Positions 1 to 64,000 of a stretch of 64,000 nt of DNA are shown one piece after another. The DNA is taken from positions 1,920,001-1,984,000 of the forward strand of contig CM000208.1 of NCBI GenBank assembly GCA_000002445.1, given 5' to 3'. Below the pieces are notes generated by a model, which was given only the letters and a program-made list of their open reading frames with translations, was not told the origin of the DNA and ran no database searches. The DNA comes from Trypanosoma brucei. Taxonomy: Eukaryota. The position numbers and the translations under genes are program-made. Each line of letters opens with the position of its first letter. Positions within the stretch are counted from its first letter, which is position 1.

Positions 1-138
1 AGCTTACCACTTGCGTTCGTTGTCTTTTACACTTACAGTACGCCGTCTCTCTTTCCTTCTTTCCCTTGCTACCACTACTTTATTTTGTTTACCTCTCCTT
101 ACCCACGTCGTGTTAGGCCACAGACGTATTAAAATACA

Positions 139-921
139 CTACACCAATAACACAGCGTTGATACACCCGTCATTCTCTGGGTTGTTGGTGACTTGCGCAT
201 ACTTCCCCCACACCACCTTTCCGGAGGGTGTCACCAACCCGAGGTCCGATACGTTCACTTCAATGACAGTACCTTTTGTAATGACTCCCAAACCGGTGTA
301 CATTTTCCCCTGTGGGTTTTTCTTTACTCCAATGATGGGCAACTGAAAAGTTGCCTTCAGCTCGGGATGCGTTACGTGTGCCTTCTTGAAACGGAGGGCC
401 ATGGGGCGAATGAAGCGCTCGTACTTTGGAAGTCGTCGGGTGAAGGTCTCACCAACAAACGTAACCTTATTCACCATACGCTTCCACGACTTCTTACCTC
501 GCTTACCAGATGTCACCGCCCGCAGCATTTCATCCTCGCTGACTGGCTTCACCTTCTCGATCGGCACCGCCCACTTCCCAGCCTTCTCCTTGCGCTTCTG
601 TTTCAGAGAGTTGGAAAGAACCTTTGCGCGATCGGCCTCACTACGGTCCATGAGAAAGCTAGGCAATGCATTCTTTGGCCCTTTCTCTTTTACCCGTTCA
701 GTAGTCTGCTTTTCCTCATGCTCGCGAATTTTCTTGCGAATCTCCGCCTTCTCCGCGTAACGCTCCTTAGCTGCTATCTTTGCTTTTATGCCCCGCACTG
801 TCCGAAGCCTTTTCGCCTCCGTGTGAACCTTACGGGCGTTGCGCTTTCTCATTCGCTCTGCATGGTCGAGGCGGCGCCCGTAACGCTTCTGCGCGAGTTC
901 GATATACTCATTTTGCGGCAT
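139..921 (-). CDS. NSA2: Ribosome biogenesis protein NSA2 (TINP1; ribosomal S8e-like fold)
   Basis: 260-aa ORF with ATG start. N-terminus [15 protein letters not shown] is near-identical to eukaryotic NSA2, and the 260-aa length matches the family. Confidence 0.85.
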
Positions 922-2172
922 TTTCTACAGGAAAAAGAAAACGGAAGGGAAGGACTCAGATCACGTATGCTGCGCCACCCGAAAGAAGGTAGAACCTTTC
1001 CTTACTCCTAGTGTTTGTCTTTCTAAAAGAGATCTGCGCAACGGCGACGATATATTCGTTTGTCAACACAAAGAATGCCAAGGTAAAAGAAACGAAGAAA
1101 AAGGAGAGGGGGAAAAAGGAGGAGGGCAAACAAATGGCAGGAGAAAATGCTTTTTTTGGGGGGGGGAAGGGGGCGAGTTATCATGAAAACGATTGCCACA
1201 CTTTCGCACTGAAAGAAAGTACTCCCTTACCACTGTCACACACCCATCTCCTCGTCCCTCCACTTCTCCCTCTCCGAAAAAAAGAATCCACGTTTCCACG
1301 GGGATCCTTTTGCTCGAAAACTTTCACTGTTTTGAACTAAAGTTTTGTTTTTCCACTCCTTCTGTTCTGTTTTCGTCCCTTTGCATGGCTTCCGCCTTGC
1401 GTTTAACATACACAGAGCCGACGTGGCAATTACTTACTTCCCCCCTAGAACAGCACTGGGGAAGACAATTACATCTGTCAACTCAGCTACAAGCGCTTCT
1501 ATAAGATGTTGCTCGTGTTTAGGGGTGCGCACAAGGTCAAATGTGGGGTATGCGGGGCATGGTGGAGCGATGGCCGGTGGGAGTGGCGGCGTCGGCGGCG
1601 ACATTTGTGTGACGTCCTCATCGTTGCCTTCTGTTCCATCGTATATATGTCGCATGCGGTTGCGCTTTACAATACACAGCCGTTTCTCCACATCGGACAC
1701 TCCCACGCTTTTACTCCGCCGCTCAGCAGGTGCCGAGCGCGCCCGCACTGACGTTGATTGCCCATATTGGCGCCCGCCGTCTCCTATTTCCCCAAGCGAC
1801 CCACCACATTTTCTGGAGCGGAGCCACATGCACTACTGCTGTGTTGTTCGTGTGTCTTTCCCCCGTTGCTCTCCCCACGGGTTCTTTCTACACTTAGCGG
1901 CAACCGCCAGCAGCTACTTTAGTTTACAAGAGCAATGGGGAGTAAAAATAAGGTGATTGACCGAAAATGGTCGACGGTGGCGCTCCCGTGTGTCTCGTTC
2001 CGGACAATCGGGAAGAAAGTCAGTACCCGTGAAGTCGGCAAAACAAGTCTCTCTCCCTTCCCCTACACATCTTCAAAAACAAAGGTTTGCCAAGGCGAAG
2101 AACAGGAGGTGACGAATAAGATTTCAGGGTTGTTCTTTTCTCTCTCTTTCCTTCTCTTTCTTTTAGGGTTCT

Positions 2173-3324
2173 CTATAGGTCTTTCAAAAGTGTGGCCACT
2201 TGGTCAGCATCACGGTTGATGTAACGCCTTCTTCCACATAACATTGGATCTGTTCTTGGCGTCACGCTGCCGTACAGCAAGTCACGAACGGAACTATGGT
2301 CATGGTACGAATGTCGCCCACACACGACGGGGTGCGGGGCCTCCTCCTCGTAAGCTCGCAGGGATGGCAGTTGCTCCGGTACCTCTTCCACCAATTCAAT
2401 CTCCGGCTCCATTGAAGGGGTTTCCATTTCCCAAGGGTCTAACGCGTCAAAAATAGACTCCTTTACGTACCCCACATTTTCATTATAAAGAGGTGATGGT
2501 GAGCAGTTTTCGTCGCCTTTATTCTGCAGCGCGTGCTGTAGCGGAAGCCTGCGCGGCGGATCTTTTTCGATTTCCGCGAAGAGCCGGTTACGCGGTGCGG
2601 CCGGCATAAAGGCAGGGCGCGGTTCTATAGGTTTGGGGGCATTACTCATTCTGCTACTGATGCTGCAGCCAGTTGAGGGTCGACTGATGGAGGAGCGAGT
2701 GACTGGGCGCCGCTGCTCGTCCAGCACAACGCCTGCCGCGGCCTCACGCACTGCAACCGGCCACTTACGCGAATCGACGGCAAATATATCGCGCCGTAAG
2801 CCTTCCTCAACTATCAGCACGGCCTTCTCGCGTTTAATGACGAGGGTAGCAACCCCTGGGAAGTTTATTTTGAACACCTGCTTTTTAAAGATGCCTTCTC
2901 CCACATATGAAAAGAATTCTCGGAGCGCCATCGCTGCAGTTTGCGCCGGGACCCTCGCAATGGCCACTACATCCGCCATATTAACCTTCACATACTCCAG
3001 TTTACTCGGCTCCTGAGGCACCCTAATCGAGTCTATGTTGTATCGGAGGGCAAACTTGCCGTCTATGCCAAAACGAATGCGACGGGCGTGGTACCGTTCC
3101 CTTCCGTCACTGGCTACCGGTCGCGTCTCAAACCAGAAAGAGCCAAAATTGCAGACGCGAACATTACGACCTTCAGTAACGTAGTGACGAATGCAGGTGG
3201 ACACTGCGTCCCACACACGCTCCAGTTCACTAAGGAGGAATACCTCCCTTTTGTAACTGTCCTGGGAAGCGGTGCACTCCATCATAATGGAGCTGTTGCT
3301 TATTGCTCCCTGTACGCTCAACAT
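2173..3324 (-). CDS. Conserved hypothetical protein with tandem HU-like domains resembling the CCDC81 N-terminus
   Basis: 383-aa ORF with ATG start. Motif VWDAVSTCIRHYVTEGRNVRVCNFGSFWFE and a second block NMADVVAIARVP..GVATLVIKREKAV align by eye to CCDC81 HU_1/HU_2. The C-terminal half is acidic and low complexity. Product call is tentative. Confidence 0.5.
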   Translation of the reverse strand: MLSVQGAISNSSIMMECTASQDSYKREVFLLSELERVWDAVSTCIRHYVTEGRNVRVCNFGSFWFETRPVASDGRERYHARRIRFGIDGKFALRYNIDSIRVPQEPSKLEYVKVNMADVVAIARVPAQTAAMALREFFSYVGEGIFKKQVFKINFPGVATLVIKREKAVLIVEEGLRRDIFAVDSRKWPVAVREAAAGVVLDEQRRPVTRSSISRPSTGCSISSRMSNAPKPIEPRPAFMPAAPRNRLFAEIEKDPPRRLPLQHALQNKGDENCSPSPLYNENVGYVKESIFDALDPWEMETPSMEPEIELVEEVPEQLPSLRAYEEEAPHPVVCGRHSYHDHSSVRDLLYGSVTPRTDPMLCGRRRYINRDADQVATLLKDL

Positions 3325-4744
3325 GGGGCCGTGCTTTTCTTGTTTTTATTTTTTATGTTCTAGATACTCTATATGGCACCGTAACTTCTCTTCCCTTGTT
3401 ACCACGCTTCCCACGTTGGCCTCACTCCACCCACGCGCGCTAGGCAATGTGGTGGACTCCCGTGGTATACCTAACACGTGATCCCGACAACAACAAAACG
3501 AGAAAATGGAGGGGAAAGGCGGAAAAGTAATGATACCGGAAATAACAGCATCACTTAAACAGTGGGTAGCGAACAAATCATGCGATGAAACCTGCGCAGC
3601 TGTAACGTGGTCCAACACCTTAACATTTTACTTTCCCCCACTCCTCCCTTCCTAACACAACTGCCCGCCCACATGTACTCTAGGCAAAGCAAGCAAGCGC
3701 CGCAACACCATATCATGACGGCGTGGGGATCCCAACCTCAAAACAAAACGATGCTTGACTGCCACGTGCGGTTCTTTTGTCAGCCGCTCGCATCCGCCGC
3801 TATATTACGCGCCTTGCGTTCGGGTTATGTGCAATTCATGTTATGTTCCGAAATGGCGCTTAGGTACCAATTCAATACCTCGCCGCTGCTCGGAAATCGT
3901 TGGTTTATCTTTCTTTTGCCCCGGAGACATTTGATAGTAACTACTTGGTCAGAGGGAGTACCTTATTGTTCGTGCACTCGCTTTTGTTAGGAGTTATTTG
4001 ATATATTTGAACTAGCTCACCACCATCATCACGCAACAGCGCGTCGGTTGAAAATGGCAGTAATAAAAACAACAACTAAAAAGCAAAAAAAAATATCCCA
4101 GTAAGCGGGTGAAGATACAAAAGGTAAGTGAGGACTAAGGTGGGGGGGCGATATGAGTGATCGCATCGCACTTTTAACTGCAGCTGTCCGACAGGCCAAT
4201 GAAAGGAATACGGCTCGTGACGTGACAACAACAGGAAAGTACAACAGACAGACAAAAAAAGAAGGAACCGACATACCAATGGGGAACACGCGCGCGCTGC
4301 GTGGAGGAGGTGGCGGAACCGGTTGGATGAAGGAAGAGAAGAGGGGGATGACAGGGCAAAGGGCCCTAACCGCTGAATTCACTCCCTCCTTCCCACCTTT
4401 TCTTTACCCACTCCTCCCGTTTTCTATTCTTTGAGTTAAATTCATACGCTTTCCTTCATTGTTCAACTCTTTTTTGTTCTCCCCACTCCGTCGTTCTCTC
4501 CATTCCTCCACACCCCGCCTTTGTTGTCCGGCTACTTGCCGCACACTTTTAAAACCACGCTTCTTTTTCTCTTATTGTTGTTTCTTTTTTGAAATAAGAT
4601 GCAATTACATTACGGTAGAGAGGAACCCGATGAAGAGGGTTGGTATTCTTATTCTGCTTAGATCAGAGATGAGAGGCACAGGGCAACAACAGCAACAACA
4701 ATAACTTCACCAACAAAAATATACCCCGAATTGACCCACGGCAT

Positions 4745-6979
4745 CTACTGGGAAACTGCGAGCCTCTTTAGGTGATCAATAAACACACTTAGAGATGCAT
4801 CATCCGTGTACACCAATTCCTCCTCACTACCGCCGTAACCCCGGCCCCCGTCGCTACCGTAAGAACGGCTCGGATTAATTCTATTGCGAAGAATACGTGC
4901 ATCAGGATCATCTTGGCACACGTAAATAAATCGCGGTGTCGGATACCTACCTCCTACAAGCCTCGCTGCGTCATCAACAGGATACTGCAGGAACTCTTTG
5001 AAGTTCGCATATTCTTCCTGCTCAGCATACCCTGCTTTCTTCCACGCGGCAATTGTGGAGCCCAAGTGGACAAGAACTTCAAAGAAGGTATCAAGAAGAA
5101 GTATGTTATCCGGTTGAATCGCAGCACTATCCAGTGAAACGGGCTGAGGTGGGGCATCCATACGGTAGCTGTACAAAGTCGGTTGAATTTGGATGATTGA
5201 ATCTTGCACGGATGACTTTAGCAGCATAAGACGCAGTATGGTGGTTTCATCAGGACTCGAGTTGAAAACGTGCAGATATCCGGACCGGCGGAGATGAAAC
5301 ATAAACGCAGGAAAGAACACAAACTCTTGTGGAAGACTCAACGAGGAAGGCTGATCCTTGATGTAGGTACCGAATCGGTTCACAAGGCGCACAATTGTCC
5401 TGTCAAGCCACCGAAGGACATCAAACAACGGGGCTGTATCTGCCCGGTGCAACGCCTCACGGGCTAATAAGACAGCGGCCGTCTCCTGATCAAATGACGC
5501 TGCCAGCTCCGGCATACTTGTCACTTGCTGCACCACATGCTTTCGCGTGCAAACACGGACACGCGTCTCGCGACCAATTTCATACTTGGTAACGAACTGA
5601 ACATATCGGAACGGCTGTTTTTGTGCTTCAGGTACCGTCATTGTGTCAAAGTAAATCGCAAAATTCGTTGTGGAATCCATCATGCAGGCGGTCCACTGAC
5701 AAGTGCCCCCCATCCCAATTTCTGAGTCAGCCACCGAGGACGACTTCTTACCCGTACCGACGCACTGTCCAATAACGCCCATAACTTTCCACGAAGGGGA
5801 AGTTATAATGTCCATCGTAACGTTGAGAGCCATTTTCAACGAACCGTCTTCCCTACGCTCAAAGAAACGATCGAGGGACTGGCGGAGTGTTTCCTTCCTC
5901 CATGACTCGTCGTTCAGAATAACGCCTCCCGAAGCCTGGATACACAACTTCATCTCCGCCACACCCGTCTGGTCGAGCGATGCAGTGAAACAACTTAGCG
6001 AGTGCCCGTTTTTCACAATACGCTGCATTAACTTGTCGTAGAAAGCACACGAACTATCCCAGAAGGCGGCGGCAGCGGTGCCGTCACGTATATCAGCATG
6101 CTGACGAATAAATTTCTCCCGCGTTGTTTCTACGGCTATGCCAGGCCCTTCCGTGCATATGCCGGAAATGAAGGCGAGAATGCAAGAGCCGGTGTTGGGT
6201 GACACCATTTCAAGAAAGGCAGATGCTACGGAGAGGGCGGCGCCGGTGCAGCGGAGCGGACGATGTGCTTTTCGTACGGGCCACAAGTCCTGCTGTAACT
6301 CTTGGAAAATGGAGTCCATCGTCTGCTGCAGGCTGGCACGGGTGCCGTAGAACCTCTGCGCATCAGTTATCACACCTTTGAGAGTTTCTACAGTCGCCTC
6401 CTGTGATCCCCGAAACACCAACGAACGTGGATAATCTGTAACACCGCTCAACTCGTGAATTTGCACAGTCGCCCCGTAAGTGATGAGGCACACGAATGCT
6501 CCCTCAGGGATCTTGTTAAATGCACACCCCACAAACTCCCTTAATCCAAAAAGCTCCAGTTCTGTGTCTACACACGTATCCACGACAAAGGCGAAGGTGG
6601 GCGGGTTACGGTCCGCAAAACTCACGTATTCTACTGTCTCGTTGCCTCTCAACAGCTCTTGCGGCAAATCATTGCCCGCCATATAGGCGTAATGTGGCGG
6701 GAAGCTATTTTCCTTGCCGCAAAGAGGGCATCCCCACATCTTTGAGCGGAAGTCAATGCTGCAGTAGGGGTTGACGATTCCACCACATACGCAACGCAGC
6801 GGCTCAGATGAGAGTTCGATGCATGGAGTCTCGATGGGGGCGTAGACGCAGCCGAGTGGGACCACCATCCGCGCCGCGTCGATTCGGTTGGATGGGTACA
6901 AACCCCACGACCATCGGATGGGGTCACACTCAAACACCTGCTCTTCCGGCATTTGCTGTGGTATTCCGTATTGGTCCAT
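4745..6979 (-). CDS. SEC23: COPII coat subunit SEC23 (Sec23/24 zinc finger, trunk, beta-barrel, helical and gelsolin-like regions)
   Basis: The ORF track reports 745 aa ending at 6982, but its first codon is GTG. The first ATG is at 6979 (protein starts MDQYGIPQQ). There is clear end-to-end similarity to Sec23 (zinc-finger CxxC..CxxC, FAFVVDTC, LITYG motifs). I recall T. brucei having two SEC23 paralogues, but which one this is was not determined. Confidence 0.85.
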   Translation of the reverse strand: MDQYGIPQQMPEEQVFECDPIRWSWGLYPSNRIDAARMVVPLGCVYAPIETPCIELSSEPLRCVCGGIVNPYCSIDFRSKMWGCPLCGKENSFPPHYAYMAGNDLPQELLRGNETVEYVSFADRNPPTFAFVVDTCVDTELELFGLREFVGCAFNKIPEGAFVCLITYGATVQIHELSGVTDYPRSLVFRGSQEATVETLKGVITDAQRFYGTRASLQQTMDSIFQELQQDLWPVRKAHRPLRCTGAALSVASAFLEMVSPNTGSCILAFISGICTEGPGIAVETTREKFIRQHADIRDGTAAAAFWDSSCAFYDKLMQRIVKNGHSLSCFTASLDQTGVAEMKLCIQASGGVILNDESWRKETLRQSLDRFFERREDGSLKMALNVTMDIITSPSWKVMGVIGQCVGTGKKSSSVADSEIGMGGTCQWTACMMDSTTNFAIYFDTMTVPEAQKQPFRYVQFVTKYEIGRETRVRVCTRKHVVQQVTSMPELAASFDQETAAVLLAREALHRADTAPLFDVLRWLDRTIVRLVNRFGTYIKDQPSSLSLPQEFVFFPAFMFHLRRSGYLHVFNSSPDETTILRLMLLKSSVQDSIIQIQPTLYSYRMDAPPQPVSLDSAAIQPDNILLLDTFFEVLVHLGSTIAAWKKAGYAEQEEYANFKEFLQYPVDDAARLVGGRYPTPRFIYVCQDDPDARILRNRINPSRSYGSDGGRGYGGSEEELVYTDDASLSVFIDHLKRLAVSQ

Positions 6980-7260
6980 CACTACCCGCCTACTTGTTTC
7001 ACTGGCACTTCTTCCACTAACCCCATGTAGTGAACAGCGGCGTTATACCACCACGCGCCGGACAAACAGAGGTTTGAAAGAATATGTGCATAAGGGCAAT
7101 AAAGAAAGAAAAGCAGAAAACTTTTTTTTTAAAAGCCAATTCCCAAAGGAACAATAACATAAACCACGGAAAACTTGCCTTCCCTTTCGAGGCAAATTAC
7201 ACATTATCCATCCATGAACCACAGCGACAAACACGGGAGTTTTTTTAAATCACTTCCACG

Positions 7261-8016
7261 TCATTTCCCCTTTTGGAAGAACGATCCAAGAACATCGTCC
7301 TCTTCTTCCTTCCCCACGAAAGAACCTCCGGGGTTGGGAGCGCTGCCGGTCAATACGCTTAGTTCAGCGCTTAGCCATGTGGCCAGGGAGCCTCCACCCT
7401 CCAATTTGTTTTCGACCGCTGCCCGCACCGATGCAAGCCATTGTTGGGCCTCTCCCCTCAGAGTGGCAGCGCGTTCGGGAGAGGTTTGAAGCGCACGTAG
7501 CCATTCTTCTTTTGCCTCGTTGTACCGTGACATAAGGCCGGCTATGTACCGCAACTGTGCCGACATCGATGCACCAGCGACCGACTCGCTAGACGGCACT
7601 TCGTCGTTTCTGGCACCGAGTTGATCAATCCACACGCGAGGAAAAATGTTCAGCAATGACCACCACGAGGCCACCTTCGACAACCCCCTTTCGAACTCAT
7701 CACTGTCCGCTGGGCTCAGTGCCCGCACAGCCGTTACCGCTTCAGGTATTACTCTGCTTACCGCCGTCAGTACGCGTCGCTTCCCGGCTTCCGGGACACC
7801 GTTGGCTGCGCATGTGAGGAGGAGCTCGTGTACCACATACAACAACGCGCAGCGTGTGGAGGCACTTGTGGCTGGGTCTTGCATTCGCTCATTTATGGCT
7901 CCCATGATAACGTCTACACTAGAGGCGTGAAGGGCACACCATGTCGCAACACTTATAATGGAACCCGCGGAGCTTCCAACAAGATCCAGCCTGCGATCCA
8001 CCTTTTCCTTGTTCAT
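7261..8016 (-). CDS. CID/RPR-domain protein (RNA Pol II CTD-interacting domain, RPRD/Rtt103-like) with C-terminal coiled coil
   Basis: 251-aa ORF with ATG start. The N-terminal ~130 aa (..IISVATWCALHAS..CALLYVVHELLL..) matches the CID helical repeat pattern, followed by a predicted coiled coil as in RPRD1. Domain call is by eye. Confidence 0.55.
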   Translation of the reverse strand: MNKEKVDRRLDLVGSSAGSIISVATWCALHASSVDVIMGAINERMQDPATSASTRCALLYVVHELLLTCAANGVPEAGKRRVLTAVSRVIPEAVTAVRALSPADSDEFERGLSKVASWWSLLNIFPRVWIDQLGARNDEVPSSESVAGASMSAQLRYIAGLMSRYNEAKEEWLRALQTSPERAATLRGEAQQWLASVRAAVENKLEGGGSLATWLSAELSVLTGSAPNPGGSFVGKEEEDDVLGSFFQKGK

Positions 8017-8382
8017 GCTTACTAGAACTCGCCCCTACCAGCTACTGACACCGGCGGATTGCGCTACGTGTAAATGTTCGCACGTTCGTGCGTAATAATT
8101 GCAGTGAAAAGAACAACACGGTAATGGTCACTTGAGCGGGTTACATCGACGTGAGACTACACCGATTCCCATTTGAAACATTCATTCTCATTTTGTTTAA
8201 TTTTTACAAATGACCGTCTGTTTCCTTGTTCTCTCTTTTTGGCTCCAGTTTCCCCTTGAGACCCCACTCACGTCCCTCAGCGGCCGACTTGCAAAACAAT
8301 GACAAGAGCAACATGACACGGCGCCAACTATGTTGAAAATACGAGCACAAGTACTGCTCCCCAACCGGTGACCATAAGTCGA

Positions 8383-8976
8383 TTAGAAGTCCATCAGCGC
8401 GTAACGAACACGCGCTGTAAACTGTCGGGAGTTTTCAGTAGAGAACGCCCAACGGGGATCTTCCTTCCTTAGCCACGCAATTACGTACGCAACTTGCAAG
8501 TCGCTTGGGAGATCAAACTCCGTTTCCATCCGGTGCTGCCGTATCTCGCCGGTGTGCATCGGCTTCCCGGCAACCTGTAGCCCAACGTCATTTGCTGCGC
8601 GCAGGGAGTTGCGGACATCCATCAAAACATCGCCTGTTGCGGGGTTCTTTTGAACGACATAATATTGCTGCCCGTGGGATTCCAACACGACCCACTCGTG
8701 CTTCTGACGGAAAAGCCGAGCCATACGGTTAGACTCGCATGTCGTATAGAACGTTGACAAGTGCCGAAGTGGATCCTGGGCCTTAAGAAGTACATCCCTG
8801 TGAATGATAACGCGCCCCTCCTTTGAGCAACAGTCGCTAGCGAAGTCTAGTGCAAGTCCACAAGCTGTTGCTGCACCGCAAATGCCAAGGTGGTCAGCCA
8901 ATGTTAGGCGCAGTGGCAGTGCAGTAATTGACAAGGCAGCGCCGGCCATCGCACCGCCCGTGAGGCCTTGGCCCAT
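8383..8976 (-). CDS. Conserved hypothetical protein (glycine-zipper N-terminus)
   Basis: The ORF track starts at 9060 on a non-ATG codon. The first ATG gives MGQGLTGGAMAGAALS.., 198 aa. No recognisable domain. A pyrimidine-rich tract lies upstream. Confidence 0.45.
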   Translation of the reverse strand: MGQGLTGGAMAGAALSITALPLRLTLADHLGICGAATACGLALDFASDCCSKEGRVIIHRDVLLKAQDPLRHLSTFYTTCESNRMARLFRQKHEWVVLESHGQQYYVVQKNPATGDVLMDVRNSLRAANDVGLQVAGKPMHTGEIRQHRMETEFDLPSDLQVAYVIAWLRKEDPRWAFSTENSRQFTARVRYALMDF

Positions 8977-9572
8977 CGCCGCCGGCTTTAGACACTTGCT
9001 TGATTTGTGTTCCTTCACCACCCCTTTATGGGCCTTCAGACTCTGCACATGAAATGCCAATAGTATTGGTAACTTGTAACGTGACAGATTTGTTTAGCAA
9101 CATTTGGCGGCACCCGTAAAACTGCGCAAGATCTGTTAGAGCGCGACATGTAGTGGGTTAAAAAGGAAATGTCGAAATAACAGGAGAACGATCTGGACGT
9201 AAAACGAAGCAAACGACTCAAGTCAAAATCAAAAAAAAAAAGAGTAAGAGGAACAGATGTATTCAACTAACAAACAACACTATTTGTACCCTCCTAAGTG
9301 AATGGAAAGTTTAGCAAACCAAACGCACAGAGCTTGCATTAGGCAGTCAACTGCAGACGGTGCACATGCGAAAGAAAACAAAACAGTAGATGTGCTGAGT
9401 GTAACTACAGCGTAAGGAAGAAGAGCTTCGGGGTCACCGATGAATATTCCAATATTTCTGTACTTCTTTTCGCCCACGACATCTTCCAGCCCTTTGGGTA
9501 TGTGCCGGAAGAGGCACACATACTCGCATGTGCATATGCATATTTCCACATGTTTTAACTGCCGTCTCCAAC

Positions 9573-9608
9573 CCCCCCTCCCCCCATCCCGGGATGGGGG
9601 GAGGGGGG
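9573..9608. repeat. Perfect 36-bp G/C palindrome (C6TC6ATC3|G3ATG6AG6) with G-quadruplex / i-motif potential
   Basis: Read directly and checked codon-by-codon against the overlapping plus-frame ORF translation (QPPLPPSRDGGRGAG). Centred on CCCGGG, intergenic. The G-rich arm continues as ...GGGGGGCGGGGCAGG, giving at least four G-runs. Confidence 0.8.
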
Positions 9609-10231
9609 CGGGGCAGGTGGCGACAAAACGTCTGTACGGGACTTACTCTTCCGGAGAGATGCATGCCATCTCCACGACTGCACAATGCGCAGATGCTCCG
9701 TTATTGTGGTTGTACGAATCTATCAGACAATGCGTACAAAGCAGGGTCTACCACTCAAAAAACTCTATCGTTCACCCCAACATCACGGCTGCGTTAGCAT
9801 TGCGATGACGGCTTCGCGTGCATTGTTACGTGCTGTTGTTTGAACTGAGTGAGCTCGTTCCCACATGTACGCGACGTGTTTCACTTCCCGCACAAGAGCC
9901 CGCACATTACGAACACTCTTGGCAACCACCTAAGAACAATGAAAATCCCACTGACATTGCCGAAGTGCAAAGGCATCTGTCCCTTGCCATCCGTCTCATG
10001 TACAGCATCTAAGTACACCAACTCCGTTCATCACCCACACCAGATCTACGTGGCGAACCCTGCCGCAGGCCCCTGAAAAAAAGGTTTGTGGAGGGCGTTC
10101 CTATTCACAGATGTGCTCCTTGATATCAGGTCTAGTTACATTATAAAATTTCCAAAAATTGCAGAGTTTCGTCGTCCTTTTCTTCGTTCACAAGTCGGAT
10201 GCAGATGCTCTGTTTTGTTCAACGTGGTATG

Positions 10232-10924
10232 CTAATCAGAAGCGGAACTGTAATCACTAGAATCCGAAGAATTTCGCGTAGTACCCTCTGTATCGTTTGT
10301 ATATAGCGTACTTTGTTTTGGAATTGAGCTATACAGAGAGACAGAAGTACCTCGGCTAACGGAAGTGGTCCTCCACTCGGATGACTTCCTGTGGCTCGTA
10401 GAGGAGTACAGAGATGTGCTCGCAAGCGGGGCTGCCTCTGGTGTGCGCATACTGTCATGTGGTCCAACGACACGCTTGCCTTCACGGCCATTATCAGTGC
10501 CTCCTGTCGTCACTGCACCACCTTGCCGATTCCATGCTTTTGTGGCCGACCATCCAGACTTCTGACTCCACCTTTGTTTCCTTTGCCGTTCCGCTTTTAG
10601 TTTATCCCGTCCCCGTTGAATCTTCACCATTTCCTTTTCCTCCATAGCCTGTCGCCACACAAGGCGCGAGTGCTCTGGAGATTTAACCCCCATTTCGCCC
10701 CATTTCAGTATGATCTGCGATGTTCTCTGTTCCCAGTTCTGCAACATAGTGTGAATACGTTGCTGGACCTTTCTACTGATTTCCGGTTCGTCTTCAGCCG
10801 CGCTGGCATCAGGCCGCGGGGTTGAATTAATTTCCCACACTCGGTATGAAAAGCCACCGGCGCCGCGTGGCGGTACCACTACCAAGTCGCGCTTGGTGGG
10901 GGCGACACCCGACTTATATGGCAT
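10232..10924 (-). CDS. Hypothetical protein (basic, coiled-coil middle, Ser/Thr-rich C-terminus)
   Basis: The track's first codon is non-ATG. The first ATG gives MPYKSGVAPTKRD.., 230 aa. Codon usage is coherent along its length. No domain recognised. Confidence 0.45.
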   Translation of the reverse strand: MPYKSGVAPTKRDLVVVPPRGAGGFSYRVWEINSTPRPDASAAEDEPEISRKVQQRIHTMLQNWEQRTSQIILKWGEMGVKSPEHSRLVWRQAMEEKEMVKIQRGRDKLKAERQRKQRWSQKSGWSATKAWNRQGGAVTTGGTDNGREGKRVVGPHDSMRTPEAAPLASTSLYSSTSHRKSSEWRTTSVSRGTSVSLYSSIPKQSTLYTNDTEGTTRNSSDSSDYSSASD

Positions 10925-11230
10925 TGCGGGCGCGAACAATATCTAAACTGCTACAGAGGGCGGTCAAGATGATAGCGGTGATTGCACTCAAAGAGGCATA
11001 AGGATAAAAAGCATTGCGGTAGCACTAATGAAACAGTTTATGAACATATATCAGGTTCTCCTTCGGAGAACGTCGAAACCTTCTGACCTACCCAAGATAC
11101 GGTGTATATGATGTATATGTGCATGTGGGTGGGAGGTCCCATATGGCTGAGCAACATTTCGTGAGCGACGTGATGGGGGCCATCAAAAACACAGACCCAC
11201 CACAAGCGCTCGCCCGCTGGACAGTCCTGT

Positions 11231-12283
11231 TTACAAGGCTAACTTTTGCTTTCGACGGTTTCCAATAATATCGTATAACGCACTCCTATATTGATCCGCG
11301 GGTCTCTCCTCCTCATCCGGAAATGGGAGTTTGATGGGCACAGCCTTGTCGAGCTCCTCGAAGTCACTCGGGGACGTAAAAGGAGCAAAGTAAGGGTGCT
11401 GCAGAGCCTCCCGCGCCGTTGGCCGCTTGTTGGGATCAAAGACAATACATTTACATATTAAGTCCACGGCGTCTGCGTTGTATTTACTCAGCCGCTCAGG
11501 TAACGGATCTGGGTCAATCGCAGGCAGAGAATCTATGAGTGGCCAAGTTTCTTCGGATTTCAAACTCTCGAGGTCCTCGGCCGATGGCTCGCCAAGGGCG
11601 GCAACAATCAACCCGATTTGGTGCAATGTTGAGTTCCCCGTGAACAAAGGGGAACCGGTAAACAATTCACCCAAAATGCAACCAACGGCCCACATGTCCA
11701 TAGCTGTTGTGTAGCACGTGGACTTCACGAGAACCTCTGGCGATCGATACCAGCGCGTTGCTATGTATTCAGTGAGGTCGTTGTCGCCACCTTGTGTATT
11801 GAAGCAGCGCGCGAGGCCAAAGTCGCCCAGCTTGATGTTGCAGTCTGAGTTCAGAAAAACATTGGCAGGCTTCAAGTCCCGATGAATCACCCCACGGGCG
11901 TGCAAACCGGCAACGGCATAGACAATTTGGTAAGCTACGTATTGCCGCTGTACGGACTCCATGATGTTATGCCGCAGTACAACCGACAAATCAGTTTCGG
12001 CAAGTTCAAATACGAGATAGAGGTCCGTTCCATTGATGGAGCGAATTACATTTAGCAAAGGAACAATGTTGTCGAGCTGCAGAGTGCTAAGGAGCATCAC
12101 CTCGCGGTAGGTTCGTTGCGCGTCTTGTCTATTTCCAAATGCGTCGTATACCTTTTTGATTGCCACTTTCATTTTTGTCACCCTGTCAAGAGCACACCAA
12201 ACGACTCCGTACGCCCCGCTTCCAATGTGGCACAATATTTTGTACCGCTGTTCAATTCGTCCATCGATGCTGAACGACACCAT
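11231..12283 (-). CDS. KFR1: Mitogen-activated protein kinase (ERK-like, TEY activation loop); position and size suggest T. brucei KFR1
   Basis: 350-aa ORF with ATG start. Glycine loop GSGAYGVV, VAIKK, HRDLKPAN, DFGLAR, TEY..WYRSPE all present. The KFR1 name is from my recollection of chromosome 10 synteny, not from a search. Confidence 0.8.
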   Translation of the reverse strand: MVSFSIDGRIEQRYKILCHIGSGAYGVVWCALDRVTKMKVAIKKVYDAFGNRQDAQRTYREVMLLSTLQLDNIVPLLNVIRSINGTDLYLVFELAETDLSVVLRHNIMESVQRQYVAYQIVYAVAGLHARGVIHRDLKPANVFLNSDCNIKLGDFGLARCFNTQGGDNDLTEYIATRWYRSPEVLVKSTCYTTAMDMWAVGCILGELFTGSPLFTGNSTLHQIGLIVAALGEPSAEDLESLKSEETWPLIDSLPAIDPDPLPERLSKYNADAVDLICKCIVFDPNKRPTAREALQHPYFAPFTSPSDFEELDKAVPIKLPFPDEEERPADQYRSALYDIIGNRRKQKLAL

Positions 12284-12544
12284 CTAGTTTTCCTACTTTG
12301 CTTTTTTATAGAAAAAAGATGAAAAAGCCCAGACAGCAAGAAATGTAATGAAAACTCCTCACAGCTGCACCACCGACAGGGCTCACTCAATAACTATGAA
12401 CCTCGCTCGAGAATACTCAGGCTCAGTGGAGATTAAACAAATAGCATCTGAGCAACGGCTTTGGTGGTATGAAACAGGGCTGCATATTTCTAAACGGAAC
12501 CCCTAAACTTCAATCCTTGCCCTCGCAGAGGTTCTGCCGTTGCT

Positions 12545-13465
12545 TCAGTTTTTTGCTGCGTTGAATCTGCCAAAAGCCTTCAACCGCATTTCTCGTGCCT
12601 CTTGAGCCATTTCCTCCTGCGTCTTTGCAACACGGTGACCACCGGTGTCGCTTTTTTCTTCAACCGTCGATTTCCCGTCGATACGTCGTCCCACTCCCAT
12701 AAATGGAACAAACGCTGCCTTCGCTTCTTCTTTCGGTTGCTTCGTACGCGCTGGTTGAGGTTGATTGCCGATGGTAGGTGGCTGAAGCACAAACGGAGCG
12801 AATTCGACGGCGTCATCGGCTCCAATTATGTTACCTCCCTGTGGCATCTGGCGTTCGCTTTCTGTTGGTGACGGGGGCATATCGAGGGGGCGTTCAAACT
12901 CAACTTTGAGTTCAGTTGCTTGCGTGTCAGCCCGCACTGTGGATATGGCATCGACGCTTTTACCCGTGTCATCCGTGATACTAATAACATCGATAACGAA
13001 GTCCCTGTCAAGATAGTCCAGAACAATGGACGTTCCCTTGGTAAGAACTGGGTAGTCACTCAGCCGCATCTCCAAAACATTCTTTGGGTTGCTCAGCTGG
13101 AGGAAGTTGCTTTCCTGCGGCCGTAACTTGATAAGACCTCCGGGTGGCAGTGTACATGTCTCGATGGCAACGGTGCTGCCCTCGCACAGCCCCATCGCAG
13201 TGAACATCCAGGCTGGCATAACAATATGACCTTCCTCTGCGCTGAATTCAAGCACTCCTGCATAGCACGTCACTCCCCGTTTACCATTGCGCAGTTTGAA
13301 TTGCAGCGGGTAAGCGACCCTCATGGTTGACAATTTCTGCAAGCATGTTGGGGGCAATATGACGCGTGAGCCGCTATTAATTTTGGCGTCCGTACTCGCG
13401 AACACACTGGGAAAGGCTCTCAAAGATCCTCTAAATATCTCTGGGCTCTCCTTTCCAGGATACAT
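12545..13465 (-). CDS. UFD1: Ubiquitin fusion degradation protein UFD1 (Cdc48/p97 cofactor)
   Basis: 306-aa ORF with ATG start. The N-terminal double-psi barrel region aligns with yeast/human UFD1 (VILPPTCLQKLS..YPLQFKL..GVLEFSAEEG..MPAWMF). Confidence 0.8.
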   Translation of the reverse strand: MYPGKESPEIFRGSLRAFPSVFASTDAKINSGSRVILPPTCLQKLSTMRVAYPLQFKLRNGKRGVTCYAGVLEFSAEEGHIVMPAWMFTAMGLCEGSTVAIETCTLPPGGLIKLRPQESNFLQLSNPKNVLEMRLSDYPVLTKGTSIVLDYLDRDFVIDVISITDDTGKSVDAISTVRADTQATELKVEFERPLDMPPSPTESERQMPQGGNIIGADDAVEFAPFVLQPPTIGNQPQPARTKQPKEEAKAAFVPFMGVGRRIDGKSTVEEKSDTGGHRVAKTQEEMAQEAREMRLKAFGRFNAAKN

Positions 13466-13744
13466 GTAGGTGTGGATAAGCCTCAGGTCAATTGCACGGG
13501 GCTACAGGGCGCCTCGTGAACTTCTCGCTCTCAGGGGCAGAAATATGCAAAGAAAGCGAAAGCAAACAAACAAACTCTAACCCCTAGGCGAAAACAGCTA
13601 AGCAGAAATAAGAGCAACTGTACTGTCTATTAGCGTTAGCTTGAAAGAGCTTCTAGAACTGTAAGAAAGCAAAGGAAAGAAGCGAAAGGAAGTAACCTCA
13701 CACATGTTTGCTCAGCACCGCAGTATATTTCGCCTTTTTCTTTT

Positions 13745-14091
13745 CAGACACTCAAGAACCCATTGATACAACAGATCGTACACATCGACAGTTCAGTGAA
13801 ACCGCCTCCATGTTTCCCCCGCCATTTCTCAAAAAGATGTGCAGGTGACAATATTCTCACGGGGTGGGGTGAACAGCTGTGACTACGTGCTATCACGACC
13901 AAAAAGGGGAAAAACAAGGGGGGCGGGATGAGAGGAACAAACAAAGAGTAAGTGGAGAACATGGACAGTTAAAAGTCCTTTTCCCTTTCCTCCACCCAAA
14001 CACGCGAGGTAAGGAAGATGTTTCCGATGCGGCTACAGCAGACAAACCCACTGACCTCAGCCCCACAGCGCAATGTTACCCTGGCTTGAAT
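13745..14091. repeat. Dispersed repeat copy A (~347 bp), intergenic between the PCI-domain gene and UFD1
   Basis: Direct-orientation duplicate of 34579-34925. By eye the identity is 99%+ (one c/g mismatch found) with sharp boundaries (cagacact...ggcttgaat). On the transcribed minus strand it contains a long pyrimidine tract followed by AG dinucleotides. Confidence 0.85.
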
Positions 14092-14308
14092 TTTCCCCTT
14101 TAGTAGATGACACCAATTCACAAATACGCGGGCCCTGGGGGACTGTTTTCTCACCTCATTGTCCTGCTGAGCCCAATCCGTTCGGCACTGAGGTATAAAG
14201 AAAATCTTGAAGCAAGAGGACTACCGGTAGACAAACGAAGGACATCATTCGATATATGTTCAAACGGTCTGTTAGTGGTCTCCAAGTAGACGGACGCTAT
14301 CGTTGGCA

Positions 14309-15472
14309 TCACAATAGGGGACTTTCACATAGCTCTGGGTAACGACCAGTGATAAGATCCACGGCATGCGACAGCTCCTTAGAGATGATGCTGATCCTCC
14401 CATCCCAGTCCTCTAACACTGAGGTGCGCTTCAGCCGGTTAAATATCACTACCTCGTCCACTTGGTCAAGCCTGGCGTCCAGTCTATGTTCCGAAACCAT
14501 CCGAGACACGAGTCGTTCTACATCGGCAGGGGTAATGCCGATAACAACTCCAAGCCGCTCAAAAGTAGCATTGCAGTACATCTGAGAAACTACCTCGAGA
14601 TTGTGCTGCGCGAAAGCTTCTTTGGCCGCGGCAACGTCATCGTCAGACGACAGCCCTGCCAATTGAAGAAAACACTGCAGTTCGGAGGGCCGCAACAGAT
14701 GCAACTGGGCTGCCCGGTTGAGTATGGCCTGCAAATCACCGAGAAGCAACGCGTTTTCGTCCTTCTGATAAACGCGGAGCCGCCGTGTACGTACTGGACT
14801 AGCATCTGATTGTATGACGGACACAACCGCAAGTTGAAGATGTGTGGCATCTTTGGTCCGTTCATACAGCTCAGCGAAACGCAATGAGGCATCAGTAAAA
14901 CGATGCCATGCCATCAAGACCGTGCCGAGGTAATACAAAAATCCATTTACGGCGGTAGCCGCAGTAGGATCCTCCGAAAGGGCCTTGTAGAGTGAGATTC
15001 CACGCGGGTACTCTGCCTCCGCCACTGCATAATCGCGTGTACGAAGCGCGCTGCTGAGGATTTTTGTCACGATTTCGAGCGATACTACATCATCCTTTGC
15101 TGGGAGCATGGAGCACCATGTCTGTTGCGCTAGACGTTCGTTGCCTGCAAGCACGCACCACTCGGCAACGGCCTCGCGCATCGCAAAAATTGTGGGGCTT
15201 GCTCCAGTACTACAGCGACTGTGTGCACCTAACAACACAATTCCCGCTTCGAGGGCAAAGGGAGCGCAATGTGGCGACGTAATTACCATTTCCTTCAAAA
15301 TATTGAAGGAGCGAGCAGCGACCACCGCCCAAATGTCGGCTCTCGCAGCTCCTTCAAGATGCTGCTGAACGAAAATCCTCCACCCGTCCAGATCCCCGGT
15401 TGCAACAAGGGAAACGGCTTGTGATTCGGCCCATCCGAGACTACCGACCTCATTTCCCCCCTCCTTTATCAT
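14309..15472 (-). CDS. PCI-domain protein (26S proteasome lid Rpn / COP9 signalosome CSN-type subunit)
   Basis: The C-terminal PCI/winged-helix region (..ATFERLGVVIGITPADVERLVSRMVSEHRLDARLDQVDEVVIF..) resembles Rpn5/Rpn6/CSN4. The ORF track extends to an ATG at 15649, but residues 1-59 translate a pyrimidine tract (SFFSFFIPL). The likely start is therefore the internal ATG at 15472 (MIKEGGNEVG..). Confidence 0.6.
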   Translation of the reverse strand: MIKEGGNEVGSLGWAESQAVSLVATGDLDGWRIFVQQHLEGAARADIWAVVAARSFNILKEMVITSPHCAPFALEAGIVLLGAHSRCSTGASPTIFAMREAVAEWCVLAGNERLAQQTWCSMLPAKDDVVSLEIVTKILSSALRTRDYAVAEAEYPRGISLYKALSEDPTAATAVNGFLYYLGTVLMAWHRFTDASLRFAELYERTKDATHLQLAVVSVIQSDASPVRTRRLRVYQKDENALLLGDLQAILNRAAQLHLLRPSELQCFLQLAGLSSDDDVAAAKEAFAQHNLEVVSQMYCNATFERLGVVIGITPADVERLVSRMVSEHRLDARLDQVDEVVIFNRLKRTSVLEDWDGRISIISKELSHAVDLITGRYPELCESPLL

Positions 15473-15788
15473 GGCCCTTTGGCCACAGGTGTGTATTGTT
15501 ATACCGCCGAGGGGAATAAAAAACGAAAAAAAAGAAGGAGCACATAAGCTCAGCGTGCATACAACTTCAAGAAATAATACACCTAACCTCCATGAAGGAC
15601 AGTGGTGTGGCCTCTCAAGTGTATCCTCGAACGCGTGTACATCCCTCATGCCCGTAATGTGCTTTATATGTTATATCCCGGCCACCGTTCCTTTTTTGTT
15701 GTTAAAGGGTTGGTTCGGAAACAAAGGAAATTAGTTTATTAACAGCGATTAAATGTCCAGCAGTTGGGTCGAGGTGGATGACCAACCA

Positions 15789-17927
15789 CTACTCCCTTTT
15801 TGCTTTCTTACTCGGTCTGCCTAGAAAATACTCAACTGCCCCGTCATCCCTTGCTTCATTTCGCTCATGCTGCCGCCTCCCCTGCCGAGCGTTCACGACA
15901 GTGGCGGCCAAACCAACGACGTCAGGATTATGTCTTCGGTCTTTTTGAGCAACGTCAAGATGGAAACGTGGATCACTAAGCAACTTACTTTGGAAGCGGG
16001 TGTCGATCGCCTCTGCTGCCGCATCCGAAGCCAGGCGTTGCCGCGCTTCGCGGGTGACACCAAGGTTATTAGAGGCACGCATCTTCTTCTTTTCCGCGCG
16101 TTCGGCAGCCAAGCGTTGCTTCACTGCGCGAGCGTGCTGTTTTCGCTTTTCCTTGCCGCTCAGGTGTATTGCGCCCTCGTCATCAGTGCCGAGAGCGGCC
16201 CGTAGGACCTGCCTCCTTTCTTCACGCTCCGCATGCTGCTTTGCCGTCTCGGCCTCCCGCTCTTGCATGATCATTTCTTTCTTTTTCTTTTTCATTTCGC
16301 TGCGCCGTAGCTTGTACTTGAGCTCGGCTTTACTTCCGAGGTCAGAAGAAGTCATTTGTTGCTTTATGCGCACGTCGCGCTGCAGTTTCACGGCCTTGGA
16401 CTCTGCATCAAGATCAAGTGTTGCCTCAACCTCACCAAAAACTTCAGGCGACCCTTCACACGACCCCTCAGATTTCTCCATTTCAACGTCACTGAAGCGA
16501 TTTAACGAGTCGTCATCACTCTCGTCACTATTTTCTTCGTCAGCTTCGCCGTCCTCACCACTTCCCCCATAATCCTCCGGTAGTCCCCCTATTTCTTCCA
16601 GAAGCGCGGCATACTTTTTGCGAATTCGAACCTTGTCCTTGGCGCGCTTCATTTTTTTGCCGTTCACACGACTGTTTTCCACATTATCGTCCACTTCATC
16701 TTCCTCAGAGGAATCAGGTGGGGCGATATACGCTGCCAGGTCATCATCTGCCGTCTCACCCGTAAAGCTGTCGCGCAGTGAGCGGTGCCGGAACACATCC
16801 TCCTGATCCCAAGATATTCTGAAGCGTGTTTGCGACAGCGCCGCCGCCTTAAATGCCGCAAGCGGTTGATAGTTTGCAGGAATGCGGTCGGCCTTATTCA
16901 CAGGGTTCTCAAAGACTTCACTATCGTCTACGTAACGCAGGTCGAGCACAACGCCGCTTGCCTCGATATCCATGCCATCTAGCTGGTTGTACACGGCCTC
17001 TGCTGTCTCAGGCGAGTCAAAAGTGGCAACTGCGTAGTAGTACTTCATACGGTCTCTCTCGTACTTGCGATGCTTTCCCTCCGAAAACAGTTCCCCATCT
17101 TCGCCTTCTTCTTGCAACATTGCGATGTTGTCATCTTCCCACGGGTCATCATCCATTGTATGCTCTTTTTCTATATTACCTTCTTCAGCCTCATTATCAC
17201 CAACACCGTAGTCCATTCCACTTTCCTTTCCCTTATTCTTTCTATCCTTTTTTTTGCTTCCCTCCTTGATCGGTTTGTCGGCGTCGGCGGGTGGCTTCAC
17301 ACTCACCTCATCCCTCTTTTCCCACAAGTCGGGTCCGTGCATCCGCTCATATTCAAGCATTCGCTTACCAAAGTCACTCATGTACACGGCGACATTCAAA
17401 AGCTGCCCACCAAGTGGCAGCGCGTAGAAGAGGACTGCGTACAGGTCTACTGACCTTATATGATCCCAACTACAGTTCACAATCGCTAGGCGGTGTTTCG
17501 GCTCGACGTATTCGACATCTGAAGGTGACCATGCCCTAACTTCACCATCAAGCTGCTCCGCTTCATCATCCGAGAGGTCCATCCCTCCACCGTTATCGGA
17601 TTTTAGGCTACTAGCTATATCTGAGAGCGCTTCAGCTCCCTCTTCGCCATCCTCCATGTCACTGTATTCGTCACTTTCCTCATCCTCTTCTTCTTTCTCC
17701 GAGTCCCCTTCTCCACCTTGAATCTGACGCAAGTGTTTTGCAAAGCGGGGGTCCTGCCTGGCTGCATCTTGCACTGTACCTCTTCCTCTACCACTGCGGT
17801 GCCCTCCGCGCGTGAGTTGAAAGCGGGGGTCCGTAAAGCGTGAGGCAAACCTTGCGTCACCACCTCGGCCCCGTCCTCGCCCTCTGTGGAGGCCGCGCCC
17901 CCGGGAGGAGCTTTGTAGTGTCTTCAT
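15789..17927 (-). CDS. ESF1: Pre-rRNA processing protein ESF1 homologue (NUC153 / DPRF motifs, acidic tracts)
   Basis: 712-aa ORF with ATG start. Repeated DPRF motifs (TDPRFQ, QDPRFAK, SDPRFHL), LAIVNCSWDHIRSVDLYAVLF matching the ESF1 RRM-like core, and long Asp/Glu/Ser-rich runs. Confidence 0.65.
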   Translation of the reverse strand: MKTLQSSSRGRGLHRGRGRGRGGDARFASRFTDPRFQLTRGGHRSGRGRGTVQDAARQDPRFAKHLRQIQGGEGDSEKEEEDEESDEYSDMEDGEEGAEALSDIASSLKSDNGGGMDLSDDEAEQLDGEVRAWSPSDVEYVEPKHRLAIVNCSWDHIRSVDLYAVLFYALPLGGQLLNVAVYMSDFGKRMLEYERMHGPDLWEKRDEVSVKPPADADKPIKEGSKKKDRKNKGKESGMDYGVGDNEAEEGNIEKEHTMDDDPWEDDNIAMLQEEGEDGELFSEGKHRKYERDRMKYYYAVATFDSPETAEAVYNQLDGMDIEASGVVLDLRYVDDSEVFENPVNKADRIPANYQPLAAFKAAALSQTRFRISWDQEDVFRHRSLRDSFTGETADDDLAAYIAPPDSSEEDEVDDNVENSRVNGKKMKRAKDKVRIRKKYAALLEEIGGLPEDYGGSGEDGEADEENSDESDDDSLNRFSDVEMEKSEGSCEGSPEVFGEVEATLDLDAESKAVKLQRDVRIKQQMTSSDLGSKAELKYKLRRSEMKKKKKEMIMQEREAETAKQHAEREERRQVLRAALGTDDEGAIHLSGKEKRKQHARAVKQRLAAERAEKKKMRASNNLGVTREARQRLASDAAAEAIDTRFQSKLLSDPRFHLDVAQKDRRHNPDVVGLAATVVNARQGRRQHERNEARDDGAVEYFLGRPSKKAKRE

Positions 17928-18301
17928 AGCAAGTGGAAGACCTTGTGGTTAAGTATGTACACTATAAATCAGTAATATCAATAGCAATGGCATCAGAAGC
18001 GAAATATACAAAACATTTACATGCGTGAGGGCATGATGCGCGAAGGGAAAACGCAGTGGCAGCAGTGAGTTAAGATACAGTAACCTCAGTATGGCGGTGT
18101 TTGTGGATTCCCGCCCGTAACAAAGTGCAAGAAAATTCCCCGTCTTTTGTCGCTGAGCTGAGCAGGGGTGAATGTCGATTGGGGAAGGTGCGAGGTGCGC
18201 AGCACAACTTGAAGTAAAGGCGGTGCCGAAAAGGTGCAAATAAGCAAGCGAAAAGCACGAACAACAAAGGGGGATGATGATAGTGTTACGTTAACCGAGT
18301 T

Positions 18302-18724
18302 TTACTCTTTCTCCTTCCGAGAAAATGACGGTATGATCGCAACAAGATTGAGGAAAAGTACGAGTGAAACCAGACCCAGGGGAATTGTCCATATGTGAAA
18401 CACTGGCCACACGGCTACGGCCCAAAGGAATCCCCCAGCGCACCATGCGCCCGCGGCAGTGTGCAGTAGTCCCTTATGCGTTTCACTCCAATTAGGGTGC
18501 TTCGGCTTCACGACTAGACCCGTGTAAAACCAGAGAGCGACAAAAATGGCGAACGATGCGTACGAGAGTAGCATGACGGGTTGTATGATTTTACGGGAGC
18601 GTAGCATAACTTCAGCTAACTTTGCCATTTTCAACACATAAACACAAACCGCAATAGTACACAACTTCGTGATATAAAATGCAGCATTCCGCGGTGGTGG
18701 TGGTTTCGTGTTGGTTAGCCTCAT
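18302..18724 (-). CDS. Small multi-pass membrane protein (hypothetical)
   Basis: 140-aa ORF with three to four strongly hydrophobic segments. An alternative start MAKLAEV lies at residue 33. There is no strong pyrimidine tract immediately upstream, so this is a lower-confidence gene. Confidence 0.35.
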   Translation of the reverse strand: MRLTNTKPPPPRNAAFYITKLCTIAVCVYVLKMAKLAEVMLRSRKIIQPVMLLSYASFAIFVALWFYTGLVVKPKHPNWSETHKGLLHTAAGAWCAGGFLWAVAVWPVFHIWTIPLGLVSLVLFLNLVAIIPSFSRKEKE

Positions 18725-19148
18725 CAGGTTCTATTGTTGTCGAGCCGTTTATTTTTTACTTTTCTTCCTTTCTCCTTTTTTGTTAAAAATTTGAAAGAAG
18801 GGAAAGAGGCTGAAAGTGAAAGCCTTGCATTATCCACCTTTTCGGGGGACAGATGCCTGTGTACAAATGTATGGTCTCTCTTTCCTTTTTTTTTTTGGCT
18901 GGTATGTGCAGCAAAGGATTACATTTTTTTTTTTAAAGTACAACTCCATGAAACAATACCATAAAAGGAAGAATAGGAAAATCAAGGTTTCCTAATTTTG
19001 AAGAGGTAAAGCAGACGAGGGGGAGGAGGAGGGCTGAGAACACAACTGCTTGGGTACATAAAACACTAGAAACAACCAGACACATGGGTCCGCCCTGTGC
19101 ATTTAACCGTACACTCGGTTCCAAAAGAGACGTCGGTTCCGTTCACGT

Positions 19149-20675
19149 TCAAACCTCCTTTTCTGTAATGAAGATTGACGGATCGCCCTTAAGTGCGCGT
19201 AGCTTTTGCGCAGCCGCAATCTCGATTGAATTGAGTTGCTCGGGTTTGATTACAGATCTCGCGTCGTAGAGAGACGGTAGAGCCCCGGTGGAGGGTGAGG
19301 CACACCGTGAGCTGTGTAGACCGTTACTCTCGGATTGAGTGTTCGACGTTTGTTCTAGTGAAGAAGACATACATTGCTGTTTCTTCGGTAAGTCAGTGCG
19401 GAGTGCATTTTCCTCCAACTTATTTATCTTATTTTCCATCTCCGTGATGGTGCCTAAAAGTGCAACCCAGTTTTGCTCCATGGTTGTGGCGTAATGCTGC
19501 AGGTCCTTGACGGAATAAATCTCGGCTCGTCTCTCTGGTCGCCTCGTCATGAGATTTCGAAGCGCCTTCACTTCCTCCCGAATGTCATCCTCAGGCTTAC
19601 GCTCGTTGACGCCGCGGTATATCAATATGGGCGGTGGTGCGAAGTCATCAACAACTTTTTGCGTGCTTCGCATATCCAGTGTGCCCTGATAAGCCGAGGC
19701 ACTAATCAATAATGACGGATCATAAATGCGGTTTGCCCACTCCCCTCCCATTACCTCGTAGTGCGAGGAAACAATAATGGAGAGCGTTGCTGCCGTCTGT
19801 ACTGCCATCTCTTCATTTCGTTGGGTAAAGGGACAAGGAATGACAGGGGTGCCAAGCAAATGCAACACGCCTAAAACCGAGCGCTGTACCTCGCCGTAAC
19901 GCGTGAAGACGGGCACAAGGAGCTGTGCGGCGTTGGATGTTTCGATTAAATCGACAAGCGGAGAGTTTTCCGAGGCTCTAGGATCAAACGCACCCGGCCG
20001 CGGCTTCAGATTCAGCGCAATCCCGGCTTCACTCACTGCACATGGTATGGAGGTCTCACCAACACGATAGGGAGCTGAGTTTCGAAGTCTAGACACGTCA
20101 CGGCCAACTACAAAAGGAGCAACAAGCTCGGCGGATACGGCGCCAGGCGGAGGTATCCACAGTAGTGCGACGGCAGCACGTGTGCGGATTGCCACACTCT
20201 CCAAAACGCAATATATGCTCGCTGACACAAGCTCAAGAGCGGAGTTCATCTTTCGTATCTTATGGCTGGGGACAGTTCCATTAAAAGTGGCCCTCGGTGA
20301 GCACCCACCATATGAATGGCGTGGGATGGTTGGTGTTGTCATTTGCGTAGCCGGTGAGTGTATGTGATTTTCTTGTTTGATATTGGGAAATGACGTGACC
20401 AACTCCCCTTGTTCCTGCAGGTTCCGTCGCTTTGCGGCCTCTTGACCCCCCTTATCTTGCTTTAGAGCCCCAAACTCCTGGTGAATTGCGGAGCACAACT
20501 CACGTAGGGCTCCTCTAAGCTGAAGGACTTGATGAGTCCCTTCAGCCGTTTCCACCTTCATCTCGTTAACGATATTGTGTATTTCGTCGAGACGGTGTGA
20601 AATAATATCACTAAAGGAACATTGACCTAATGAGGAAGGTGGAAATGCGTGTCGACAACTATAACAAAGCTGCAT
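19149..20675 (-). CDS. GAF-like domain protein with C-terminal coiled coil (hypothetical)
   Basis: 508-aa ORF with ATG start. The central segment GETSIPCAVSEAGIALNLKPRPGAFDPRASENSPLVDLIETSNAAQLLVPVF..VLGVLHLLG follows the GAF ligand-binding consensus (G..G...LN....DPRF...S.L.VP.....V.GVL.L). No PDE catalytic or cyclase motifs are present. Confidence 0.5.
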   Translation of the reverse strand: MQLCYSCRHAFPPSSLGQCSFSDIISHRLDEIHNIVNEMKVETAEGTHQVLQLRGALRELCSAIHQEFGALKQDKGGQEAAKRRNLQEQGELVTSFPNIKQENHIHSPATQMTTPTIPRHSYGGCSPRATFNGTVPSHKIRKMNSALELVSASIYCVLESVAIRTRAAVALLWIPPPGAVSAELVAPFVVGRDVSRLRNSAPYRVGETSIPCAVSEAGIALNLKPRPGAFDPRASENSPLVDLIETSNAAQLLVPVFTRYGEVQRSVLGVLHLLGTPVIPCPFTQRNEEMAVQTAATLSIIVSSHYEVMGGEWANRIYDPSLLISASAYQGTLDMRSTQKVVDDFAPPPILIYRGVNERKPEDDIREEVKALRNLMTRRPERRAEIYSVKDLQHYATTMEQNWVALLGTITEMENKINKLEENALRTDLPKKQQCMSSSLEQTSNTQSESNGLHSSRCASPSTGALPSLYDARSVIKPEQLNSIEIAAAQKLRALKGDPSIFITEKEV

Positions 20676-20897
20676 TCCTTCACTTCTTTTTTCTTTTTTT
20701 TAAAAAAACAACAACAGCATACAAATGAAGAAAGGAAAGAAAAATGCGCAAATGACAAGTCGAGGGCATAAAGGAATTGCAACCAACGCTGGGAATATAG
20801 ATAACGGTAACCCACCGGCACCTTCGGAAACTATTCCGCCCAATGGGAATAAACTCTCCGCTTCTCCGGTTGTCGTGCTAAGAAAATGACAATACTT

Positions 20898-21794
20898 TTA
20901 CCAATCAATAATGAAATCGTCGGTGTACGTTTTTTCTGTTCCCTCAAGTACGTTTTCTGGGGAACCCACCAAACCCTTGTCATCTTCCTTTTCACCAACC
21001 GCTCCTTCAGCAGGTAGTGGCAAACTTTCCACCATATCCGACTTCTGCGCGTGTGACTCCTCCTTGAAATCAAAACTAAACTCAACATCTGCATTCGCGG
21101 TCCCTCCGGGATCTGTTGCCACTTCTGAAGTGGGAAGAAGTTGCAGAGTGCCTGCCTCCAGCTGACGGAGTGTTTCCTCTTCTTCCTTGTCTAACTTACG
21201 GTTCCGCGCCTGTTGTCTTTTCTCCTCCCTTTTCTTCAGGCGGGTGTTGAAGGTTGCGAGATCTATACTCGTCCGCGATGCCAAAGCGGCGCGTACATCA
21301 GCTGGTCGCCTACGAAGTTCGCGGTGGTAAAGCCGCTTAACCTCATCGCGGGATTTGTCCGTGTATAGAACTGCAATGGCATTGAAGTCGGTTCCATACT
21401 GTGAGAGGAATTTATAAAAGTCTACCAACTCTTCTTCTGTCCAACTAAATCGCGATCGCTTTCGCCAACCGAACAATTTTTTTGCGTTTTCTTCCTCCTC
21501 ACTATCTTCGTCCATCTCTTCCTTCTGCTCCCTGTCATCATGATCTCCCTCATTTTTTTTCACGGCAACTGCTCGATGTTGCGTTCTTGCCGTCATCACG
21601 AGCTTTTGATTAGCCTGTATCGCTTGCCGTATGGGTCGCTGCTGGTTTGGTGGTAACGTCGTTGGTGGAAGCTGCTCCACGGGAGTGCTTGACAGCGCTT
21701 GCAGGGGAATATCATTGTTTAGGCACGGAACTGCGCCGTGCTCGTCATTCTCATCAGTAGGATTTGGCGGAAAATCGAAGTCACTGTAATCCAT
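20898..21794 (-). CDS. Myb/SANT-domain protein, TFIIIB B'' (Bdp1)-like extended SANT
   Basis: The track's first codon (at 21884) is non-ATG. The first ATG at 21794 gives MDYSDFDFPP.., 298 aa. The SANT segment FSWTEEELVDFYKFLSQYGTDFNAIAVLY..RDEVKRLYHRELRRRP closely fits the Bdp1 SANT signature (W[ST]xEE..F..AL..GTDF..IA.L). There are also acidic and basic coiled regions. Confidence 0.5.
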   Translation of the reverse strand: MDYSDFDFPPNPTDENDEHGAVPCLNNDIPLQALSSTPVEQLPPTTLPPNQQRPIRQAIQANQKLVMTARTQHRAVAVKKNEGDHDDREQKEEMDEDSEEEENAKKLFGWRKRSRFSWTEEELVDFYKFLSQYGTDFNAIAVLYTDKSRDEVKRLYHRELRRRPADVRAALASRTSIDLATFNTRLKKREEKRQQARNRKLDKEEEETLRQLEAGTLQLLPTSEVATDPGGTANADVEFSFDFKEESHAQKSDMVESLPLPAEGAVGEKEDDKGLVGSPENVLEGTEKTYTDDFIIDW

Positions 21795-22347
21795 CAGTGT
21801 TTTGCATAATGCGTAAGAGGTGGGTTCTAACAGGTACGCGTGGGGTGTGTTCCGGGATAACAACACTTCTACTGTGGAACGCAATCAATAGACAACAATT
21901 TCTTAACGGACTTAAAGCGGATTTTTTTTCCAATGAAAAATAAGCAAAAAAAAAATAAGCAAAGAAGGGAAGAAATATTGTACCCCGAGGGAAAGGTGGA
22001 ATGACATAGACAGTTATGGAATATATGTATATATTCATGTCACCCCTGCGGAGTTATTGGACACGGGCGACCGATTCCCTGGGACCCAGCTGGTGATAAA
22101 ACATTTCGACAACTGCGCAAAACTGAAAACTTGTACTTAACTCAAATCGTGGAAATCTGCAGACCCCCCTTAATCATGTTTGCCAATATGGGTAGTCGTT
22201 TGTGTAAGCAACAGGTAAGAAAAATCAAAAGAAGGAGGGAGGAGGGAGGGGGTCACTTTGGAAAGAAAGAAGAACAACACTAAGTGAAAGTATGAGCGAA
22301 AAAAAGAAGAAAAGAACAAAAAACGACGACAGCGCAGTTCCAACAAA

Positions 22348-23073
22348 CTAAATACCTCCCCTTTGGTGCTTCGCTGATGTCAGTGGGACAAATCGTACTC
22401 CACCGTGGTTAGTGGAGGAGATGTGACCGTCCATATCCTTCGTGTAAACGCGCAAAGTTTGTGCCTCGCCCTCTCTTCCAACAGGAATAACGAGGCATCC
22501 GCCTGGCTTTAATGCATCAATATAAACCTGCGGCACTGTTGCCGCAGCAGCTCCAACATGAATAACATCAAAGTCAGGCACTTTCTGCCCGAGAAGTCCG
22601 GTTATATTCCTACCATCTCCTTCAATGAACTTAATTCGCCCTTCCTCCACCCACGACCGAAAATGCTTATTCACCACTTCTGTTGATCGAACCACCAGTT
22701 CCGAGATGTGTTCTACTCCGATTACAGTTCCTCCCCTACCACTGCAAAGTTCCGCAAGGACGGCTGTGAGGTATCCGCTTCCGCTACCAACGTCCAACAC
22801 CGTGGCTGGCTTTACGCCCTCTGGGGTTCGGAGGAGAAATGGAGCGATGATCTCCACCATAATGGCGTGCATGTGGGGTGCACTGATGGTTGCGCCGTAT
22901 CCAATGGGAACGGGCTGGTCGCTGTATGCCACTTCGGGTGGCGAATGCGGCAAAAACCAGCCGCGATCAACACGACGAAAGGCCTCGATAACGGCAGGCG
23001 TGACTAACAGCGAAGCCGCTTCTAAACGTTGAATCATACCGGCATTGGTTACACCGGAACATGTCCATGCCAT
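22348..23073 (-). CDS. PCMT: Protein-L-isoaspartate (D-aspartate) O-methyltransferase (PIMT/PCMT)
   Basis: 241-aa ORF with ATG start. SAM-binding motif I VLDVGSGSGYLTAV, plus post-I/II/III regions and the N-terminal GMIQ..L pattern typical of PIMT. Confidence 0.85.
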   Translation of the reverse strand: MAWTCSGVTNAGMIQRLEAASLLVTPAVIEAFRRVDRGWFLPHSPPEVAYSDQPVPIGYGATISAPHMHAIMVEIIAPFLLRTPEGVKPATVLDVGSGSGYLTAVLAELCSGRGGTVIGVEHISELVVRSTEVVNKHFRSWVEEGRIKFIEGDGRNITGLLGQKVPDFDVIHVGAAAATVPQVYIDALKPGGCLVIPVGREGEAQTLRVYTKDMDGHISSTNHGGVRFVPLTSAKHQRGGI

Positions 23074-24776
23074 AGGATCCCTGAAAGCAAACCTTTGTGA
23101 TGAGAAAAAAAAAAGTGAAACAAAAAAAGGGCAGGGGCAAACAGTAAATGTTCAGAAAAGTTGCGAGGAAGAGCGCTGGCAGAATAGAAACACGAGCCGC
23201 TGAGAGGCAGATAGACAGAAATAGATTATGAACACGGGGGAATAGCTCCATTTCCATTACTACCAATTTCTCTCGTCCAGTAAGCCGAAGCCAGAGATGC
23301 GTTACCCTGAGGGGCCTAAGACGTACCATTGCGTTGAAGAACTGGATCAAGTAACTGCCGTATTCCCCCGCTCCTCCTTTCCTTTCCCCAATGCCAGTAC
23401 ACACCGCATTTGCAATAATATATGTGCGTGTTGGTGTTAGGGAACCGAACGTCCATTCACCGGTTATGTGCAGGCAGGCACACGGAGGCTAGAGCTTTTT
23501 TTTTTTTTTGGGACACCACTCCTGCCCTTCTTCTTTTCATTTTCTTTCCTCTCCACTGGGTACATGTGCAGCTTAGTAGTGAAGTACGTGTGTACGCAAC
23601 TACTTTTTCCTTTTTTTTTTTCAATACAAGTTCTACTTTCATTGCTGCCGCTTGTGCGACGCTTGAAGAGAGGCAGACGTCACCTTCCTATTGATACGTA
23701 CTTTTTTTAAAAGAAACTTGAAGTAATATATGTATATATTTATTTATATTGTACCGTTCACCTTACGCTTTGATGAATTCCCTGCTTTCTTCCACTTGAA
23801 ATCAAACACACAACAAAGAAAGAGTTTTCGTTTCATTTTTCCTGTTACTTCTCACCTTTTTTTTTTTGGAACCTCCCTCCTTTTTTTCCCCTTCTCCTCT
23901 CCTTTCTTCTCTTTCATTTCATTTCTTTCCGTCTCTCTTTCACACTTTTTAAGTTTATCCTCTATCCAACCGACTCGGGCTCGTACTTATGAAGAAACTT
24001 TTTCCACTCCCCCCTTTAAATTATGTCAAGGGCTCGCGCTATTGTCTTTCCTAACGCCTCATCCGCTTCTCGGCTATTTTTCTTTTGATTTTTTTAAAAA
24101 TTATCTTATCTTATATATATATATATATTGCCTTTTTTCTCACTGTTGTAACTGATGCTATGCGAGAACAATATTCACCCAACGCGCACGCGTAGGGATG
24201 CAGAGAGAAAATTGCACGATTGGTCATCTCCCCCCTTCTTTCCCCTGAGGAGAGAAAAGGGCGACAGCGGTAGCAATAATGGCAACAAAGAGTAACAACA
24301 ACATGAACAGCAGCAGCAGCAGACAGAGAAGATATGTAACCCTTCACCTGCATGTGTTTTCCTTCTTTCTTTCACACATGCAGGTTCAGTTGCTCTCCAT
24401 TTTATCCCTTCCCTTTTCTACCCATTCCTGTCACTGTACTGTACACCCAAATCCAATCCCGGGAAACAATAAATGTACACGGCGCACCTTTCTTCTTTCC
24501 ACCTGCAAGTTCCCTCCTCTCTTTAATATTTTCTTTGCATCGGAGCATCGTGCCTCCTTAAGGGAAACTGCAGGAGCAAAAAGAAAAAGAGGGGCTTTAA
24601 GACAAAGCACATCAGCTAAACAAACCGACTAGAGACGTACCGGTGACCAAATTGTTTTTTTTGGTTTTTTTCTCTTCAAGAAAAGAAATTGTACTAGCAA
24701 ATTATATGTCAAACTGGTGGAAAGATATTTCTCTTTTTGTTTTTCTTTTGTTTATGTTCAGTGTTGCACAAATTGG

Positions 24777-25427
24777 CTACCGCGATCTGTTGGTTGCTGT
24801 AACCAAATCCGCATAAAGATCAACTTCCCTGGACACTCGCATAGGGGCTCGAACTGATGCTTCTGTCCTCTGCTCTTTTGCCCGTGGCTCACCATTACCC
24901 GCTGCACTTTCGGGTTTCGGCTCGGCTACGGCTACGGCTACGACTACGGCCGCTGCCGCCGGCCCGCTCGATGCCGCAATGACTTCGTGCCGTGCTGTCG
25001 CTGCATCATTCGCCGCATCCGTTTCCTCACGCTGCCTTCGTAATTCCTCCCTTTTGCGTGACATGCGTTCCCTGAGTGCACTGAGAGACAACAGCGGTGC
25101 CGCCTTATCTTCTCTCTTCTCTTCTTTTTCTATTTGCTTCGTCTGTTCCTTCTTTATCGCCTCCATAGCGGCGCGAATGGGGGCAATCACAGTTTCTTCC
25201 GCCCCGCACTCATTGAGAAATTCGACGAGCTGTCTGAGCGTCTTTCTCATGACCTCCTCAGCAGCTACCGGAGGCGGCAGTACATCTGCTGAGGTTTTTG
25301 CAAGCTTTTTGAAGTCCTCTCGGTCAATCACGCCTAACTGGACGTAGTCTTCCAGCACTTCTTTAATGCGATCAAGCACCTCACGCTTGTTTGCATACGT
25401 GCTGGCGGAGGCTTCTGACACGGTCAT
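24777..25427 (-). CDS. Hypothetical protein (helical, Ala/Glu-rich C-terminus)
   Basis: 216-aa ORF with ATG start and a pyrimidine tract upstream. No recognisable domain. Confidence 0.45.
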   Translation of the reverse strand: MTVSEASASTYANKREVLDRIKEVLEDYVQLGVIDREDFKKLAKTSADVLPPPVAAEEVMRKTLRQLVEFLNECGAEETVIAPIRAAMEAIKKEQTKQIEKEEKREDKAAPLLSLSALRERMSRKREELRRQREETDAANDAATARHEVIAASSGPAAAAVVVAVAVAEPKPESAAGNGEPRAKEQRTEASVRAPMRVSREVDLYADLVTATNRSR

Positions 25428-26160
25428 AATAACTTTCTCCTCTTTTCCCCCCTAGCGGTCTAAATTGCCACTAAACGGCTTTCTTGACAATACAAAGAAG
25501 AAGAAAATGAACGGAAAAAAAAATAGGGGAAAAGAATACCAGTAAATAATCAAGGGAAAATATTACAGAACAAAAAATAAAGGGTTCACGTGCTCCCATG
25601 TGGAAAGGAGTGCGGGCAGCTGACGTGACGTACCATTCAAGCGCATCAAAAAAATTACCATGGGCAAAGTGCACCTCACTATACGTGTACGTGTGTTGAT
25701 GTTGGTACCAGTGAGAACAATGCGAAAGCATTTTTTTTCGCCCCGAACAAACGCAGAGAAATAAAGTCTGGCACATGTCACCTTCTTTTTCTTTTACTTT
25801 CTTGTGACTTACCCCACTGTGAACCCATGTATATGCTTGAAGATGGGCTTACAAATGCATATAAGACCGCATTTGTGCAACATGCAGCCCTCAAACTAGC
25901 TTCCACTTCCCTTCTACTCCCCGCTCGTTATGCAGTAACCGGGTTCCGCAACTCCTGCCTACAATTCACTACGTTCTTAAACAATGCCACTACTGCTTTA
26001 CTTCCATCGTCCTTTACACTCCTTTCGCCCATTTCCTGCGTTAGCCCGCTTCCAATGCCAAAAAAGCTATTTCGCCTCCCGCTTCTCACCACCTCCCCCG
26101 CTACGCAAACAAACTAATCATCTGCGCCATCGGCCCCTTAGATGTTACACCTGGTGAACT

Positions 26161-26736
26161 CTACGCAAATCTATCGGCAACCTGCCATGCCTTTATGCGA
26201 TACTCTGCCACTGGGTTGTTCACAAACTGTTTCTCATAGAGCGCCTCGCGAACGCGCTGCCTATCACGTTGGTCACGTATTTCATCATAGGAATACAATT
26301 GATTTCGCTGGAAGTCTCGCTGGTAGTATCGCTCCCGTGCGATAAACTTAGTGAAGTTGTTCCATGCAAATACTACAACGTAGCACTTCCAAAACGACCA
26401 CCGAATTGAGGCTGCTGTGCGGTTAAGAAATCGAGTGTAGAAGAAATTAATAAAGCCTGCGCCAGCGAGACTCGTGACGACTACAGGAGTGCAGCGAATG
26501 TTTTGTCCCCAGAAAGTGCGCAAATTCCAATGCGATTCACCTTCCGGCACTTTATAGACCCGCTCCGCTAGTGCTTCGTCAGGCATCGCTTGGGTATCGA
26601 GGAAGAAATCGAAGTGACGGAAGTTGGGCTCAAAATTATTGTCGGCACGTGTGGTTGGGATAGAGCCATGCCAGTTAAATGATGTTGGGCCGAGGCCTTG
26701 TAGTATGGAAAACTGTCCTTGCGCAATGCCAGGCAT
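26161..26736 (-). CDS. Hypothetical protein with one predicted TM segment (possibly a mitochondrial membrane-complex subunit)
   Basis: 191-aa ORF with ATG start. Single hydrophobic stretch TPVVVTSLAGAGFINFFY. Aromatic and Arg-rich. No confident family assignment. Confidence 0.45.
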   Translation of the reverse strand: MPGIAQGQFSILQGLGPTSFNWHGSIPTTRADNNFEPNFRHFDFFLDTQAMPDEALAERVYKVPEGESHWNLRTFWGQNIRCTPVVVTSLAGAGFINFFYTRFLNRTAASIRWSFWKCYVVVFAWNNFTKFIARERYYQRDFQRNQLYSYDEIRDQRDRQRVREALYEKQFVNNPVAEYRIKAWQVADRFA

Positions 26737-27265
26737 ACCGCACTTCTATTTACAACTCCTCAACCCTACTATTAATTGTATTCCTCACTAAACCCTTCCC
26801 TTTCAATTACTAGTGCTCTACACGTCCTTGGCGTGCACCACCGCGCTCTTTTACACGTGCTACACACGAAACGTGTTAACATGCGTAATAAAAACATGTG
26901 ATGGAAGAAGATAGTGTGCATACACGAAGTCAAAAAAAAAAAAAGGGTCAATAGCAAAAACACAGTGGAAAACTACTCTCATGTTGCCCACATCCCTAAT
27001 GACAGCCAGGGTATGTGTCGTCTGAGAGCAATGGAGGCCTGTTTAACATTTATATACACAAGAATTTTGTACATTCTAAACATCCGTAACGTCACCCCGC
27101 TTACCCACCTTGAACACACAGAGTGTGTGCGTGTGTGGGAACAGCGAAATTATTGCTGGTGTGATGACAGACTTCAAATCTGCGGTTTAACTTCCTCCCC
27201 TCTCCACGGACAAACACAAAAATACACAACCACATTTCACTAGGCATGGCACTGTCCAGTTAACC

Positions 27266-29221
27266 TCAGGTATGGGCACGGGTTTCCAACAACAGCTTTG
27301 GTGGCATGTTCAACTGGAAGTTGGCGCCTCGCTGGACGTACTGACCAAGAAGATCACACAGCTCTGCGTTGTGCGCGCGAAGGCTATCCGTTTGTTCAAT
27401 CAAGGCTTTGCGCTGCTTTAACTGTTTAAGGTAACGGTCAAGTCCCTTCTCAAGAAATCCCCAAACCCGTCGGTGATCCACTGGCACGGAGTCGCCCATA
27501 CGTGTCCAATACTCCTTCTCCGCTATGCGCTGCCGTTCCCCTTGCTTTGCCTTCTCTGTCTGCGTGTTTTTCTTGTCAGATTGTTTCTGGCTCTCTAATT
27601 TTTGTGCTTGTTTCTGCGTTCGGGAATTGAGGAACGCCTGGAGCGCACTAACAGCGTCCTGTGGACTGATGAGGGTTGCTTCTCCGTCCTCATCGTCGAC
27701 AATGAAGAACTGTAACATATCTTCCATTTCCTCAGTCGTGCGTATTTGCAGTGTGGAGAGAATGGCCTCAATGTTAGCCCGCTCTTCAGTTATCCCATTA
27801 ACCATTTCAATCGCCTCTAATACATTGTTGTCCGCAATAAACGGTGCCTGTTGTTTCAGGATCCCGAGCAGCATAACGGCTTCCTCGGACAGTTCAATTT
27901 CTTCGTCACTACTAACGGCGTCTTCTTCCTCCACAACATTCGTCAACTGATCTTCGTGCCAGTAGTTCAACTCCGGGGGTTTCCACGGCATGCCGAGAAT
28001 ATCTTCAAATATAACACGATCTGCCTGAAGGCATTTCTGCACCAACTGAGTGTTTTTCTCCTCATGCATTCGCCACAACCGACGGTACTTCTCCCTATCC
28101 GCTTTTTCAAATAACTGAAATTTTCTCTGTAGGTCACGGTACTGTCCTGCAACACGATGCAGCTGGGCAGTGAGGTCCTTGTTAGCGCGTTGGTATCGCT
28201 TCTCAGACTCTGCGTAGCGGGAAACGAGGGAGCTCAACGTGTCCTGCAACCGCGCCAACTTTCTCTTGTTCAGAGTCTGTGTGTTTTTGTTTTCCTTTAT
28301 GCGCTCGCGAAGTACCTGTAGGTTATAGCTCAACCGCTCCCCATTGAGGAGAAACTCCGCCTTACACCGCTCAAGTTCCTCCATTAGGGAATGAATCTCC
28401 TTCAAATGCTCCCGCTTAATCTCGTTGTACTCCTCTCGACTGTCGCAGTGCTTGTCATCCATCTTCTTCTGCGCCTCTAAAATCTTTGCTTCCCTCTTCT
28501 TACGGTACTCCGTCTCGCGTGTGCGGCGTACCTTCATGAGTTGCTGAATCTCCTCATTATATTTTGCGATACGGCCCTGCCGTTCCTGCTCGTACGTGCT
28601 CTCCACTTCCCGAAGCTTGCGCGTGTAGCTGTCTAGATACTTTTCCGTCTGATTGCGCATCTCCTCGATAAGACTTCTTACATCCTCTGCGTTCCGTCGC
28701 AACGCCACTACGAACTCTTCCTCCCGTTCTTCTAACTGTAACCGGAGGGCCTCGATGAGACGATCCTTTACTGCAATCACCTCTTCGCAGCTCTTCTGTT
28801 GGTCGTCGAGGGCGCGCTGCATGTCGTGGGGGACGTCCAGTTTATAAATAGACTCGAACCTTAATTGAATTGCACCGCTCCGGGCTTCGTTTTCCTCCGC
28901 ATCTTCCTCCCGCTTCTTCCGGCGCTCTATCAGTGCAACTTCTTCACGGCTCCGACGATCACTTTCATTTGCACATGCAGCGACATCCCAGTTGGTTAAC
29001 GCGCTGTGCGCTTTATTATAAACCTCCGCCATCTCTTCACGTACCTCTTGAATGCGTTGCCCTCCCAAATCTTTTGGTGCATCATCCTCTTCCACTGTTA
29101 TAGTGTTTTGTATCTCGTCGCCATCTCCGTTCATGCAGCGCATCATCTTTAAGACGCGCTGTCGGCGTGCGGCGATGCGCTGCTCCTGCGACTCATCGGC
29201 TTTGTCGCCTCCCGTCTCCAT
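27266..29221 (-). CDS. Large coiled-coil protein (possible axonemal / dynein-regulatory-complex-type protein)
   Basis: 651-aa ORF with ATG start. Heptad-rich over ~400 aa, with a globular C-terminal third. The flagellar assignment is speculative. Confidence 0.55.
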   Translation of the reverse strand: METGGDKADESQEQRIAARRQRVLKMMRCMNGDGDEIQNTITVEEDDAPKDLGGQRIQEVREEMAEVYNKAHSALTNWDVAACANESDRRSREEVALIERRKKREEDAEENEARSGAIQLRFESIYKLDVPHDMQRALDDQQKSCEEVIAVKDRLIEALRLQLEEREEEFVVALRRNAEDVRSLIEEMRNQTEKYLDSYTRKLREVESTYEQERQGRIAKYNEEIQQLMKVRRTRETEYRKKREAKILEAQKKMDDKHCDSREEYNEIKREHLKEIHSLMEELERCKAEFLLNGERLSYNLQVLRERIKENKNTQTLNKRKLARLQDTLSSLVSRYAESEKRYQRANKDLTAQLHRVAGQYRDLQRKFQLFEKADREKYRRLWRMHEEKNTQLVQKCLQADRVIFEDILGMPWKPPELNYWHEDQLTNVVEEEDAVSSDEEIELSEEAVMLLGILKQQAPFIADNNVLEAIEMVNGITEERANIEAILSTLQIRTTEEMEDMLQFFIVDDEDGEATLISPQDAVSALQAFLNSRTQKQAQKLESQKQSDKKNTQTEKAKQGERQRIAEKEYWTRMGDSVPVDHRRVWGFLEKGLDRYLKQLKQRKALIEQTDSLRAHNAELCDLLGQYVQRGANFQLNMPPKLLLETRAHT

Positions 29222-29776
29222 CTTCTGTCCCTCTGCCCGTGTGAGGAAAAGATGTATGACGGTAAATATAAAACCTGGCTAAAAAAAAAAAGGAAGAACG
29301 AAAGCAGGGGGGAGGGAAGGAGCAAAAGAGTTAAGCGAATTAATTAATTAAGTAATGCTAGAGGAGTGCGAACAAATGTACGTAACGTGACGCCACGCAA
29401 CGGCAGCTTCAAAAGCGTAACAAATGCTCATGATAGCAAGAGTCATATCAGACATACCACCACCAACAGGCTCAAAAACAGAGAAACAAAACAAAAACAG
29501 AAAAAAAAAGAGTAAAAGAAATGGACATAGCGGAACCACGGAAGATTCATTTGGGAGATAGGAAAAATGAACAAAAAAAAATGAAAGAACTATCCAAATT
29601 CGTGAACATCCTCGGGAAGTTCATCAGATAGTCGGAGACCTCTTTCCCCTCTTTTTCATTCCCTCTTTTCCCGTTTTCTCCCCCATCTCTTGGATCTCTA
29701 GAGTGCGTTGCCTGAGTTCGCTACACTCAGCTTCCTCCCACACTCATCCCCTCTCTATGTAACACGGTATGGTCAA

Positions 29777-29802
29777 ATATATATATATATATATATATAT
29801 AT
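29777..29802. repeat. (AT)13 microsatellite
   Basis: Perfect dinucleotide run read in sequence. Coordinates within a base or two. Confidence 0.8.
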
Positions 29803-30162
29803 TAACAGCACGCACTCCCACAACTTAACTTAACTTTCCTCCCGCCACCAAACCACAGCGCCCCCACCCTTTCATTTTCTTTTTTCCCCTTATTCTCCAC
29901 TTTTCTTTTCTTTTCTTTCCTCCTTCTTTCTTCTGTTTCTTCATTTAACAAAACTTCATTCGCTCACCCGCTCATCTTTTCTTTCATTTTTTCTTTCCTT
30001 CCTTTTTCCTCTGACTACGAGACCAAATTCAAATTTTAGCATATGGAATAAAAGGCAACAGTAAGCTGGATGATGGAAAAAAAAAGCAAAACAAAGCAAC
30101 GTGGAGGCGGATTCTTGTTCAGTTCTTCAGGCGATGAAGCGACAGACACAATTAAAAAAACA

Positions 30163-30180
30163 CAACAACAACAACAACAA
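30163..30180. repeat. (CAA)6 microsatellite
   Basis: Read in sequence (cacaacaacaacaacaacaa). Confidence 0.75.
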
Positions 30181-31105
30181 TAACCAAAAGAACAAAAAAA
30201 GAACAAAAAAAAAAGACTTATTTCCTCCTTGCCTATTTATTGGACTCCTTCTTTTTGTGTGTTCTTACACATGCAACATCTCACCCACGTACGCATGTAT
30301 ATAATAAGAATATGGTTGGAACTGTATAGGTAATGTTGGCGGCTTCAAATTACCTTTTGCTCTCAGCCATTAAAAAATTGGTTTTGAAATTTTGACACCA
30401 CATGAACAAATAAACAAACAAACAGACAACAAACAAATAAATAAATGGAAGACAAAAACAGAAGTGGCACTCTATTACACACGGCCGAAGAGAGAAAAAA
30501 AGGTAGAGGATACTACCTCACGACGTACGAACAAACAAAAACACACATTTACACCCGCACTTGCGCAACAGTTTATATGTGGTTTTGCATGTGCACAATT
30601 TGCATGCATTCTTCTCGCATGCATTCCTTTCGTACGATTGCTTCCCACACAACACTGCAGCAGTCCATGCCGTAGCTCTAAACTCCGAATCGCAACATCT
30701 TCCCTGTACATTTCCCTTCCCTTCCTTCTGAGCTCTTTGTCTCTCTTTTTTTTTTCCCTACCCTTTCCTTCGCTTGCCTTCATACGCATTTTCCCCCTTC
30801 ATTCATTTACGCACGTCACCGGTTCCTGTTTCTTTTGCGTTCACGCTTCCGTTCCTGCTTTTTTTCCTTTTTTGCACTCCACAGACGGTAAGTTGGAGGG
30901 TGAAGGAAAATGTACGACTGCTAAGGACACATAATGAAGGAATGAGCTGTGCGATGCGGGATGAAAAGGAAAGACGAGATGGAGTATTTCTATATGTTTC
31001 ATTTTGTATGTGATGCCTGTTTGTAACACAAGCGTTTGTTTTTTTTTCCATTTTTCCATTCTTCCCTTATTTTCATGCGCTCACCTCTCGCGTTATTGTT
31101 GTCGC

Positions 31106-31128
31106 TCCTCTCTCTCTCTCTCTCTCTT
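31106..31128. repeat. (CT)n microsatellite (~10 units)
   Basis: Read in sequence (ctcctctctctctctctctctct). Confidence 0.75.
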
Positions 31129-31781
31129 CATTTAACTACAGCACGTTCGCAAAGCACTAAATAACAACTAGCGCGGTAGCTGCAGAAATATCGTCGCTGG
31201 CGGCAAGGACTAAAGTGAGTGCAAGAAAGAATACAAAAACAAAGAAAAAAACTGTGCAAGCGAAAGAGAAAGAAGACTTCTCAAGCGCTTGTCTTCCAGT
31301 CAAAGGGAAAATGCTGCCTAACACCTCGCGGAGATGTCCACGACGGTGCCTCAATTCAATGTCTCGAAGTAGTTAATCAAGATGAAGCGGTAGAGGACCT
31401 ATCAGTGTGAAAAATTGCCGTTTTCAGCTTCCATTCATCCTTCCTCATAGTTTTCTTCAGCACTTCTTCCCCCTTTTTATCTTCTCCTCGACATGTATAC
31501 GCATACGCAGCGCTATGATAAGTAAATTGATGGCTTTATTTCTTCGCGGGGGATTTTTTTTTACTTGTCTTACCTGTGACTTGCCCCATCGCGCGTCTGC
31601 TTCCCATCCATTCAAGGAGACCTTATCCCCCTCTGGAACAAAATATTGTAGGAAATAAACCGTGTCGGTGGGCCAACCAGTGCAGTCTCCCTTCTCCACA
31701 GCCTATCATGAGCTCTTTTCTTCACTTTCCACCTCAAATTTCTGTTTTGGCTCACTTGTATTTTTTGTACGTGTGCGTACG

Positions 31782-31785
31782 TATA

Positions 31786-31820
<35 letters not shown>
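31782..31820. repeat. (TA)n microsatellite (~19 units, one G interruption) followed by (TG)n
   Basis: Read in sequence at 31781-31830. Confidence 0.8.
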
Positions 31821-31824
<4 letters not shown>

Positions 31825-31961
31825 GTGTATGGGAATATATGAATATATTTATATGCATTATGAGCTTCTCTCCTTGAAGCTGCCGGCAGTTTCCCATTCA
31901 ACTGGCAGCTACTGCCGGTGCTGGATGGACCAAATATCCGAACAAACTCCCCTTTCCTTTT

Positions 31962-34151
31962 CTATATGGCCACATTCAGGTACCCATTGGGCATAGTAAA
32001 AAGATCAGTGACTGGAGGCGACACGCTGCTCACCACTGAGCCGCCATCACTGCTTCGAAGCGCAATATCAGGTGACGGCGAGAGACCGTCGACATCATTG
32101 CCATCTGTATCTTCTCCAGGCGTGCAATCCGCGAAGAGACTTTTGCAGCCAACACTGCTGCTCTCCTGCGAGAGGTACTGCGAGATGGCGGCATTCGGGT
32201 AGCGTCGCTGCATTTCCTTAACAACTGGGAGGTACGCCTGAGCTGCCACTGCAAGGGCCGCATCCGCGTAGCCCACCAGGCTTTGCCTCAATAATGCGTG
32301 GTAGAGAGTAACGATAACTTCTGGTGGCACCGCGATCTTTAACGAGAGGCGACCCACCGTATTTGCAACGGCGAACTCACCACACCTGAGCCAGAAGAGC
32401 ATCAAATGTGTGATGCCCTCGTTGATCATTAGCTGAATGGCCGAGGTGGGACCAACAGTGGGTGACCGGCTGGTTTGAGTGACATGCTCATTCGGACAGT
32501 ACCTACAGTAACAGTGGAAATGCGCCCTCTGAGGCGTCATTGATGGAACACTGCCCGCAGGAAGGTGTGTCTGGCTGCAATATTCGCAGAGCAGCACTTG
32601 ACGACCAGCGATTTTGTATGCGTGCATCGTCTGGTATGGGGCCGTATTTGGGTGGAGAACCGCAGAACATAGAGAGGGAGACTCTGTTTCTTCATTACCA
32701 ACGTCGCACGAATGATGATTCGGTCGGGGCTCGTTGTACGCAAGCTCCGTAAAACAGTCGAAGGCAGCATTCGCTACTAAAGTGTTCAGTGCCTTGGTTG
32801 CGAGTTTTATGAGAGGCGCAATAACCAGCGGGGCAATTTGTGATATATTCCCAGGTGATTCGTGGGCGACAGCAGCAATTACTCTGAACACCGCCAGCTG
32901 GCTCTCCGCGCACGATGCCCGTGCAGCCAACGACACCGCTACCTCGACAACATCAAGGTCATGCACCCGCTTTTGCAGTGTGGCATCTTTCTCTAAGGCG
33001 CTGGTCGTGACCTGACATAGGAGCCGCTCCAGGCATTCAGAGTTGGGAATGAATGAAACGGCAACACGGAATGGCAAAATATCACTGCGCCCATAGGTGA
33101 ACACCGGGACGTGCAGCAGCAACCAACCAGCTGTTTCCACTATTCCTTGGCAGCAGGAGAGCAGCCGGAGTTGTTCCTCACCGAAGTCCCTCTGATGCAA
33201 CGCAACGGACGGGTCTCTCATGGAGGACTTCCCCATATCTATATGGTGCCTTCTTCCGTTGTCTAACACTGGCACAAGTTCGACTATAACACGGGCAGTT
33301 TCCACCACCAGCGGACCCAATTCACTCGGCAGAGCAATAGCCTGCGACAGGGCTAGGTCACGCGCCACAGTGAGTGACTTCCCTAGTAGTTCGACGTAGA
33401 GCGAAAGTATTGTAGTTTTTACCATCGGATCATAGTTTTCCAGCCACTGATTGAGCTCGTCCAGGACGTAATGGAAGACGTAGTGGATAAACCCCAGCGA
33501 GGCGCGGACAAATGCCACGCGGCCTTCTGATGAAACGTTTCCCCAATCCGAGCAGTACTGGATCAGGGGGTAGTATATAAGGGACGCCATCACAAGACCG
33601 TAGGGAGACCGCTGTTCCATCAGCCGAAAGCTCTCATCTATGCAGTCGAGGAGATCCCGGAGAGACATTCGATCGCTTGGGCTACAGTCCCCTCCCACAA
33701 GATGGGCACCGGCGAGCTCTTCAATCAGCTGCTGCGATGGCACCACCCGCACAACATGAGCGGCATTCGTCCACCCGCCATTTCCGAGCCTGTAATACGT
33801 TTCGGTAGGATCAATGCTTCCCCTTGCACTGGCAACGGCAACCATGAGACGGGCGGGGTACAAGGGACACAATACATGTGCGTTATTCCGTGGTCGGGTT
33901 CTCAGACAAACATCCATGTTGTCGTACGCGAGTATGGGGCTGCGTATGACCACCTGCGGTGTATCGAAAAGTTGCTCATCTATTTCCTGGCACTTCCGGC
34001 ACAGAGTGTAGCGGCATCCCTCCTGCGCACAGTGATACCACTCTGTCATGGATGGGTGAGCCGAGGCTTTGCAGATAGAGCACAGCAGACCCGCTACCGG
34101 GTTCGGGAATGCCTGCATGGGATGTTCCGGGTGGGAACCATGACGCAACAT
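31962..34151 (-). CDS. Hypothetical protein with Cys-rich zinc-finger-like N-terminal motif
   Basis: The track ORF (827 aa, to 34445) begins at a non-ATG codon. The first in-frame ATG at 34151 gives MLRHGSHPEHP.., 729 aa, and sits just downstream of a pyrimidine tract. Cys cluster CSICKASAHPSMTEWYHCAQEGCRYTLCRKCQ, and a second Cys/His cluster near the C-terminus. Confidence 0.5.
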   Translation of the reverse strand: MLRHGSHPEHPMQAFPNPVAGLLCSICKASAHPSMTEWYHCAQEGCRYTLCRKCQEIDEQLFDTPQVVIRSPILAYDNMDVCLRTRPRNNAHVLCPLYPARLMVAVASARGSIDPTETYYRLGNGGWTNAAHVVRVVPSQQLIEELAGAHLVGGDCSPSDRMSLRDLLDCIDESFRLMEQRSPYGLVMASLIYYPLIQYCSDWGNVSSEGRVAFVRASLGFIHYVFHYVLDELNQWLENYDPMVKTTILSLYVELLGKSLTVARDLALSQAIALPSELGPLVVETARVIVELVPVLDNGRRHHIDMGKSSMRDPSVALHQRDFGEEQLRLLSCCQGIVETAGWLLLHVPVFTYGRSDILPFRVAVSFIPNSECLERLLCQVTTSALEKDATLQKRVHDLDVVEVAVSLAARASCAESQLAVFRVIAAVAHESPGNISQIAPLVIAPLIKLATKALNTLVANAAFDCFTELAYNEPRPNHHSCDVGNEETESPSLCSAVLHPNTAPYQTMHAYKIAGRQVLLCEYCSQTHLPAGSVPSMTPQRAHFHCYCRYCPNEHVTQTSRSPTVGPTSAIQLMINEGITHLMLFWLRCGEFAVANTVGRLSLKIAVPPEVIVTLYHALLRQSLVGYADAALAVAAQAYLPVVKEMQRRYPNAAISQYLSQESSSVGCKSLFADCTPGEDTDGNDVDGLSPSPDIALRSSDGGSVVSSVSPPVTDLFTMPNGYLNVAI

Positions 34152-34578
34152 CGTTATATGTTCTGCTCTTTTTTGATCTATCGCAGCTACACGACTTAAA
34201 TTCCCTTGCTTGCAATAATGTGAGCACGGGAAGAACAAAGGGGATGTAAAAAGAATGGAGAAAGGTGAAACCTCCGCATCGTATTCACCCACTCCCGTTA
34301 TTTCGCCCCAGGGACTTCTTTCCTTTGAATTGTCTACAACATCGACAATTCCATCTTCTCCAGAAACGTAGGGAAACCAAAATAAAGTTTCCACGAGAGA
34401 AACGATTTCGCGTATCCTCGTAGTCCCGCACCCGCACCGATACAAGTGTGCAAGGGGGACTGTCGCAGCGCAACAAAGGGAAGGGTTAAAAAAAGGGGCG
34501 ACAAATTAACGGCAGTTTCCAGTGGCCAGAAGCTGCGCCGTCAAATAATCGTAGGCACAGCGTACAAAAATATATGTG

Positions 34579-34925
34579 CAGACACTGAAGAACCCATTGA
34601 TACAACAGATCGTACACATCGACAGTTCAGTGAAACCGCCTCCATGTTTCCCCCGCCATTTCTCAAAAAGATGTGCAGGTGACAATATTCTCACGGGGTG
34701 GGGTGAACAGCTGTGACTACGTGCTATCACGACCAAAAAGGGGAAAAACAAGGGGGGCGGGATGAGAGGAACAAACAAAGAGTAAGTGGAGAACATGGAC
34801 AGTTAAAAGTCCTTTTCCCTTTCCTCCACCCAAACACGCGAGGTAAGGAAGATGTTTCCGATGCGGCTACAGCAGACAAACCCACTGACCTCAGCCCCAC
34901 AGCGCAATGTTACCCTGGCTTGAAT
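34579..34925. repeat. Dispersed repeat copy B (~347 bp), intergenic between the polytopic membrane-protein gene and the 729-aa Cys-rich protein gene
   Basis: Same sequence as 13745-14091 and in the same orientation. The offset between copies is a constant 20,834 bp. Flanking sequences are unrelated. Confidence 0.85.
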
Positions 34926-35248
34926 ATTTCAGGTAAAGATGTTCCAACAACGGCACACTGCGTGCAAGAGATTTTCCGTTCCACTCCCAGGTGTCCATTC
35001 ACAGCACCTCCCAAGAAGACGCTAAGAGCGATCTCGATGAGAAAGTCCGAAAAGCACGGAGCAGGACATATGCCGCGGAGCGCCGACATAGCCAATATAT
35101 TGGAGAGCAAGAACATGTGCCGCAATTCGGAGGGAGATCTCGTGGATAGTGGCAAAAGGCCACACGGCGCCCTCCCTCCAAATGCCGAGAAGCGGGAACT
35201 GTATGCGTAGGTGTGTGCGTGTGAGGAAGGGAAAGAACATGGATACGC

Positions 35249-36406
35249 CTACAAGTCAAACAGCATTTCCTCCTCATTTTCACAAAATGTCAGGCCATAC
35301 CGATGTAGCAAGGAGGCGAAGATAACCGTCCACCCTCCGAAGAACACGCCCAACCAAATAAAGATAGCATAGGGAGTGAGGGGCTCAATCATGCAGCAAA
35401 GTGAACTCAGCACGCAGAGTTCCAATGATGCTTCCGCTACATATTGCAGTAGTCGACATGACGAGAAAAATGACCCTCTCATCTTGAACAGTAGGGAGGC
35501 AGAAAACAATGCACAGAAGCCGGACCAAAAGGGACCACCAATGAACACGGCGCCGTACACGTAAATTAAGCGGTGAGCCATCGTGAGCTGCAGCAGATAC
35601 TCATCACAGAGTTGCAAATTAACACACCAGCCCCCGAGGGTTGACAGTGAACCTATTATCCCATCCACAACGAGAGCATGAAGCACAAGACCTAAGTATC
35701 CTTCTGCAACGTACCTGCGGTGTCGAGAAGACAAACACCTTTCGTTAAATAGAAGCGTCATTTTGCTTCCACTACATGGGAGTGCACTGCTCAAAAACGT
35801 AAGCGTCGGGACTAGCAGCCATGCAGACAAGGTGAAGGCTCCGTGGTAAAGGAATGATTTTATCTTTTCCAGTGGCATCAACCTACCTTCTTCAAGTGGA
35901 AGCAGAACGTTCCAACATCCAGCCGTCAGCACCATACCGAACACCCAGGCAAAATGATAAACCAGAGTATATTTGATGCCGGAGGGGTAAAGCACATCTG
36001 CAAGGTACGAAACGACACTGTTTTTGTGAAAAGTTGACACCAACGTGCAGAGCGGGAGCAACGCCGCGTCCGCTAACGACATGTGAATGGCGCCGGTGCT
36101 TTTCAACCCAGTGGGTGCTCGCGACCTCGTGCACCTGGTCACACGGCCGAATGTGATGCGACCACGCTCCCGCCACAGAAAATGAAGCACGCCACGTAGA
36201 GTTCGTGCAACAACAAAACACGCCACTGCTGAGCCACTGACGGCATTCACCACCGTACCCTCGCCAGGACCCCATCCTATAAGATACGCCACGAGTCCTA
36301 TCGATACAACATACAGGGCAAGCGGTGGGTAGCGCAGGAGGGAAGAAAAGTTCCTCCCCGGGCAACTTCCAAACTCCGCCGTATCGCCTTGTGAGTTACC
36401 GAGCAT
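35249..36406 (-). CDS. Polytopic membrane protein (about 9-10 predicted TM helices; hypothetical)
   Basis: 385-aa ORF with ATG start. Hydrophobic segments throughout. A poly-C tract (G11 on the plus strand at ~36478-36489) lies just upstream. No family assigned. Confidence 0.5.
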   Translation of the reverse strand: MLGNSQGDTAEFGSCPGRNFSSLLRYPPLALYVVSIGLVAYLIGWGPGEGTVVNAVSGSAVACFVVARTLRGVLHFLWRERGRITFGRVTRCTRSRAPTGLKSTGAIHMSLADAALLPLCTLVSTFHKNSVVSYLADVLYPSGIKYTLVYHFAWVFGMVLTAGCWNVLLPLEEGRLMPLEKIKSFLYHGAFTLSAWLLVPTLTFLSSALPCSGSKMTLLFNERCLSSRHRRYVAEGYLGLVLHALVVDGIIGSLSTLGGWCVNLQLCDEYLLQLTMAHRLIYVYGAVFIGGPFWSGFCALFSASLLFKMRGSFFSSCRLLQYVAEASLELCVLSSLCCMIEPLTPYAIFIWLGVFFGGWTVIFASLLHRYGLTFCENEEEMLFDL

Positions 36407-36762
36407 TGTTGAATCTGATACGTTGGTACGTGTGTGTGCTACACCGCCAATTCACCACGCCCTCCCTTACTTCAGTTGGGGGGGGGGGTGACGAAATGAT
36501 GTTTAGCCCACCTGTGGCTTCGTCTCTCCCAACTGACGTACAACACGCAGGAGGTATGTAGTTAAGATGACGCGCTGTAGAAAGACCGAAAGACCAAGGA
36601 ATGAAAAATAGAGAAATACAAATAACAGGGGTTAAGAGGTTTTTACAGCCAAAAATGGAGCAAAACAAAAAAAAGCAAGGAAAATGATGGCAGCACCAAC
36701 GATCACACGATGTTGCCGCATTGAAAGTATGGAATTACGTGTTCATAAATCGAGGACAAAAT

Positions 36763-37332
36763 TTACTTCCATACAAAAGTTCCCTGCGGTGTCTGTTCCC
36801 TAATGATTACCTCAGCTTGCCGCAACCGTTTAAACGCCATCGGGCCATATGGCTGCATGGAGGTGGGAAGTTCGCTAATATAAAACTGGATGTTGCGCCC
36901 CGGGATAGAGTGGACTAAATTGATGATGTTGTCCTCGACAGCGGCAGCGAAGGATGCACTTGCATCATTATCTCCCGGTGCCGGTGCCGCGCTATCCGAT
37001 GTTAAATCAGTGTGCTGCAGCACGCTGAGATCTTCCTCCTCCGCACAGTGGCGACGTATTCGGTGGAGTTTGCGCGGCACAGAAAACACGGGGTACCACC
37101 GTGGGGGCTCTTCTGGCCCGTCTATACGATCCACCGTGACCTGGCCGTGGAACTTCAGTTCACCCCACAGGACGCGTGTTACCTCCATTATTCGTTCTTT
37201 TCCAAAGTAACGATTGGCATAATAAACGGCCGTCATTCCTGGATCGCGGCGCACCGTATCGAGCAGTGTGGGCAGCGTTATTGCCCTCCGGCCGGGTTCC
37301 GATGCCCCGCGCAGTAATACGCTGGAAAACAT
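36763..37332 (-). CDS. Hypothetical protein
   Basis: 189-aa ORF with ATG start, coherent composition, no recognisable domain. Confidence 0.4.
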   Translation of the reverse strand: MFSSVLLRGASEPGRRAITLPTLLDTVRRDPGMTAVYYANRYFGKERIMEVTRVLWGELKFHGQVTVDRIDGPEEPPRWYPVFSVPRKLHRIRRHCAEEEDLSVLQHTDLTSDSAAPAPGDNDASASFAAAVEDNIINLVHSIPGRNIQFYISELPTSMQPYGPMAFKRLRQAEVIIREQTPQGTFVWK

Positions 37333-37965
37333 CTACAATTTTCCCGACATCGACGACATACGAAATCCAAGAGCAGAGGGGAGAGGAAAGACAGCACATA
37401 AGGGAATGGACGAAAAAAAAAATAAAACAATCCAGCTACGCCTTTTGCGTTACAACACAATCACTTCAATTACACACTCAACAATTGTGTTCTTCGGGGT
37501 AAACACACAAGACCCGCAAGACTAAGCAGAGGAAAACAAAAAGGAAACATCTACACAAATAAACCCACACACACCGATGTGAAAAATGCAGACGACTGTG
37601 AAAGTGAACCTCAACCCATCTTCCATTGGTAGTGTTTAGCAGTTGTGCAGAGGCGACTCGTTTCCGCAAACTAACTTACTGAGTTTCGCAACCTCCACCT
37701 CCTGCACCGGGGGTAAATATAAACGACATTAGCTCCGGTTTCTCCGGCAGCCTGCATGTATACGTTCCCCCTCTTTTTTTTCTATAGAGGTGCGTGCGAT
37801 ATTCTCCCTCCAAACAGCGGCAGCAACGGCCCAAAGCACGGTTCTATGACATCATGTGGTGATACTACCACTCTCTTCCTTGTTAGTTTCGATGCTCTAC
37901 GCAATACTCCGCGCCACGGGAGCATCGTCTACTTTCCCCCCGCGCGCACTGAAGAATTTGCACTC

Positions 37966-38565
37966 TTATCGCGTTTTTCCAAGTGTGACAGTAGCGCTCT
38001 TGAGTTGGGCTGTCAAAATGGCTAGCCTGGCGCGGACAGCACTGTAGCGGTAGCCAATCTGTTCCCGCACCACCTCCTCTGGCGAGGCGCGAAAGGGGAG
38101 GGATAAAACGTTGATAATTTTGTACTCTAAATTTTCTACAAACTCCATCTTAGCTGTTCCATCCGCCCCCACAACATATACCATTAAAAAGCGTTGGGGT
38201 TCTTTAATACAACGGTTGAGCATCTTCAAAAACGTCATGAGAAAGTCTGCAAAGTCACACACAAGACTCTGGTGTTCTCTCAGTCGCAAGAAGCCGACGT
38301 GATTGATGACACATGTCTGATGGAAGAAGAGGTCACATTCACTCGTTACCTCTACACGCAATGCCGTTAGAGTGTGATCGTCACCAAGTGTCAGTACCTT
38401 CACTTTCAAACCCTCTAGTGAGCCGTCACCGCTCCCGTCCGCTCCGCGTAACTCACAGGGAACCTCGCGGTCGTATACTACCCGAAAGCCATCGGCGATG
38501 GACGGATCCGATTGCTCAATCGCGCGGAAATCCTTTTCAAGCTGCGCAACGAGGGGGTCGCTCAT
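37966..38565 (-). CDS. SAS6L: SAS-6 N-terminal (head/PISA) domain protein lacking the long coiled coil: SAS6-like (SAS6L)
   Basis: The track ORF (to 38790) starts at a non-ATG codon and translates a pyrimidine tract. The ATG at 38565 (MSDPLVAQLEKDF.., 199 aa) follows a polyY...AG tract. RVEVTSECDLFFHQ..EHQSLVCDFADFLMTFLKMLNRC..EPQRFLMVYVV aligns with the human SAS6 head domain ([44 protein letters not shown]). Confidence 0.6.
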   Translation of the reverse strand: MSDPLVAQLEKDFRAIEQSDPSIADGFRVVYDREVPCELRGADGSGDGSLEGLKVKVLTLGDDHTLTALRVEVTSECDLFFHQTCVINHVGFLRLREHQSLVCDFADFLMTFLKMLNRCIKEPQRFLMVYVVGADGTAKMEFVENLEYKIINVLSLPFRASPEEVVREQIGYRYSAVRARLAILTAQLKSATVTLGKTR

Positions 38566-38910
38566 CACCAATTGAAGGAGGCAACCACTAACTATGGAAA
38601 GGGGTGAATAAAGAGGAAAAGGGAGAGAAAACTGGTAGTATATTTCTATGCGATCCATTCGGTGCGAGAACTTTAAAATTTTGTTTGAGGCATGATGGGT
38701 GGGGAATGAAGTGCCTTTCAAAAAAAAAAAAGTGCACGGCGCAAGAAAGGAAGGTTCCTGGGAAGTCCCCGCACGCACGTTTGGAGGCACACTGACTCAC
38801 GGCACAAACTATCATGATGAAGCTCAAATACGCGAAGTTCGGTTCGAGACACTCCCACTGTGTGTGTGCGTGTGTGTCCTATCAACCACACAACGCATTA
38901 AAGAAGGTTC

Positions 38911-39192
38911 CTATAGCCGATTTCCTTTCTGCACAGTCTGTTTGTTAAAATATACTTCTTCGATAATCTCCTGCTGACGTTTACAGTTTATACACGGCCC
39001 GTCCTTTGCCCGCTCATTGTTCCAACGACAAGTGAAGTAGAACCCACCAGCAGCGAAGAGGAGAGCGGCAGGCGCTAACCATTTGAGTGCACGTGGAGGG
39101 CTGCGGTGCGACACCAAATGTTCACCACGCGCTACGCTAGAGTAGGGATAATTACCTGCCACTACCTTTGTTGCATTTTCCTTCGTTCCCAT
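38911..39192 (-). CDS. Candidate small single-pass membrane protein (unannotated-type small ORF)
   Basis: A 93-aa ORF begins at the internal ATG (MGTKENATKV..), immediately downstream of a strong pyrimidine tract (the protein-track residues FLFLFFLSLPS are that tract). One TM segment WLAPAALLFAAGGFYF. Evidence is weak, resting on pyrimidine tract plus ATG plus TM segment only. Confidence 0.3.
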   Translation of the reverse strand: MGTKENATKVVAGNYPYSSVARGEHLVSHRSPPRALKWLAPAALLFAAGGFYFTCRWNNERAKDGPCINCKRQQEIIEEVYFNKQTVQKGNRL

Positions 39193-39619
39193 TCTGCTGG
39201 GAAGGGAAAGGAAAAATAAAAATAAAAACCAAGGCACCCCACCTGCGAGTAGCGTACCGTTCGACTAACTACAGCTCTGCTGCTACTTTCCGCGGCGTGA
39301 AGCAGTTATCAAAACGGGAAAAAGGTGGAGAATTGATGAGTAGAAGTAGAAAATAATGACAGCAATGCAACGTCTGTGGCGCAGGAGTGTGAAGGTGTGC
39401 ATTATCAACGCATTAGTCATTCCTTCCATCACATTCACACTTGGTGTTCACCATGTCTTTGTGAAAGGTGCCACCTTAAATTCCAAAGGTTCTTCTTTGT
39501 TATATCATTGTTTTTTTTCTGAGGGGGTATATTTCCCCTCTTTCCCTTTCCTTCTTTTAACCTCCGTTCCCCCCTCCTTCTGTGCAACACAATCTAAAAC
39601 CCCCCCAGTAATTGAATAG

Positions 39620-39644
39620 TATATATATATATATATATATATAT
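39620..39644. repeat. (TA)12 microsatellite
   Basis: Read in sequence, intergenic upstream of the SAS6L region. Confidence 0.8.
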
Positions 39645-40243
39645 CTGTTTGATGGAAAAGAACAAAACTTCCCACCAATGTCCTCTCTTGTCCAAACGTC
39701 TCCCTTTTTTTTTTCTTGTCTCCAATGAGTTGGCAGTGACTCCACTAGTTAGTAAACATCCCAAGGATGCATACGCCCCTGCTTGGTAAAATCGGTTCCG
39801 ACCAGCACATTATTGCATTTGTAACATGAGGTGCAGACACCTTCTTTGTGCTTGCCGCCTCAGTCACTTCAATTCCTTCACAGTCGCGGCCGCACACACC
39901 CACGCACACGTACCCTCCACTCGAAATTGCACCGCCCCCGCGCATTCTCTTTTATTACGTGTCACGCAAATAAGGCATGCGAGACAGCAATCCTACGGTG
40001 AGGAATATATGTATATGTGCGGAGGCGTCTTCGCGGCCCCGCTTTCTTTAAATACATGTAAGTGTTACTTTACCCCGGAGGTGATTAGAGGTGACATGGA
40101 AGCAAGCCACTCCCGTCAACTTAACCCAGCACACGTGCAGCATTTTTGCTTTAATACCTCGCTCTGCCCTCCCTTCCCACCCTTCTCCTTGTTTCATACG
40201 ACTTTCTTTCCCTTTCCGTTTGCTTGGTACGCATGTTCTAACC

Positions 40244-41899
40244 CTACGCTACCTCAATGAGCGACGGTTCGTAGTCTGATGGAGCTTCAAAGCCCATTAG
40301 ATTGATGAATGTTGCCGTCACGTTGGCAAGGCCCGCACGCGGAAGGTCTGTCCGCATTTGCACACGGGGATCAAGACCAGCGCCTCCGATAAAAACAGGG
40401 ACGGGTGCAAGTGTGTGCGATGTGAGTGGCATGAGATTACCTTCAGCATCACGTACCGGTTTACCCTTCTTGTCGCGTTGCACCATATCATCTGAGTTTC
40501 CGTGGTCTGCAGTTATGAGGAACACGCCATTCACGGAGTCCACCGCCTCCTTCAACCGCTGGAGTGACTGGTCGACGGCTTCAAGTGACGTAATCGTTGC
40601 TTTAAGGTCACCGGTGTGGCCAACCATATCACCGTTGGGGTAGTTGATGCGGATCATATCGTACTTACCACTCTTTATTGCGTCGACGGCGGCATCAGTG
40701 ATCTCTTTGCTCTTCATGAGGGGCTTCTGGTTGAACTGCACGCGATCACTTGGAATCTCACAGAAGGTCTCACGCTCTTCGCTCAACTTGCCGCTGCGGT
40801 TGCCATTCCAAAAGTATGTGACATGACCAAACTTTTGTGTCTCGGAGAGGGCAAAGATGTTGCAGCCAGAACCAATGAGATACTCCTCGCTTGTCCGCGT
40901 GAGCTTAGGTGGGGGGACAAGAAAGTTGTTAGGAATACCCAAGTCACCATCGTAGCGCATCATGCCTGCATAGCGCACCTTGGGCAAGCGTACGCGATTG
41001 AACTTGTCGAATTCCTCTTCCTCGAAGGCGCGGGACATTTCGATCACACGGTCTCCACGGAAATTGAAACAGAGCACGGCATCGCCATCTTCAATGGTGC
41101 CAATGGGTCGGCCGTCGTCACCAGCGATGACAAATGGTGGGTAGTACTGGTCCGAGATGTTTGCATCTTCCTCACGGAATTTAGTGAGGGCCTCGCGGGC
41201 CGATTTGAAGGCGCGTCCCTCACCAAGCACCTGAGCACGCCAGCCCCGCTCAACGATCGACCAGTCCGCTTCGTAGCGGTCCATAGTCACAAACATACGA
41301 CCACCGCCACTCGCGATGCGGGCGTCGCAACCGCCCTCACGTAACTTCGCCAGGACTTCCTCGAGTTCGTCGGTGAACTTGAAGGAGGTCTTGTCAGGTA
41401 CATCACGGCCATCATACAGCGCGTGCACGCGAATGCGCTTGGCCCCATTAGCACCAGCGTGTTTAAGGATCTGATACACTTGGTTGTCGCGTGAGTGCAC
41501 ACCACCGTCGCTCAGTAAACCAATGAGGTGTAAGGTGCGTCCAGGTTGTGAGAAGGCGCCATGGAGGTAGCGGTATCCTTCGCTCGTGAATATTTCTCCA
41601 CTTTCCAGGGCGTCGTCGACAAGCGAAGCTCCTTGCAGGACCACACGACCGGCCCCAAGAGCGTTGTGACCGACCTCACTGTTTCCCATATCGGCATCAG
41701 TGGGGAGCCCGACAGCGGTGCCGTGAGCACAGATGGAGCGGAAGTGCTTGGGATCATTAAAGAGAGCATCCATGAGGGGCGTCTTGGCTACATGGACGGC
41801 ATCGTACTCATCACGGGGGCCAATACCAACACCGTCAAGAACGACTAGCACCAGTTTGCGGCGTGGGAGTGTCTTGTGAGCAGCAAGCGTGAGTGCCAT
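40244..41899 (-). CDS. PGAM: 2,3-bisphosphoglycerate-independent phosphoglycerate mutase (iPGAM, alkaline-phosphatase superfamily)
   Basis: The first ATG (41899) gives MALTLAAHKTLPRRKLVLVVLDGVGIG.., 551 aa. The cofactor-independent PGAM family is unmistakable (catalytic Ser region, Mn-binding Asp/His motifs ..ITADHGNSD..), and the size matches trypanosomatid iPGAM. Confidence 0.9.
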   Translation of the reverse strand: MALTLAAHKTLPRRKLVLVVLDGVGIGPRDEYDAVHVAKTPLMDALFNDPKHFRSICAHGTAVGLPTDADMGNSEVGHNALGAGRVVLQGASLVDDALESGEIFTSEGYRYLHGAFSQPGRTLHLIGLLSDGGVHSRDNQVYQILKHAGANGAKRIRVHALYDGRDVPDKTSFKFTDELEEVLAKLREGGCDARIASGGGRMFVTMDRYEADWSIVERGWRAQVLGEGRAFKSAREALTKFREEDANISDQYYPPFVIAGDDGRPIGTIEDGDAVLCFNFRGDRVIEMSRAFEEEEFDKFNRVRLPKVRYAGMMRYDGDLGIPNNFLVPPPKLTRTSEEYLIGSGCNIFALSETQKFGHVTYFWNGNRSGKLSEERETFCEIPSDRVQFNQKPLMKSKEITDAAVDAIKSGKYDMIRINYPNGDMVGHTGDLKATITSLEAVDQSLQRLKEAVDSVNGVFLITADHGNSDDMVQRDKKGKPVRDAEGNLMPLTSHTLAPVPVFIGGAGLDPRVQMRTDLPRAGLANVTATFINLMGFEAPSDYEPSLIEVA

Positions 41900-42175
41900 T
41901 AGCAAAAATTTCTAACAAGAATAAAGAGATTAGTATGGCCGCTGTAGTAAATGCTGTGTTAGTTATGGGAAGGTTCACTCCTAAACAGGGGACACAAACA
42001 AAAAGAAAAGAAGCGGAAGGGGAATATCTATATTCGAAATGCATTCCCCTTTTCTTTCTCTTCGCGTGAATACAACGAAGGAACAACTTTCATCAGCGAT
42101 AACAAAAGCAGCAGTAGCATTAGACACAGTGACCTGTAGCCCCCCTTGAGTTCTCCACAACTCTAAGTGGACTAC

Positions 42176-43288
42176 CTATGACTTGACCTCCTCCATTGCC
42201 GGTTTGGATTGCAGCTTCTCCAGTATGGCATGCAACCCGCTCACCTGATTAGACGCAATTGTGGCACTCATACGCTCCACATCGGCGCCAAATATTTTAT
42301 CCCCAGAAAATAAAGACGTGGGTAAAACTGTAGGAATGTTGTCGTTGTCAACGAAGCCCTCCTGGTAGCAGCGTTCGAAGTGCTCCAACCACTGCTTCGG
42401 GGCACCGATAAAGCCAATGCACACTAAATACCTCTCGCTGTTCACAACGCGGCTATGACGCGGCTTCACCACCTGAACACTTTCGTACAGGTGGGTTGTT
42501 AGAAAAAGGATGGCTCTTGTGAAGGGCGAGAAGCAGTCGAATAGTTTCAGGACGAAGCACCCACCTGGGCGTAGCAATTTCACAGCGCTCAGCCACTGCC
42601 CGTAGACAATCCTACATGAGATTGTTTCCTGGAAATTCACGACTTCGGTGGGAACGTCAAACCCACCGTCAGCAACAACAAGCCGTACATTCTCTTTGCA
42701 CGTCAATGAACAGAGACTCTCAATATTCTCTAGTTTGAAGACATCACCTGTGCCATCAATACCATAACAGGGGAAAAAACTGCGTGAGGGGAGGTCAGTA
42801 TACCAATCGAGACCCTTTACATTACGCAAGGTAAGACCGAAGCCACGCAGACGCAGCTTATGTTCCTTCCCCATGGCGAAAAGTGCTTGAGAGAACGCGC
42901 CGGGCCCTCCACAGACATCCACAAACGTAAAGGTGCCCTTTGCCCTCGTAGCCCCGCCTTTCAAGTATTCCCACAAACCGACTGCTTCCATAGTCTCATG
43001 AAGCTTGTGGCCCGCACGGTTGCGAAACGCGACAGCCCCGTGAACACCACTGACGGCTTGTGGAAACAGTGCGTCACGGGCCGCTATATATGCGGAGGTG
43101 TCTGTGTTGTCGAAAGCAGTCTTCGCGGCCCACAATGCGCTCCGTTCCTCTGCGAGAAATGTGTCGAAAGCGTCCCTCCAGTTCACGCGCTCGAACGCTT
43201 TTCCAACAAGCCCACTGACATCCGGATGTGTGGAAGCTGGGTCGTGGCGCAGAGGGAAAACTACCGTGCAGTCTGCAACGGCAGGCAT
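42176..43288 (-). CDS. MTR1: FtsJ/RrmJ-type mRNA cap (nucleoside-2'-O-)-methyltransferase, cap1 methyltransferase (TbMTr1-like)
   Basis: The track's first codon at 43303 is GTG (checked by reverse-complementing the sequence). The ATG at 43288 gives MPAVADCTVV.., 370 aa. Rossmann-fold SAM motif VDVCGGPGAFSQAL, with candidate K-D-K-E catalytic residues in RLVVADGGFD and VLKLFD contexts. From memory, the kinetoplastid cap1 2'-O-MTase is about this size and lies next to PGAM. Confidence 0.7.
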   Translation of the reverse strand: MPAVADCTVVFPLRHDPASTHPDVSGLVGKAFERVNWRDAFDTFLAEERSALWAAKTAFDNTDTSAYIAARDALFPQAVSGVHGAVAFRNRAGHKLHETMEAVGLWEYLKGGATRAKGTFTFVDVCGGPGAFSQALFAMGKEHKLRLRGFGLTLRNVKGLDWYTDLPSRSFFPCYGIDGTGDVFKLENIESLCSLTCKENVRLVVADGGFDVPTEVVNFQETISCRIVYGQWLSAVKLLRPGGCFVLKLFDCFSPFTRAILFLTTHLYESVQVVKPRHSRVVNSERYLVCIGFIGAPKQWLEHFERCYQEGFVDNDNIPTVLPTSLFSGDKIFGADVERMSATIASNQVSGLHAILEKLQSKPAMEEVKS

Positions 43289-44062
43289 CAGAGAAATACC
43301 CACCCTTGCACTCCCCTTCTACACGCATATACGTTAAAAATGCCAACAATAAAAGCGAATCAGATGAGAGTCAGGAGGGGAGGGGGGAAAGGGACGGCAT
43401 AGAGGGTTTGCAAATACTAGGGAGTTATTTCCATGCGTGAAACAATTTTATCCTCTTCAAGTGAGCACTTGCACACGAAACAGTGCATTCCAGGAGCAAA
43501 AACAAACCCGTCTGTGGTACGCACTTTTGCACGTGAGCGACCGCGCGACACCCCGCAACTGCAGGATGGTGAGAGGGTTCCTTCGGTTGCACTGATGAGG
43601 CCCACAGACGTCTACGCGGCACTTCAGCGGCATGTACTCAACGTAAAATACAAATGGAGTCGCCGTCTACGCCGCCTCCGGAACCACATCGGCAGTTGTA
43701 TAGACTTTGCTCCCGAGAAGCCTCTGAGGAGGTGTAGCGTTACATATCCATCAAATACCTCTCCCCTGCGTTTGCGGTAACACCAAATAATAATGATATC
43801 AACAATACATTGACCCTCGTGATGGTCATTGGTATTTCTTCAATCTGATCCTACATATCGCGACACGCAGCCACCACTCGGCCTACCTCAAATTACAGCG
43901 CATATGATCATGGGCGTGACCAACCGCCTCACCACACATGAGGGTGTGGAAAGGAAGGGATATGGGAAACAGAACCCCTTGCAGGATTTAAAAAAAAAGC
44001 GCTCTACACCGCCCTCTAATACGCTCCTTGCCCCCATCTGCACGTGGTGAATAGCGGGCCAC

Positions 44063-44530
44063 TTACTTTGTTAGGAGCACCTCTCTCAGAAGCACAGCGC
44101 TATTCAGGGCCTTTTCTTCAAGCTCCTTCTTCAACGCCGCCGCCTCGCCGTTCAACCGCTCCAATTCTTTTGTCTTTTTAGTTCGTATCGTCTCAAGCTC
44201 GTTGCGCATCGACGCGTTCTCGTTCTCTGCTGTGGCCACAGATTGCTCGAGGCTTTTTATGCGCTGACTGAGCTGATAGCTAAGCGTTGAAGTTGAACGC
44301 TGCATTGCGCGGACTTGCTCACTGGTAGTGTTCTCAGCCGCCTCCTGCTGTTGGACCATCTCTGCAATTCGCTTCTCCAGTACACTTTTCTCGTGACGAA
44401 TGCACCGAATTTCTTCACTCGCCAAAAGAAGCAACTGCTCTACGGCCTGACATTGCCGCTTGATGTTCTCAAGGGCCTGCTGCTTGTCGTCAATCACCTG
44501 TGCGTCTGGGACCTTCTTCTTGGGAGCCAT
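44063..44530 (-). CDS. Small coiled-coil protein (hypothetical)
   Basis: The track's first codon is GTG. The ATG at 44530 gives MAPKKKVPDAQ.., 155 aa, predicted almost entirely coiled coil. Confidence 0.4.
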   Translation of the reverse strand: MAPKKKVPDAQVIDDKQQALENIKRQCQAVEQLLLLASEEIRCIRHEKSVLEKRIAEMVQQQEAAENTTSEQVRAMQRSTSTLSYQLSQRIKSLEQSVATAENENASMRNELETIRTKKTKELERLNGEAAALKKELEEKALNSAVLLREVLLTK

Positions 44531-45005
44531 GCCCCTTAAAAGTGCTACGCTATTGATGTGGCGATATGTTTTAGCAACTTCCTTTCTTTTTTCCCCTTTC
44601 TCAGTTCCTAGCACTGGGGGTGACCAAGAAGAATGACGTTCACCAAGGATGCGTGGAGTGGGCGCTTAAGAGAGAAAAGTTGAAGAAAAAGTGGTGCCAG
44701 TGACCAGTTACACGGGCGACAAAAAAAAAAAATAGTGATGGTTCGCCTCGTAAGCACTTATGGGTTCTGCGATCCCCTTCCCTTTTCAGTTTCATCAGCA
44801 GGAAACTAAAAGACTATGCCTAAACCTATGGATGATGAACCGGAAACAGGCAGCTGGAACAGAGACAAGCAAAAGGGGAATAACAAGAAGCAAATCCAGG
44901 AAAGTTTTCGGTGCTCTACACACCTCGTAGGAGCATCCGCTCACGCTACTTCTACCCCTCTTTTTGCATACCCCACCAGGTCTCCTCCACCCCCACGCCG
45001 GGAGC

Positions 45006-46106
45006 CTACTGATTACGCACGATAGCTTTGATGTCGTTGAAAATATCCTCATTCCTCAGAGTGTACTTTAGGTTTTCTCTGACGCTGTAACGTATCGGTG
45101 GAATTGTGCGACCCGCTGCATATGGATCGAGATTACCCTGGCTCTCCTCAATAGAGACTAAGTTAGCAGGGTCATACACGTCGCTCCCAAAGCAGTAGCG
45201 ATGAGCGAAGGCTACAAACATCATTTCAATGCAGATTAGTAGGTCTTGCAGTCCTTGTGGTGCTTCCTCTTTGGTCCAGTACCCAAAATTTGGTAGCCAA
45301 TCCATGGCTGCGAGAAGTTGAATCAGTATCCCTTGCCAGAAGGATAAAAAGATAACCGCCTTAATGCATATAAACTTCAAAAGGGCATCTGTGCCCTCCA
45401 TGAACTCCTTCAACCCAACGTAGAAGTAAACTAGCGCTGTGAAGGCTGTCGTGATGGAAAAGTTGCAGATCAGGGCAGTCCAAAAATGACCCTTGCTCAC
45501 GTCGAGTATACCGCCCAATTCGTGCTTTGCTTTTAAGATAATAATAACGATGGCACCCAGTGGCTTCACCACCATAAACTGGAAGATAGCTAATCGACAG
45601 TTGCGCACAAACGTGGGTGAAACCTTCATCGGCTCCAGCCAACAAAGAGGGAAGATATGTGGCACGGGTGGCCACTCCTCCAACATAAGGGCCCTGTACA
45701 AAGTATCAACGCCTCCCATGAGAGCCAACATGAGCTGGAAAAAGGCGTAGATGGCGTAGCTCTCGTACGCATCCCGGAGGATGTTGAGGTACTCAGCTGC
45801 ACCAGGAGCTAGAAGGCACACCCACGATATCATAGCGTACAGTGGAACCATAAAAAGGATGCGGACCACCTTCGTTTGGCATTCTGGGTCAGAGAAGCAA
45901 GTTAGATGCTCAAGAATTTGGAAAAACGACAGCAAAGTTGCGAATACAGCGCAGTACCCACCAATGAACGATGGCATACCCAATTTTTCGCGCACTACAC
46001 CTTTAAACGGAATGACTAACAGCAGCAAGATACCGACGACACAGATGAACGTTCCAACCCAGTAGTACATCTTTCGCCGCCCCTGACGAGCGACATGTAT
46101 GGCCAT
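45006..46106 (-). CDS. TMEM184 / OST-alpha family 7-TM transporter-like protein (Pfam Solute_trans_a)
   Basis: The track's first codon is GTG. The ATG at 46106 gives MAIHVARQG.., 366 aa. Long blocks align to human TMEM184B ([32 protein letters not shown] vs [54 protein letters not shown] vs [22 protein letters not shown]). Confidence 0.75.
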   Translation of the reverse strand: [366 protein letters not shown]

Positions 46107-46512
46107 CTGCAGAGAAAATGAGATTCCGGACTTCTTCCACACTCAGTTGAGGGCGGGGCGGTCGAGACGGAAACAACCCCCCACGCGAGCAGCGTTATGA
46201 AAGGTAACAATAGTACTATGTAAAACCAATATATTGTCACCAAGAATGTTTCAACAAAGCAAAAGAAAAGAAAAAGGGTATGTGGCGAGTACATCTTCCA
46301 TCATTGCTATGGACGGCCCCTGCCGTACACGCAAAAAGGTGAAACGATACTGATTACACATATTAGCGAAGAAAATTGTATGTTAGTGCAAGAGATACTG
46401 GAGATAGGCAAATAATTTCAACGATGAAACCCACCTGTCACACCGACCCGAGAACATATATACACGAATATACGTAATGCTATGTCGGAGAGTACCACAC
46501 TCTATCCGTGCC

Positions 46513-47838
46513 TCATCGTGGAATGAGGTCGTAGAGGTTCAACGACAAATGCTGCGAAAGGCTAATCGCTGATGTAACAGGTATGTGACAGTGATAACCC
46601 TTTGTGCTGTGGGTTGTTGGAACCATGAGACCCCACGACACCAACGTCTGGTGGTGCTGCACCGCTATTTCTGCGGGCACGAACTCGAGTGGATCCTGGA
46701 GGTTCACGCAAATATTCAGCAGGGACCGATAAACTAGCATGAGTCGGGGCAGATGGACGACGTGCGCTAACGAGGAGAGAACGGCTGCCTTGTGCGATGC
46801 GGCATTCACCTCCGTAGAATTTGTACGACGCGCCAGCTTTTCGTCACCGAAGACAAGGGCGTGCTTTGACTTTGGGACGGCCCCACAGTAAAAAGCACTT
46901 AGGGCCCACAGCATGGCTGAGCATCCAATTCGTCTCAGCACGGCCACTAACGGATCTCCGCGACTCCCCACAAGAGCACCAGAAGGTGCAGTTGCGACCG
47001 ATGACGAGAGCTCTCGCCATCTTCCCCATACTGTCGAGTAGTGCATCGCATTGAGGCGTCCCACAACAGCATGTGCAACCAGAAACGGTAAAATTTGATG
47101 TACACGCTGGAGAAGTTGTCGCATGTCCTGTGTGACGATACTTGCTCGCATGGGAAGATGCGTCATGTAGTACTCAACTGCACCCTTTGTTATGTTGTGA
47201 GCCTCTTCTAGCGTGAGGCTCGGGGTATTAGCCTCTGCGTCAGCTCCGGGTGGGGATGCGTTTGTTGCAAAGAGCGTGTTCAACCACGACTGCACAACGC
47301 TAGCATCGGGTCTCGCAACGAAGTGGAAGCGAAAACAGTTTGAGAGACGGAGCGGCATCTGCGACACTACCCAAAGACAAACAACGTTTGAGTTGCACGG
47401 CTGTTGGGATCCACCGACACACACCGAGAGCCACTGATTAATACCCTCAGCACCCTCCTCCACTTCATCAGCGTCGTCCACGACGAAGTGAAGCTCACTC
47501 CCCTCCACTGCATTGTCAAGCCACTGTCGTACCAGCAAGCCAAACTGAAGATGTGAACATTCTGTCCGCCGCCGTTTAGTTTGCGGCAAAAGACGCCACG
47601 CCAGCCGCCGCAGGGAGTCACCAGCTAGCGCCCTGCCAGTAACATACTCTAGCAAGAAAGACCGCTTCATATTACGTACGTGATGCTCCCGCGAAGTGAG
47701 GTACTGCAGGAGCATAGTCGTTTTGCCGCTACCCGGTGGTCCGAAGATGGAGATGTAACCGGAGCCACACTCCACGTCTGCGTCTAATTCATCCCGCAGG
47801 TCCACTCCAACCTCCTTGCGTGGTGTTTGGGCTGCCAT
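46513..47838 (-). CDS. P-loop AAA+-like ATPase, ORC/Cdc6-like (possibly the ORC1/CDC6-interacting ORC-like factor reported for T. brucei)
   Basis: 441-aa ORF with ATG start. Walker A ISIFGPPGSGKTTMLLQYL and Walker B-like HFVVDDADEV, reminiscent of ORC5/ORC4 N-terminal regions. The rest is divergent. The identification with the T. brucei ORC-like factor is from recall of gene order only. Confidence 0.5.
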   Translation of the reverse strand: MAAQTPRKEVGVDLRDELDADVECGSGYISIFGPPGSGKTTMLLQYLTSREHHVRNMKRSFLLEYVTGRALAGDSLRRLAWRLLPQTKRRRTECSHLQFGLLVRQWLDNAVEGSELHFVVDDADEVEEGAEGINQWLSVCVGGSQQPCNSNVVCLWVVSQMPLRLSNCFRFHFVARPDASVVQSWLNTLFATNASPPGADAEANTPSLTLEEAHNITKGAVEYYMTHLPMRASIVTQDMRQLLQRVHQILPFLVAHAVVGRLNAMHYSTVWGRWRELSSSVATAPSGALVGSRGDPLVAVLRRIGCSAMLWALSAFYCGAVPKSKHALVFGDEKLARRTNSTEVNAASHKAAVLSSLAHVVHLPRLMLVYRSLLNICVNLQDPLEFVPAEIAVQHHQTLVSWGLMVPTTHSTKGYHCHIPVTSAISLSQHLSLNLYDLIPR

Positions 47839-48136
47839 ACGACGGGGAAACAGAACGCTCGTACGTAATTGCTACAGTTGAAGAGGGGGAGGGGAGGGGC
47901 ACAGTGCTCTACCTTGGTGATGCCCAACCACTGAAGTGCACAGGGGAGGGGGAACAGCGCTATTGTGAATGAGAACAGAAAATGTCAAACACGAAGGGTA
48001 GGGAAAACATTCGTGCTAAAACACATAGTAAAGCCACATATTATGCGCGTACGCACGTCGAAAACTATCGTGACTTCCACGTTCCTTACCAAACACCAAC
48101 CACGAACCACAAGCCTCCCATTTCCGCCTGAGTTCG

Positions 48137-48469
48137 TCACGGCATGTCACGGTACGCCTGCTGGTAGTTCCACCTGTTCGTTTTGAAGTGTCTTCGCTTA
48201 CTAAAACGATTCCTGGCGTCGTGGGACGCCTGTAGCGACGGATGAAACCGCTTGTCCCGCATGAAGCGGTGGCGAAACTTGTGCCCGCAGTACCAGTGAG
48301 CGATAAGCCAGGTTTGGGTCAGAGAAAACATACGACGCTCTGTCCTTTGCTCCAACCGTATCGAGTAGGTGAAGAGGAGCCCGGCGGATTTTGTACTACG
48401 AACGAGATAACAGATTTTTCTAATTACCAAAACAAGGCCCCAACCATCACTGATAAGGTGTGCGTACAT
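48137..48469 (-). CDS. Candidate small basic, Trp-rich protein (possibly organellar ribosomal-type; unannotated-type small ORF)
   Basis: A pyrimidine tract directly precedes the ATG at 48469 (the track's first codon at 48472 is TTG). 110 aa, or 65 aa if initiation is at the downstream MFSLTQTW... The C-terminal half is highly basic (HKFRHRFMRDKRFH..RNRFSKRRHFKTNRW). Weak evidence. Confidence 0.3.
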   Translation of the reverse strand: MYAHLISDGWGLVLVIRKICYLVRSTKSAGLLFTYSIRLEQRTERRMFSLTQTWLIAHWYCGHKFRHRFMRDKRFHPSLQASHDARNRFSKRRHFKTNRWNYQQAYRDMP

Positions 48470-48755
48470 CAAAGATTATCAATACGGCACAGAAGAAAAA
48501 GGTAAGAACAAGGGAAAAAAGCAAGCGTTTACTTGAACCTCACGTCAGGTTCAACAGATGTTGCATACCCACTTTCGACTACAAAAAGGGGTAGATCAAA
48601 CAGGTGATGGGTATTAGTTCTATTCATGAGTGCTATATTAGCTTGTCCCCGGTGATAGGGGGGGGGATGCGAAACCTAAATGGTAGCGAAGGAGCCGCCG
48701 CGCATCTATTTAACAACAAGGAGAAGAGAAAAACGGCCACTTACGTAACTGGTAG

Positions 48756-49805
48756 TCAGTTTCGCTTGAGAAGTTGCATCACTCCTGATGCGAATGCCTC
48801 CAGATGGAGAATGGGTTTGGTGCCAAGCTTCATGTTGTGATCGTACTTCGCCGCAAGAGAAACAACAGCCGGTCGCATTGCCGGCTTAACAGAATTAAGC
48901 AAGGCTTCCAAGACGCCTCGCATAATTACCTCACCTGAGATGCACTGCCCGAGCAGATCGTAAAACTTTCCACGAATTTCAAACAGCTTCTTTGGTGTCT
49001 GTTCCGTGAGAATGTCGTTGGCAATTTCCTCAAGAAAGACCTGCCAATCAGCCTGCGGAATGTTGGCTCCACTGCCTGAAAAATCAACTTTTGTCATGGC
49101 TGCTGCCTCCAGCATCAGTTGCGCACGTCGTAAGTTTCCTTCGGACTGGTTGCTAAGGGCAGCCAAAAATGCGGGTGATGGGGGCATCCGGCCCTCCTTT
49201 TCACACACAGTTCGAATGACTTTGGTTATGTTTTCCTGTGAATGGGAAGGAACACGGACAGCAAGGCAACGAGAGCGAAGGGGTGCGATAAGACGTGAGG
49301 TTGAGTTGCAGATCAGCACCAATCTGCACGTCGCCATGTACTTTTCCATTGTCCGCCGGAGGGCATGCTGGGCTGCCCGTCCCATTTTATCCACCTCGTT
49401 GAGCACCACAACTTTGTACTTCGCAGCGCCTGGTGTGCCAGACTGCAGGGGAACGGTCTGCGCAATCTCGCGTATCATTTGCATCACGACTACGCGATCG
49501 TGATTCCCTGCATCGGAAGGGTTGATGTCAATGTGGTGTGGGGAACTCAGTGTCGCTATATCAACGACTTTGCTATCTGTCACTTGCACAGACTTGTGTT
49601 CCAGACGTAGCGAGTAAACGGATGGACCGTACACCTGCTGCAACACTGCCATGGCGCGCGTCTTCTTGCCGGTTCCAGAGGGTCCGTACAATAACAGGTG
49701 TGGGAGGTCTTGCGACTCGGCCAAACGCTTAAGTACTTCGGTAAGCTCCGGATACAAATCTACGTCATCAAGAGTCCTCGGGCGGTACTTGTCGACCCAC
49801 AGCAT
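48756..49805 (-). CDS. RFC3: Replication factor C small subunit (RFC3 / yeast Rfc5 orthologue, clamp-loader AAA+)
   Basis: 349-aa ORF with ATG start. N-terminal MLWVDKYRPRTLDDV (RFC box II), PHLLLYGPSGTGKKT Walker A, DEVD Walker B (VVLNEVDKM), and SRC motif RSRCLAVRV. Confidence 0.85.
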   Translation of the reverse strand: MLWVDKYRPRTLDDVDLYPELTEVLKRLAESQDLPHLLLYGPSGTGKKTRAMAVLQQVYGPSVYSLRLEHKSVQVTDSKVVDIATLSSPHHIDINPSDAGNHDRVVVMQMIREIAQTVPLQSGTPGAAKYKVVVLNEVDKMGRAAQHALRRTMEKYMATCRLVLICNSTSRLIAPLRSRCLAVRVPSHSQENITKVIRTVCEKEGRMPPSPAFLAALSNQSEGNLRRAQLMLEAAAMTKVDFSGSGANIPQADWQVFLEEIANDILTEQTPKKLFEIRGKFYDLLGQCISGEVIMRGVLEALLNSVKPAMRPAVVSLAAKYDHNMKLGTKPILHLEAFASGVMQLLKRN

Positions 49806-50884
49806 AATTGCTATTATATGAAAAAAGGTTTACAAGGCACAATAGAGGAGGATCGGGAATACAAATGAGAAGCAAACAGTTAGCACAGTCAGGGAAAAAT
49901 AAGTACAGAAGGGAATGGCGCGTGACATGATGGCCCGAATCGCGTTTTTTGTGCTCTCTCGTGAATTCCCCACCACCGATGAAACTATCCCTTTTCGGTT
50001 CCCCGACACACTAGTTCTTATAGGGCTCTTACGACAGCGCAACTCAAACTGCTCGAACCCGTGGCCGTAGCGCAGCCAGCAACAGAGTCGGTTGCCGTGG
50101 TGACGCGTAACCGCTGCATGCGAACTTGCCCTTCGGCGGTTACAAATGAGCTCACACATTCACTACGGAGGAAAATTAACTGTCTTCGTGCCACCAGTAG
50201 AGAAGCCAAAAGTTTTCAATACGTATTTACGTATATTATCCCTGTTTTGACAAAATGGGCACACACCCCGTCACGGTTCCGCAGCGGGGGCACTTCTGCT
50301 CTTCCACACCATTGGGTGCTGCTTTACATGGGAGCACCGAGATGGCTTGTCGGAGTGTCATTCGCAGCGGCCAACGACGCGCGGTGACTAAGTGATCTCC
50401 AAATCGAAGCGCGCTCGATTACCACTAACAACGACAACAATAATAATGTGATACCATTCCCATTCACATGAAGTACACTGTTTCCTCTGTCGTGCCTCTC
50501 TTCAAAAATCAGCACGAACATATTTTTAATCACATGCGCTATAGGTGCATAGTTCGCGCACGGCTTAACGGCTACAAACGCAAAGAGTCGCACACACTAC
50601 ACAAACCCACATAGAAATATTCCTGTTTCGGTAGCAGTTCCTTTTTTCCACCTTTAAACTCCGCCTACATAAAAGCAAGAGATGAGGAGTTGAAGAACAC
50701 AAGCTCCCCCCTCTGGAAGGTGTAAAGGGGGGGATGTGGAGGAACAGATCTAAAATATGCTTCAGATAGAAAATCAGACAGTAATGTTACATTCATTTTT
50801 TTTTGTGTGTTTACGCACTCACCCTTTCCAGCGTCATCCTGTGGTGTTCAAATCATTACAAATGCAACCCACAACTACATCCAA

Positions 50885-53800
50885 TCAATCTACATCGATG
50901 GCAAATGTCTTTCGAAGAAACGCCTTGGTGCTGTTAAGCATGCTACGACCCATCACCAATTCGCACACTGAGTCGAAAGACAAAGCCCGTTCACCATGGT
51001 ACAGAATATCTATGTTTTCCTTTGAGAAGACATCTGGAAGACACATGTTTCGGGGATTTGTTGCAAGCATGTGGGAGACGCAATCTATTTCCCAAGGAGT
51101 CAACAAACCGTCCTGCGCGGAGGGGAACACTGCAAACGCTTTCTGCGCCCCTCGCACGGGTTGCCTGTCCGCGCACATCATCGCCAATAACGGCGTAGGG
51201 CAAAGTTTGCCATCATCATCGGCGAACGTTAACCACAGTGCTTGCATATACGCCCCTAGCCGGTCATCGCTAAGATCCTTAGCGAAGTAGAAGGGCACTT
51301 TTGAAAATGTTTCCTCATCCACTTCCTGCGCACCCAACAACGCTGTCTTTGTTTCGAGGAGCTCCTCGATGGAACATTCCCTTATATAGTAGTTGTTTGG
51401 TTCGTCCCGCCTCGTCATGTCGGGCACCGCTTCGCACCAAAGCATCAGGTGAAGAACAAACTCACGCCAGTCAATATAACCGCAACCGTGAGGGTCAAAT
51501 GACTCAAAGACCTCACGCCTCGTCTTGAGGCGAACACTCCTCGTCTGTGCGCCCGCGTAGTCATCAGGTTGCACAATGTAGAAAAACTCGGCGCTCGCCA
51601 ATGTGTAGTCAGGTGCCACATTTCGAAAGGTGCGAATCATGCTCATCAGCCTCGTCGCAGAGAGGGTTCGGTGGATCATGGGAACCTCATGTACGCTTGT
51701 TACTTCATACGGTGACAGAGGTGTCACCGCGCGCTCGTCCTGTTTCGGACCTCCAGAGAGAACAGAGAACGTTTGCTGTCCCAAGTGCAGGGGAGGGATG
51801 GCCCGCTCCGTTTCAATTGCATTGCGAAGAGTATAGATGGCCGTGTTTATAGCGGAAGCAGAGCTAAGCCGACCTTCCTTTGCCTTCGCTAGAAGAGTGT
51901 CTCTACAGTTCGCGCAGTACTGCTCTGCCTCGCGCATGAGTCCAACAAAGAACTGTCGAATACGCCCAATCCGCTCCTGCATACTAGCCAGCTCCTCATG
52001 AACAAAAGGCATACATTTCGTGAGAATCAGACTGAACCTCCCATCGTCCGCAGCCGCAGCTGCCGCCTTTGCGTTTTCTCGCACTCGCTGTGAGGCCGTT
52101 ATCGGTCCCTGGAGTTTTTCGACGTAGTTCGTAATGGTGGTAACAAGCTTTCCAATGGCCTCGACAAGCATATCTTCTCCCGTTTTCTCGGCCAAGTCTT
52201 CGGGTCGCTGTGGCTTCTTCGATCCTTGGACTTTCTTATCCTTCCCCTTTGCCAACTCCTGGACGCCGTCAACTCCAGCACGCGTCATAACAGCTTCAGA
52301 CTCTAACTCCTCAAACACACACGGTTCGTTGACGACAGTACTAAAATAGATAAGTACCATGTTCAGTGTGGCCATGAAACGCTCTATTTCTCCCTTCACA
52401 GTGGCGATGGCAACGTTACAAACCGTCGTGCTCCACGGTCCCAGGAAGTTCTCCTTCTTTGTAATCAAATCAATCCGCGTGGTGACGTCCCTTCCTGTTG
52501 CCTCTGCAACGCTAAACAGCTCGTCTCGCAGTTGGTCTACCAGCAGATGAAGCTCGTTTTTACACACTGCTTGCCCAAGTAGTTGCAAAGGGATGTTGTT
52601 GTAATTTTCTACGAAGCGGTCCAACTTCCCCTGCTTTTCATCTGGTTGGTTCCAGAAACGCTCGTACTTCTCCATAGCCACCTTGCGGTAGCCGAGAAGT
52701 ATACGCACCAGCGATTCTACAGCGGCCCCAGTCCATCCATATATACCATTATAGTACGACGTAAAGATGGCAAGACCCCTAAAGAATAGTTGGGGTGTCT
52801 CCTCCGGCATAGTGTAGACGCTCGGCAATGGGGATGTATCCTCCAATTCGTGTGGAATTGGTACACCGCTCTCCGTATATATCTTGATCAACCTTTTCCG
52901 CTCCGCCTCACGTCGTTCCCTCATCTCCACAATCGTGTCCTCAATCCACTTCTTCTGCTTCTTAGCCCCCATGGCCGCCTCGTACATTAGCATGTTTTCT
53001 TCAAAAATCCTTTGCCTGGAACTAATAACTCTCGCCACGTTGGATACGATACCATCCAACGCCTGTTCGCCGTCAACTTCATACAAATTGCCACCACTAC
53101 CGTTCTCATGCGTGAGGGAACGCCGCAGTGCATCCCACTTTCGCCTCTGTTCAAGCACAACGCGGTGGAGCAGGGCCGTCGAGGTTCTTGTGCGGTCTAG
53201 GTTGACAACGTGCGGCACCCGCTCCGGCGGTGGTGGGCAAAATATCATATGATACTGCTCACCTGTTTCCTTGTCAACGCGTAGTCCTGCAAAGCGGTTA
53301 AAAATTTCCTGGGTCCCGCAGTGAATATAGACCATGGCTGAAAATAGTGTATTCGTATCTTCCTCCCGCCCTTCCCAGCGCTCTATTGCCTCTCGCTCTT
53401 CGGGTGCCAACTCCGGGTACACGACCTCAGGTAGCACTGGAGGTGGCAAAGTGCTGAGATCTACACCCTTTTTAGATGGTCGCGTTTTGCCTTCGCCTCT
53501 CACAACGGGTTGCTCCAACCGCGCTTCACGCTGCACAACAAGTAGCCTCTGCGCTTGATTCTCCTCAGTCGGTGCCCCGTCATCCGTACTGCTTGGTGGC
53601 AATGGCGGTGGTGATGGCCAGTTGTTCAAGGCCCCTTTGAAAGGGTGAACAAAGGGAGGGATGATAAGCTGCAATCTCTGGAGCTCTTCTAGACCTGCCA
53701 CTGCCCCATCAAACAGGATACCACTACACCCTTCCAGCGTGTCTTTCATCTGTAACTGCATCAAATGCACAATAAGCGATGGCTCCACCGGCCTACCATG

Positions 53801-54874
53801 TAAGAGGCCCCCCTCAATCTCTTCCCCAGCGACTGCCCACGGACTAAGGCGCATTACGGACTCCACGGTTTGCATAACACGCTCATGACTGTGATAAGCT
53901 GTCTCATCGTTGTTTTCGTCGTGCTCCTCATAGGCTCTGATATAGGGAACATCATCACTGCTCTCCGTTGCTAAAAGTGTGGGCAGCCCTTCACGCTCGC
54001 TGTGATACGCCTCCAATGCTCTGTTTACCAGATCCCTATCAGATATATGCAGAAGCGAGAGCCTAGTTGCGACATGATGTGACACCAAAGACTTTCCACT
54101 GAACTTCGGCCCATCTACGAGAAACAACGGTATTTTGCAGATGTCAAAACGGTTGACCGCGGGCTCATTTGACCACATCTTGTTATACAATGTGTGAAGG
54201 AGCATGAGGAATGTGCTTGGCACCAGACGAAATGGGTGGTGACCGAAAATCATACCGAAGGTAATGCTGGCGCTTCGTTCTATTGACACCGGCACTCCTG
54301 CGATCGACTGAATGAAAGAGTGGAGGGCTGTACATGTGAGGAGGCTTCCAGTAGACCTATTCGTTAGAGAATTTGAATCGAGGAAATCGATGCACTTTTC
54401 GGCGCCCATAAGAACCCTTTGCATAGCTTCTTCGACGGACTCCTCCTTCGCTGCTTTATCCTCAGCAATGAGGAGCTCTTCCAACTCTGCGAGGCGCCGT
54501 TCATCCTTTTCCACCACTGACACCTGCTCCGAGAGTTCTCGTTTCGTAAACGTTGACAGGCACATGTCAGTCATGTGTTTTTGAAGCCTTTCAGCTTCCT
54601 CGCATTCACGCTTTTCCTTTATAACGTGCTCGCTGAGGAGGTCCCACCAACGACCCATATCATCGAGGGAGCGGCGAAAGTTATGTTCTACTAGCGAAAT
54701 ATAGTCGGTGCCACGGTAAAGCACATGCTTCAACTCTTCCTCACTTCGCTTCGCACGTGCTTCGTCTTCTCTAACGATGTAGTCGGCACGCCTCCTTCTT
54801 AGTGCATCGCGCCGCTGCAAGTCTTCCGTGCGTGCACAAACCAGACTCATGACAAAGTCCTCCGCATCCAACAT
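50885..54874 (-). CDS. Large conserved hypothetical protein with a degenerate adenylate-kinase-like domain and a C-terminal EF-hand-like segment (possibly flagellar, SPEF2/CPC1-like)
   Basis: 1329-aa ORF with ATG start. LVDGPKFSGKSLVSHHVATRLSLLHISDRDLV followed by GILFDGAVAGLEELQRL resembles the adenylate kinase P-loop and GxLxDGFPR layout, with non-canonical residues in the P-loop. FESFDPHGCGYIDWREFVLHLMLW is EF-hand-like. The flagellar assignment is speculative. Confidence 0.55.
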   Translation of the reverse strand: MLDAEDFVMSLVCARTEDLQRRDALRRRRADYIVREDEARAKRSEEELKHVLYRGTDYISLVEHNFRRSLDDMGRWWDLLSEHVIKEKRECEEAERLQKHMTDMCLSTFTKRELSEQVSVVEKDERRLAELEELLIAEDKAAKEESVEEAMQRVLMGAEKCIDFLDSNSLTNRSTGSLLTCTALHSFIQSIAGVPVSIERSASITFGMIFGHHPFRLVPSTFLMLLHTLYNKMWSNEPAVNRFDICKIPLFLVDGPKFSGKSLVSHHVATRLSLLHISDRDLVNRALEAYHSEREGLPTLLATESSDDVPYIRAYEEHDENNDETAYHSHERVMQTVESVMRLSPWAVAGEEIEGGLLHGRPVEPSLIVHLMQLQMKDTLEGCSGILFDGAVAGLEELQRLQLIIPPFVHPFKGALNNWPSPPPLPPSSTDDGAPTEENQAQRLLVVQREARLEQPVVRGEGKTRPSKKGVDLSTLPPPVLPEVVYPELAPEEREAIERWEGREEDTNTLFSAMVYIHCGTQEIFNRFAGLRVDKETGEQYHMIFCPPPPERVPHVVNLDRTRTSTALLHRVVLEQRRKWDALRRSLTHENGSGGNLYEVDGEQALDGIVSNVARVISSRQRIFEENMLMYEAAMGAKKQKKWIEDTIVEMRERREAERKRLIKIYTESGVPIPHELEDTSPLPSVYTMPEETPQLFFRGLAIFTSYYNGIYGWTGAAVESLVRILLGYRKVAMEKYERFWNQPDEKQGKLDRFVENYNNIPLQLLGQAVCKNELHLLVDQLRDELFSVAEATGRDVTTRIDLITKKENFLGPWSTTVCNVAIATVKGEIERFMATLNMVLIYFSTVVNEPCVFEELESEAVMTRAGVDGVQELAKGKDKKVQGSKKPQRPEDLAEKTGEDMLVEAIGKLVTTITNYVEKLQGPITASQRVRENAKAAAAAADDGRFSLILTKCMPFVHEELASMQERIGRIRQFFVGLMREAEQYCANCRDTLLAKAKEGRLSSASAINTAIYTLRNAIETERAIPPLHLGQQTFSVLSGGPKQDERAVTPLSPYEVTSVHEVPMIHRTLSATRLMSMIRTFRNVAPDYTLASAEFFYIVQPDDYAGAQTRSVRLKTRREVFESFDPHGCGYIDWREFVLHLMLWCEAVPDMTRRDEPNNYYIRECSIEELLETKTALLGAQEVDEETFSKVPFYFAKDLSDDRLGAYMQALWLTFADDDGKLCPTPLLAMMCADRQPVRGAQKAFAVFPSAQDGLLTPWEIDCVSHMLATNPRNMCLPDVFSKENIDILYHGERALSFDSVCELVMGRSMLNSTKAFLRKTFAIDVD

Positions 54875-55136
54875 ATCAGACGCTCTCCACCACTGCCCAA
54901 GTCGTTTATACTACGAAAAGGAAAAAAAAGACGACACAGAAAGAGAAATACAACATGTATGCGCGTACACATATGCCAGAAACGTGAGAAGTAGGGGAGA
55001 AAAGGAGTCAATCAATCAGCCTCTCGACAACATCACTGCATCAGAGATCAACTACCACGTAATGCCAGTTCGCGCAGCCCTTCGATCACACGCATGCGTG
55101 TGTGCGGCCACAAAGAGCAGATCAACGGAGGTATAG

Positions 55137-55871
55137 CTACAGGTTCGTCGTCCATGGTTGCTTCCCCTTCGGTGGTGGCTTTGTGATGTTTATACGAGTA
55201 ATTGCGTCATTGTAGTCACGATATGATTTGAAGAAATTCAACACGGGATGTCGCAGTTGCCTCCATCGCAGCCGCCCCTGCGACCAGAGTTTCAGGTCAA
55301 CTTTCAAACGACGACACGAAGGAACAAAAAGGTAGGCGAGAACCACGGGGCTAAGATACCTGCAGCTGTCTGATATGAACGCCCACGCCCAATTCTCACC
55401 AGTGAAGATTGCCTCAGCTCTCATAATCCTCTGCTCCACAACATAGTACGCCACACCAGGTGCGCTTGGATCGTCTACAAAGTGGTTTCGTTCCCCATCG
55501 GCAACTTGTAGCGCGCGCTGAATCTCCTGGGCATCTGTTACAGCCGTTTCGTGGAGTCGCTTCTGACGGCTATCATACACGCGCTTCTGCACACCATATA
55601 TCACATGCGAGGCGTAGCGTTCCTCCTTGTAGGGCTTTGGGAGCACGAGAGTCTTCAAGCACCGGTAATAGCCCCACAAATGAAGTGCGGCGACGGGATA
55701 ACATAAAAATGGGCACAACATATAGTATATGAATGCCCGAACGGGCGGCACCACCATAGCAAAGTCGATATGTCCCAGCCGCTCGCTCGTCCGGCTTGTG
55801 GCGAGGAGGGGGCCGCGCCACACATCTGTGAGTAATACCCCCGCCAGTGTAGTTGGCTGCTCGGCTGCCAT
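55137..55871 (-). CDS. Hypothetical protein (possible membrane association)
   Basis: The track's first codon (at 55946) is GTG, and residues 1-25 translate a pyrimidine tract. The ATG at 55871 gives MAAEQPTTLAGVLL.., 244 aa. One or two hydrophobic segments. No domain recognised. Confidence 0.4.
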   Translation of the reverse strand: MAAEQPTTLAGVLLTDVWRGPLLATSRTSERLGHIDFAMVVPPVRAFIYYMLCPFLCYPVAALHLWGYYRCLKTLVLPKPYKEERYASHVIYGVQKRVYDSRQKRLHETAVTDAQEIQRALQVADGERNHFVDDPSAPGVAYYVVEQRIMRAEAIFTGENWAWAFISDSCRYLSPVVLAYLFVPSCRRLKVDLKLWSQGRLRWRQLRHPVLNFFKSYRDYNDAITRINITKPPPKGKQPWTTNL

Positions 55872-56268
55872 GCCTGCCGTGAATATACCCAAAAGCACAA
55901 AAAGGGTCAGAGAAATGAGAAAAGAGAAGAAGAAACGTGGCAACACAAGATAACATTACAAATGGAGCGTAAAGGTGCCGGGGTGATGGTCTCAAACAAG
56001 AAGCTGACAGACGGCCTACCGAACCAGTTGAATAACCCACAATCAGTCTCCACATCCTCCCCTATTCATTTGGTCAGTGACAGCAGTTGCTTTTTTTAAT
56101 CTTTACTACAACATCAGAGGTGGTTGAAACCACCATAAAGAGATGCGCTATCAGTTTAGACCAAGGAGAGCTGAACACAACACTCACATAAAAACAAAAT
56201 CGAGAGGTGTAATGATGAGCAAGAAAGCAACATGTGAAGCGCATTCGGTGAGTGAACACGCCCCACCG

Positions 56269-58365
56269 TCAGTCTGTCCACTGGGCGTTCGTATTTTTTG
56301 CAATAAATGTGTAAATATCCGCCGACTCCTGCATAATTTTACTGGTGGGCTTACCAGCACCGTGACCGGCGGCCACTTCAACACGAGCAAGGAAGGGGCC
56401 TCCCTCCGTTGGGTTTTCGTGCTGAAGTGCCGCAATGTACTTAAGCGAATGCAGTGGCACCACCCTGTCGTCGTGATCACCTGTTACCACCAAAATTGCA
56501 GGGTATTTAACCCCGCTTTTGATGTTATGTAGTGGGCTGTACTTTTGCAACACCTTGAAGTCCTCCTCTTTATCTGGGTCACCAAAATCTGACCTCCAAG
56601 CGTGGCCGATAGTGAACTTATGGAATTTGTACATGTCCAGCACACCCACCTGGCATATAACACAACGGAAGAGTTCAGGTGCTTGATTTGCAACCGCCGC
56701 CACCAGCAGCCCACCATTTGAGCCCCCCATGATGGCTGTTGTTGCCGGGTTGCCGTAGCCATTTCCGTGGAGGAACTTCGCCGCTTCAATGAAGTCCGTG
56801 AAACAGTTTTGTTTACTTGTCAGACGACCAGCGTTATGCCAAGCCTCTCCGTATTCACCGCCCCCTCGAATGTTCGGCACCGCGAGAACCCCGCGGAGGT
56901 GCTGTAGAAACACCACACGGGATGAGCTGAACGACGGTGTGAGGGATATGTTGAAGCCTCCATAGCCGTAGAGAAGCACCGGAGACTCCGACGTCACTAT
57001 CCCCTTCCGGTGAATAATGAACATTGGAATTCGGGTACCGTCAGCTGAGTTATAGAACTTCTGTTCCGTGATAAAGTCATCAGCAGAGAGGCCCTCGATA
57101 TTGTCATCCTTGAAAACGCGAAGTGATCCCTCGGGATCGTTGATGTCCAACACGAACGATCGCCCCGGGAGGAGGAAAGATGTAACCTTGAAGGACACGA
57201 GGTCCACCTTGCGGTCCGCAAAGAGGGAAGATATCGCTCCGATAGGTATGGTTATTTTCTTTAACTCTGGTTTGTCCAAGCAGCAGTAATAAAGAGTACT
57301 CTTGACATCTTCAAGGTAGACGAGAATCAGAGTGTTCTTCACGAGTGCGGCGTGGTCGAGGACGGCCTCCCTCTCCCCCACAACAATCTGCTCCTTCCCA
57401 GTGGCGATGTCAACGGAGATGATCTTCTTTCGCGGCGCGTCGCGCGTTGTCACGAAGTAAAAGGTGGTGCCATCATTCCCCAAGTATTCAAACGAACCGA
57501 CAAATTCGTTAAACAACTTATTGTATGTTAATGTAGAAGGGGAAAGCTTCTCAGCTCCATCGATAGGTAACTTGGTGATCCATATCAAGTTCTTTGGCTC
57601 ACAACCATCGGTAATAGAAACAACAAGGTACGAGTGACAGTTAGATACCTCAGCAGAAACCCCCCAGTGGGGATGCTCTGGTAGAGAGAGTACGACCACA
57701 TCCTCATCCTGCTTCGTACCGAGGCGGTGGAAGCAAACAAAAGGATCCTTCGCCGCGTCTGTTTCAGCGCCTTTATCCACATCCCCCTTAAGAGCTGGGA
57801 AGCGCGTGTAGAAGAATCCAGTGTTGTGTAACCATGAGATACCTGTGAACTTGGCCCACTCAATAACATCCTCAGTGTCCTCAGCCGTGTCTGCCCGCCG
57901 CACGTGAATGTGTTGCCAATCGCTTCCCTTGTCACTGGCACTGTATGCGAACAGGGATTCGTCCTCACTCCATGCCGTGGCCTTCAAGGCCGTTGTGCCA
58001 TCATTGCTCAGGATATTGGGATCAAGGAAGGTTGTGGGGTTGGAGTCTGTTAGACTCGTGGCACGCTTCAAAACACTTTGGTTCTGTAGACCAGTATTGT
58101 GATAAAAGTAATAACGACCGTTCCGAAAACTGGGGTTGGACGTTCGGGGGAAGTCGAACGTTTGGGAAATGCGGTTATACAACTTATTCCCAAGTGCTTC
58201 GGTGGACCTCATGTATTCACCGAAGAGATCGTTTTGGGCTTTCACGAATGATTTCGTTTCGTTGTTTTCAGGATCTTCAAGGTAGTCATACGGTTCTGGT
58301 ACCGTCACATTATGCAACACGTAGCTCGCTGCCGAGCGTCTTGCAGTGGGGTAAGCGAGGCGCAT
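56269..58365 (-). CDS. POP: Prolyl oligopeptidase (S9A serine peptidase; N-terminal beta-propeller plus C-terminal alpha/beta-hydrolase)
   Basis: 698-aa ORF with ATG start. Catalytic Ser in GGSNGGLL, catalytic Asp/His region (..VTGDHDDRVVPLHS..), propeller repeats, and the N-terminal YxYLEDP motif typical of POP. Confidence 0.9.
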   Translation of the reverse strand: MRLAYPTARRSAASYVLHNVTVPEPYDYLEDPENNETKSFVKAQNDLFGEYMRSTEALGNKLYNRISQTFDFPRTSNPSFRNGRYYFYHNTGLQNQSVLKRATSLTDSNPTTFLDPNILSNDGTTALKATAWSEDESLFAYSASDKGSDWQHIHVRRADTAEDTEDVIEWAKFTGISWLHNTGFFYTRFPALKGDVDKGAETDAAKDPFVCFHRLGTKQDEDVVVLSLPEHPHWGVSAEVSNCHSYLVVSITDGCEPKNLIWITKLPIDGAEKLSPSTLTYNKLFNEFVGSFEYLGNDGTTFYFVTTRDAPRKKIISVDIATGKEQIVVGEREAVLDHAALVKNTLILVYLEDVKSTLYYCCLDKPELKKITIPIGAISSLFADRKVDLVSFKVTSFLLPGRSFVLDINDPEGSLRVFKDDNIEGLSADDFITEQKFYNSADGTRIPMFIIHRKGIVTSESPVLLYGYGGFNISLTPSFSSSRVVFLQHLRGVLAVPNIRGGGEYGEAWHNAGRLTSKQNCFTDFIEAAKFLHGNGYGNPATTAIMGGSNGGLLVAAVANQAPELFRCVICQVGVLDMYKFHKFTIGHAWRSDFGDPDKEEDFKVLQKYSPLHNIKSGVKYPAILVVTGDHDDRVVPLHSLKYIAALQHENPTEGGPFLARVEVAAGHGAGKPTSKIMQESADIYTFIAKNTNAQWTD

Positions 58366-59853
58366 TTGTGTTTGGGGGTGTCTTTCTTCGTTTCTTATTC
58401 CTCTCCTTCAGATATGAGGCTTTTTTTTTCTTCTTTTGATCTTCTTCCGTTGCAAAAGCAAATAACTGAGAGGATGAAATGTATGCGAAGGCCCTCAAAA
58501 AGAACTTCTACTTGTCCTTTTCACAGGAGAGTTCAAGAAGATTAAAATAAAAAGGGCACAAACTAAAGAAACACATATTACTTAGTGACTGGTTCCAAAT
58601 GGCAACGTCCGGGTGGCTTATACTGCTCCACCAAATAACGTTGTTTAGATGAAGAGGGCTTCACAAAGCAAATCATCCACATCAAATAGCCCACTACCGC
58701 ATGTCATCCTCTGTTACCATAGCTGGTGGACATGCACACAAATATGCTCTTTCACCAAGACCCCCACCGTCTGCAGTGTACTTTTCATGCCGCGGCTACA
58801 CTCAGATGCTACAACCTACATCCCTTCCGACTTTAAACAGACTCGCATCGAGGAAAGTGTGTTAATGGAACTACTCATCATATAGCCTCGGAAAGGGGGT
58901 GAAAATTCGGCACAACATAGTGTGGAGCTGGTGTCCCTCTTGAGTCTGAGCCGAATCATTTGCCTGCACTTCATATTTTCACGTGACACATAATTACACC
59001 CTTCGTTCACATAGAAGATCAACGACATCTCCACAACCGATGAGAAATGCCCACCTAATGATGCACCTTAGGTGTGGCAAACATTACGCCTACAAGTAGC
59101 AGTTTCGCTACATTCACTCAAACATTATATGGAATGTGTGTGAGTGCTTTCCTCCCCTTTTTTGTAAACAACTTTGAAGATGCAACACGAAAGAAAAAAA
59201 ATAAAGAAAAAGAAAGAGAAGTTATTACCACGAACGAAACCCCCTAGTTTTTCTCAAGTGCCACAAAGCAGTGGGCAATGCCGATGACGAAGATGGCGAT
59301 AGGAATGCTTTACCAATCCCACGTTGGATGAGGGCCGCTGCCGTGCTGAAACCACTGTGATCTGACACGGAAGTTTACATTAACAACGAAGTGGCGTTGT
59401 GTCGTTAAGGTGGTTGTTCCTCACCACCATGGGGTAAGGGTCTTTCATCCTTTCTCCCTTCCTCCCCACTGCGTCTCCCATTCCTTTTTCATGCACAAGT
59501 AAAAGGGAGGATGAGAAACCAACCCCTCAGATCGGAGTTTCTTCCTACTTTTATTTCGGCTTCTACTTCCCTATCACCCTCATTCTTTCTTCCCCGCCAC
59601 GTACACACACCGCGCTGATTCACGAGGCTAAACGTTTCGCTTCACCAGCCGTACAAGATAGGGGGCAATAACTTCTGCCCCTCCTTCGGATAATGGCCGC
59701 CTCCTTCTCGGCGTCTGCAAATCTTCCCAAGCGTATACCACCGCTTCAACCTTTCATTTCACTTACACTGCTCTCGCCTTCTCCTCCAACATGCGTCGGC
59801 AACTGACAGTGTTCCCAATCTTTCTTTCCCTATCATTCCCTCAATATCGACCA

Positions 59854-60621
59854 TCAAACGCCATATTTCGCCTCCTCCATATCATACTGGGAAAGACCGT
59901 CGAGGTACTTGCGCAGGACCTCCGTCTCGATATTATCATCCCAAACCGTTTTCTGTGGCTTAGGAGCGGGAAGATTCGTGTAATCCACCTCATCTGCCCG
60001 ACCCGCCTGCTTCTGTTGGCCCTCAGCCTTGTTCACGTACTGACCCGCAAGTTCTACCGCGAATCCCTTGACAATCGTGCGGTCGACGACCGTTTTCAAA
60101 ACGAGAGTGTAATCAGCGAGCTCCTTCAACCCCTTGTGCAGCTCCTCCGCGACTCGGCGGGCTTCCTCCACGTTCTTTTCACCGCCAGGGGCGACAAAGA
60201 TTTTCGCCACGGCCTTTTTCTGCTTTGCGTTAACAAATGTCTCATAGACCTCCGCCACCTCTTGGATGAGTTCCAGCATACCGTTGTTCTGCATCCACAC
60301 AAGTGTGAAAAAGGTGGGCTCTGAGAGTTGCTTGAACTCGGGTATCTTTTCAACAACTGCCGTGCGCTCCCAGAAGATAGGAAGCTTGGAGGCCGCAGCT
60401 GCTATCTTCTGGAAATCGCTTAAGATGTTGTCAAAGTTTCCCTTCTCTTCTGCCGCCTTGTACAGGAACTTGGCAAAGAGCACACTATCACTGGGAACAA
60501 TGTTTAACGGATACTTCGAGTTCTCAAAGTCACTTGCGTAAAGTTTCTTCAATCCCTCAGGCGGTGTGTAGAAGCGGGCCGCCACAACTGCCCTTGCACT
60601 TGAAGAAAGTCGGCGGAACAT
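59854..60621 (-). CDS. OSCP: Mitochondrial F1Fo ATP synthase OSCP (subunit 5/delta-like) with kinetoplastid C-terminal extension
   Basis: 255-aa ORF with ATG start. N-terminal Arg/Ser-rich presequence MFRRLSSSARAVVAARF. The OSCP_N helical bundle pattern (YASDFEN...LFAKFLYKAAEEKGN) and a C-terminal beta domain (VKGFAVELAGQYVN) are consistent with OSCP. Partly from recall of kinetoplastid OSCP properties. Confidence 0.6.
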   Translation of the reverse strand: MFRRLSSSARAVVAARFYTPPEGLKKLYASDFENSKYPLNIVPSDSVLFAKFLYKAAEEKGNFDNILSDFQKIAAAASKLPIFWERTAVVEKIPEFKQLSEPTFFTLVWMQNNGMLELIQEVAEVYETFVNAKQKKAVAKIFVAPGGEKNVEEARRVAEELHKGLKELADYTLVLKTVVDRTIVKGFAVELAGQYVNKAEGQQKQAGRADEVDYTNLPAPKPQKTVWDDNIETEVLRKYLDGLSQYDMEEAKYGV

Positions 60622-61192
60622 AACTATGAACCTTTACTTCTTCTCACAACCACAGGGAGGATTAAAACAAAAAAAGGCTCGCGATTTACAGTGAAGGTGT
60701 ACGAGTGAGAGGGAAGTAGCGGAGTTTGTGGGGGGGGGGGAGCAGGGGCACCGTAGGCATAAGAAGGAAAGATGTTACCAGCAAGCGAGCAAACGAATGT
60801 CGATGTTCGCATTCCTTTCAGGCGGTTCACCAAAGGTGGATAAAGAAAGGGTTCGAGGAGTAAGTGGAAGTGAGGTCATCACTATCGGTAGCAGTCCCGC
60901 ACACGGCACTTTAATGATTAGCGTTCTGTTCTTTTCTTTTCTTTTTTCCCTTCCCTCACTTAGATTTGTCTTCTTTTTTTTTTGGCGCTTCTCCTCCTCC
61001 ACTCTCTTCAGAGTAATAAAGAGAGCGAACAACAATAAGGGTAGAAGAACAGAAAACATTCAAAACTACCGGGGCGTGAAAAGCAAAGTCCATCCACACA
61101 TCCACACAGTCCAGCAGGGGAAAAGGTACGTACAACGAAGAGGAACGGTGGGAGAGCAGTTGCGGATTTGGCTGTTAACCCTTTTCTTCCCT

Positions 61193-63280
61193 TCATGAAA
61201 ACAAATCATCCAGAGTTGACGCCTGTTGAACGACTGGTTTTGGCGGTACCGCTGGCAGACCGCCGCCGAGCAGGTCTTCGAGGGGATCCCTATGGCTGGT
61301 TGCAGCTGCTCCCGCTGCTGCATTATTTGGTCCCGCCGGCAACTGCGATGCCGCTGGTGGGCCGAAATCGAAGAGAGACGGTTGCGCAGCTTCGGTGCTT
61401 CCCACCTGTGGCTCACTGGACTGCGGCTCCGCTTCTTCATCTTCCTCTTCTTCATCGCTACCGTCCTCAGTGACGAAGCCGTAGGGTGGGAGAAACGACT
61501 GGGCGGGTCTTGCGAATACCGCTGCAGCTGTGTTGATAGACTTTAATAAATCTCCCATTGTCATAGCATCGCTGAATGTGGACTCCACGGCAACTGCAGC
61601 ATGGTGTCCATGGACGATCTCTTTCATCTTGGCCACGCCAATACCTTTGGAAAGCAGCCGCCAGTATGCATAGGCGCGATCGCGTATATCGGGGTCACTG
61701 CTTTGTGTTGTCAGTGCGTCAAGCACAGTGTTGAGGGTCGGCTCCATTCCCTGAGGATCGCGCAAAAACATCTTGATAACGGCACTAAGGATACTCAATT
61801 GAACTGGTGGCTCATGCAGCATGAGTTCCTCAATGTATTTTCGAATGATGTCCATCCCGTTTTCAACAAATTCACAGAACTCACCCAACATCCAAATGAG
61901 TGACACTTTCGCCTCCTCTTCCACTACGCCGTCCGCCCCGCACTCCGAGATTAGAGTGCCCAGCACAAGCAACTTTGGGTACTTGCGGGTGATATTTTTG
62001 CAGCTTGTCACCACCTGTGGCAGCAACTCGGGGCGGTTTTTAACAATACGCAGCAACAGAGCCACACAGCTCTGCGCAACTGAGTCAATCTTAAGTGCGA
62101 GCTCGGCTATTCCCTTCACCACCTCCTCGACAAAGAATGGATCCACCTCGGTGCTGTATTCCTCCAGCTCTTTCAGGATGCCATTTGCTGAGGAATTGCT
62201 GACGAGCTTGAGCAGGAGTCGCAACTTCTCCAGCTTTACGTATGGTGGGTCCGAGAAGCGAACGTAGAAGGAATCCAGGTTGTTAATCAGAAGGTTAGGG
62301 AATATGACAAGCAGGGCGTGAATGTTCTTGCACACAACGTACTGTGCCTCGGGATCGCCTCTCGACAGTGTCACGAGGGCTGAGTTAATCCGCACGCCAA
62401 CCTCATTTACTGTGCTTTGACCACAGTGAGGTAAGTAGTTGATGATGACTTTGATGGCTCCCATGACAACAGACTGGTTTGTGTGATTGGTCTGCAGCAT
62501 AACGCGCGAGACAACATCCTCTGCAAATCTATCGTCGCCCGGCCGGGTGCAAGAAACAAGCTCCAAGATGTTGAGTTGCCCCCACTCTGTGGTTCCAGGT
62601 ATCTGGTCCAGCAAGTGCATAATGTGGTGACGCTCCAACACAATTGGAGTCCCGCCGTTGCTGTTGACCTCCATCACCACGGCGGCCGCATTGGAGACAA
62701 CAACGGCAGCTTTATCAGTCAGCAATTTTAGAAGCTCCGTGCTGAAGCCCTGATCCTCGTATAATTGTCTGCTGTTGTGGAACAGCTTTCCTATACCAAT
62801 GACTGCGTTCTTGCGAACATACGGATCCAAGTCATTGACAGCGCGACGGAGGGGCTCCAGTGTATACTCCGTCACGGAATCCACACGCACGCACATCATC
62901 GTTCGCACGGCGAGCGCCCGCACGACTGGTGAAGGGTTGGTTGTGTCTTGAAGAAATGTGTTGACCGCCATGAGAGCCTTCCCAGGCTGCAGCTTCGCGT
63001 TACTGAGAACGTATAGGTAAACCAACTTCTTAAGCTCAAGATTTGTCGTCTGCCCGAGTTTCACGACATCCATGAAGAGATGGCTCACGTCACGGCCCAT
63101 CGTCATTCCGGCGATAATGCGTTTCACGGCGTTCTTTTGGCGCGACTTATCATTGCTGTTAAGCTCATGTTGCAGCGCCGTTCCCTCTCCGCGCCACGCG
63201 GTGTTGAAAAACTTTGAGCCACCGCCGCTGTGCCGGAAGTTCTGTTTGAGCTTTTCCACCTTGCGAAGAACCGCTTCCAT
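61193..63280 (-). CDS. Adaptor protein complex beta subunit (beta-adaptin, AP-1/AP-2-type trunk with short appendage)
   Basis: 695-aa ORF with ATG start. The N-terminal trunk aligns throughout with beta-adaptins (KNAVKRIIAGMTMGRDVSHLFMDVV.., DPYVRKNAVIGIGKL). Acidic hinge and short C-terminal platform. Confidence 0.85.
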   Translation of the reverse strand: MEAVLRKVEKLKQNFRHSGGGSKFFNTAWRGEGTALQHELNSNDKSRQKNAVKRIIAGMTMGRDVSHLFMDVVKLGQTTNLELKKLVYLYVLSNAKLQPGKALMAVNTFLQDTTNPSPVVRALAVRTMMCVRVDSVTEYTLEPLRRAVNDLDPYVRKNAVIGIGKLFHNSRQLYEDQGFSTELLKLLTDKAAVVVSNAAAVVMEVNSNGGTPIVLERHHIMHLLDQIPGTTEWGQLNILELVSCTRPGDDRFAEDVVSRVMLQTNHTNQSVVMGAIKVIINYLPHCGQSTVNEVGVRINSALVTLSRGDPEAQYVVCKNIHALLVIFPNLLINNLDSFYVRFSDPPYVKLEKLRLLLKLVSNSSANGILKELEEYSTEVDPFFVEEVVKGIAELALKIDSVAQSCVALLLRIVKNRPELLPQVVTSCKNITRKYPKLLVLGTLISECGADGVVEEEAKVSLIWMLGEFCEFVENGMDIIRKYIEELMLHEPPVQLSILSAVIKMFLRDPQGMEPTLNTVLDALTTQSSDPDIRDRAYAYWRLLSKGIGVAKMKEIVHGHHAAVAVESTFSDAMTMGDLLKSINTAAAVFARPAQSFLPPYGFVTEDGSDEEEEDEEAEPQSSEPQVGSTEAAQPSLFDFGPPAASQLPAGPNNAAAGAAATSHRDPLEDLLGGGLPAVPPKPVVQQASTLDDLFS

Positions 63281-63608
63281 TTTCCCGAAGTTTCAACGTG
63301 AGTGAATGCACTGTCACCACCCTCACTTAACGTCACAAACCAACAGCAAAAATATAAAATGTGAAAGGAAAGAAGCACAACTGGTTTCTTAACTTTCCTT
63401 TACTACGTCCCTTACTCCTTTCTTCCTTGTTTCTAAAATACGTTGTTCTCGCTTTTCTTCCTCGATGCTTTCTCTGCCTCTTTTTTTTTTGTATACTTTT
63501 TGTTATTTCAGAGCCCTCAAGTGCCTGGTAGCAGAAAAAGGTGTGGAAAGGGGGAAAAAGAAAATGGAAAAAGAAGAGAGCGAACGAAAGATGAATGGTG
63601 CGAGAAAC

Positions 63609-63652
63609 AGATAACCTCAATAATAATAATAATAATTATTATTATATATATA
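63609..63652. repeat. AT-only low-complexity tract ((AAT)n/(TTA)n/(TA)n composite)
   Basis: Read in sequence (taataataataataattattattatatatatatatataat). Confidence 0.7.
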
Positions 63653-64000
63653 TATATAATTCCCACAAAATAATTAACAGTCATGAAAAGTGGGTATTGA
63701 CCACATTTGGACCTCTCTTGGAGAACTTACAAACACTCAGTCAAGGGCGAATTCGCTGATTCAATCATTTTCTTTTTTTTTTTGTTTTCTTAATAACTCT
63801 AAATGAGGCATGAGAATTTGGAGCAAATGTAACAAACGAGCAGAAGACTTATCATTGAAATACGCAATGAGAAGAAGATAAAATAAGATATAAAATTAGA
63901 TAAGGTGAAGCGAAATGAAAGTGAAACAACATAAAAGATGAAAACAAAGAATGGGAAAAAAGAAGAAAAGAAAAACAACGGTCCCTTTCCTTAAAAACTT

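What the first reader, a model, noticed from the sequence alone, without database searches (positions are those of the whole stretch)
13745..34925. Near-identical ~347-bp direct repeat present twice, 20.8 kb apart, in intergenic regions of the same transcription unit
Copies at 13745-14091 and 34579-34925 are in the same orientation and I found a single mismatch. Both have sharp boundaries and completely unrelated flanks. Each lies a few hundred nt upstream of a minus-strand start codon (UFD1; the 729-aa Cys-rich protein). On the transcribed strand each carries a long pyrimidine tract plus AG, i.e. a candidate trans-splice acceptor and 5'UTR module. Possible explanations: a duplicated RNA-processing or regulatory module; a small structured ncRNA gene in two copies (a weak C/D-like GUGAUAG...CUGA pair is present on the transcribed strand); a short non-autonomous retroposon relic (no target-site duplication seen); or an assembly artefact. 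Direct repeats of this identity flanking 10 genes could also mediate deletion or circular amplification of the intervening ~20.8 kb. This is the least expected structure in the window.
Basis: seen in the sequence. Interest (0 to 1): 0.6.

Follow-up and report, generated by a model that had tools for sequence, protein, structure and literature searches.

The report
Duplicated 347-bp 3'UTR segment, Trypanosoma brucei
Two almost identical 347-base stretches of non-coding DNA lie 20.8 kb apart between genes on Trypanosoma brucei chromosome 10; they are a real, old-enough-to-be-shared small duplication of untranslated sequence that shows no sign of being a gene or a known mobile element, so it is a curiosity and not a new kind of system.

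Summary
Copies at 13745-14091 and 34579-34925 share orientation, differ at one base and have sharp edges. They form the only repeat family of 40 nt or more in the window. The window is T. brucei TREU927 chromosome 10 (window coordinate + 1,920,000). The repeat is not an assembly artefact: both copies sit at the same two sites in T. b. gambiense and in a second chromosome-level assembly, and T. equiperdum short-read contigs stop 32 nt inside it at both loci.

It has no Rfam match, no tRNA, no excess RNA structure, no C box and no protein homolog in any frame. It lacks the 5' signature of ingi/RIME/SIDER retroposons. It varies between subspecies as much as its flanks do.

Published mapping puts the 3'-most poly(A) site of the upstream COP9 mRNA at 13793. 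That is inside copy A and downstream of the proposed acceptor AG. Each downstream gene also has its own pyrimidine tract and AG outside the repeat.

Best reading: a passive copy of one intergenic or 3'UTR segment into another, probably B to A, made before the T. brucei subspecies split and touched since by gene conversion. Genome-wide copy number could not be tested.

The parts
13745..14091 (-). Copy A of the 347-bp repeat. It lies between the COP9/PCI gene (Tb927.10.7800) and UFD1.
   Evidence: present at the orthologous site in L004 9375-9721 and L003 9375-9721
34579..34925 (-). Copy B of the 347-bp repeat. It lies between the 385-aa hypothetical gene and the 729-aa Cys-rich gene.
   Evidence: present at the orthologous site in L012 1835-2181 and L011 1849-2195
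13753..13753 (.). The only A/B difference in this genome (C here, G at 34587). It is paralog-specific in all genomes examined: position 339 of the unit on the transcribed strand, 9 nt from the 3' edge.
   Evidence: the T. equiperdum OVI contig end also carries the A-type base
13901..13959 (-). 59-nt pyrimidine tract inside copy A. The first AG downstream is at 13891-13890. The identical tract in copy B is at 34735-34793, with its AG at 34725-34724.
34735..34793 (-). 59-nt pyrimidine tract inside copy B, with its AG at 34725-34724.
13793..13793 (-). Published 3'-most polyadenylation site of the COP9 mRNA (chr10 v4 position 1,933,793). It is inside copy A, 48 nt before the copy's 3' edge and 98 nt upstream of the next pyrimidine tract.
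   Evidence: Kolev et al. 2010 (PMC2936537) Table S1. Multi-mapping reads were placed pseudo-randomly, so the site could belong to either copy.
13663..13695 (-). Second pyrimidine tract (33 nt) outside copy A, with its AG at 13660-13659. It is the likely main trans-splice signal of UFD1 and the likely director of the 13793 poly(A) site.
   Evidence: for the sequence; the functional role is inferred from the coupling of trans-splicing and polyadenylation stated in PMC2936537
34488..34505 (-). Pyrimidine tract outside copy B, with its AG at 34461-34460. It is the likely trans-splice signal of the 729-aa gene.
   Evidence: the role is inferred
14092..14101 (-). AAAGGGGAAA immediately 5' of copy A. 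This is the upstream half of a possible target-site duplication.
13728..13744 (-). AAAAGAA (13744-13738) followed by AAAGGCGAAA (13737-13728), immediately 3' of copy A. These may be a short A-tail plus the downstream half of a target-site duplication (9/10 match).
   Evidence: The empirical chance is 0.0012 at random positions, and about 0.04 if the insertion fell in a purine tract.
14309..15649 (-). COP9 signalosome/PCI-domain gene (Tb10.6k15.2770 = Tb927.10.7800). Its 3'UTR contains copy A.
12545..13465 (-). UFD1 gene downstream of copy A.
35249..36406 (-). 385-aa kinetoplastid-specific hypothetical gene upstream of copy B.
31962..34151 (-). 729-aa gene downstream of copy B.

Best explanation
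The repeat is a passive, low-copy duplication of non-coding sequence. It is neither a gene nor a member of a known mobile-element family.

A 347-bp piece of one inter-gene region was copied into another inter-gene region 20.8 kb away in the same transcription unit. The source was most likely locus B, downstream of the 385-aa gene. The target was upstream of UFD1, within what is now the distal 3'UTR of the COP9 subunit mRNA. The copying happened in an ancestor of the present T. brucei subspecies.

The most likely mechanism is DNA-templated repair of a chromosome break using the nearby locus as template. This would be ectopic gene conversion with microhomology-type junctions, a pathway demonstrated experimentally in T. 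brucei. A reverse-transcribed mRNA 3' end is the second choice.

Since then the two copies have drifted at the same rate as their flanks. They have exchanged sequence at least once by gene conversion, which together with their youth explains the 99.7% identity.

Because the copied piece carries a strong pyrimidine tract and AG, it brings a potential cryptic or alternative trans-splice and poly(A) signal into both 3'UTRs. The published map nevertheless shows mRNA reading through it to a poly(A) site set by the next, non-repeated pyrimidine tract.

Shown here: the repeat is real, it is conserved in position across subspecies, it has no RNA-gene or retroposon hallmarks, and its rate is neutral-like. 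Inferred: the direction B to A, the copying mechanism, and the gene conversion.
For: Real and shared across genomes: both copies sit at both orthologous sites in T. b. gambiense DAL972 and in GCA_003543875.1. T. equiperdum OVI contigs end 32 nt inside the repeat at both loci.

Older than the subspecies split: position 339 is G in every A copy and C in every B copy.

No selective constraint detectable: there are 8 variable columns in 694 nt of repeat against 15 in 1,246 nt of flanking inter-gene DNA across three genomes.

Gene conversion: position 68 is G in both copies of the window genome and C in both copies of the other two genomes.

Not a gene: there is no Rfam family and no tRNA. Whole-unit folding z-scores are +0.36 and +0.86, and the lowest sliding-window z is -2.2. 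All six reading frames have no homolog among 5.8 billion proteins. Kolev et al. list no novel transcript there.

Lies in a 3'UTR: the 3'-most poly(A) site of COP9 is at 13793.

Nearby template: same chromosome, same strand, 20.8 kb apart, as expected for local templated repair. Ectopic gene conversion that uses microhomology at an end of the duplicated tract has been demonstrated in T. brucei (PMC3045614). A 3-nt AAA microhomology is present at the 5' junction in two of the three genomes.

B as source: only copy A has junction features (A-rich run and flanking direct repeat); copy B has none. In T. melophagium a mitochondrial-carrier gene lies between the orthologs of the genes that flank copy B, and it is absent in T. 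brucei. This would explain an orphan splice signal at locus B.
Against: Genome-wide copy number in T. brucei could not be measured with these tools, so 'two copies' is only what the window and the fetched loci show.

The imperfect 10-nt direct repeat and A-rich run at copy A fit RNA-mediated insertion better than DNA-templated repair.

The 59-nt pyrimidine tract is the longest in both inter-gene regions. It may well be used, so 'passive' could understate a processing role.

The poly(A) datum comes from reads placed pseudo-randomly between the two copies, and from procyclic forms only.

The equal-rate comparison rests on very few substitutions. The gene-conversion inference rests on one site and could be affected by cross-copy polishing in the assemblies.

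No outgroup close enough to align was available, because there is no T. congolense DNA in the collections. The direction and age of the copying are therefore not proven.
Confidence: 0.55

Rival explanations
1. Copy A is a retrocopy. The 3'-terminal ~347 nt of a polyadenylated transcript from locus B (the 3'UTR of the 385-aa gene's mRNA) was reverse-transcribed, 5'-truncated, by a retroposon enzyme such as that of ingi. It was then inserted upstream of UFD1, leaving a short A-tail and a target-site duplication.
For: On the transcribed strand copy A is followed by AAAAGAA. It is also flanked by AAAGGGGAAA and AAAGGCGAAA, a 9/10 match (9/12 over 12 nt). The chance of this is 0.0012 at random window positions. 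Copy B has neither feature.

The 3' edge of copy B lies 74 nt upstream of the next pyrimidine tract (34505) and 118 nt upstream of its AG (34461-34460). That is the zone where poly(A) sites fall (for comparison, 98 nt for the mapped site at locus A).

Bringaud et al. accept 12-bp motifs above 65% identity as vestigial target-site duplications (PMC3820030).
Against: The pseudo-duplication arises in about 4% of cases if an insertion lands in a purine-rich tract. The ingi4 target-site signature is matched at only 5 of 10 positions, which is background.

No poly(A) site was reported at repeat positions 300-347; the 3'-most mapped site is position 299.

A single retrocopy landing within 21 kb of its source, and in the same orientation, is improbable: roughly 0.2% of a ~26-Mb core genome (my estimate).
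Confidence: 0.2
2. The unit belongs to an unrecognised dispersed repeat family, for example a short non-autonomous element, with further copies elsewhere in the T. brucei genome. The two copies in this window are simply two members.
For: The boundaries are sharp and the flanks unrelated. Short-read contigs break at the unit. Copy number outside the window could not be tested. T. brucei is known to hold small families of short retroposons: 10 TbSIDER1 and 12 TbSIDER2 (PMC3820030).
Against: The ingi-clade 77-nt 5' signature is absent; the alignment score equals the shuffle mean. The unit is 347 bp, against about 500 bp for RIME and about 570 bp for SIDER. Identity is 99.7%, against a median 16% divergence for TbSIDER1.

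No degenerate copies exist in 64 kb or in about 200 kb of fetched loci other than the orthologous sites. No ORF called over any copy appears in the 5.8-billion-protein collection. No literature match to the sequence was found.
Confidence: 0.12
3. The unit is a functional cis-acting RNA module kept similar by selection. It could be an alternative trans-splice acceptor with a leader for the downstream genes, or a shared 3'UTR element that co-regulates the COP9 subunit and the 385-aa protein.
For: It has a 59-nt pyrimidine tract with an AG 10 nt downstream, the longest such tract in both inter-gene regions. It is conserved in position and sequence in all four T. brucei-group genomes. Both copies occupy the same relative place: they end 50 nt (copy A) and 74 nt (copy B) upstream of the next pyrimidine tract.
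Against: It varies among subspecies as much as the flanking DNA does. COP9 mRNA reads through to 13793. COP9 is not in the Kolev list of genes with alternative processing sites in their UTRs. COP9 mRNA has been used as an ordinary housekeeping control (PMC9757043).

No similar sequence exists in the T. vivax A locus or the T. melophagium B locus. The small ORFs differ between copies because the one variant removes a stop codon.
Confidence: 0.1
4. The unit encodes a small structured RNA, such as a C/D or H/ACA-like snoRNA embedded in a 3'UTR, present in two gene copies.
For: snoRNAs embedded in 3'UTRs do occur in T. brucei (legend of Kolev Figure S7). A GUGAUAG...CUGA pair is present.
Against: No Rfam family matches even at E <= 10; the only hits are two bacterial sRNA models far below threshold. 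GUGAUAG lacks the second GA of the C box. There is no thermodynamic signal on either strand. No novel transcript is listed at either site.
Confidence: 0.03

Closest known systems
Ectopic gene conversion / one-sided microhomology-mediated repair in T. brucei (Glover, Jun & Horn 2011, PMC3045614)
   Same: It produces a duplicated tract at a second locus with little or no homology at a junction. It operates in T. brucei, and nearby templates on the same chromosome are plausible donors. Later exchange between copies matches the co-varying site found here.
   Different: The published events were induced by an engineered break and used real homology at one end. Here neither junction shows more than 3 nt of shared sequence, and the event is only inferred from the present-day sequence.
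[quoted passage not shown] 2007, 2011; PMC2323293, PMC3820030)
   Same: They are short and non-coding, lie in inter-gene DNA of African trypanosomes, and exist in low copy number. They can be flanked by a decayed target-site duplication and an A-run, as copy A may be.
   Different: The unit lacks the 76-79-bp 5' signature that defines the clade. It is 347 bp, not ~500 or ~570 bp. It has no clear 12-bp duplication and no ingi4 or ingi6 target pattern. The copies are 99.7% identical, whereas TbSIDER1 is ~16% diverged.
Leishmania SIDER elements in 3'UTRs, and repeat-mediated gene amplification in Leishmania (Ubeda et al. 2014, cited from my own knowledge)
   Same: These are repeated non-coding units located in 3'UTRs. 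Direct repeats flanking gene blocks can recombine to give circles or deletions.
   Different: Leishmania has about 2,000 copies with demonstrated regulatory and amplification roles. Here only two copies are seen, there is no evidence of regulation or amplification, and African trypanosomes are reported not to have expanded such elements (PMC3820030).
Processed retrocopies of cellular mRNAs made by LINE enzymes (mammalian L1-type processed pseudogenes, own knowledge)
   Same: Such copies are 5'-truncated copies of a transcript 3' end, with an A-run and a flanking direct repeat at the derived copy only.
   Different: The tail here is only 7 nt and the duplication is imperfect and purine-rich. 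The copy lies 20.8 kb from its source. No retrocopy of a cellular mRNA is known to me in trypanosomes.

Membership tests
ingi-clade retroposons (RIME, TbSIDER1/2, DIRE) | Conserved 76-79-bp signature at the 5' end (Pr77) | tested here: not met
   Local alignment of the L1Tc Pr77 sequence (from PMC1874656) to both copies with 300-nt flanks, on both strands, scores 9-10. Shuffles give a mean of 10.4-10.7. Only the T. cruzi version of the signature was available.
ingi-clade retroposons (RIME, TbSIDER1/2, DIRE) | Poly(dA) stretch at the 3' end | tested here: inconclusive
   Copy A is followed by AAAAGAA and then AAAGGCGAAA. Copy B is followed by CACATATATTT.
ingi-clade retroposons (RIME, TbSIDER1/2, DIRE) | 12-bp target-site duplication | tested here: inconclusive
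   Copy A matches 9/12 (9/10 over the best 10 nt) within a purine-rich context. The chance is 0.0012 in general and about 0.04 in purine tracts. Copy B matches 5/10, which is background.
ingi-clade retroposons (RIME, TbSIDER1/2, DIRE) | Conserved endonuclease target pattern upstream (ingi4 or ingi6 signature, PMC3820030) | tested here: not met
   The ingi4 pattern matches 5 of 10 positions in register; 8.8% of window positions do as well. The ingi6 pattern matches 3 of 6.
ingi-clade retroposons (RIME, TbSIDER1/2, DIRE) | Unit length about 500 bp (RIME) or about 570 bp (SIDER), in a family of diverged copies | tested here: not met
   The unit is 347 bp and only two copies are seen, 99.7% identical. 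TbSIDER1 has a median 16% divergence. Genome-wide copy number was not testable.
C/D box snoRNA | C box RUGAUGA near the 5' end, D box CUGA near the 3' end, and a match to a curated family | tested here: not met
   Only GUGAUAG is present, which differs from the C box at two positions, including the GA. No Rfam hit appears at gathering score or at E <= 10. Complementarity to rRNA was not testable.
Structured non-coding RNA in general | Folding energy lower than shuffled sequence, or covariation | tested here: not met
   Whole-unit z-scores are +0.36 (transcribed strand) and +0.86. The lowest sliding-window z is -2.2 among 68 windows. Covariation is not testable because the copies are nearly identical.
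tRNA-derived SINE | tRNA-like head | tested here: not met
   ARAGORN finds no tRNA in the window.
Trans-splice acceptor / 5'UTR module | Pyrimidine tract followed by AG on the transcribed strand | tested here: met
   A 59-nt tract (88% pyrimidine) is followed by an AG 10 nt downstream in both copies.
Trans-splice acceptor / 5'UTR module | Spliced leader actually added at that AG, with the upstream mRNA polyadenylated before it | tested here: inconclusive
   The 3'-most poly(A) site of COP9 (13793) is downstream of the AG (13890), so read-through mRNA exists. COP9 is not listed among genes with alternative UTR processing. The tables of all splice sites were truncated in the held copy, and reads in the repeat were placed pseudo-randomly.
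Processed retrocopy of an mRNA 3' end | 3' edge of the source copy coincides with a poly(A) site, and the derived copy has an A-tail and a target-site duplication | tested here: inconclusive
   Copy A has a short A-run and a 9/10 flanking repeat. No poly(A) site is reported at the unit's last 48 nt. Poly(A) data for locus B were not available.
Recombination-competent direct repeats (deletion / circle formation) | Long, near-identical direct repeats flanking a gene block, with evidence of exchange | tested here: inconclusive
   The geometry is met: 347 bp, 1 mismatch, 10 genes between. One co-varying site suggests gene conversion. T. brucei recombination depends on substrate length and identity (PMC1904282). 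No deletion or amplification product could be looked for.

The most novel reading that the evidence does not exclude
Copy A could be a genuine retrocopy of the 3' end of a cellular mRNA, or of a processing intermediate bounded by two poly(A) sites. It would have been made by a trypanosome retroposon reverse transcriptase and inserted into a neighbouring 3'UTR. It would carry a working pyrimidine-tract/AG signal, so that it rewires RNA processing at a second locus. To my knowledge this would be the first processed retrocopy of a host transcript described in a trypanosomatid. It would also be an example of splice/poly(A) signals spreading by retroposition within a polycistronic unit.
Probability: 0.15. 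Interest if true: 0.55.

Novelty: new member of a known kind. Interest (0 to 1): 0.25.

Why it matters
On the best reading it matters little for biology. It is a small, apparently neutral duplication of untranslated sequence.

It has practical consequences. Short reads, spliced-leader tags and poly(A) tags from this unit cannot be assigned to one locus. The published UTR ends of Tb927.10.7800 and of the 385-aa gene upstream of copy B (which I infer by numbering to be Tb927.10.7900) are therefore ambiguous, and short-read assemblies break here.

The two copies are a competent substrate for homologous recombination across 10 genes. They also give a natural marker for gene conversion between dispersed sequences in the chromosome core.

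If the retrocopy or functional readings were true, the unit would bear on how RNA-processing signals arise and spread in polycistronic units.

Tried and rejected
- Rfam at gathering score over the whole window, and at E <= 10 over the unit: only two sub-threshold bacterial sRNA models.
- Whole-unit and sliding-window folding on both strands: no signal.
- ARAGORN and Tandem Repeats Finder: nothing relevant.
- Sensitive blastn for degenerate copies in the window and in all fetched loci: only the orthologous copies.
- Exact look-up of a 57-aa ORF inside the unit, to reach other genomic copies: not on record.
- Search of a concatenate of all six-frame ORF segments against 5.8 billion proteins, to find called ORFs over other copies or a coding origin: no hit.
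- Exact 33-nt pattern in JGI metagenome contigs: none.
- Remnant of the mitochondrial-carrier gene that T. melophagium has at locus B: tblastn negative.
- Pr77 signature and ingi4/ingi6 target patterns: not met.
- Supplements of Nilsson 2010, Siegel 2010 and Guegan 2022 for splice, poly(A) or lncRNA coordinates: not held, or without these genes.
- The Kolev tables of all splice and poly(A) sites are truncated in the held copy, so the data for UFD1, the 385-aa gene and the 729-aa gene were not recoverable.
- Literature search for 24-25-mers of the unit: none.
- T. congolense, the closest outgroup, has no DNA in the accessible collections.
Full report

Yes. Aligning the two stretches with 100-nt flanks gives unbroken identity from 13745 to 14091 against 34579 to 34925. 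That is 347 nt in the same orientation, with a single mismatch (13753 C, 34587 G). Similarity collapses immediately outside those limits. The repeat finder returns this as the only direct-repeat family of 40 nt or more in the window, with spacing 20,834 bp, and finds no inverted repeats. A sensitive blastn finds no further, degenerate copy in the 64 kb. All gene-like ORFs are on the minus strand, as expected for a kinetoplastid polycistronic unit.

**2. Where is this?**

The UFD1 protein at 12545-13465 is 100% identical to the T. brucei brucei TREU927 and T. equiperdum proteins. A row of Table S1 of Kolev et al. 2010 (PMC2936537) lists Tb10.6k15.2770, 'COP9 signalosome complex subunit, PCI domain protein', with its ORF at 1,935,649-1,934,309 on Tb927_10_v4. 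This is exactly the window ORF 15649-14309 plus 1,920,000. The window is therefore chromosome 10, 1,920,001-1,984,000.

Gene identifiers were cross-checked:
- COP9 is Tb927.10.7800 (PMC9757043).
- SAS6L is Tb927.10.7920, equal to Tb10.6k15.2630.
- The kinase next to UFD1 is Tb927.10.7780.
- UFD1 as Tb927.10.7790, the 385-aa gene as about 7900 and the 729-aa gene as about 7890 are my inferences from the numbering.

**3. Not an assembly artefact.**

Both copies are present, full length and 98.6-99.4% identical to copy A, at the orthologous sites of T. b. gambiense DAL972 and of a second chromosome-level T. brucei-group assembly, GCA_003543875.1. The gambiense copies are L004 9375-9721 and L012 1835-2181. 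The GCA_003543875.1 copies are L003 9375-9721 and L011 1849-2195. In the short-read T. equiperdum OVI assembly, one contig starts 32 nt inside copy A and another ends 32 nt inside copy B. This is the classic signature of a true repeat that is longer than the assembler's word size.

**4. Anatomy on the transcribed (minus) strand.**

Each copy begins 218 nt (A) or 324 nt (B) after the stop codon of the upstream gene. Each holds a 59-nt tract that is 88% pyrimidine, at 13959-13901 and 34793-34735. The first AG lies 10 nt downstream, at 13891-13890 and 34725-34724, followed by about 145 further nt.

Each locus has another pyrimidine tract and AG outside the repeat, between it and the downstream start codon:
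- Locus A: tract at 13695-13663, AG at 13660-13659.
- Locus B: tract at 34505-34488, AG at 34461-34460.

**5. What the published transcript map says.**

Kolev et al. give the 5'-most spliced-leader site and the 3'-most poly(A) site of each transcript (header). For COP9 the 3' end is 1,933,793, which is window 13793. That position is inside copy A. It is 97 nt downstream of the internal AG, 48 nt before the copy's 3' edge and 98 nt upstream of the second pyrimidine tract.

Trans-splicing and upstream polyadenylation are coupled (PMC2936537). The simplest reading is therefore that the second, non-repeated tract is the working signal of UFD1, and that at least one COP9 mRNA form carries about 300 nt of the repeat in its 3'UTR. 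COP9 is absent from their untruncated list of genes with alternative processing sites in UTRs. None of their novel transcripts overlaps either copy.

Caveats:
- Multi-mapping reads were placed pseudo-randomly, so a site inside the repeat could belong to either copy.
- The data are from procyclic forms.
- The full splice-site and poly(A) tables are truncated in the held copy.

**6. Is it a gene or a known element?**

Rfam gives nothing at gathering score over the window, and only two far-sub-threshold bacterial sRNA models at E <= 10 over the unit. The 'C-like' GUGAUAG differs from RUGAUGA at the second GA. The unit folds no better than shuffles: z is +0.36 on the transcribed strand and +0.86 on the other, and the lowest sliding-window z is -2.2 among 68 windows. 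ARAGORN finds no tRNA.

A concatenate of every ORF segment of 25 aa or more from all six frames has no homolog among 5.8 billion proteins. The small ORFs differ between the copies because the one variant removes a stop codon.

The known short retroposons of African trypanosomes are defined by four features: a 76-79-bp 5' signature, a 3' poly(dA), a 12-bp target-site duplication and a conserved upstream endonuclease pattern. T. brucei has 10 TbSIDER1 and 12 TbSIDER2 of about 570 bp, with a median 16% divergence (PMC3820030). The L1Tc Pr77 sequence (PMC1874656) aligns to the unit and its flanks no better than to shuffled sequence. The ingi4 pattern is matched at 5 of 10 positions and the ingi6 pattern at 3 of 6, which is background. 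I therefore do not file the unit under RIME, SIDER or DIRE.

**7. How does it evolve?**

Across the three full-length genomes, 8 of 694 repeat columns vary, against 15 of 1,246 columns in the rest of the two inter-gene regions. There is no sign of extra constraint.

Position 339 (transcribed-strand numbering) is G in all A copies and C in all B copies, including the T. equiperdum contig end. The duplication therefore predates the split of these lineages.

Position 68 is G in both copies of the window genome and C in both copies of the other two genomes. Parallel mutation is very unlikely, so this points to at least one gene-conversion event between the copies, barring cross-copy polishing in the assemblies.

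No similar sequence exists in the T. vivax COP9-UFD1 spacer (L017) or in the T. melophagium region downstream of the 385-aa ortholog (L018).

**8. Origin.**

Copy A, but not copy B, has junction features. On the transcribed strand it is preceded by AAAGGGGAAA and followed by AAAAGAA and then AAAGGCGAAA. A 9/10 match of this kind occurs at 0.12% of random window positions. It occurs at about 4% of positions inside all-purine tracts. This weakly suggests that A is the derived copy, and it is compatible with a retrocopy.

Against a retrocopy:
- The target signature is background.
- No poly(A) site is reported in the last 48 nt of the unit.
- The derived copy lies only 20.8 kb from its source in the same orientation, which is what local DNA-templated repair would give and what random retroposition would rarely give.

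Ectopic gene conversion using microhomology at an end of the duplicated tract has been shown in T. brucei (PMC3045614). In two of the three genomes the identity extends by AAA at the 5' junction.

T. melophagium has a mitochondrial-carrier gene between the orthologs of the two genes that flank copy B. T. brucei lacks that gene there, and tblastn finds no remnant. An orphan pyrimidine-tract/AG signal at locus B could be what is left of that gene's acceptor. This is speculation.

**9. Verdict.**

The repeat is real and is shared by the T. brucei group. The best-supported reading is a passive micro-duplication of inter-gene or 3'UTR sequence, probably B to A and probably DNA-templated. It was made shortly before, or has been homogenised since, the subspecies radiation, and it evolves like its flanks (confidence about 0.55). 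Rivals are a retrocopy of an mRNA 3' end (0.2), a member of an unseen dispersed family (0.12), a selected processing or regulatory module (0.1) and a small RNA gene (0.03).

The main gap is the genome-wide copy number, because no eukaryotic DNA collection could be scanned. I tried indirect routes through ORF look-ups and a protein search without result.

Interest is low to moderate. The practical points are ambiguous read mapping, ambiguous UTR ends for the flanking genes, and a 347-bp recombination substrate spanning 10 genes; T. brucei recombination depends on substrate length and identity (PMC1904282).

Noticed in passing
L018 11468-12538 (T. melophagium), compared with window 34152-35248: T. 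melophagium has a 356-aa mitochondrial-carrier gene (PF00153) between the orthologs of the 385-aa and 729-aa genes. T. brucei has only a 1.1-kb spacer there, the one that holds copy B, and tblastn finds no remnant. This is a lineage-specific gene loss or relocation exactly at locus B.
   Followed up: partly
window 14309-15649 (COP9/PCI gene, Tb927.10.7800): Kolev et al. map the 5'-most spliced-leader site at 15506, inside the 446-aa ORF, so the annotated start is probably wrong. The next in-frame Met would give 387 aa, while GCA_003543875.1 annotates 290 aa. The same table flags the SAS6L ORF (window 37966-38658): its splice site is at 38632.
   Followed up: partly
L001 position 1 and L002 position 11513 (T. 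equiperdum OVI contig ends; window 13776 and 34894): Two short-read contigs end exactly 32 nt inside the repeat at opposite loci. This is useful as independent evidence of a true repeat, and it shows that the unit fragments short-read assemblies.
   Followed up: yes
window 29222-31961: A 2.7-kb stretch without an ORF of 150 aa or more on the coding strand. It has the lowest GC in the window (0.41), strong negative GC skew and several simple repeats ((TA)n, (AT)n, A-rich 11- and 19-mers). It is probably an unusually long 3'UTR of the 729-aa gene.
   Followed up: no
window 3591-4075, 38700-39305, 47971-48449, 49951-50712, 58544-59171 (all minus strand): After the coordinate shift, five 'novel transcripts' of Kolet et al. 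2010 (Tb10.NT.84, 86, 87, 88, 89) fall in gaps between the annotated genes of this window. None touches the repeat.
   Followed up: no
window 34926 (base immediately 5' of copy B on the transcribed strand): This flank base is T in the window genome but A in T. b. gambiense and GCA_003543875.1. In those genomes the A/B identity therefore extends by 3 nt (AAA), giving 350 nt. This is a possible junction microhomology.
   Followed up: partly

What the first reader, a model, noticed from the sequence alone, without database searches (positions are those of the whole stretch)
19149..20675. Stand-alone GAF-like domain protein with a C-terminal coiled coil and no phosphodiesterase or cyclase catalytic domain
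The central segment follows the GAF small-molecule-binding consensus, including the DPR[FA] and V.GVL.L positions. In kinetoplastids the GAF domains I know of are those in the cAMP phosphodiesterases. An isolated GAF-like module fused to a coiled coil would be a candidate cyclic-nucleotide (or other small-ligand) sensor not tied to a catalytic domain.
Basis: partly seen in the sequence, partly recalled or inferred. Interest (0 to 1): 0.5.

Follow-up and report, generated by a model that had tools for sequence, protein, structure and literature searches.

The report
Non-catalytic GAF-domain protein of trypanosomes
This Trypanosoma brucei gene encodes an uncharacterised protein with a genuine GAF sensor-type domain between two coiled coils and no enzyme domain; it belongs to a family found only in Euglenozoa, and its trypanosomatid members have lost the sequence hallmarks of cyclic-nucleotide binding.

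The parts
19149..20675 (-). Complete ORF, 508 aa plus stop. Equals T. brucei Q38AI1 / XP_823017; inferred to be Tb927.10.7830.
   Evidence: Gene order anchored by TbSec23.2 = 7740, TbMAPK1 = 7780, the PCMT methyltransferase = 7850 and DRC1 = 7880.
20640..20675 (-). N-terminal motif M-Q-L-C-x2-C-x-H-x-[FY]-P (aa 1-12). Possibly a zinc knuckle or an acylation site.
   Evidence: C4 and C7 are 33/33, H9 31/33 and P12 29/33 across Euglenozoa. AF2 gives a small beta-bridge at low confidence. The function is inferred only.
20406..20609 (-). N-terminal long helices, coiled-coil-like (aa 23-90).
   Evidence: AF2 helices 23-38 and 45-90, pLDDT about 60-77. Heptad test borderline for 36-75. Weak PDB coil matches.
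20286..20405 (-). Low-complexity, poorly conserved linker (aa 91-130).
   Evidence: pLDDT below 50 for 90-127. Length and sequence vary in the alignment.
19722..20267 (-). GAF domain (aa 137-318): alpha1, beta1, beta2, (beta), alpha, beta3, alpha, beta4, beta5, long alpha5.
19974..19985 (-). DPRA (aa 231-234), at the position of the canonical GAF 'DPRF' loop motif.
   Evidence: Falls at the position of PDE10A 'ADPRF', allowing for loop gaps. D and R are each kept in 13 of 23 trypanosomatid-like orthologues.
19812..19877 (-). Beta5 strand VLGVLHL followed by the degenerate NKFDE signature (G275-T276 ... F283-x3-N287-E288) (aa 267-288).
   Evidence: Aligned to PDE2A VIGVAELVNK...F-x3-DE. Full N-K...F-x3-D-E is present in the euglenid/diplonemid-type members.
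19578..19721 (-). Conserved post-GAF extension (aa 319-366): YDP...Y...LD.R...K..DDF...L-x-Y-R. No known homologue.
   Evidence: R354 39/39, L351 36/39, P320 34/39, D343 33/39. AF2 pLDDT below 50. No Pfam or PDB match covers it.
19371..19517 (-). C-terminal coiled-coil-like helix (aa 387-435) with the conserved K-D-L-H-R-x-A-x-x-M-E-x-N-W motif.
   Evidence: AF2 helix 389-427. Strongest heptad signal at 387-426. E400 37/38 and W403 36/37. DUF4795 coil hit E = 0.009.
19170..19244 (-). Conserved C-terminal helix (aa 478-502): P-E-E...E..AL.RL..LGVD...F.
   Evidence: AF2 helix 478-494. E485 30/34, L492 28/37, F502 28/33. D498 is invariant among the 22 sequences of A1.

Best explanation
The gene encodes a non-enzymatic regulatory or adaptor protein. 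It is the trypanosome member of a Euglenozoa-wide orthologue family. Its layout is: N-terminal Cys-x2-Cys-x-His motif, coiled coil, disordered linker, GAF domain of the PDE/cyclase (NKFDE) lineage, a conserved ~50-aa extension, a second coiled coil, and a C-terminal helix. Shown here: the GAF fold, the absence of any catalytic domain, the architecture and its conservation, and the lineage-specific replacement of residues diagnostic for cNMP binding. Inferred: the protein is a coiled-coil homodimer, like tandem-GAF PDEs. Its GAF pocket was retuned in the trypanosomatid ancestor (G-x-[AV]-G to S-I-P-C, Gln to His272, Asp to Asn287, variable to Asn248) and has been held fixed since. It therefore probably binds something other than cAMP/cGMP in the canonical mode, either a different small molecule or a peptide. 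Occupancy would be passed through the long alpha1/alpha5 helices to the flanking coils and the conserved extension, which would act as the output by binding partner proteins.
Against: There are no experimental data: localisation, partners, phenotype and ligand are all unknown, and no paper or held supplement mentions Tb927.10.7830. Dimerisation and signal transmission are argued by analogy and were not modelled. The contact-residue mapping rests on HMMER sequence alignments, which are unreliable in loops, and on my recollection of the PDE2A contact list; model coordinates could not be inspected. AF2 confidence is moderate (mean pLDDT 60, GAF core 70-88), from only 22 sequences. The heptad test is crude. 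The NKFDE motif is neither strictly necessary nor sufficient for cNMP binding (PDE2A GAF-A has it and does not bind; own knowledge), so losing it does not prove loss of binding.
Confidence: 0.55

Rival explanations
1. It is a genuine cyclic-nucleotide (cAMP/cGMP) receptor without a catalytic output: a free-standing PDE-type GAF sensor that turns cNMP levels into changes in protein-protein interaction.
For: Its closest sequence relatives among solved structures are cNMP-regulated PDE GAF domains (PDE2A 4e-7, PDE10A GAF-B 5.9e-6, CyaB2 2e-3). Euglenid and diplonemid orthologues keep the complete NKFDE signature. T. brucei keeps D-P-R at the 'DPRF' position, and the F-x3-x-E and TG...N motifs.
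Against: In all 23 trypanosomatid-like sequences N-K becomes G-[ST] and D becomes N. The Thr at -7 from the beta4 Pro, present in PDE2A GAF-B, PDE10A GAF-B and CyaB2, is Asn, and it is Thr in only 1 of 39 family members. A proline sits at the PDE2A A459 position, whose backbone NH contacts the cyclic phosphate (own knowledge). The PDE2A F438/D439 equivalents are Val-Val. None of the four CARP hits described in the main text of the CpdA cAMP-effector RNAi screen is a GAF protein, and the gene is not in the small supplements held for that paper.
Confidence: 0.15
2. The GAF domain has no ligand. It is only a structural dimerisation or packing module in a coiled-coil scaffold that forms part of a Euglenozoa-specific cytoskeletal or flagellar assembly, analogous to GAF-A of PDE2A or to radial spoke protein 2.
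For: Coiled-coil-like helices lie on both sides of the GAF. The family is restricted to Euglenozoa. RSP2 is a structural neighbour. The cNMP hallmarks are lost.
Against: The residues fixed in trypanosomatids sit in the motifs that line the ligand pocket in PDE GAFs (the positions equivalent to the G-I-A-G loop, T492 and E512). A pure packing module would be expected to conserve surface and helix contacts rather than pocket positions. No Dpy-30 or other radial-spoke domain is present. No localisation data were available.
Confidence: 0.22
3. It is a GAF-type enzyme or a redox/metal sensor, for example fRMsr-like or a heme-binding GAF like DosS/DevS, using the trypanosomatid-specific Cys212 and His272.
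For: fRMsr and DosS/DevS GAF domains are among the best structural matches. C212 (22/23) and H272 (22/23) are fixed in trypanosomatid-like members at pocket-lining positions.
Against: Those structural matches score no better than dozens of other GAFs. Cys212 and His272 are Gly and Gln outside trypanosomatids, so any such chemistry would not be the function of the whole family. No sequence-level match to fRMsr or DosS appeared in the profile searches.
Confidence: 0.05
4. The GAF resemblance is a chance similarity or an artefact of structure prediction.
For: The T. brucei sequence alone has no Pfam GAF hit at E<=10 and no PDB sequence hit. Mean model pLDDT is only 60.
Confidence: 0.02

Closest known systems
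GAF-A/GAF-B domains of mammalian PDE2A and PDE10A, and the related TbrPDEB1/2 GAF-A and cyanobacterial CyaB2 GAFs
   Same: Same fold. These are the best sequence-profile matches. Shared landmarks are the G-x-x-G-x-V-x-x-TG-x-x-x-N helix motif, the 'DPRF' position, the L-x-x-P beta4 strand, the V-I-G-V beta5 strand and F-x3-[DN]-E. Basal family members carry the full NKFDE signature. Long N- and C-terminal helices flank the domain, as in dimeric PDE regulatory segments.
   Different: There is one GAF rather than a tandem pair, and no PDEase or cyclase domain. In trypanosomatids NKFDE and the cNMP-contact equivalents are replaced (G-[ST], N287, P211, C212, N248, H272, V189/V190). The N-terminal CxxCxH motif and the post-GAF extension have no counterpart.
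Chlamydomonas radial spoke protein 2 (RSP2; PDB 7jrj chain I)
   Different: No Dpy-30 domain was detected, and the domain order differs (coil-GAF-coil here). There is no sequence-level relationship and no evidence of axonemal location.
Tb927.4.670 ('Hyp3'), the GAF-domain hypothetical protein from the T. brucei stumpy-induction RNAi screen
   Same: Another T. brucei hypothetical protein annotated with a GAF domain and no stated catalytic domain (PMC4403954).
   Different: It is a different gene on chromosome 4. The window gene lies on chromosome 10 between TbMAPK1 and DRC1.
SPF27/BCAS2 C-terminal coiled coil
   Same: The motif M-E-x-N-W-V-x-x-V in the C-terminal coil resembles human SPF27 'EMESNWVSLV' (E = 0.11 and 0.017).
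   Different: T. brucei SPF27 is Tb927.11.14150, 24.5 kDa (PMC8682746). BCAS2 is not among the Pfam families listed. The gene is absent from the PRC5 purification supplement tables. I treat it as a coiled-coil look-alike.

Membership tests
GAF domain (Pfam PF01590 clan; GAF-like fold) | Central antiparallel beta-sheet backed by helices, with N- and C-terminal helices on one face (order alpha-beta-beta-alpha-beta-alpha-beta-beta-alpha) | tested here: met
   [not shown]
GAF domain (Pfam PF01590 clan; GAF-like fold) | Statistically significant sequence-profile similarity to known GAF domains | tested here: met
   The single T. brucei sequence has no Pfam or PDB hit. The family profile A2 gives PDE2A 4e-7 and PDE10A GAF-B 5.9e-6, the latter as a single stretch of 28.7 bits. 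Pfam GAF is found in 5 of 39 members, best 2.5e-6.
cNMP-binding PDE/cyclase-type GAF (NKFDE subfamily) | N-K-x(n)-F-x3-D-E signature | tested here: not met
   T. brucei has G275-T276...F283-x3-N287-E288. All 23 trypanosomatid-like sequences have G at 275 and N at 287. The signature is complete only in 5 of the 16 other sequences, which include the euglenid and two diplonemids.
cNMP-binding PDE/cyclase-type GAF (NKFDE subfamily) | Phosphate- and ribose-contacting residues: the G-I-A-G loop backbone and the Thr 7 residues before the beta4 Pro (PDE2A T492; also Thr in PDE10A GAF-B and CyaB2) | tested here: not met
   S209-I210-P211-C212 replaces G-I-A-G, and N248 replaces Thr (23/23). The family has Thr in 1 of 39 members. 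The mapping is by sequence alignment, and the roles of the contacts are from my own knowledge.
cNMP-binding PDE/cyclase-type GAF (NKFDE subfamily) | Measured binding of cAMP or cGMP | not testable with these tools
   Needs recombinant protein and ITC, DSF or radioligand assays.
cNMP-binding PDE/cyclase-type GAF (NKFDE subfamily) | Covalent linkage to a PDEase_I, cyclase or other output domain | tested here: not met
   No such Pfam or NCBIfam domain in the T. brucei protein at E<=10, nor among the families listed for the 39 relatives.
SPF27/BCAS2 | BCAS2 family profile match and identity with the PRP19-complex subunit | tested here: not met
   Only a 40-aa coil match, E = 0.017-0.11. TbSPF27 is Tb927.11.14150. 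The gene is absent from the PRC5 MS supplements.
Radial spoke protein 2 | GAF plus a Dpy-30 domain, and axonemal location | tested here: not met
   No Dpy-30 hit. Localisation is not available. The only link is fold similarity through the GAF.
Free methionine-R-sulfoxide reductase (GAF-type fRMsr) | Conserved catalytic cysteines in the pocket, and a size of about 160 aa | tested here: inconclusive
   fRMsr structures are fold neighbours but there is no sequence-profile hit. The only pocket Cys (C212) is specific to trypanosomatids and is Gly elsewhere. The catalytic positions were not mapped.

The most novel reading that the evidence does not exclude
The family could be an ancestral euglenozoan small-molecule receptor that lacks any enzymatic output: a free GAF sensor that signals purely through coiled-coil and partner interactions. 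In trypanosomatids its pocket would have been re-specified (fixed Ser209/Pro211/Cys212/Asn248/His272) for a new ligand, such as a non-canonical nucleotide or nucleoside, or a heme, metal or redox cue. If the ligand were cAMP or a related purine, this would be one of the missing downstream effectors in trypanosome cAMP signalling, where PKA does not respond to cAMP (own knowledge).
Probability: 0.12. Interest if true: 0.75.

Novelty: new member of a known kind. Interest (0 to 1): 0.35.

Why it matters
Few cyclic-AMP effectors are known in trypanosomes, and GAF domains are the only proven cAMP-binding modules in their phosphodiesterases, so a GAF protein without a catalytic domain is a natural candidate receptor. 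This analysis shows that the domain is real and of PDE-type ancestry, and that the family is ancient and restricted to Euglenozoa. It also shows that the trypanosomatid proteins have replaced the residues associated with cNMP binding and then kept the replacements fixed. That changes the experiment worth doing. An open ligand screen, compared against a diplonemid or euglenid orthologue that still has NKFDE, is more useful than a cAMP-only assay. The analysis also defines several conserved, unannotated motifs (N-terminal CxxCxH, L-x-Y-R354, M-E-x-N-W403) that can be mutated directly. The practical significance is modest until localisation, phenotype or a ligand is known.

Tried and rejected
1. 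Pfam, NCBIfam and PDB searches with the single T. brucei sequence found no GAF. A family profile was needed.
2. SPF27/BCAS2 identity, prompted by the 'MESNWVS' match, was rejected. TbSPF27 is Tb927.11.14150, and the gene is not in the PRC5 MS supplements.
3. Identity with the published GAF protein Hyp3 (Tb927.4.670) was rejected on chromosomal position.
4. Literature searches by gene ID, accession numbers and guessed Leishmania IDs found nothing. LmjF.36.6540 is an unrelated hydrolase. Full-text 'GAF' hits were false positives: Gafken, Gaffney and .gaf files.
5. Supplement look-ups found no occurrence or no held files: TrypTag, the APEX2 flagellar proteome, the CpdA screen, CK1.2 and PRC5.
6. 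A core-only AF2 model (aa 128-378) was no better than the full-length model and was not used.
7. The afdb50 fold library was unavailable.
8. Model coordinates are not exposed to the sandbox, so pocket geometry, including the C212-H272 distance, could not be measured.
9. Neighbouring genes (UFD1, a PCI protein, ESF1, TMEM128, Bdp1-like, PCMT, DRC1) were identified only for mapping. In a trypanosome polycistronic unit they carry no functional implication.

Full report
**Observation.**
The window carries an ATG-to-stop ORF of 508 codons on the minus strand at 19149-20675. Its product is identical to T. equiperdum TEOVI_000841900 and to T. brucei TREU927 XP_823017 / EAN78189 / UniProt Q38AI1, "hypothetical protein, conserved". 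So the window comes from the T. brucei group. From the protein's composition, 0.008 and 0.001 chance occurrences would be expected.

**Gene identity.**
The window contains, in this order on the minus strand:
- a Sec23-type protein (4745-6982)
- a TEY-type MAPK (11231-12283)
- UFD1, a PCI protein, ESF1 and TMEM128
- the target
- a Bdp1-like Myb protein
- a PCMT methyltransferase (22348-23073)
- two small ORFs
- an NYD-SP28/DRC1-type protein (27266-29221)

Published IDs are TbSec23.2 = Tb927.10.7740 (PMC9429938), TbMAPK1 = Tb927.10.7780 (PMC5053586), a methyltransferase = Tb927.10.7850 (PMC5976210) and DRC1 = Tb927.10.7880 (bioRxiv 10.1101/2020.03.09.984815). The nine slots 7790-7870 are filled exactly, which makes the target Tb927.10.7830. 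This is inferred from gene order and was not checked against a database record. It is not the previously noted GAF protein "Hyp3", Tb927.4.670, which lies on chromosome 4 (PMC4403954).

**Is it a GAF domain?**
The single sequence gives no GAF hit in Pfam at E<=10, nothing relevant in NCBIfam, and no PDB sequence hit. Homologue searches gave 22 kinetoplastid orthologues (alignment A1). An exhaustive HMMER profile search of 1.84 billion cluster representatives returned only 35 proteins at E<=1e-3.

With a 39-sequence alignment that includes the distant members (A2), a profile search of PDB sequences returns:

| PDB entry | Domain | E-value |
|---|---|---|
| 3ibj | PDE2A | 4e-7 |
| 1mc0 | PDE2A | 1.4e-6 |
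| 2zmf | PDE10A GAF-B (one stretch, 28.7 bits) | 5.9e-6 |
| 1ykd | CyaB2 | 2e-3 |

. Five of the 39 members reach Pfam GAF on their own, best 2.5e-6.

In the alignments, VLGVLHL is the beta5 strand (PDE2A VIGVAELVNK, PDE10A VIGVVQMVNK), and D231-P-R-A falls at the position of PDE10A's "ADPRF" allowing for loop gaps. The D-x-R motif is kept in only about 13 of 23 trypanosomatid-like orthologues.

**Architecture beyond the GAF.**
No catalytic domain is detectable in this protein or among the Pfam families listed for its relatives. The protein is nevertheless more elaborate than "GAF + C-terminal coil":
1. An N-terminal M-Q-L-C-x2-C-x-H-x-[FY]-P motif. C4 and C7 are 33/33 and H9 is 31/33 across Euglenozoa.
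2. Long helices at aa 23-90. The crude heptad test is borderline for 36-75.
3. A variable, disordered linker at aa 91-130.
4. The GAF domain at aa 137-318.
5. A strongly conserved extension at aa 319-366, "YDP...Y..LD.R...K..DDF...L-x-Y-R". R354 is 39/39 and L351 is 36/39. AF2 does not fold it, and it has no Pfam or PDB match.
6. A second helix at aa 387-435 with the strongest heptad signal and an M-E-x-N-W motif. E400 is 37/38 and W403 is 36/37.
7. A conserved C-terminal helix at aa 478-502.

**Distribution.**
Named members come from Trypanosoma, Leishmania, Porcisia, Phytomonas, Angomonas and Strigomonas, from the diplonemids Diplonema papillatum and Namystynia karyoxenos, and from the euglenid Keelungia. 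The whole architecture is kept in these distant members. Nothing outside this set reached significance. The family therefore spans Euglenozoa and appears restricted to it.

**Cyclic-nucleotide hallmarks.**
The HMMER alignment to PDE2A GAF-B maps N515-K516...F522-x3-D526-E527, the NKFDE signature of PDE/cyclase GAFs, onto T. brucei G275-T276...F283-x3-N287-E288. Across the family:
- **Basal members.** Keelungia, Namystynia, Diplonema and two unnamed sequences have the complete "L-I-N-K...F-x3-D-E" and a canonical G-[VI]-[AV]-G-x-V-x-x-T-G motif.
- **Intermediate sequences.** An intermediate group has lost N-K but keeps D-E.
- **Trypanosomatid-like sequences.** All 23 have G275, [ST]276 (20/23), N287 and E288. 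They have S209-[IV]-P211-C212 where the others have G at 212 (15/16). They have H272 where the others have Q (16/16).

PDE2A GAF-B, PDE10A GAF-B and CyaB2 all have Thr 7 residues before the conserved beta4 proline (visible). To my knowledge this is PDE2A T492, a ligand contact. The equivalent residue is Asn248 in 23 of 23 trypanosomatid-like sequences, and it is Thr in only 1 of 39 family members. The PDE2A F438/D439 equivalents are V189/V190.

Two inferences follow. First, the family descends from an NKFDE-type (PDE/cyclase-type) GAF. Second, the trypanosomatid lineage replaced the positions associated with cNMP binding and has kept the replacements invariant. This looks like a re-specified pocket under selection rather than a decaying one.

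There are caveats. The mapping comes from sequence alignment. The roles of the contacts are from my own knowledge of the PDE2A structure. NKFDE is not by itself proof of binding.

**Mechanism.**
The best-supported reading (about 0.55) is a non-enzymatic, probably dimeric, sensor-adaptor. The GAF pocket would bind a ligand or peptide other than canonically bound cAMP/cGMP. The flanking helices, the conserved extension and the terminal motifs would act as output by engaging partners. Shown: the fold, the absence of a catalytic domain, the conserved architecture and the residue replacements. Inferred: dimerisation, pocket function and output.

The rivals are:
- a true cNMP receptor (about 0.15)
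- a redox, heme or enzyme GAF using C212 and H272 (about 0.05)
- a chance resemblance (about 0.02)

**Comparison with what is known, and novelty.**
The domain is a member of the GAF superfamily (fold and profile criteria met). It is not a member of the cNMP-binding NKFDE subgroup as defined by motif and contact residues (tested, not met), although its ancestors were. Non-catalytic GAF proteins already exist: RSP2, fRMsr and T. brucei Hyp3. UniRef already labels the Strigomonas orthologue "GAF domain-containing protein".

No paper in the searchable library mentions Tb927.10.7830, and the held supplements of TrypTag, the CpdA screen and the PRC5 purification do not contain it.

I rate it a new member of a known kind, interest 0.35. 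It is a sound, testable lead for trypanosome signalling, but the most exciting reading, an orphan cAMP receptor, is disfavoured by the sequence evidence.

Noticed in passing
window 20640-20675 (-), aa 1-12: The extreme N-terminus carries the motif M-Q-L-C-x2-C-x-H-x-[FY]-P. C4 and C7 are invariant (33/33) and H9 is 31/33 from euglenids to Trypanosoma. It could be a zinc knuckle, perhaps shared across a dimer, or a dual S-acylation site. Neither was tested.
   Followed up: partly
window 19455-19484 (-), aa 398-407: The coil motif T-M-E-Q-N-W-V-A-L-L resembles human SPF27/BCAS2 'EMESNWVSLV' (E = 0.11 and 0.017 against the PDB). T. brucei SPF27 is a different gene (Tb927.11.14150), so the resemblance is unexplained. 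It is probably a coiled-coil look-alike.
   Followed up: yes
window 19578-19721 (-), aa 319-366: The post-GAF segment is as conserved as the GAF core (R354 39/39, L351 36/39, D343 33/39), yet AF2 predicts it as disordered and it has no Pfam or PDB homologue. It may be a partner-docking or autoregulatory element.
   Followed up: partly
P0023 (T. b. gambiense, 523 aa) and P0002 (T. congolense, 574 aa): The annotated orthologues in T. b. gambiense and T. congolense carry N-terminal extensions of 15 and 66 residues ahead of the conserved MQLC/MNLC start. These look like mis-called start codons.
   Followed up: no
window 20898-21884 (-): The adjacent gene is a Bdp1-like extended-SANT protein (Myb_DNA-bind_7, E = 5e-22). 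It is syntenic with L. major Bdp1 LmjF36.6530 and is inferred to be Tb927.10.7840. The listed ORF starts at TTG, so the true ATG start is probably further downstream.
   Followed up: partly
window 1-64000: 24 of the 25 ORFs of at least 250 aa lie on the minus strand. The exception is a + strand ORF at 193-1011 that overlaps a minus-strand ORF. This fits a single trypanosome polycistronic transcription unit covering roughly Tb927.10.77xx to beyond 7880.
   Followed up: partly
window 30001-32000: GC content drops to 0.41, against about 0.46-0.54 in the rest of the window, with strongly negative GC skew in the neighbouring bins. I did not examine it.
   Followed up: no
[not shown]
   Followed up: partly
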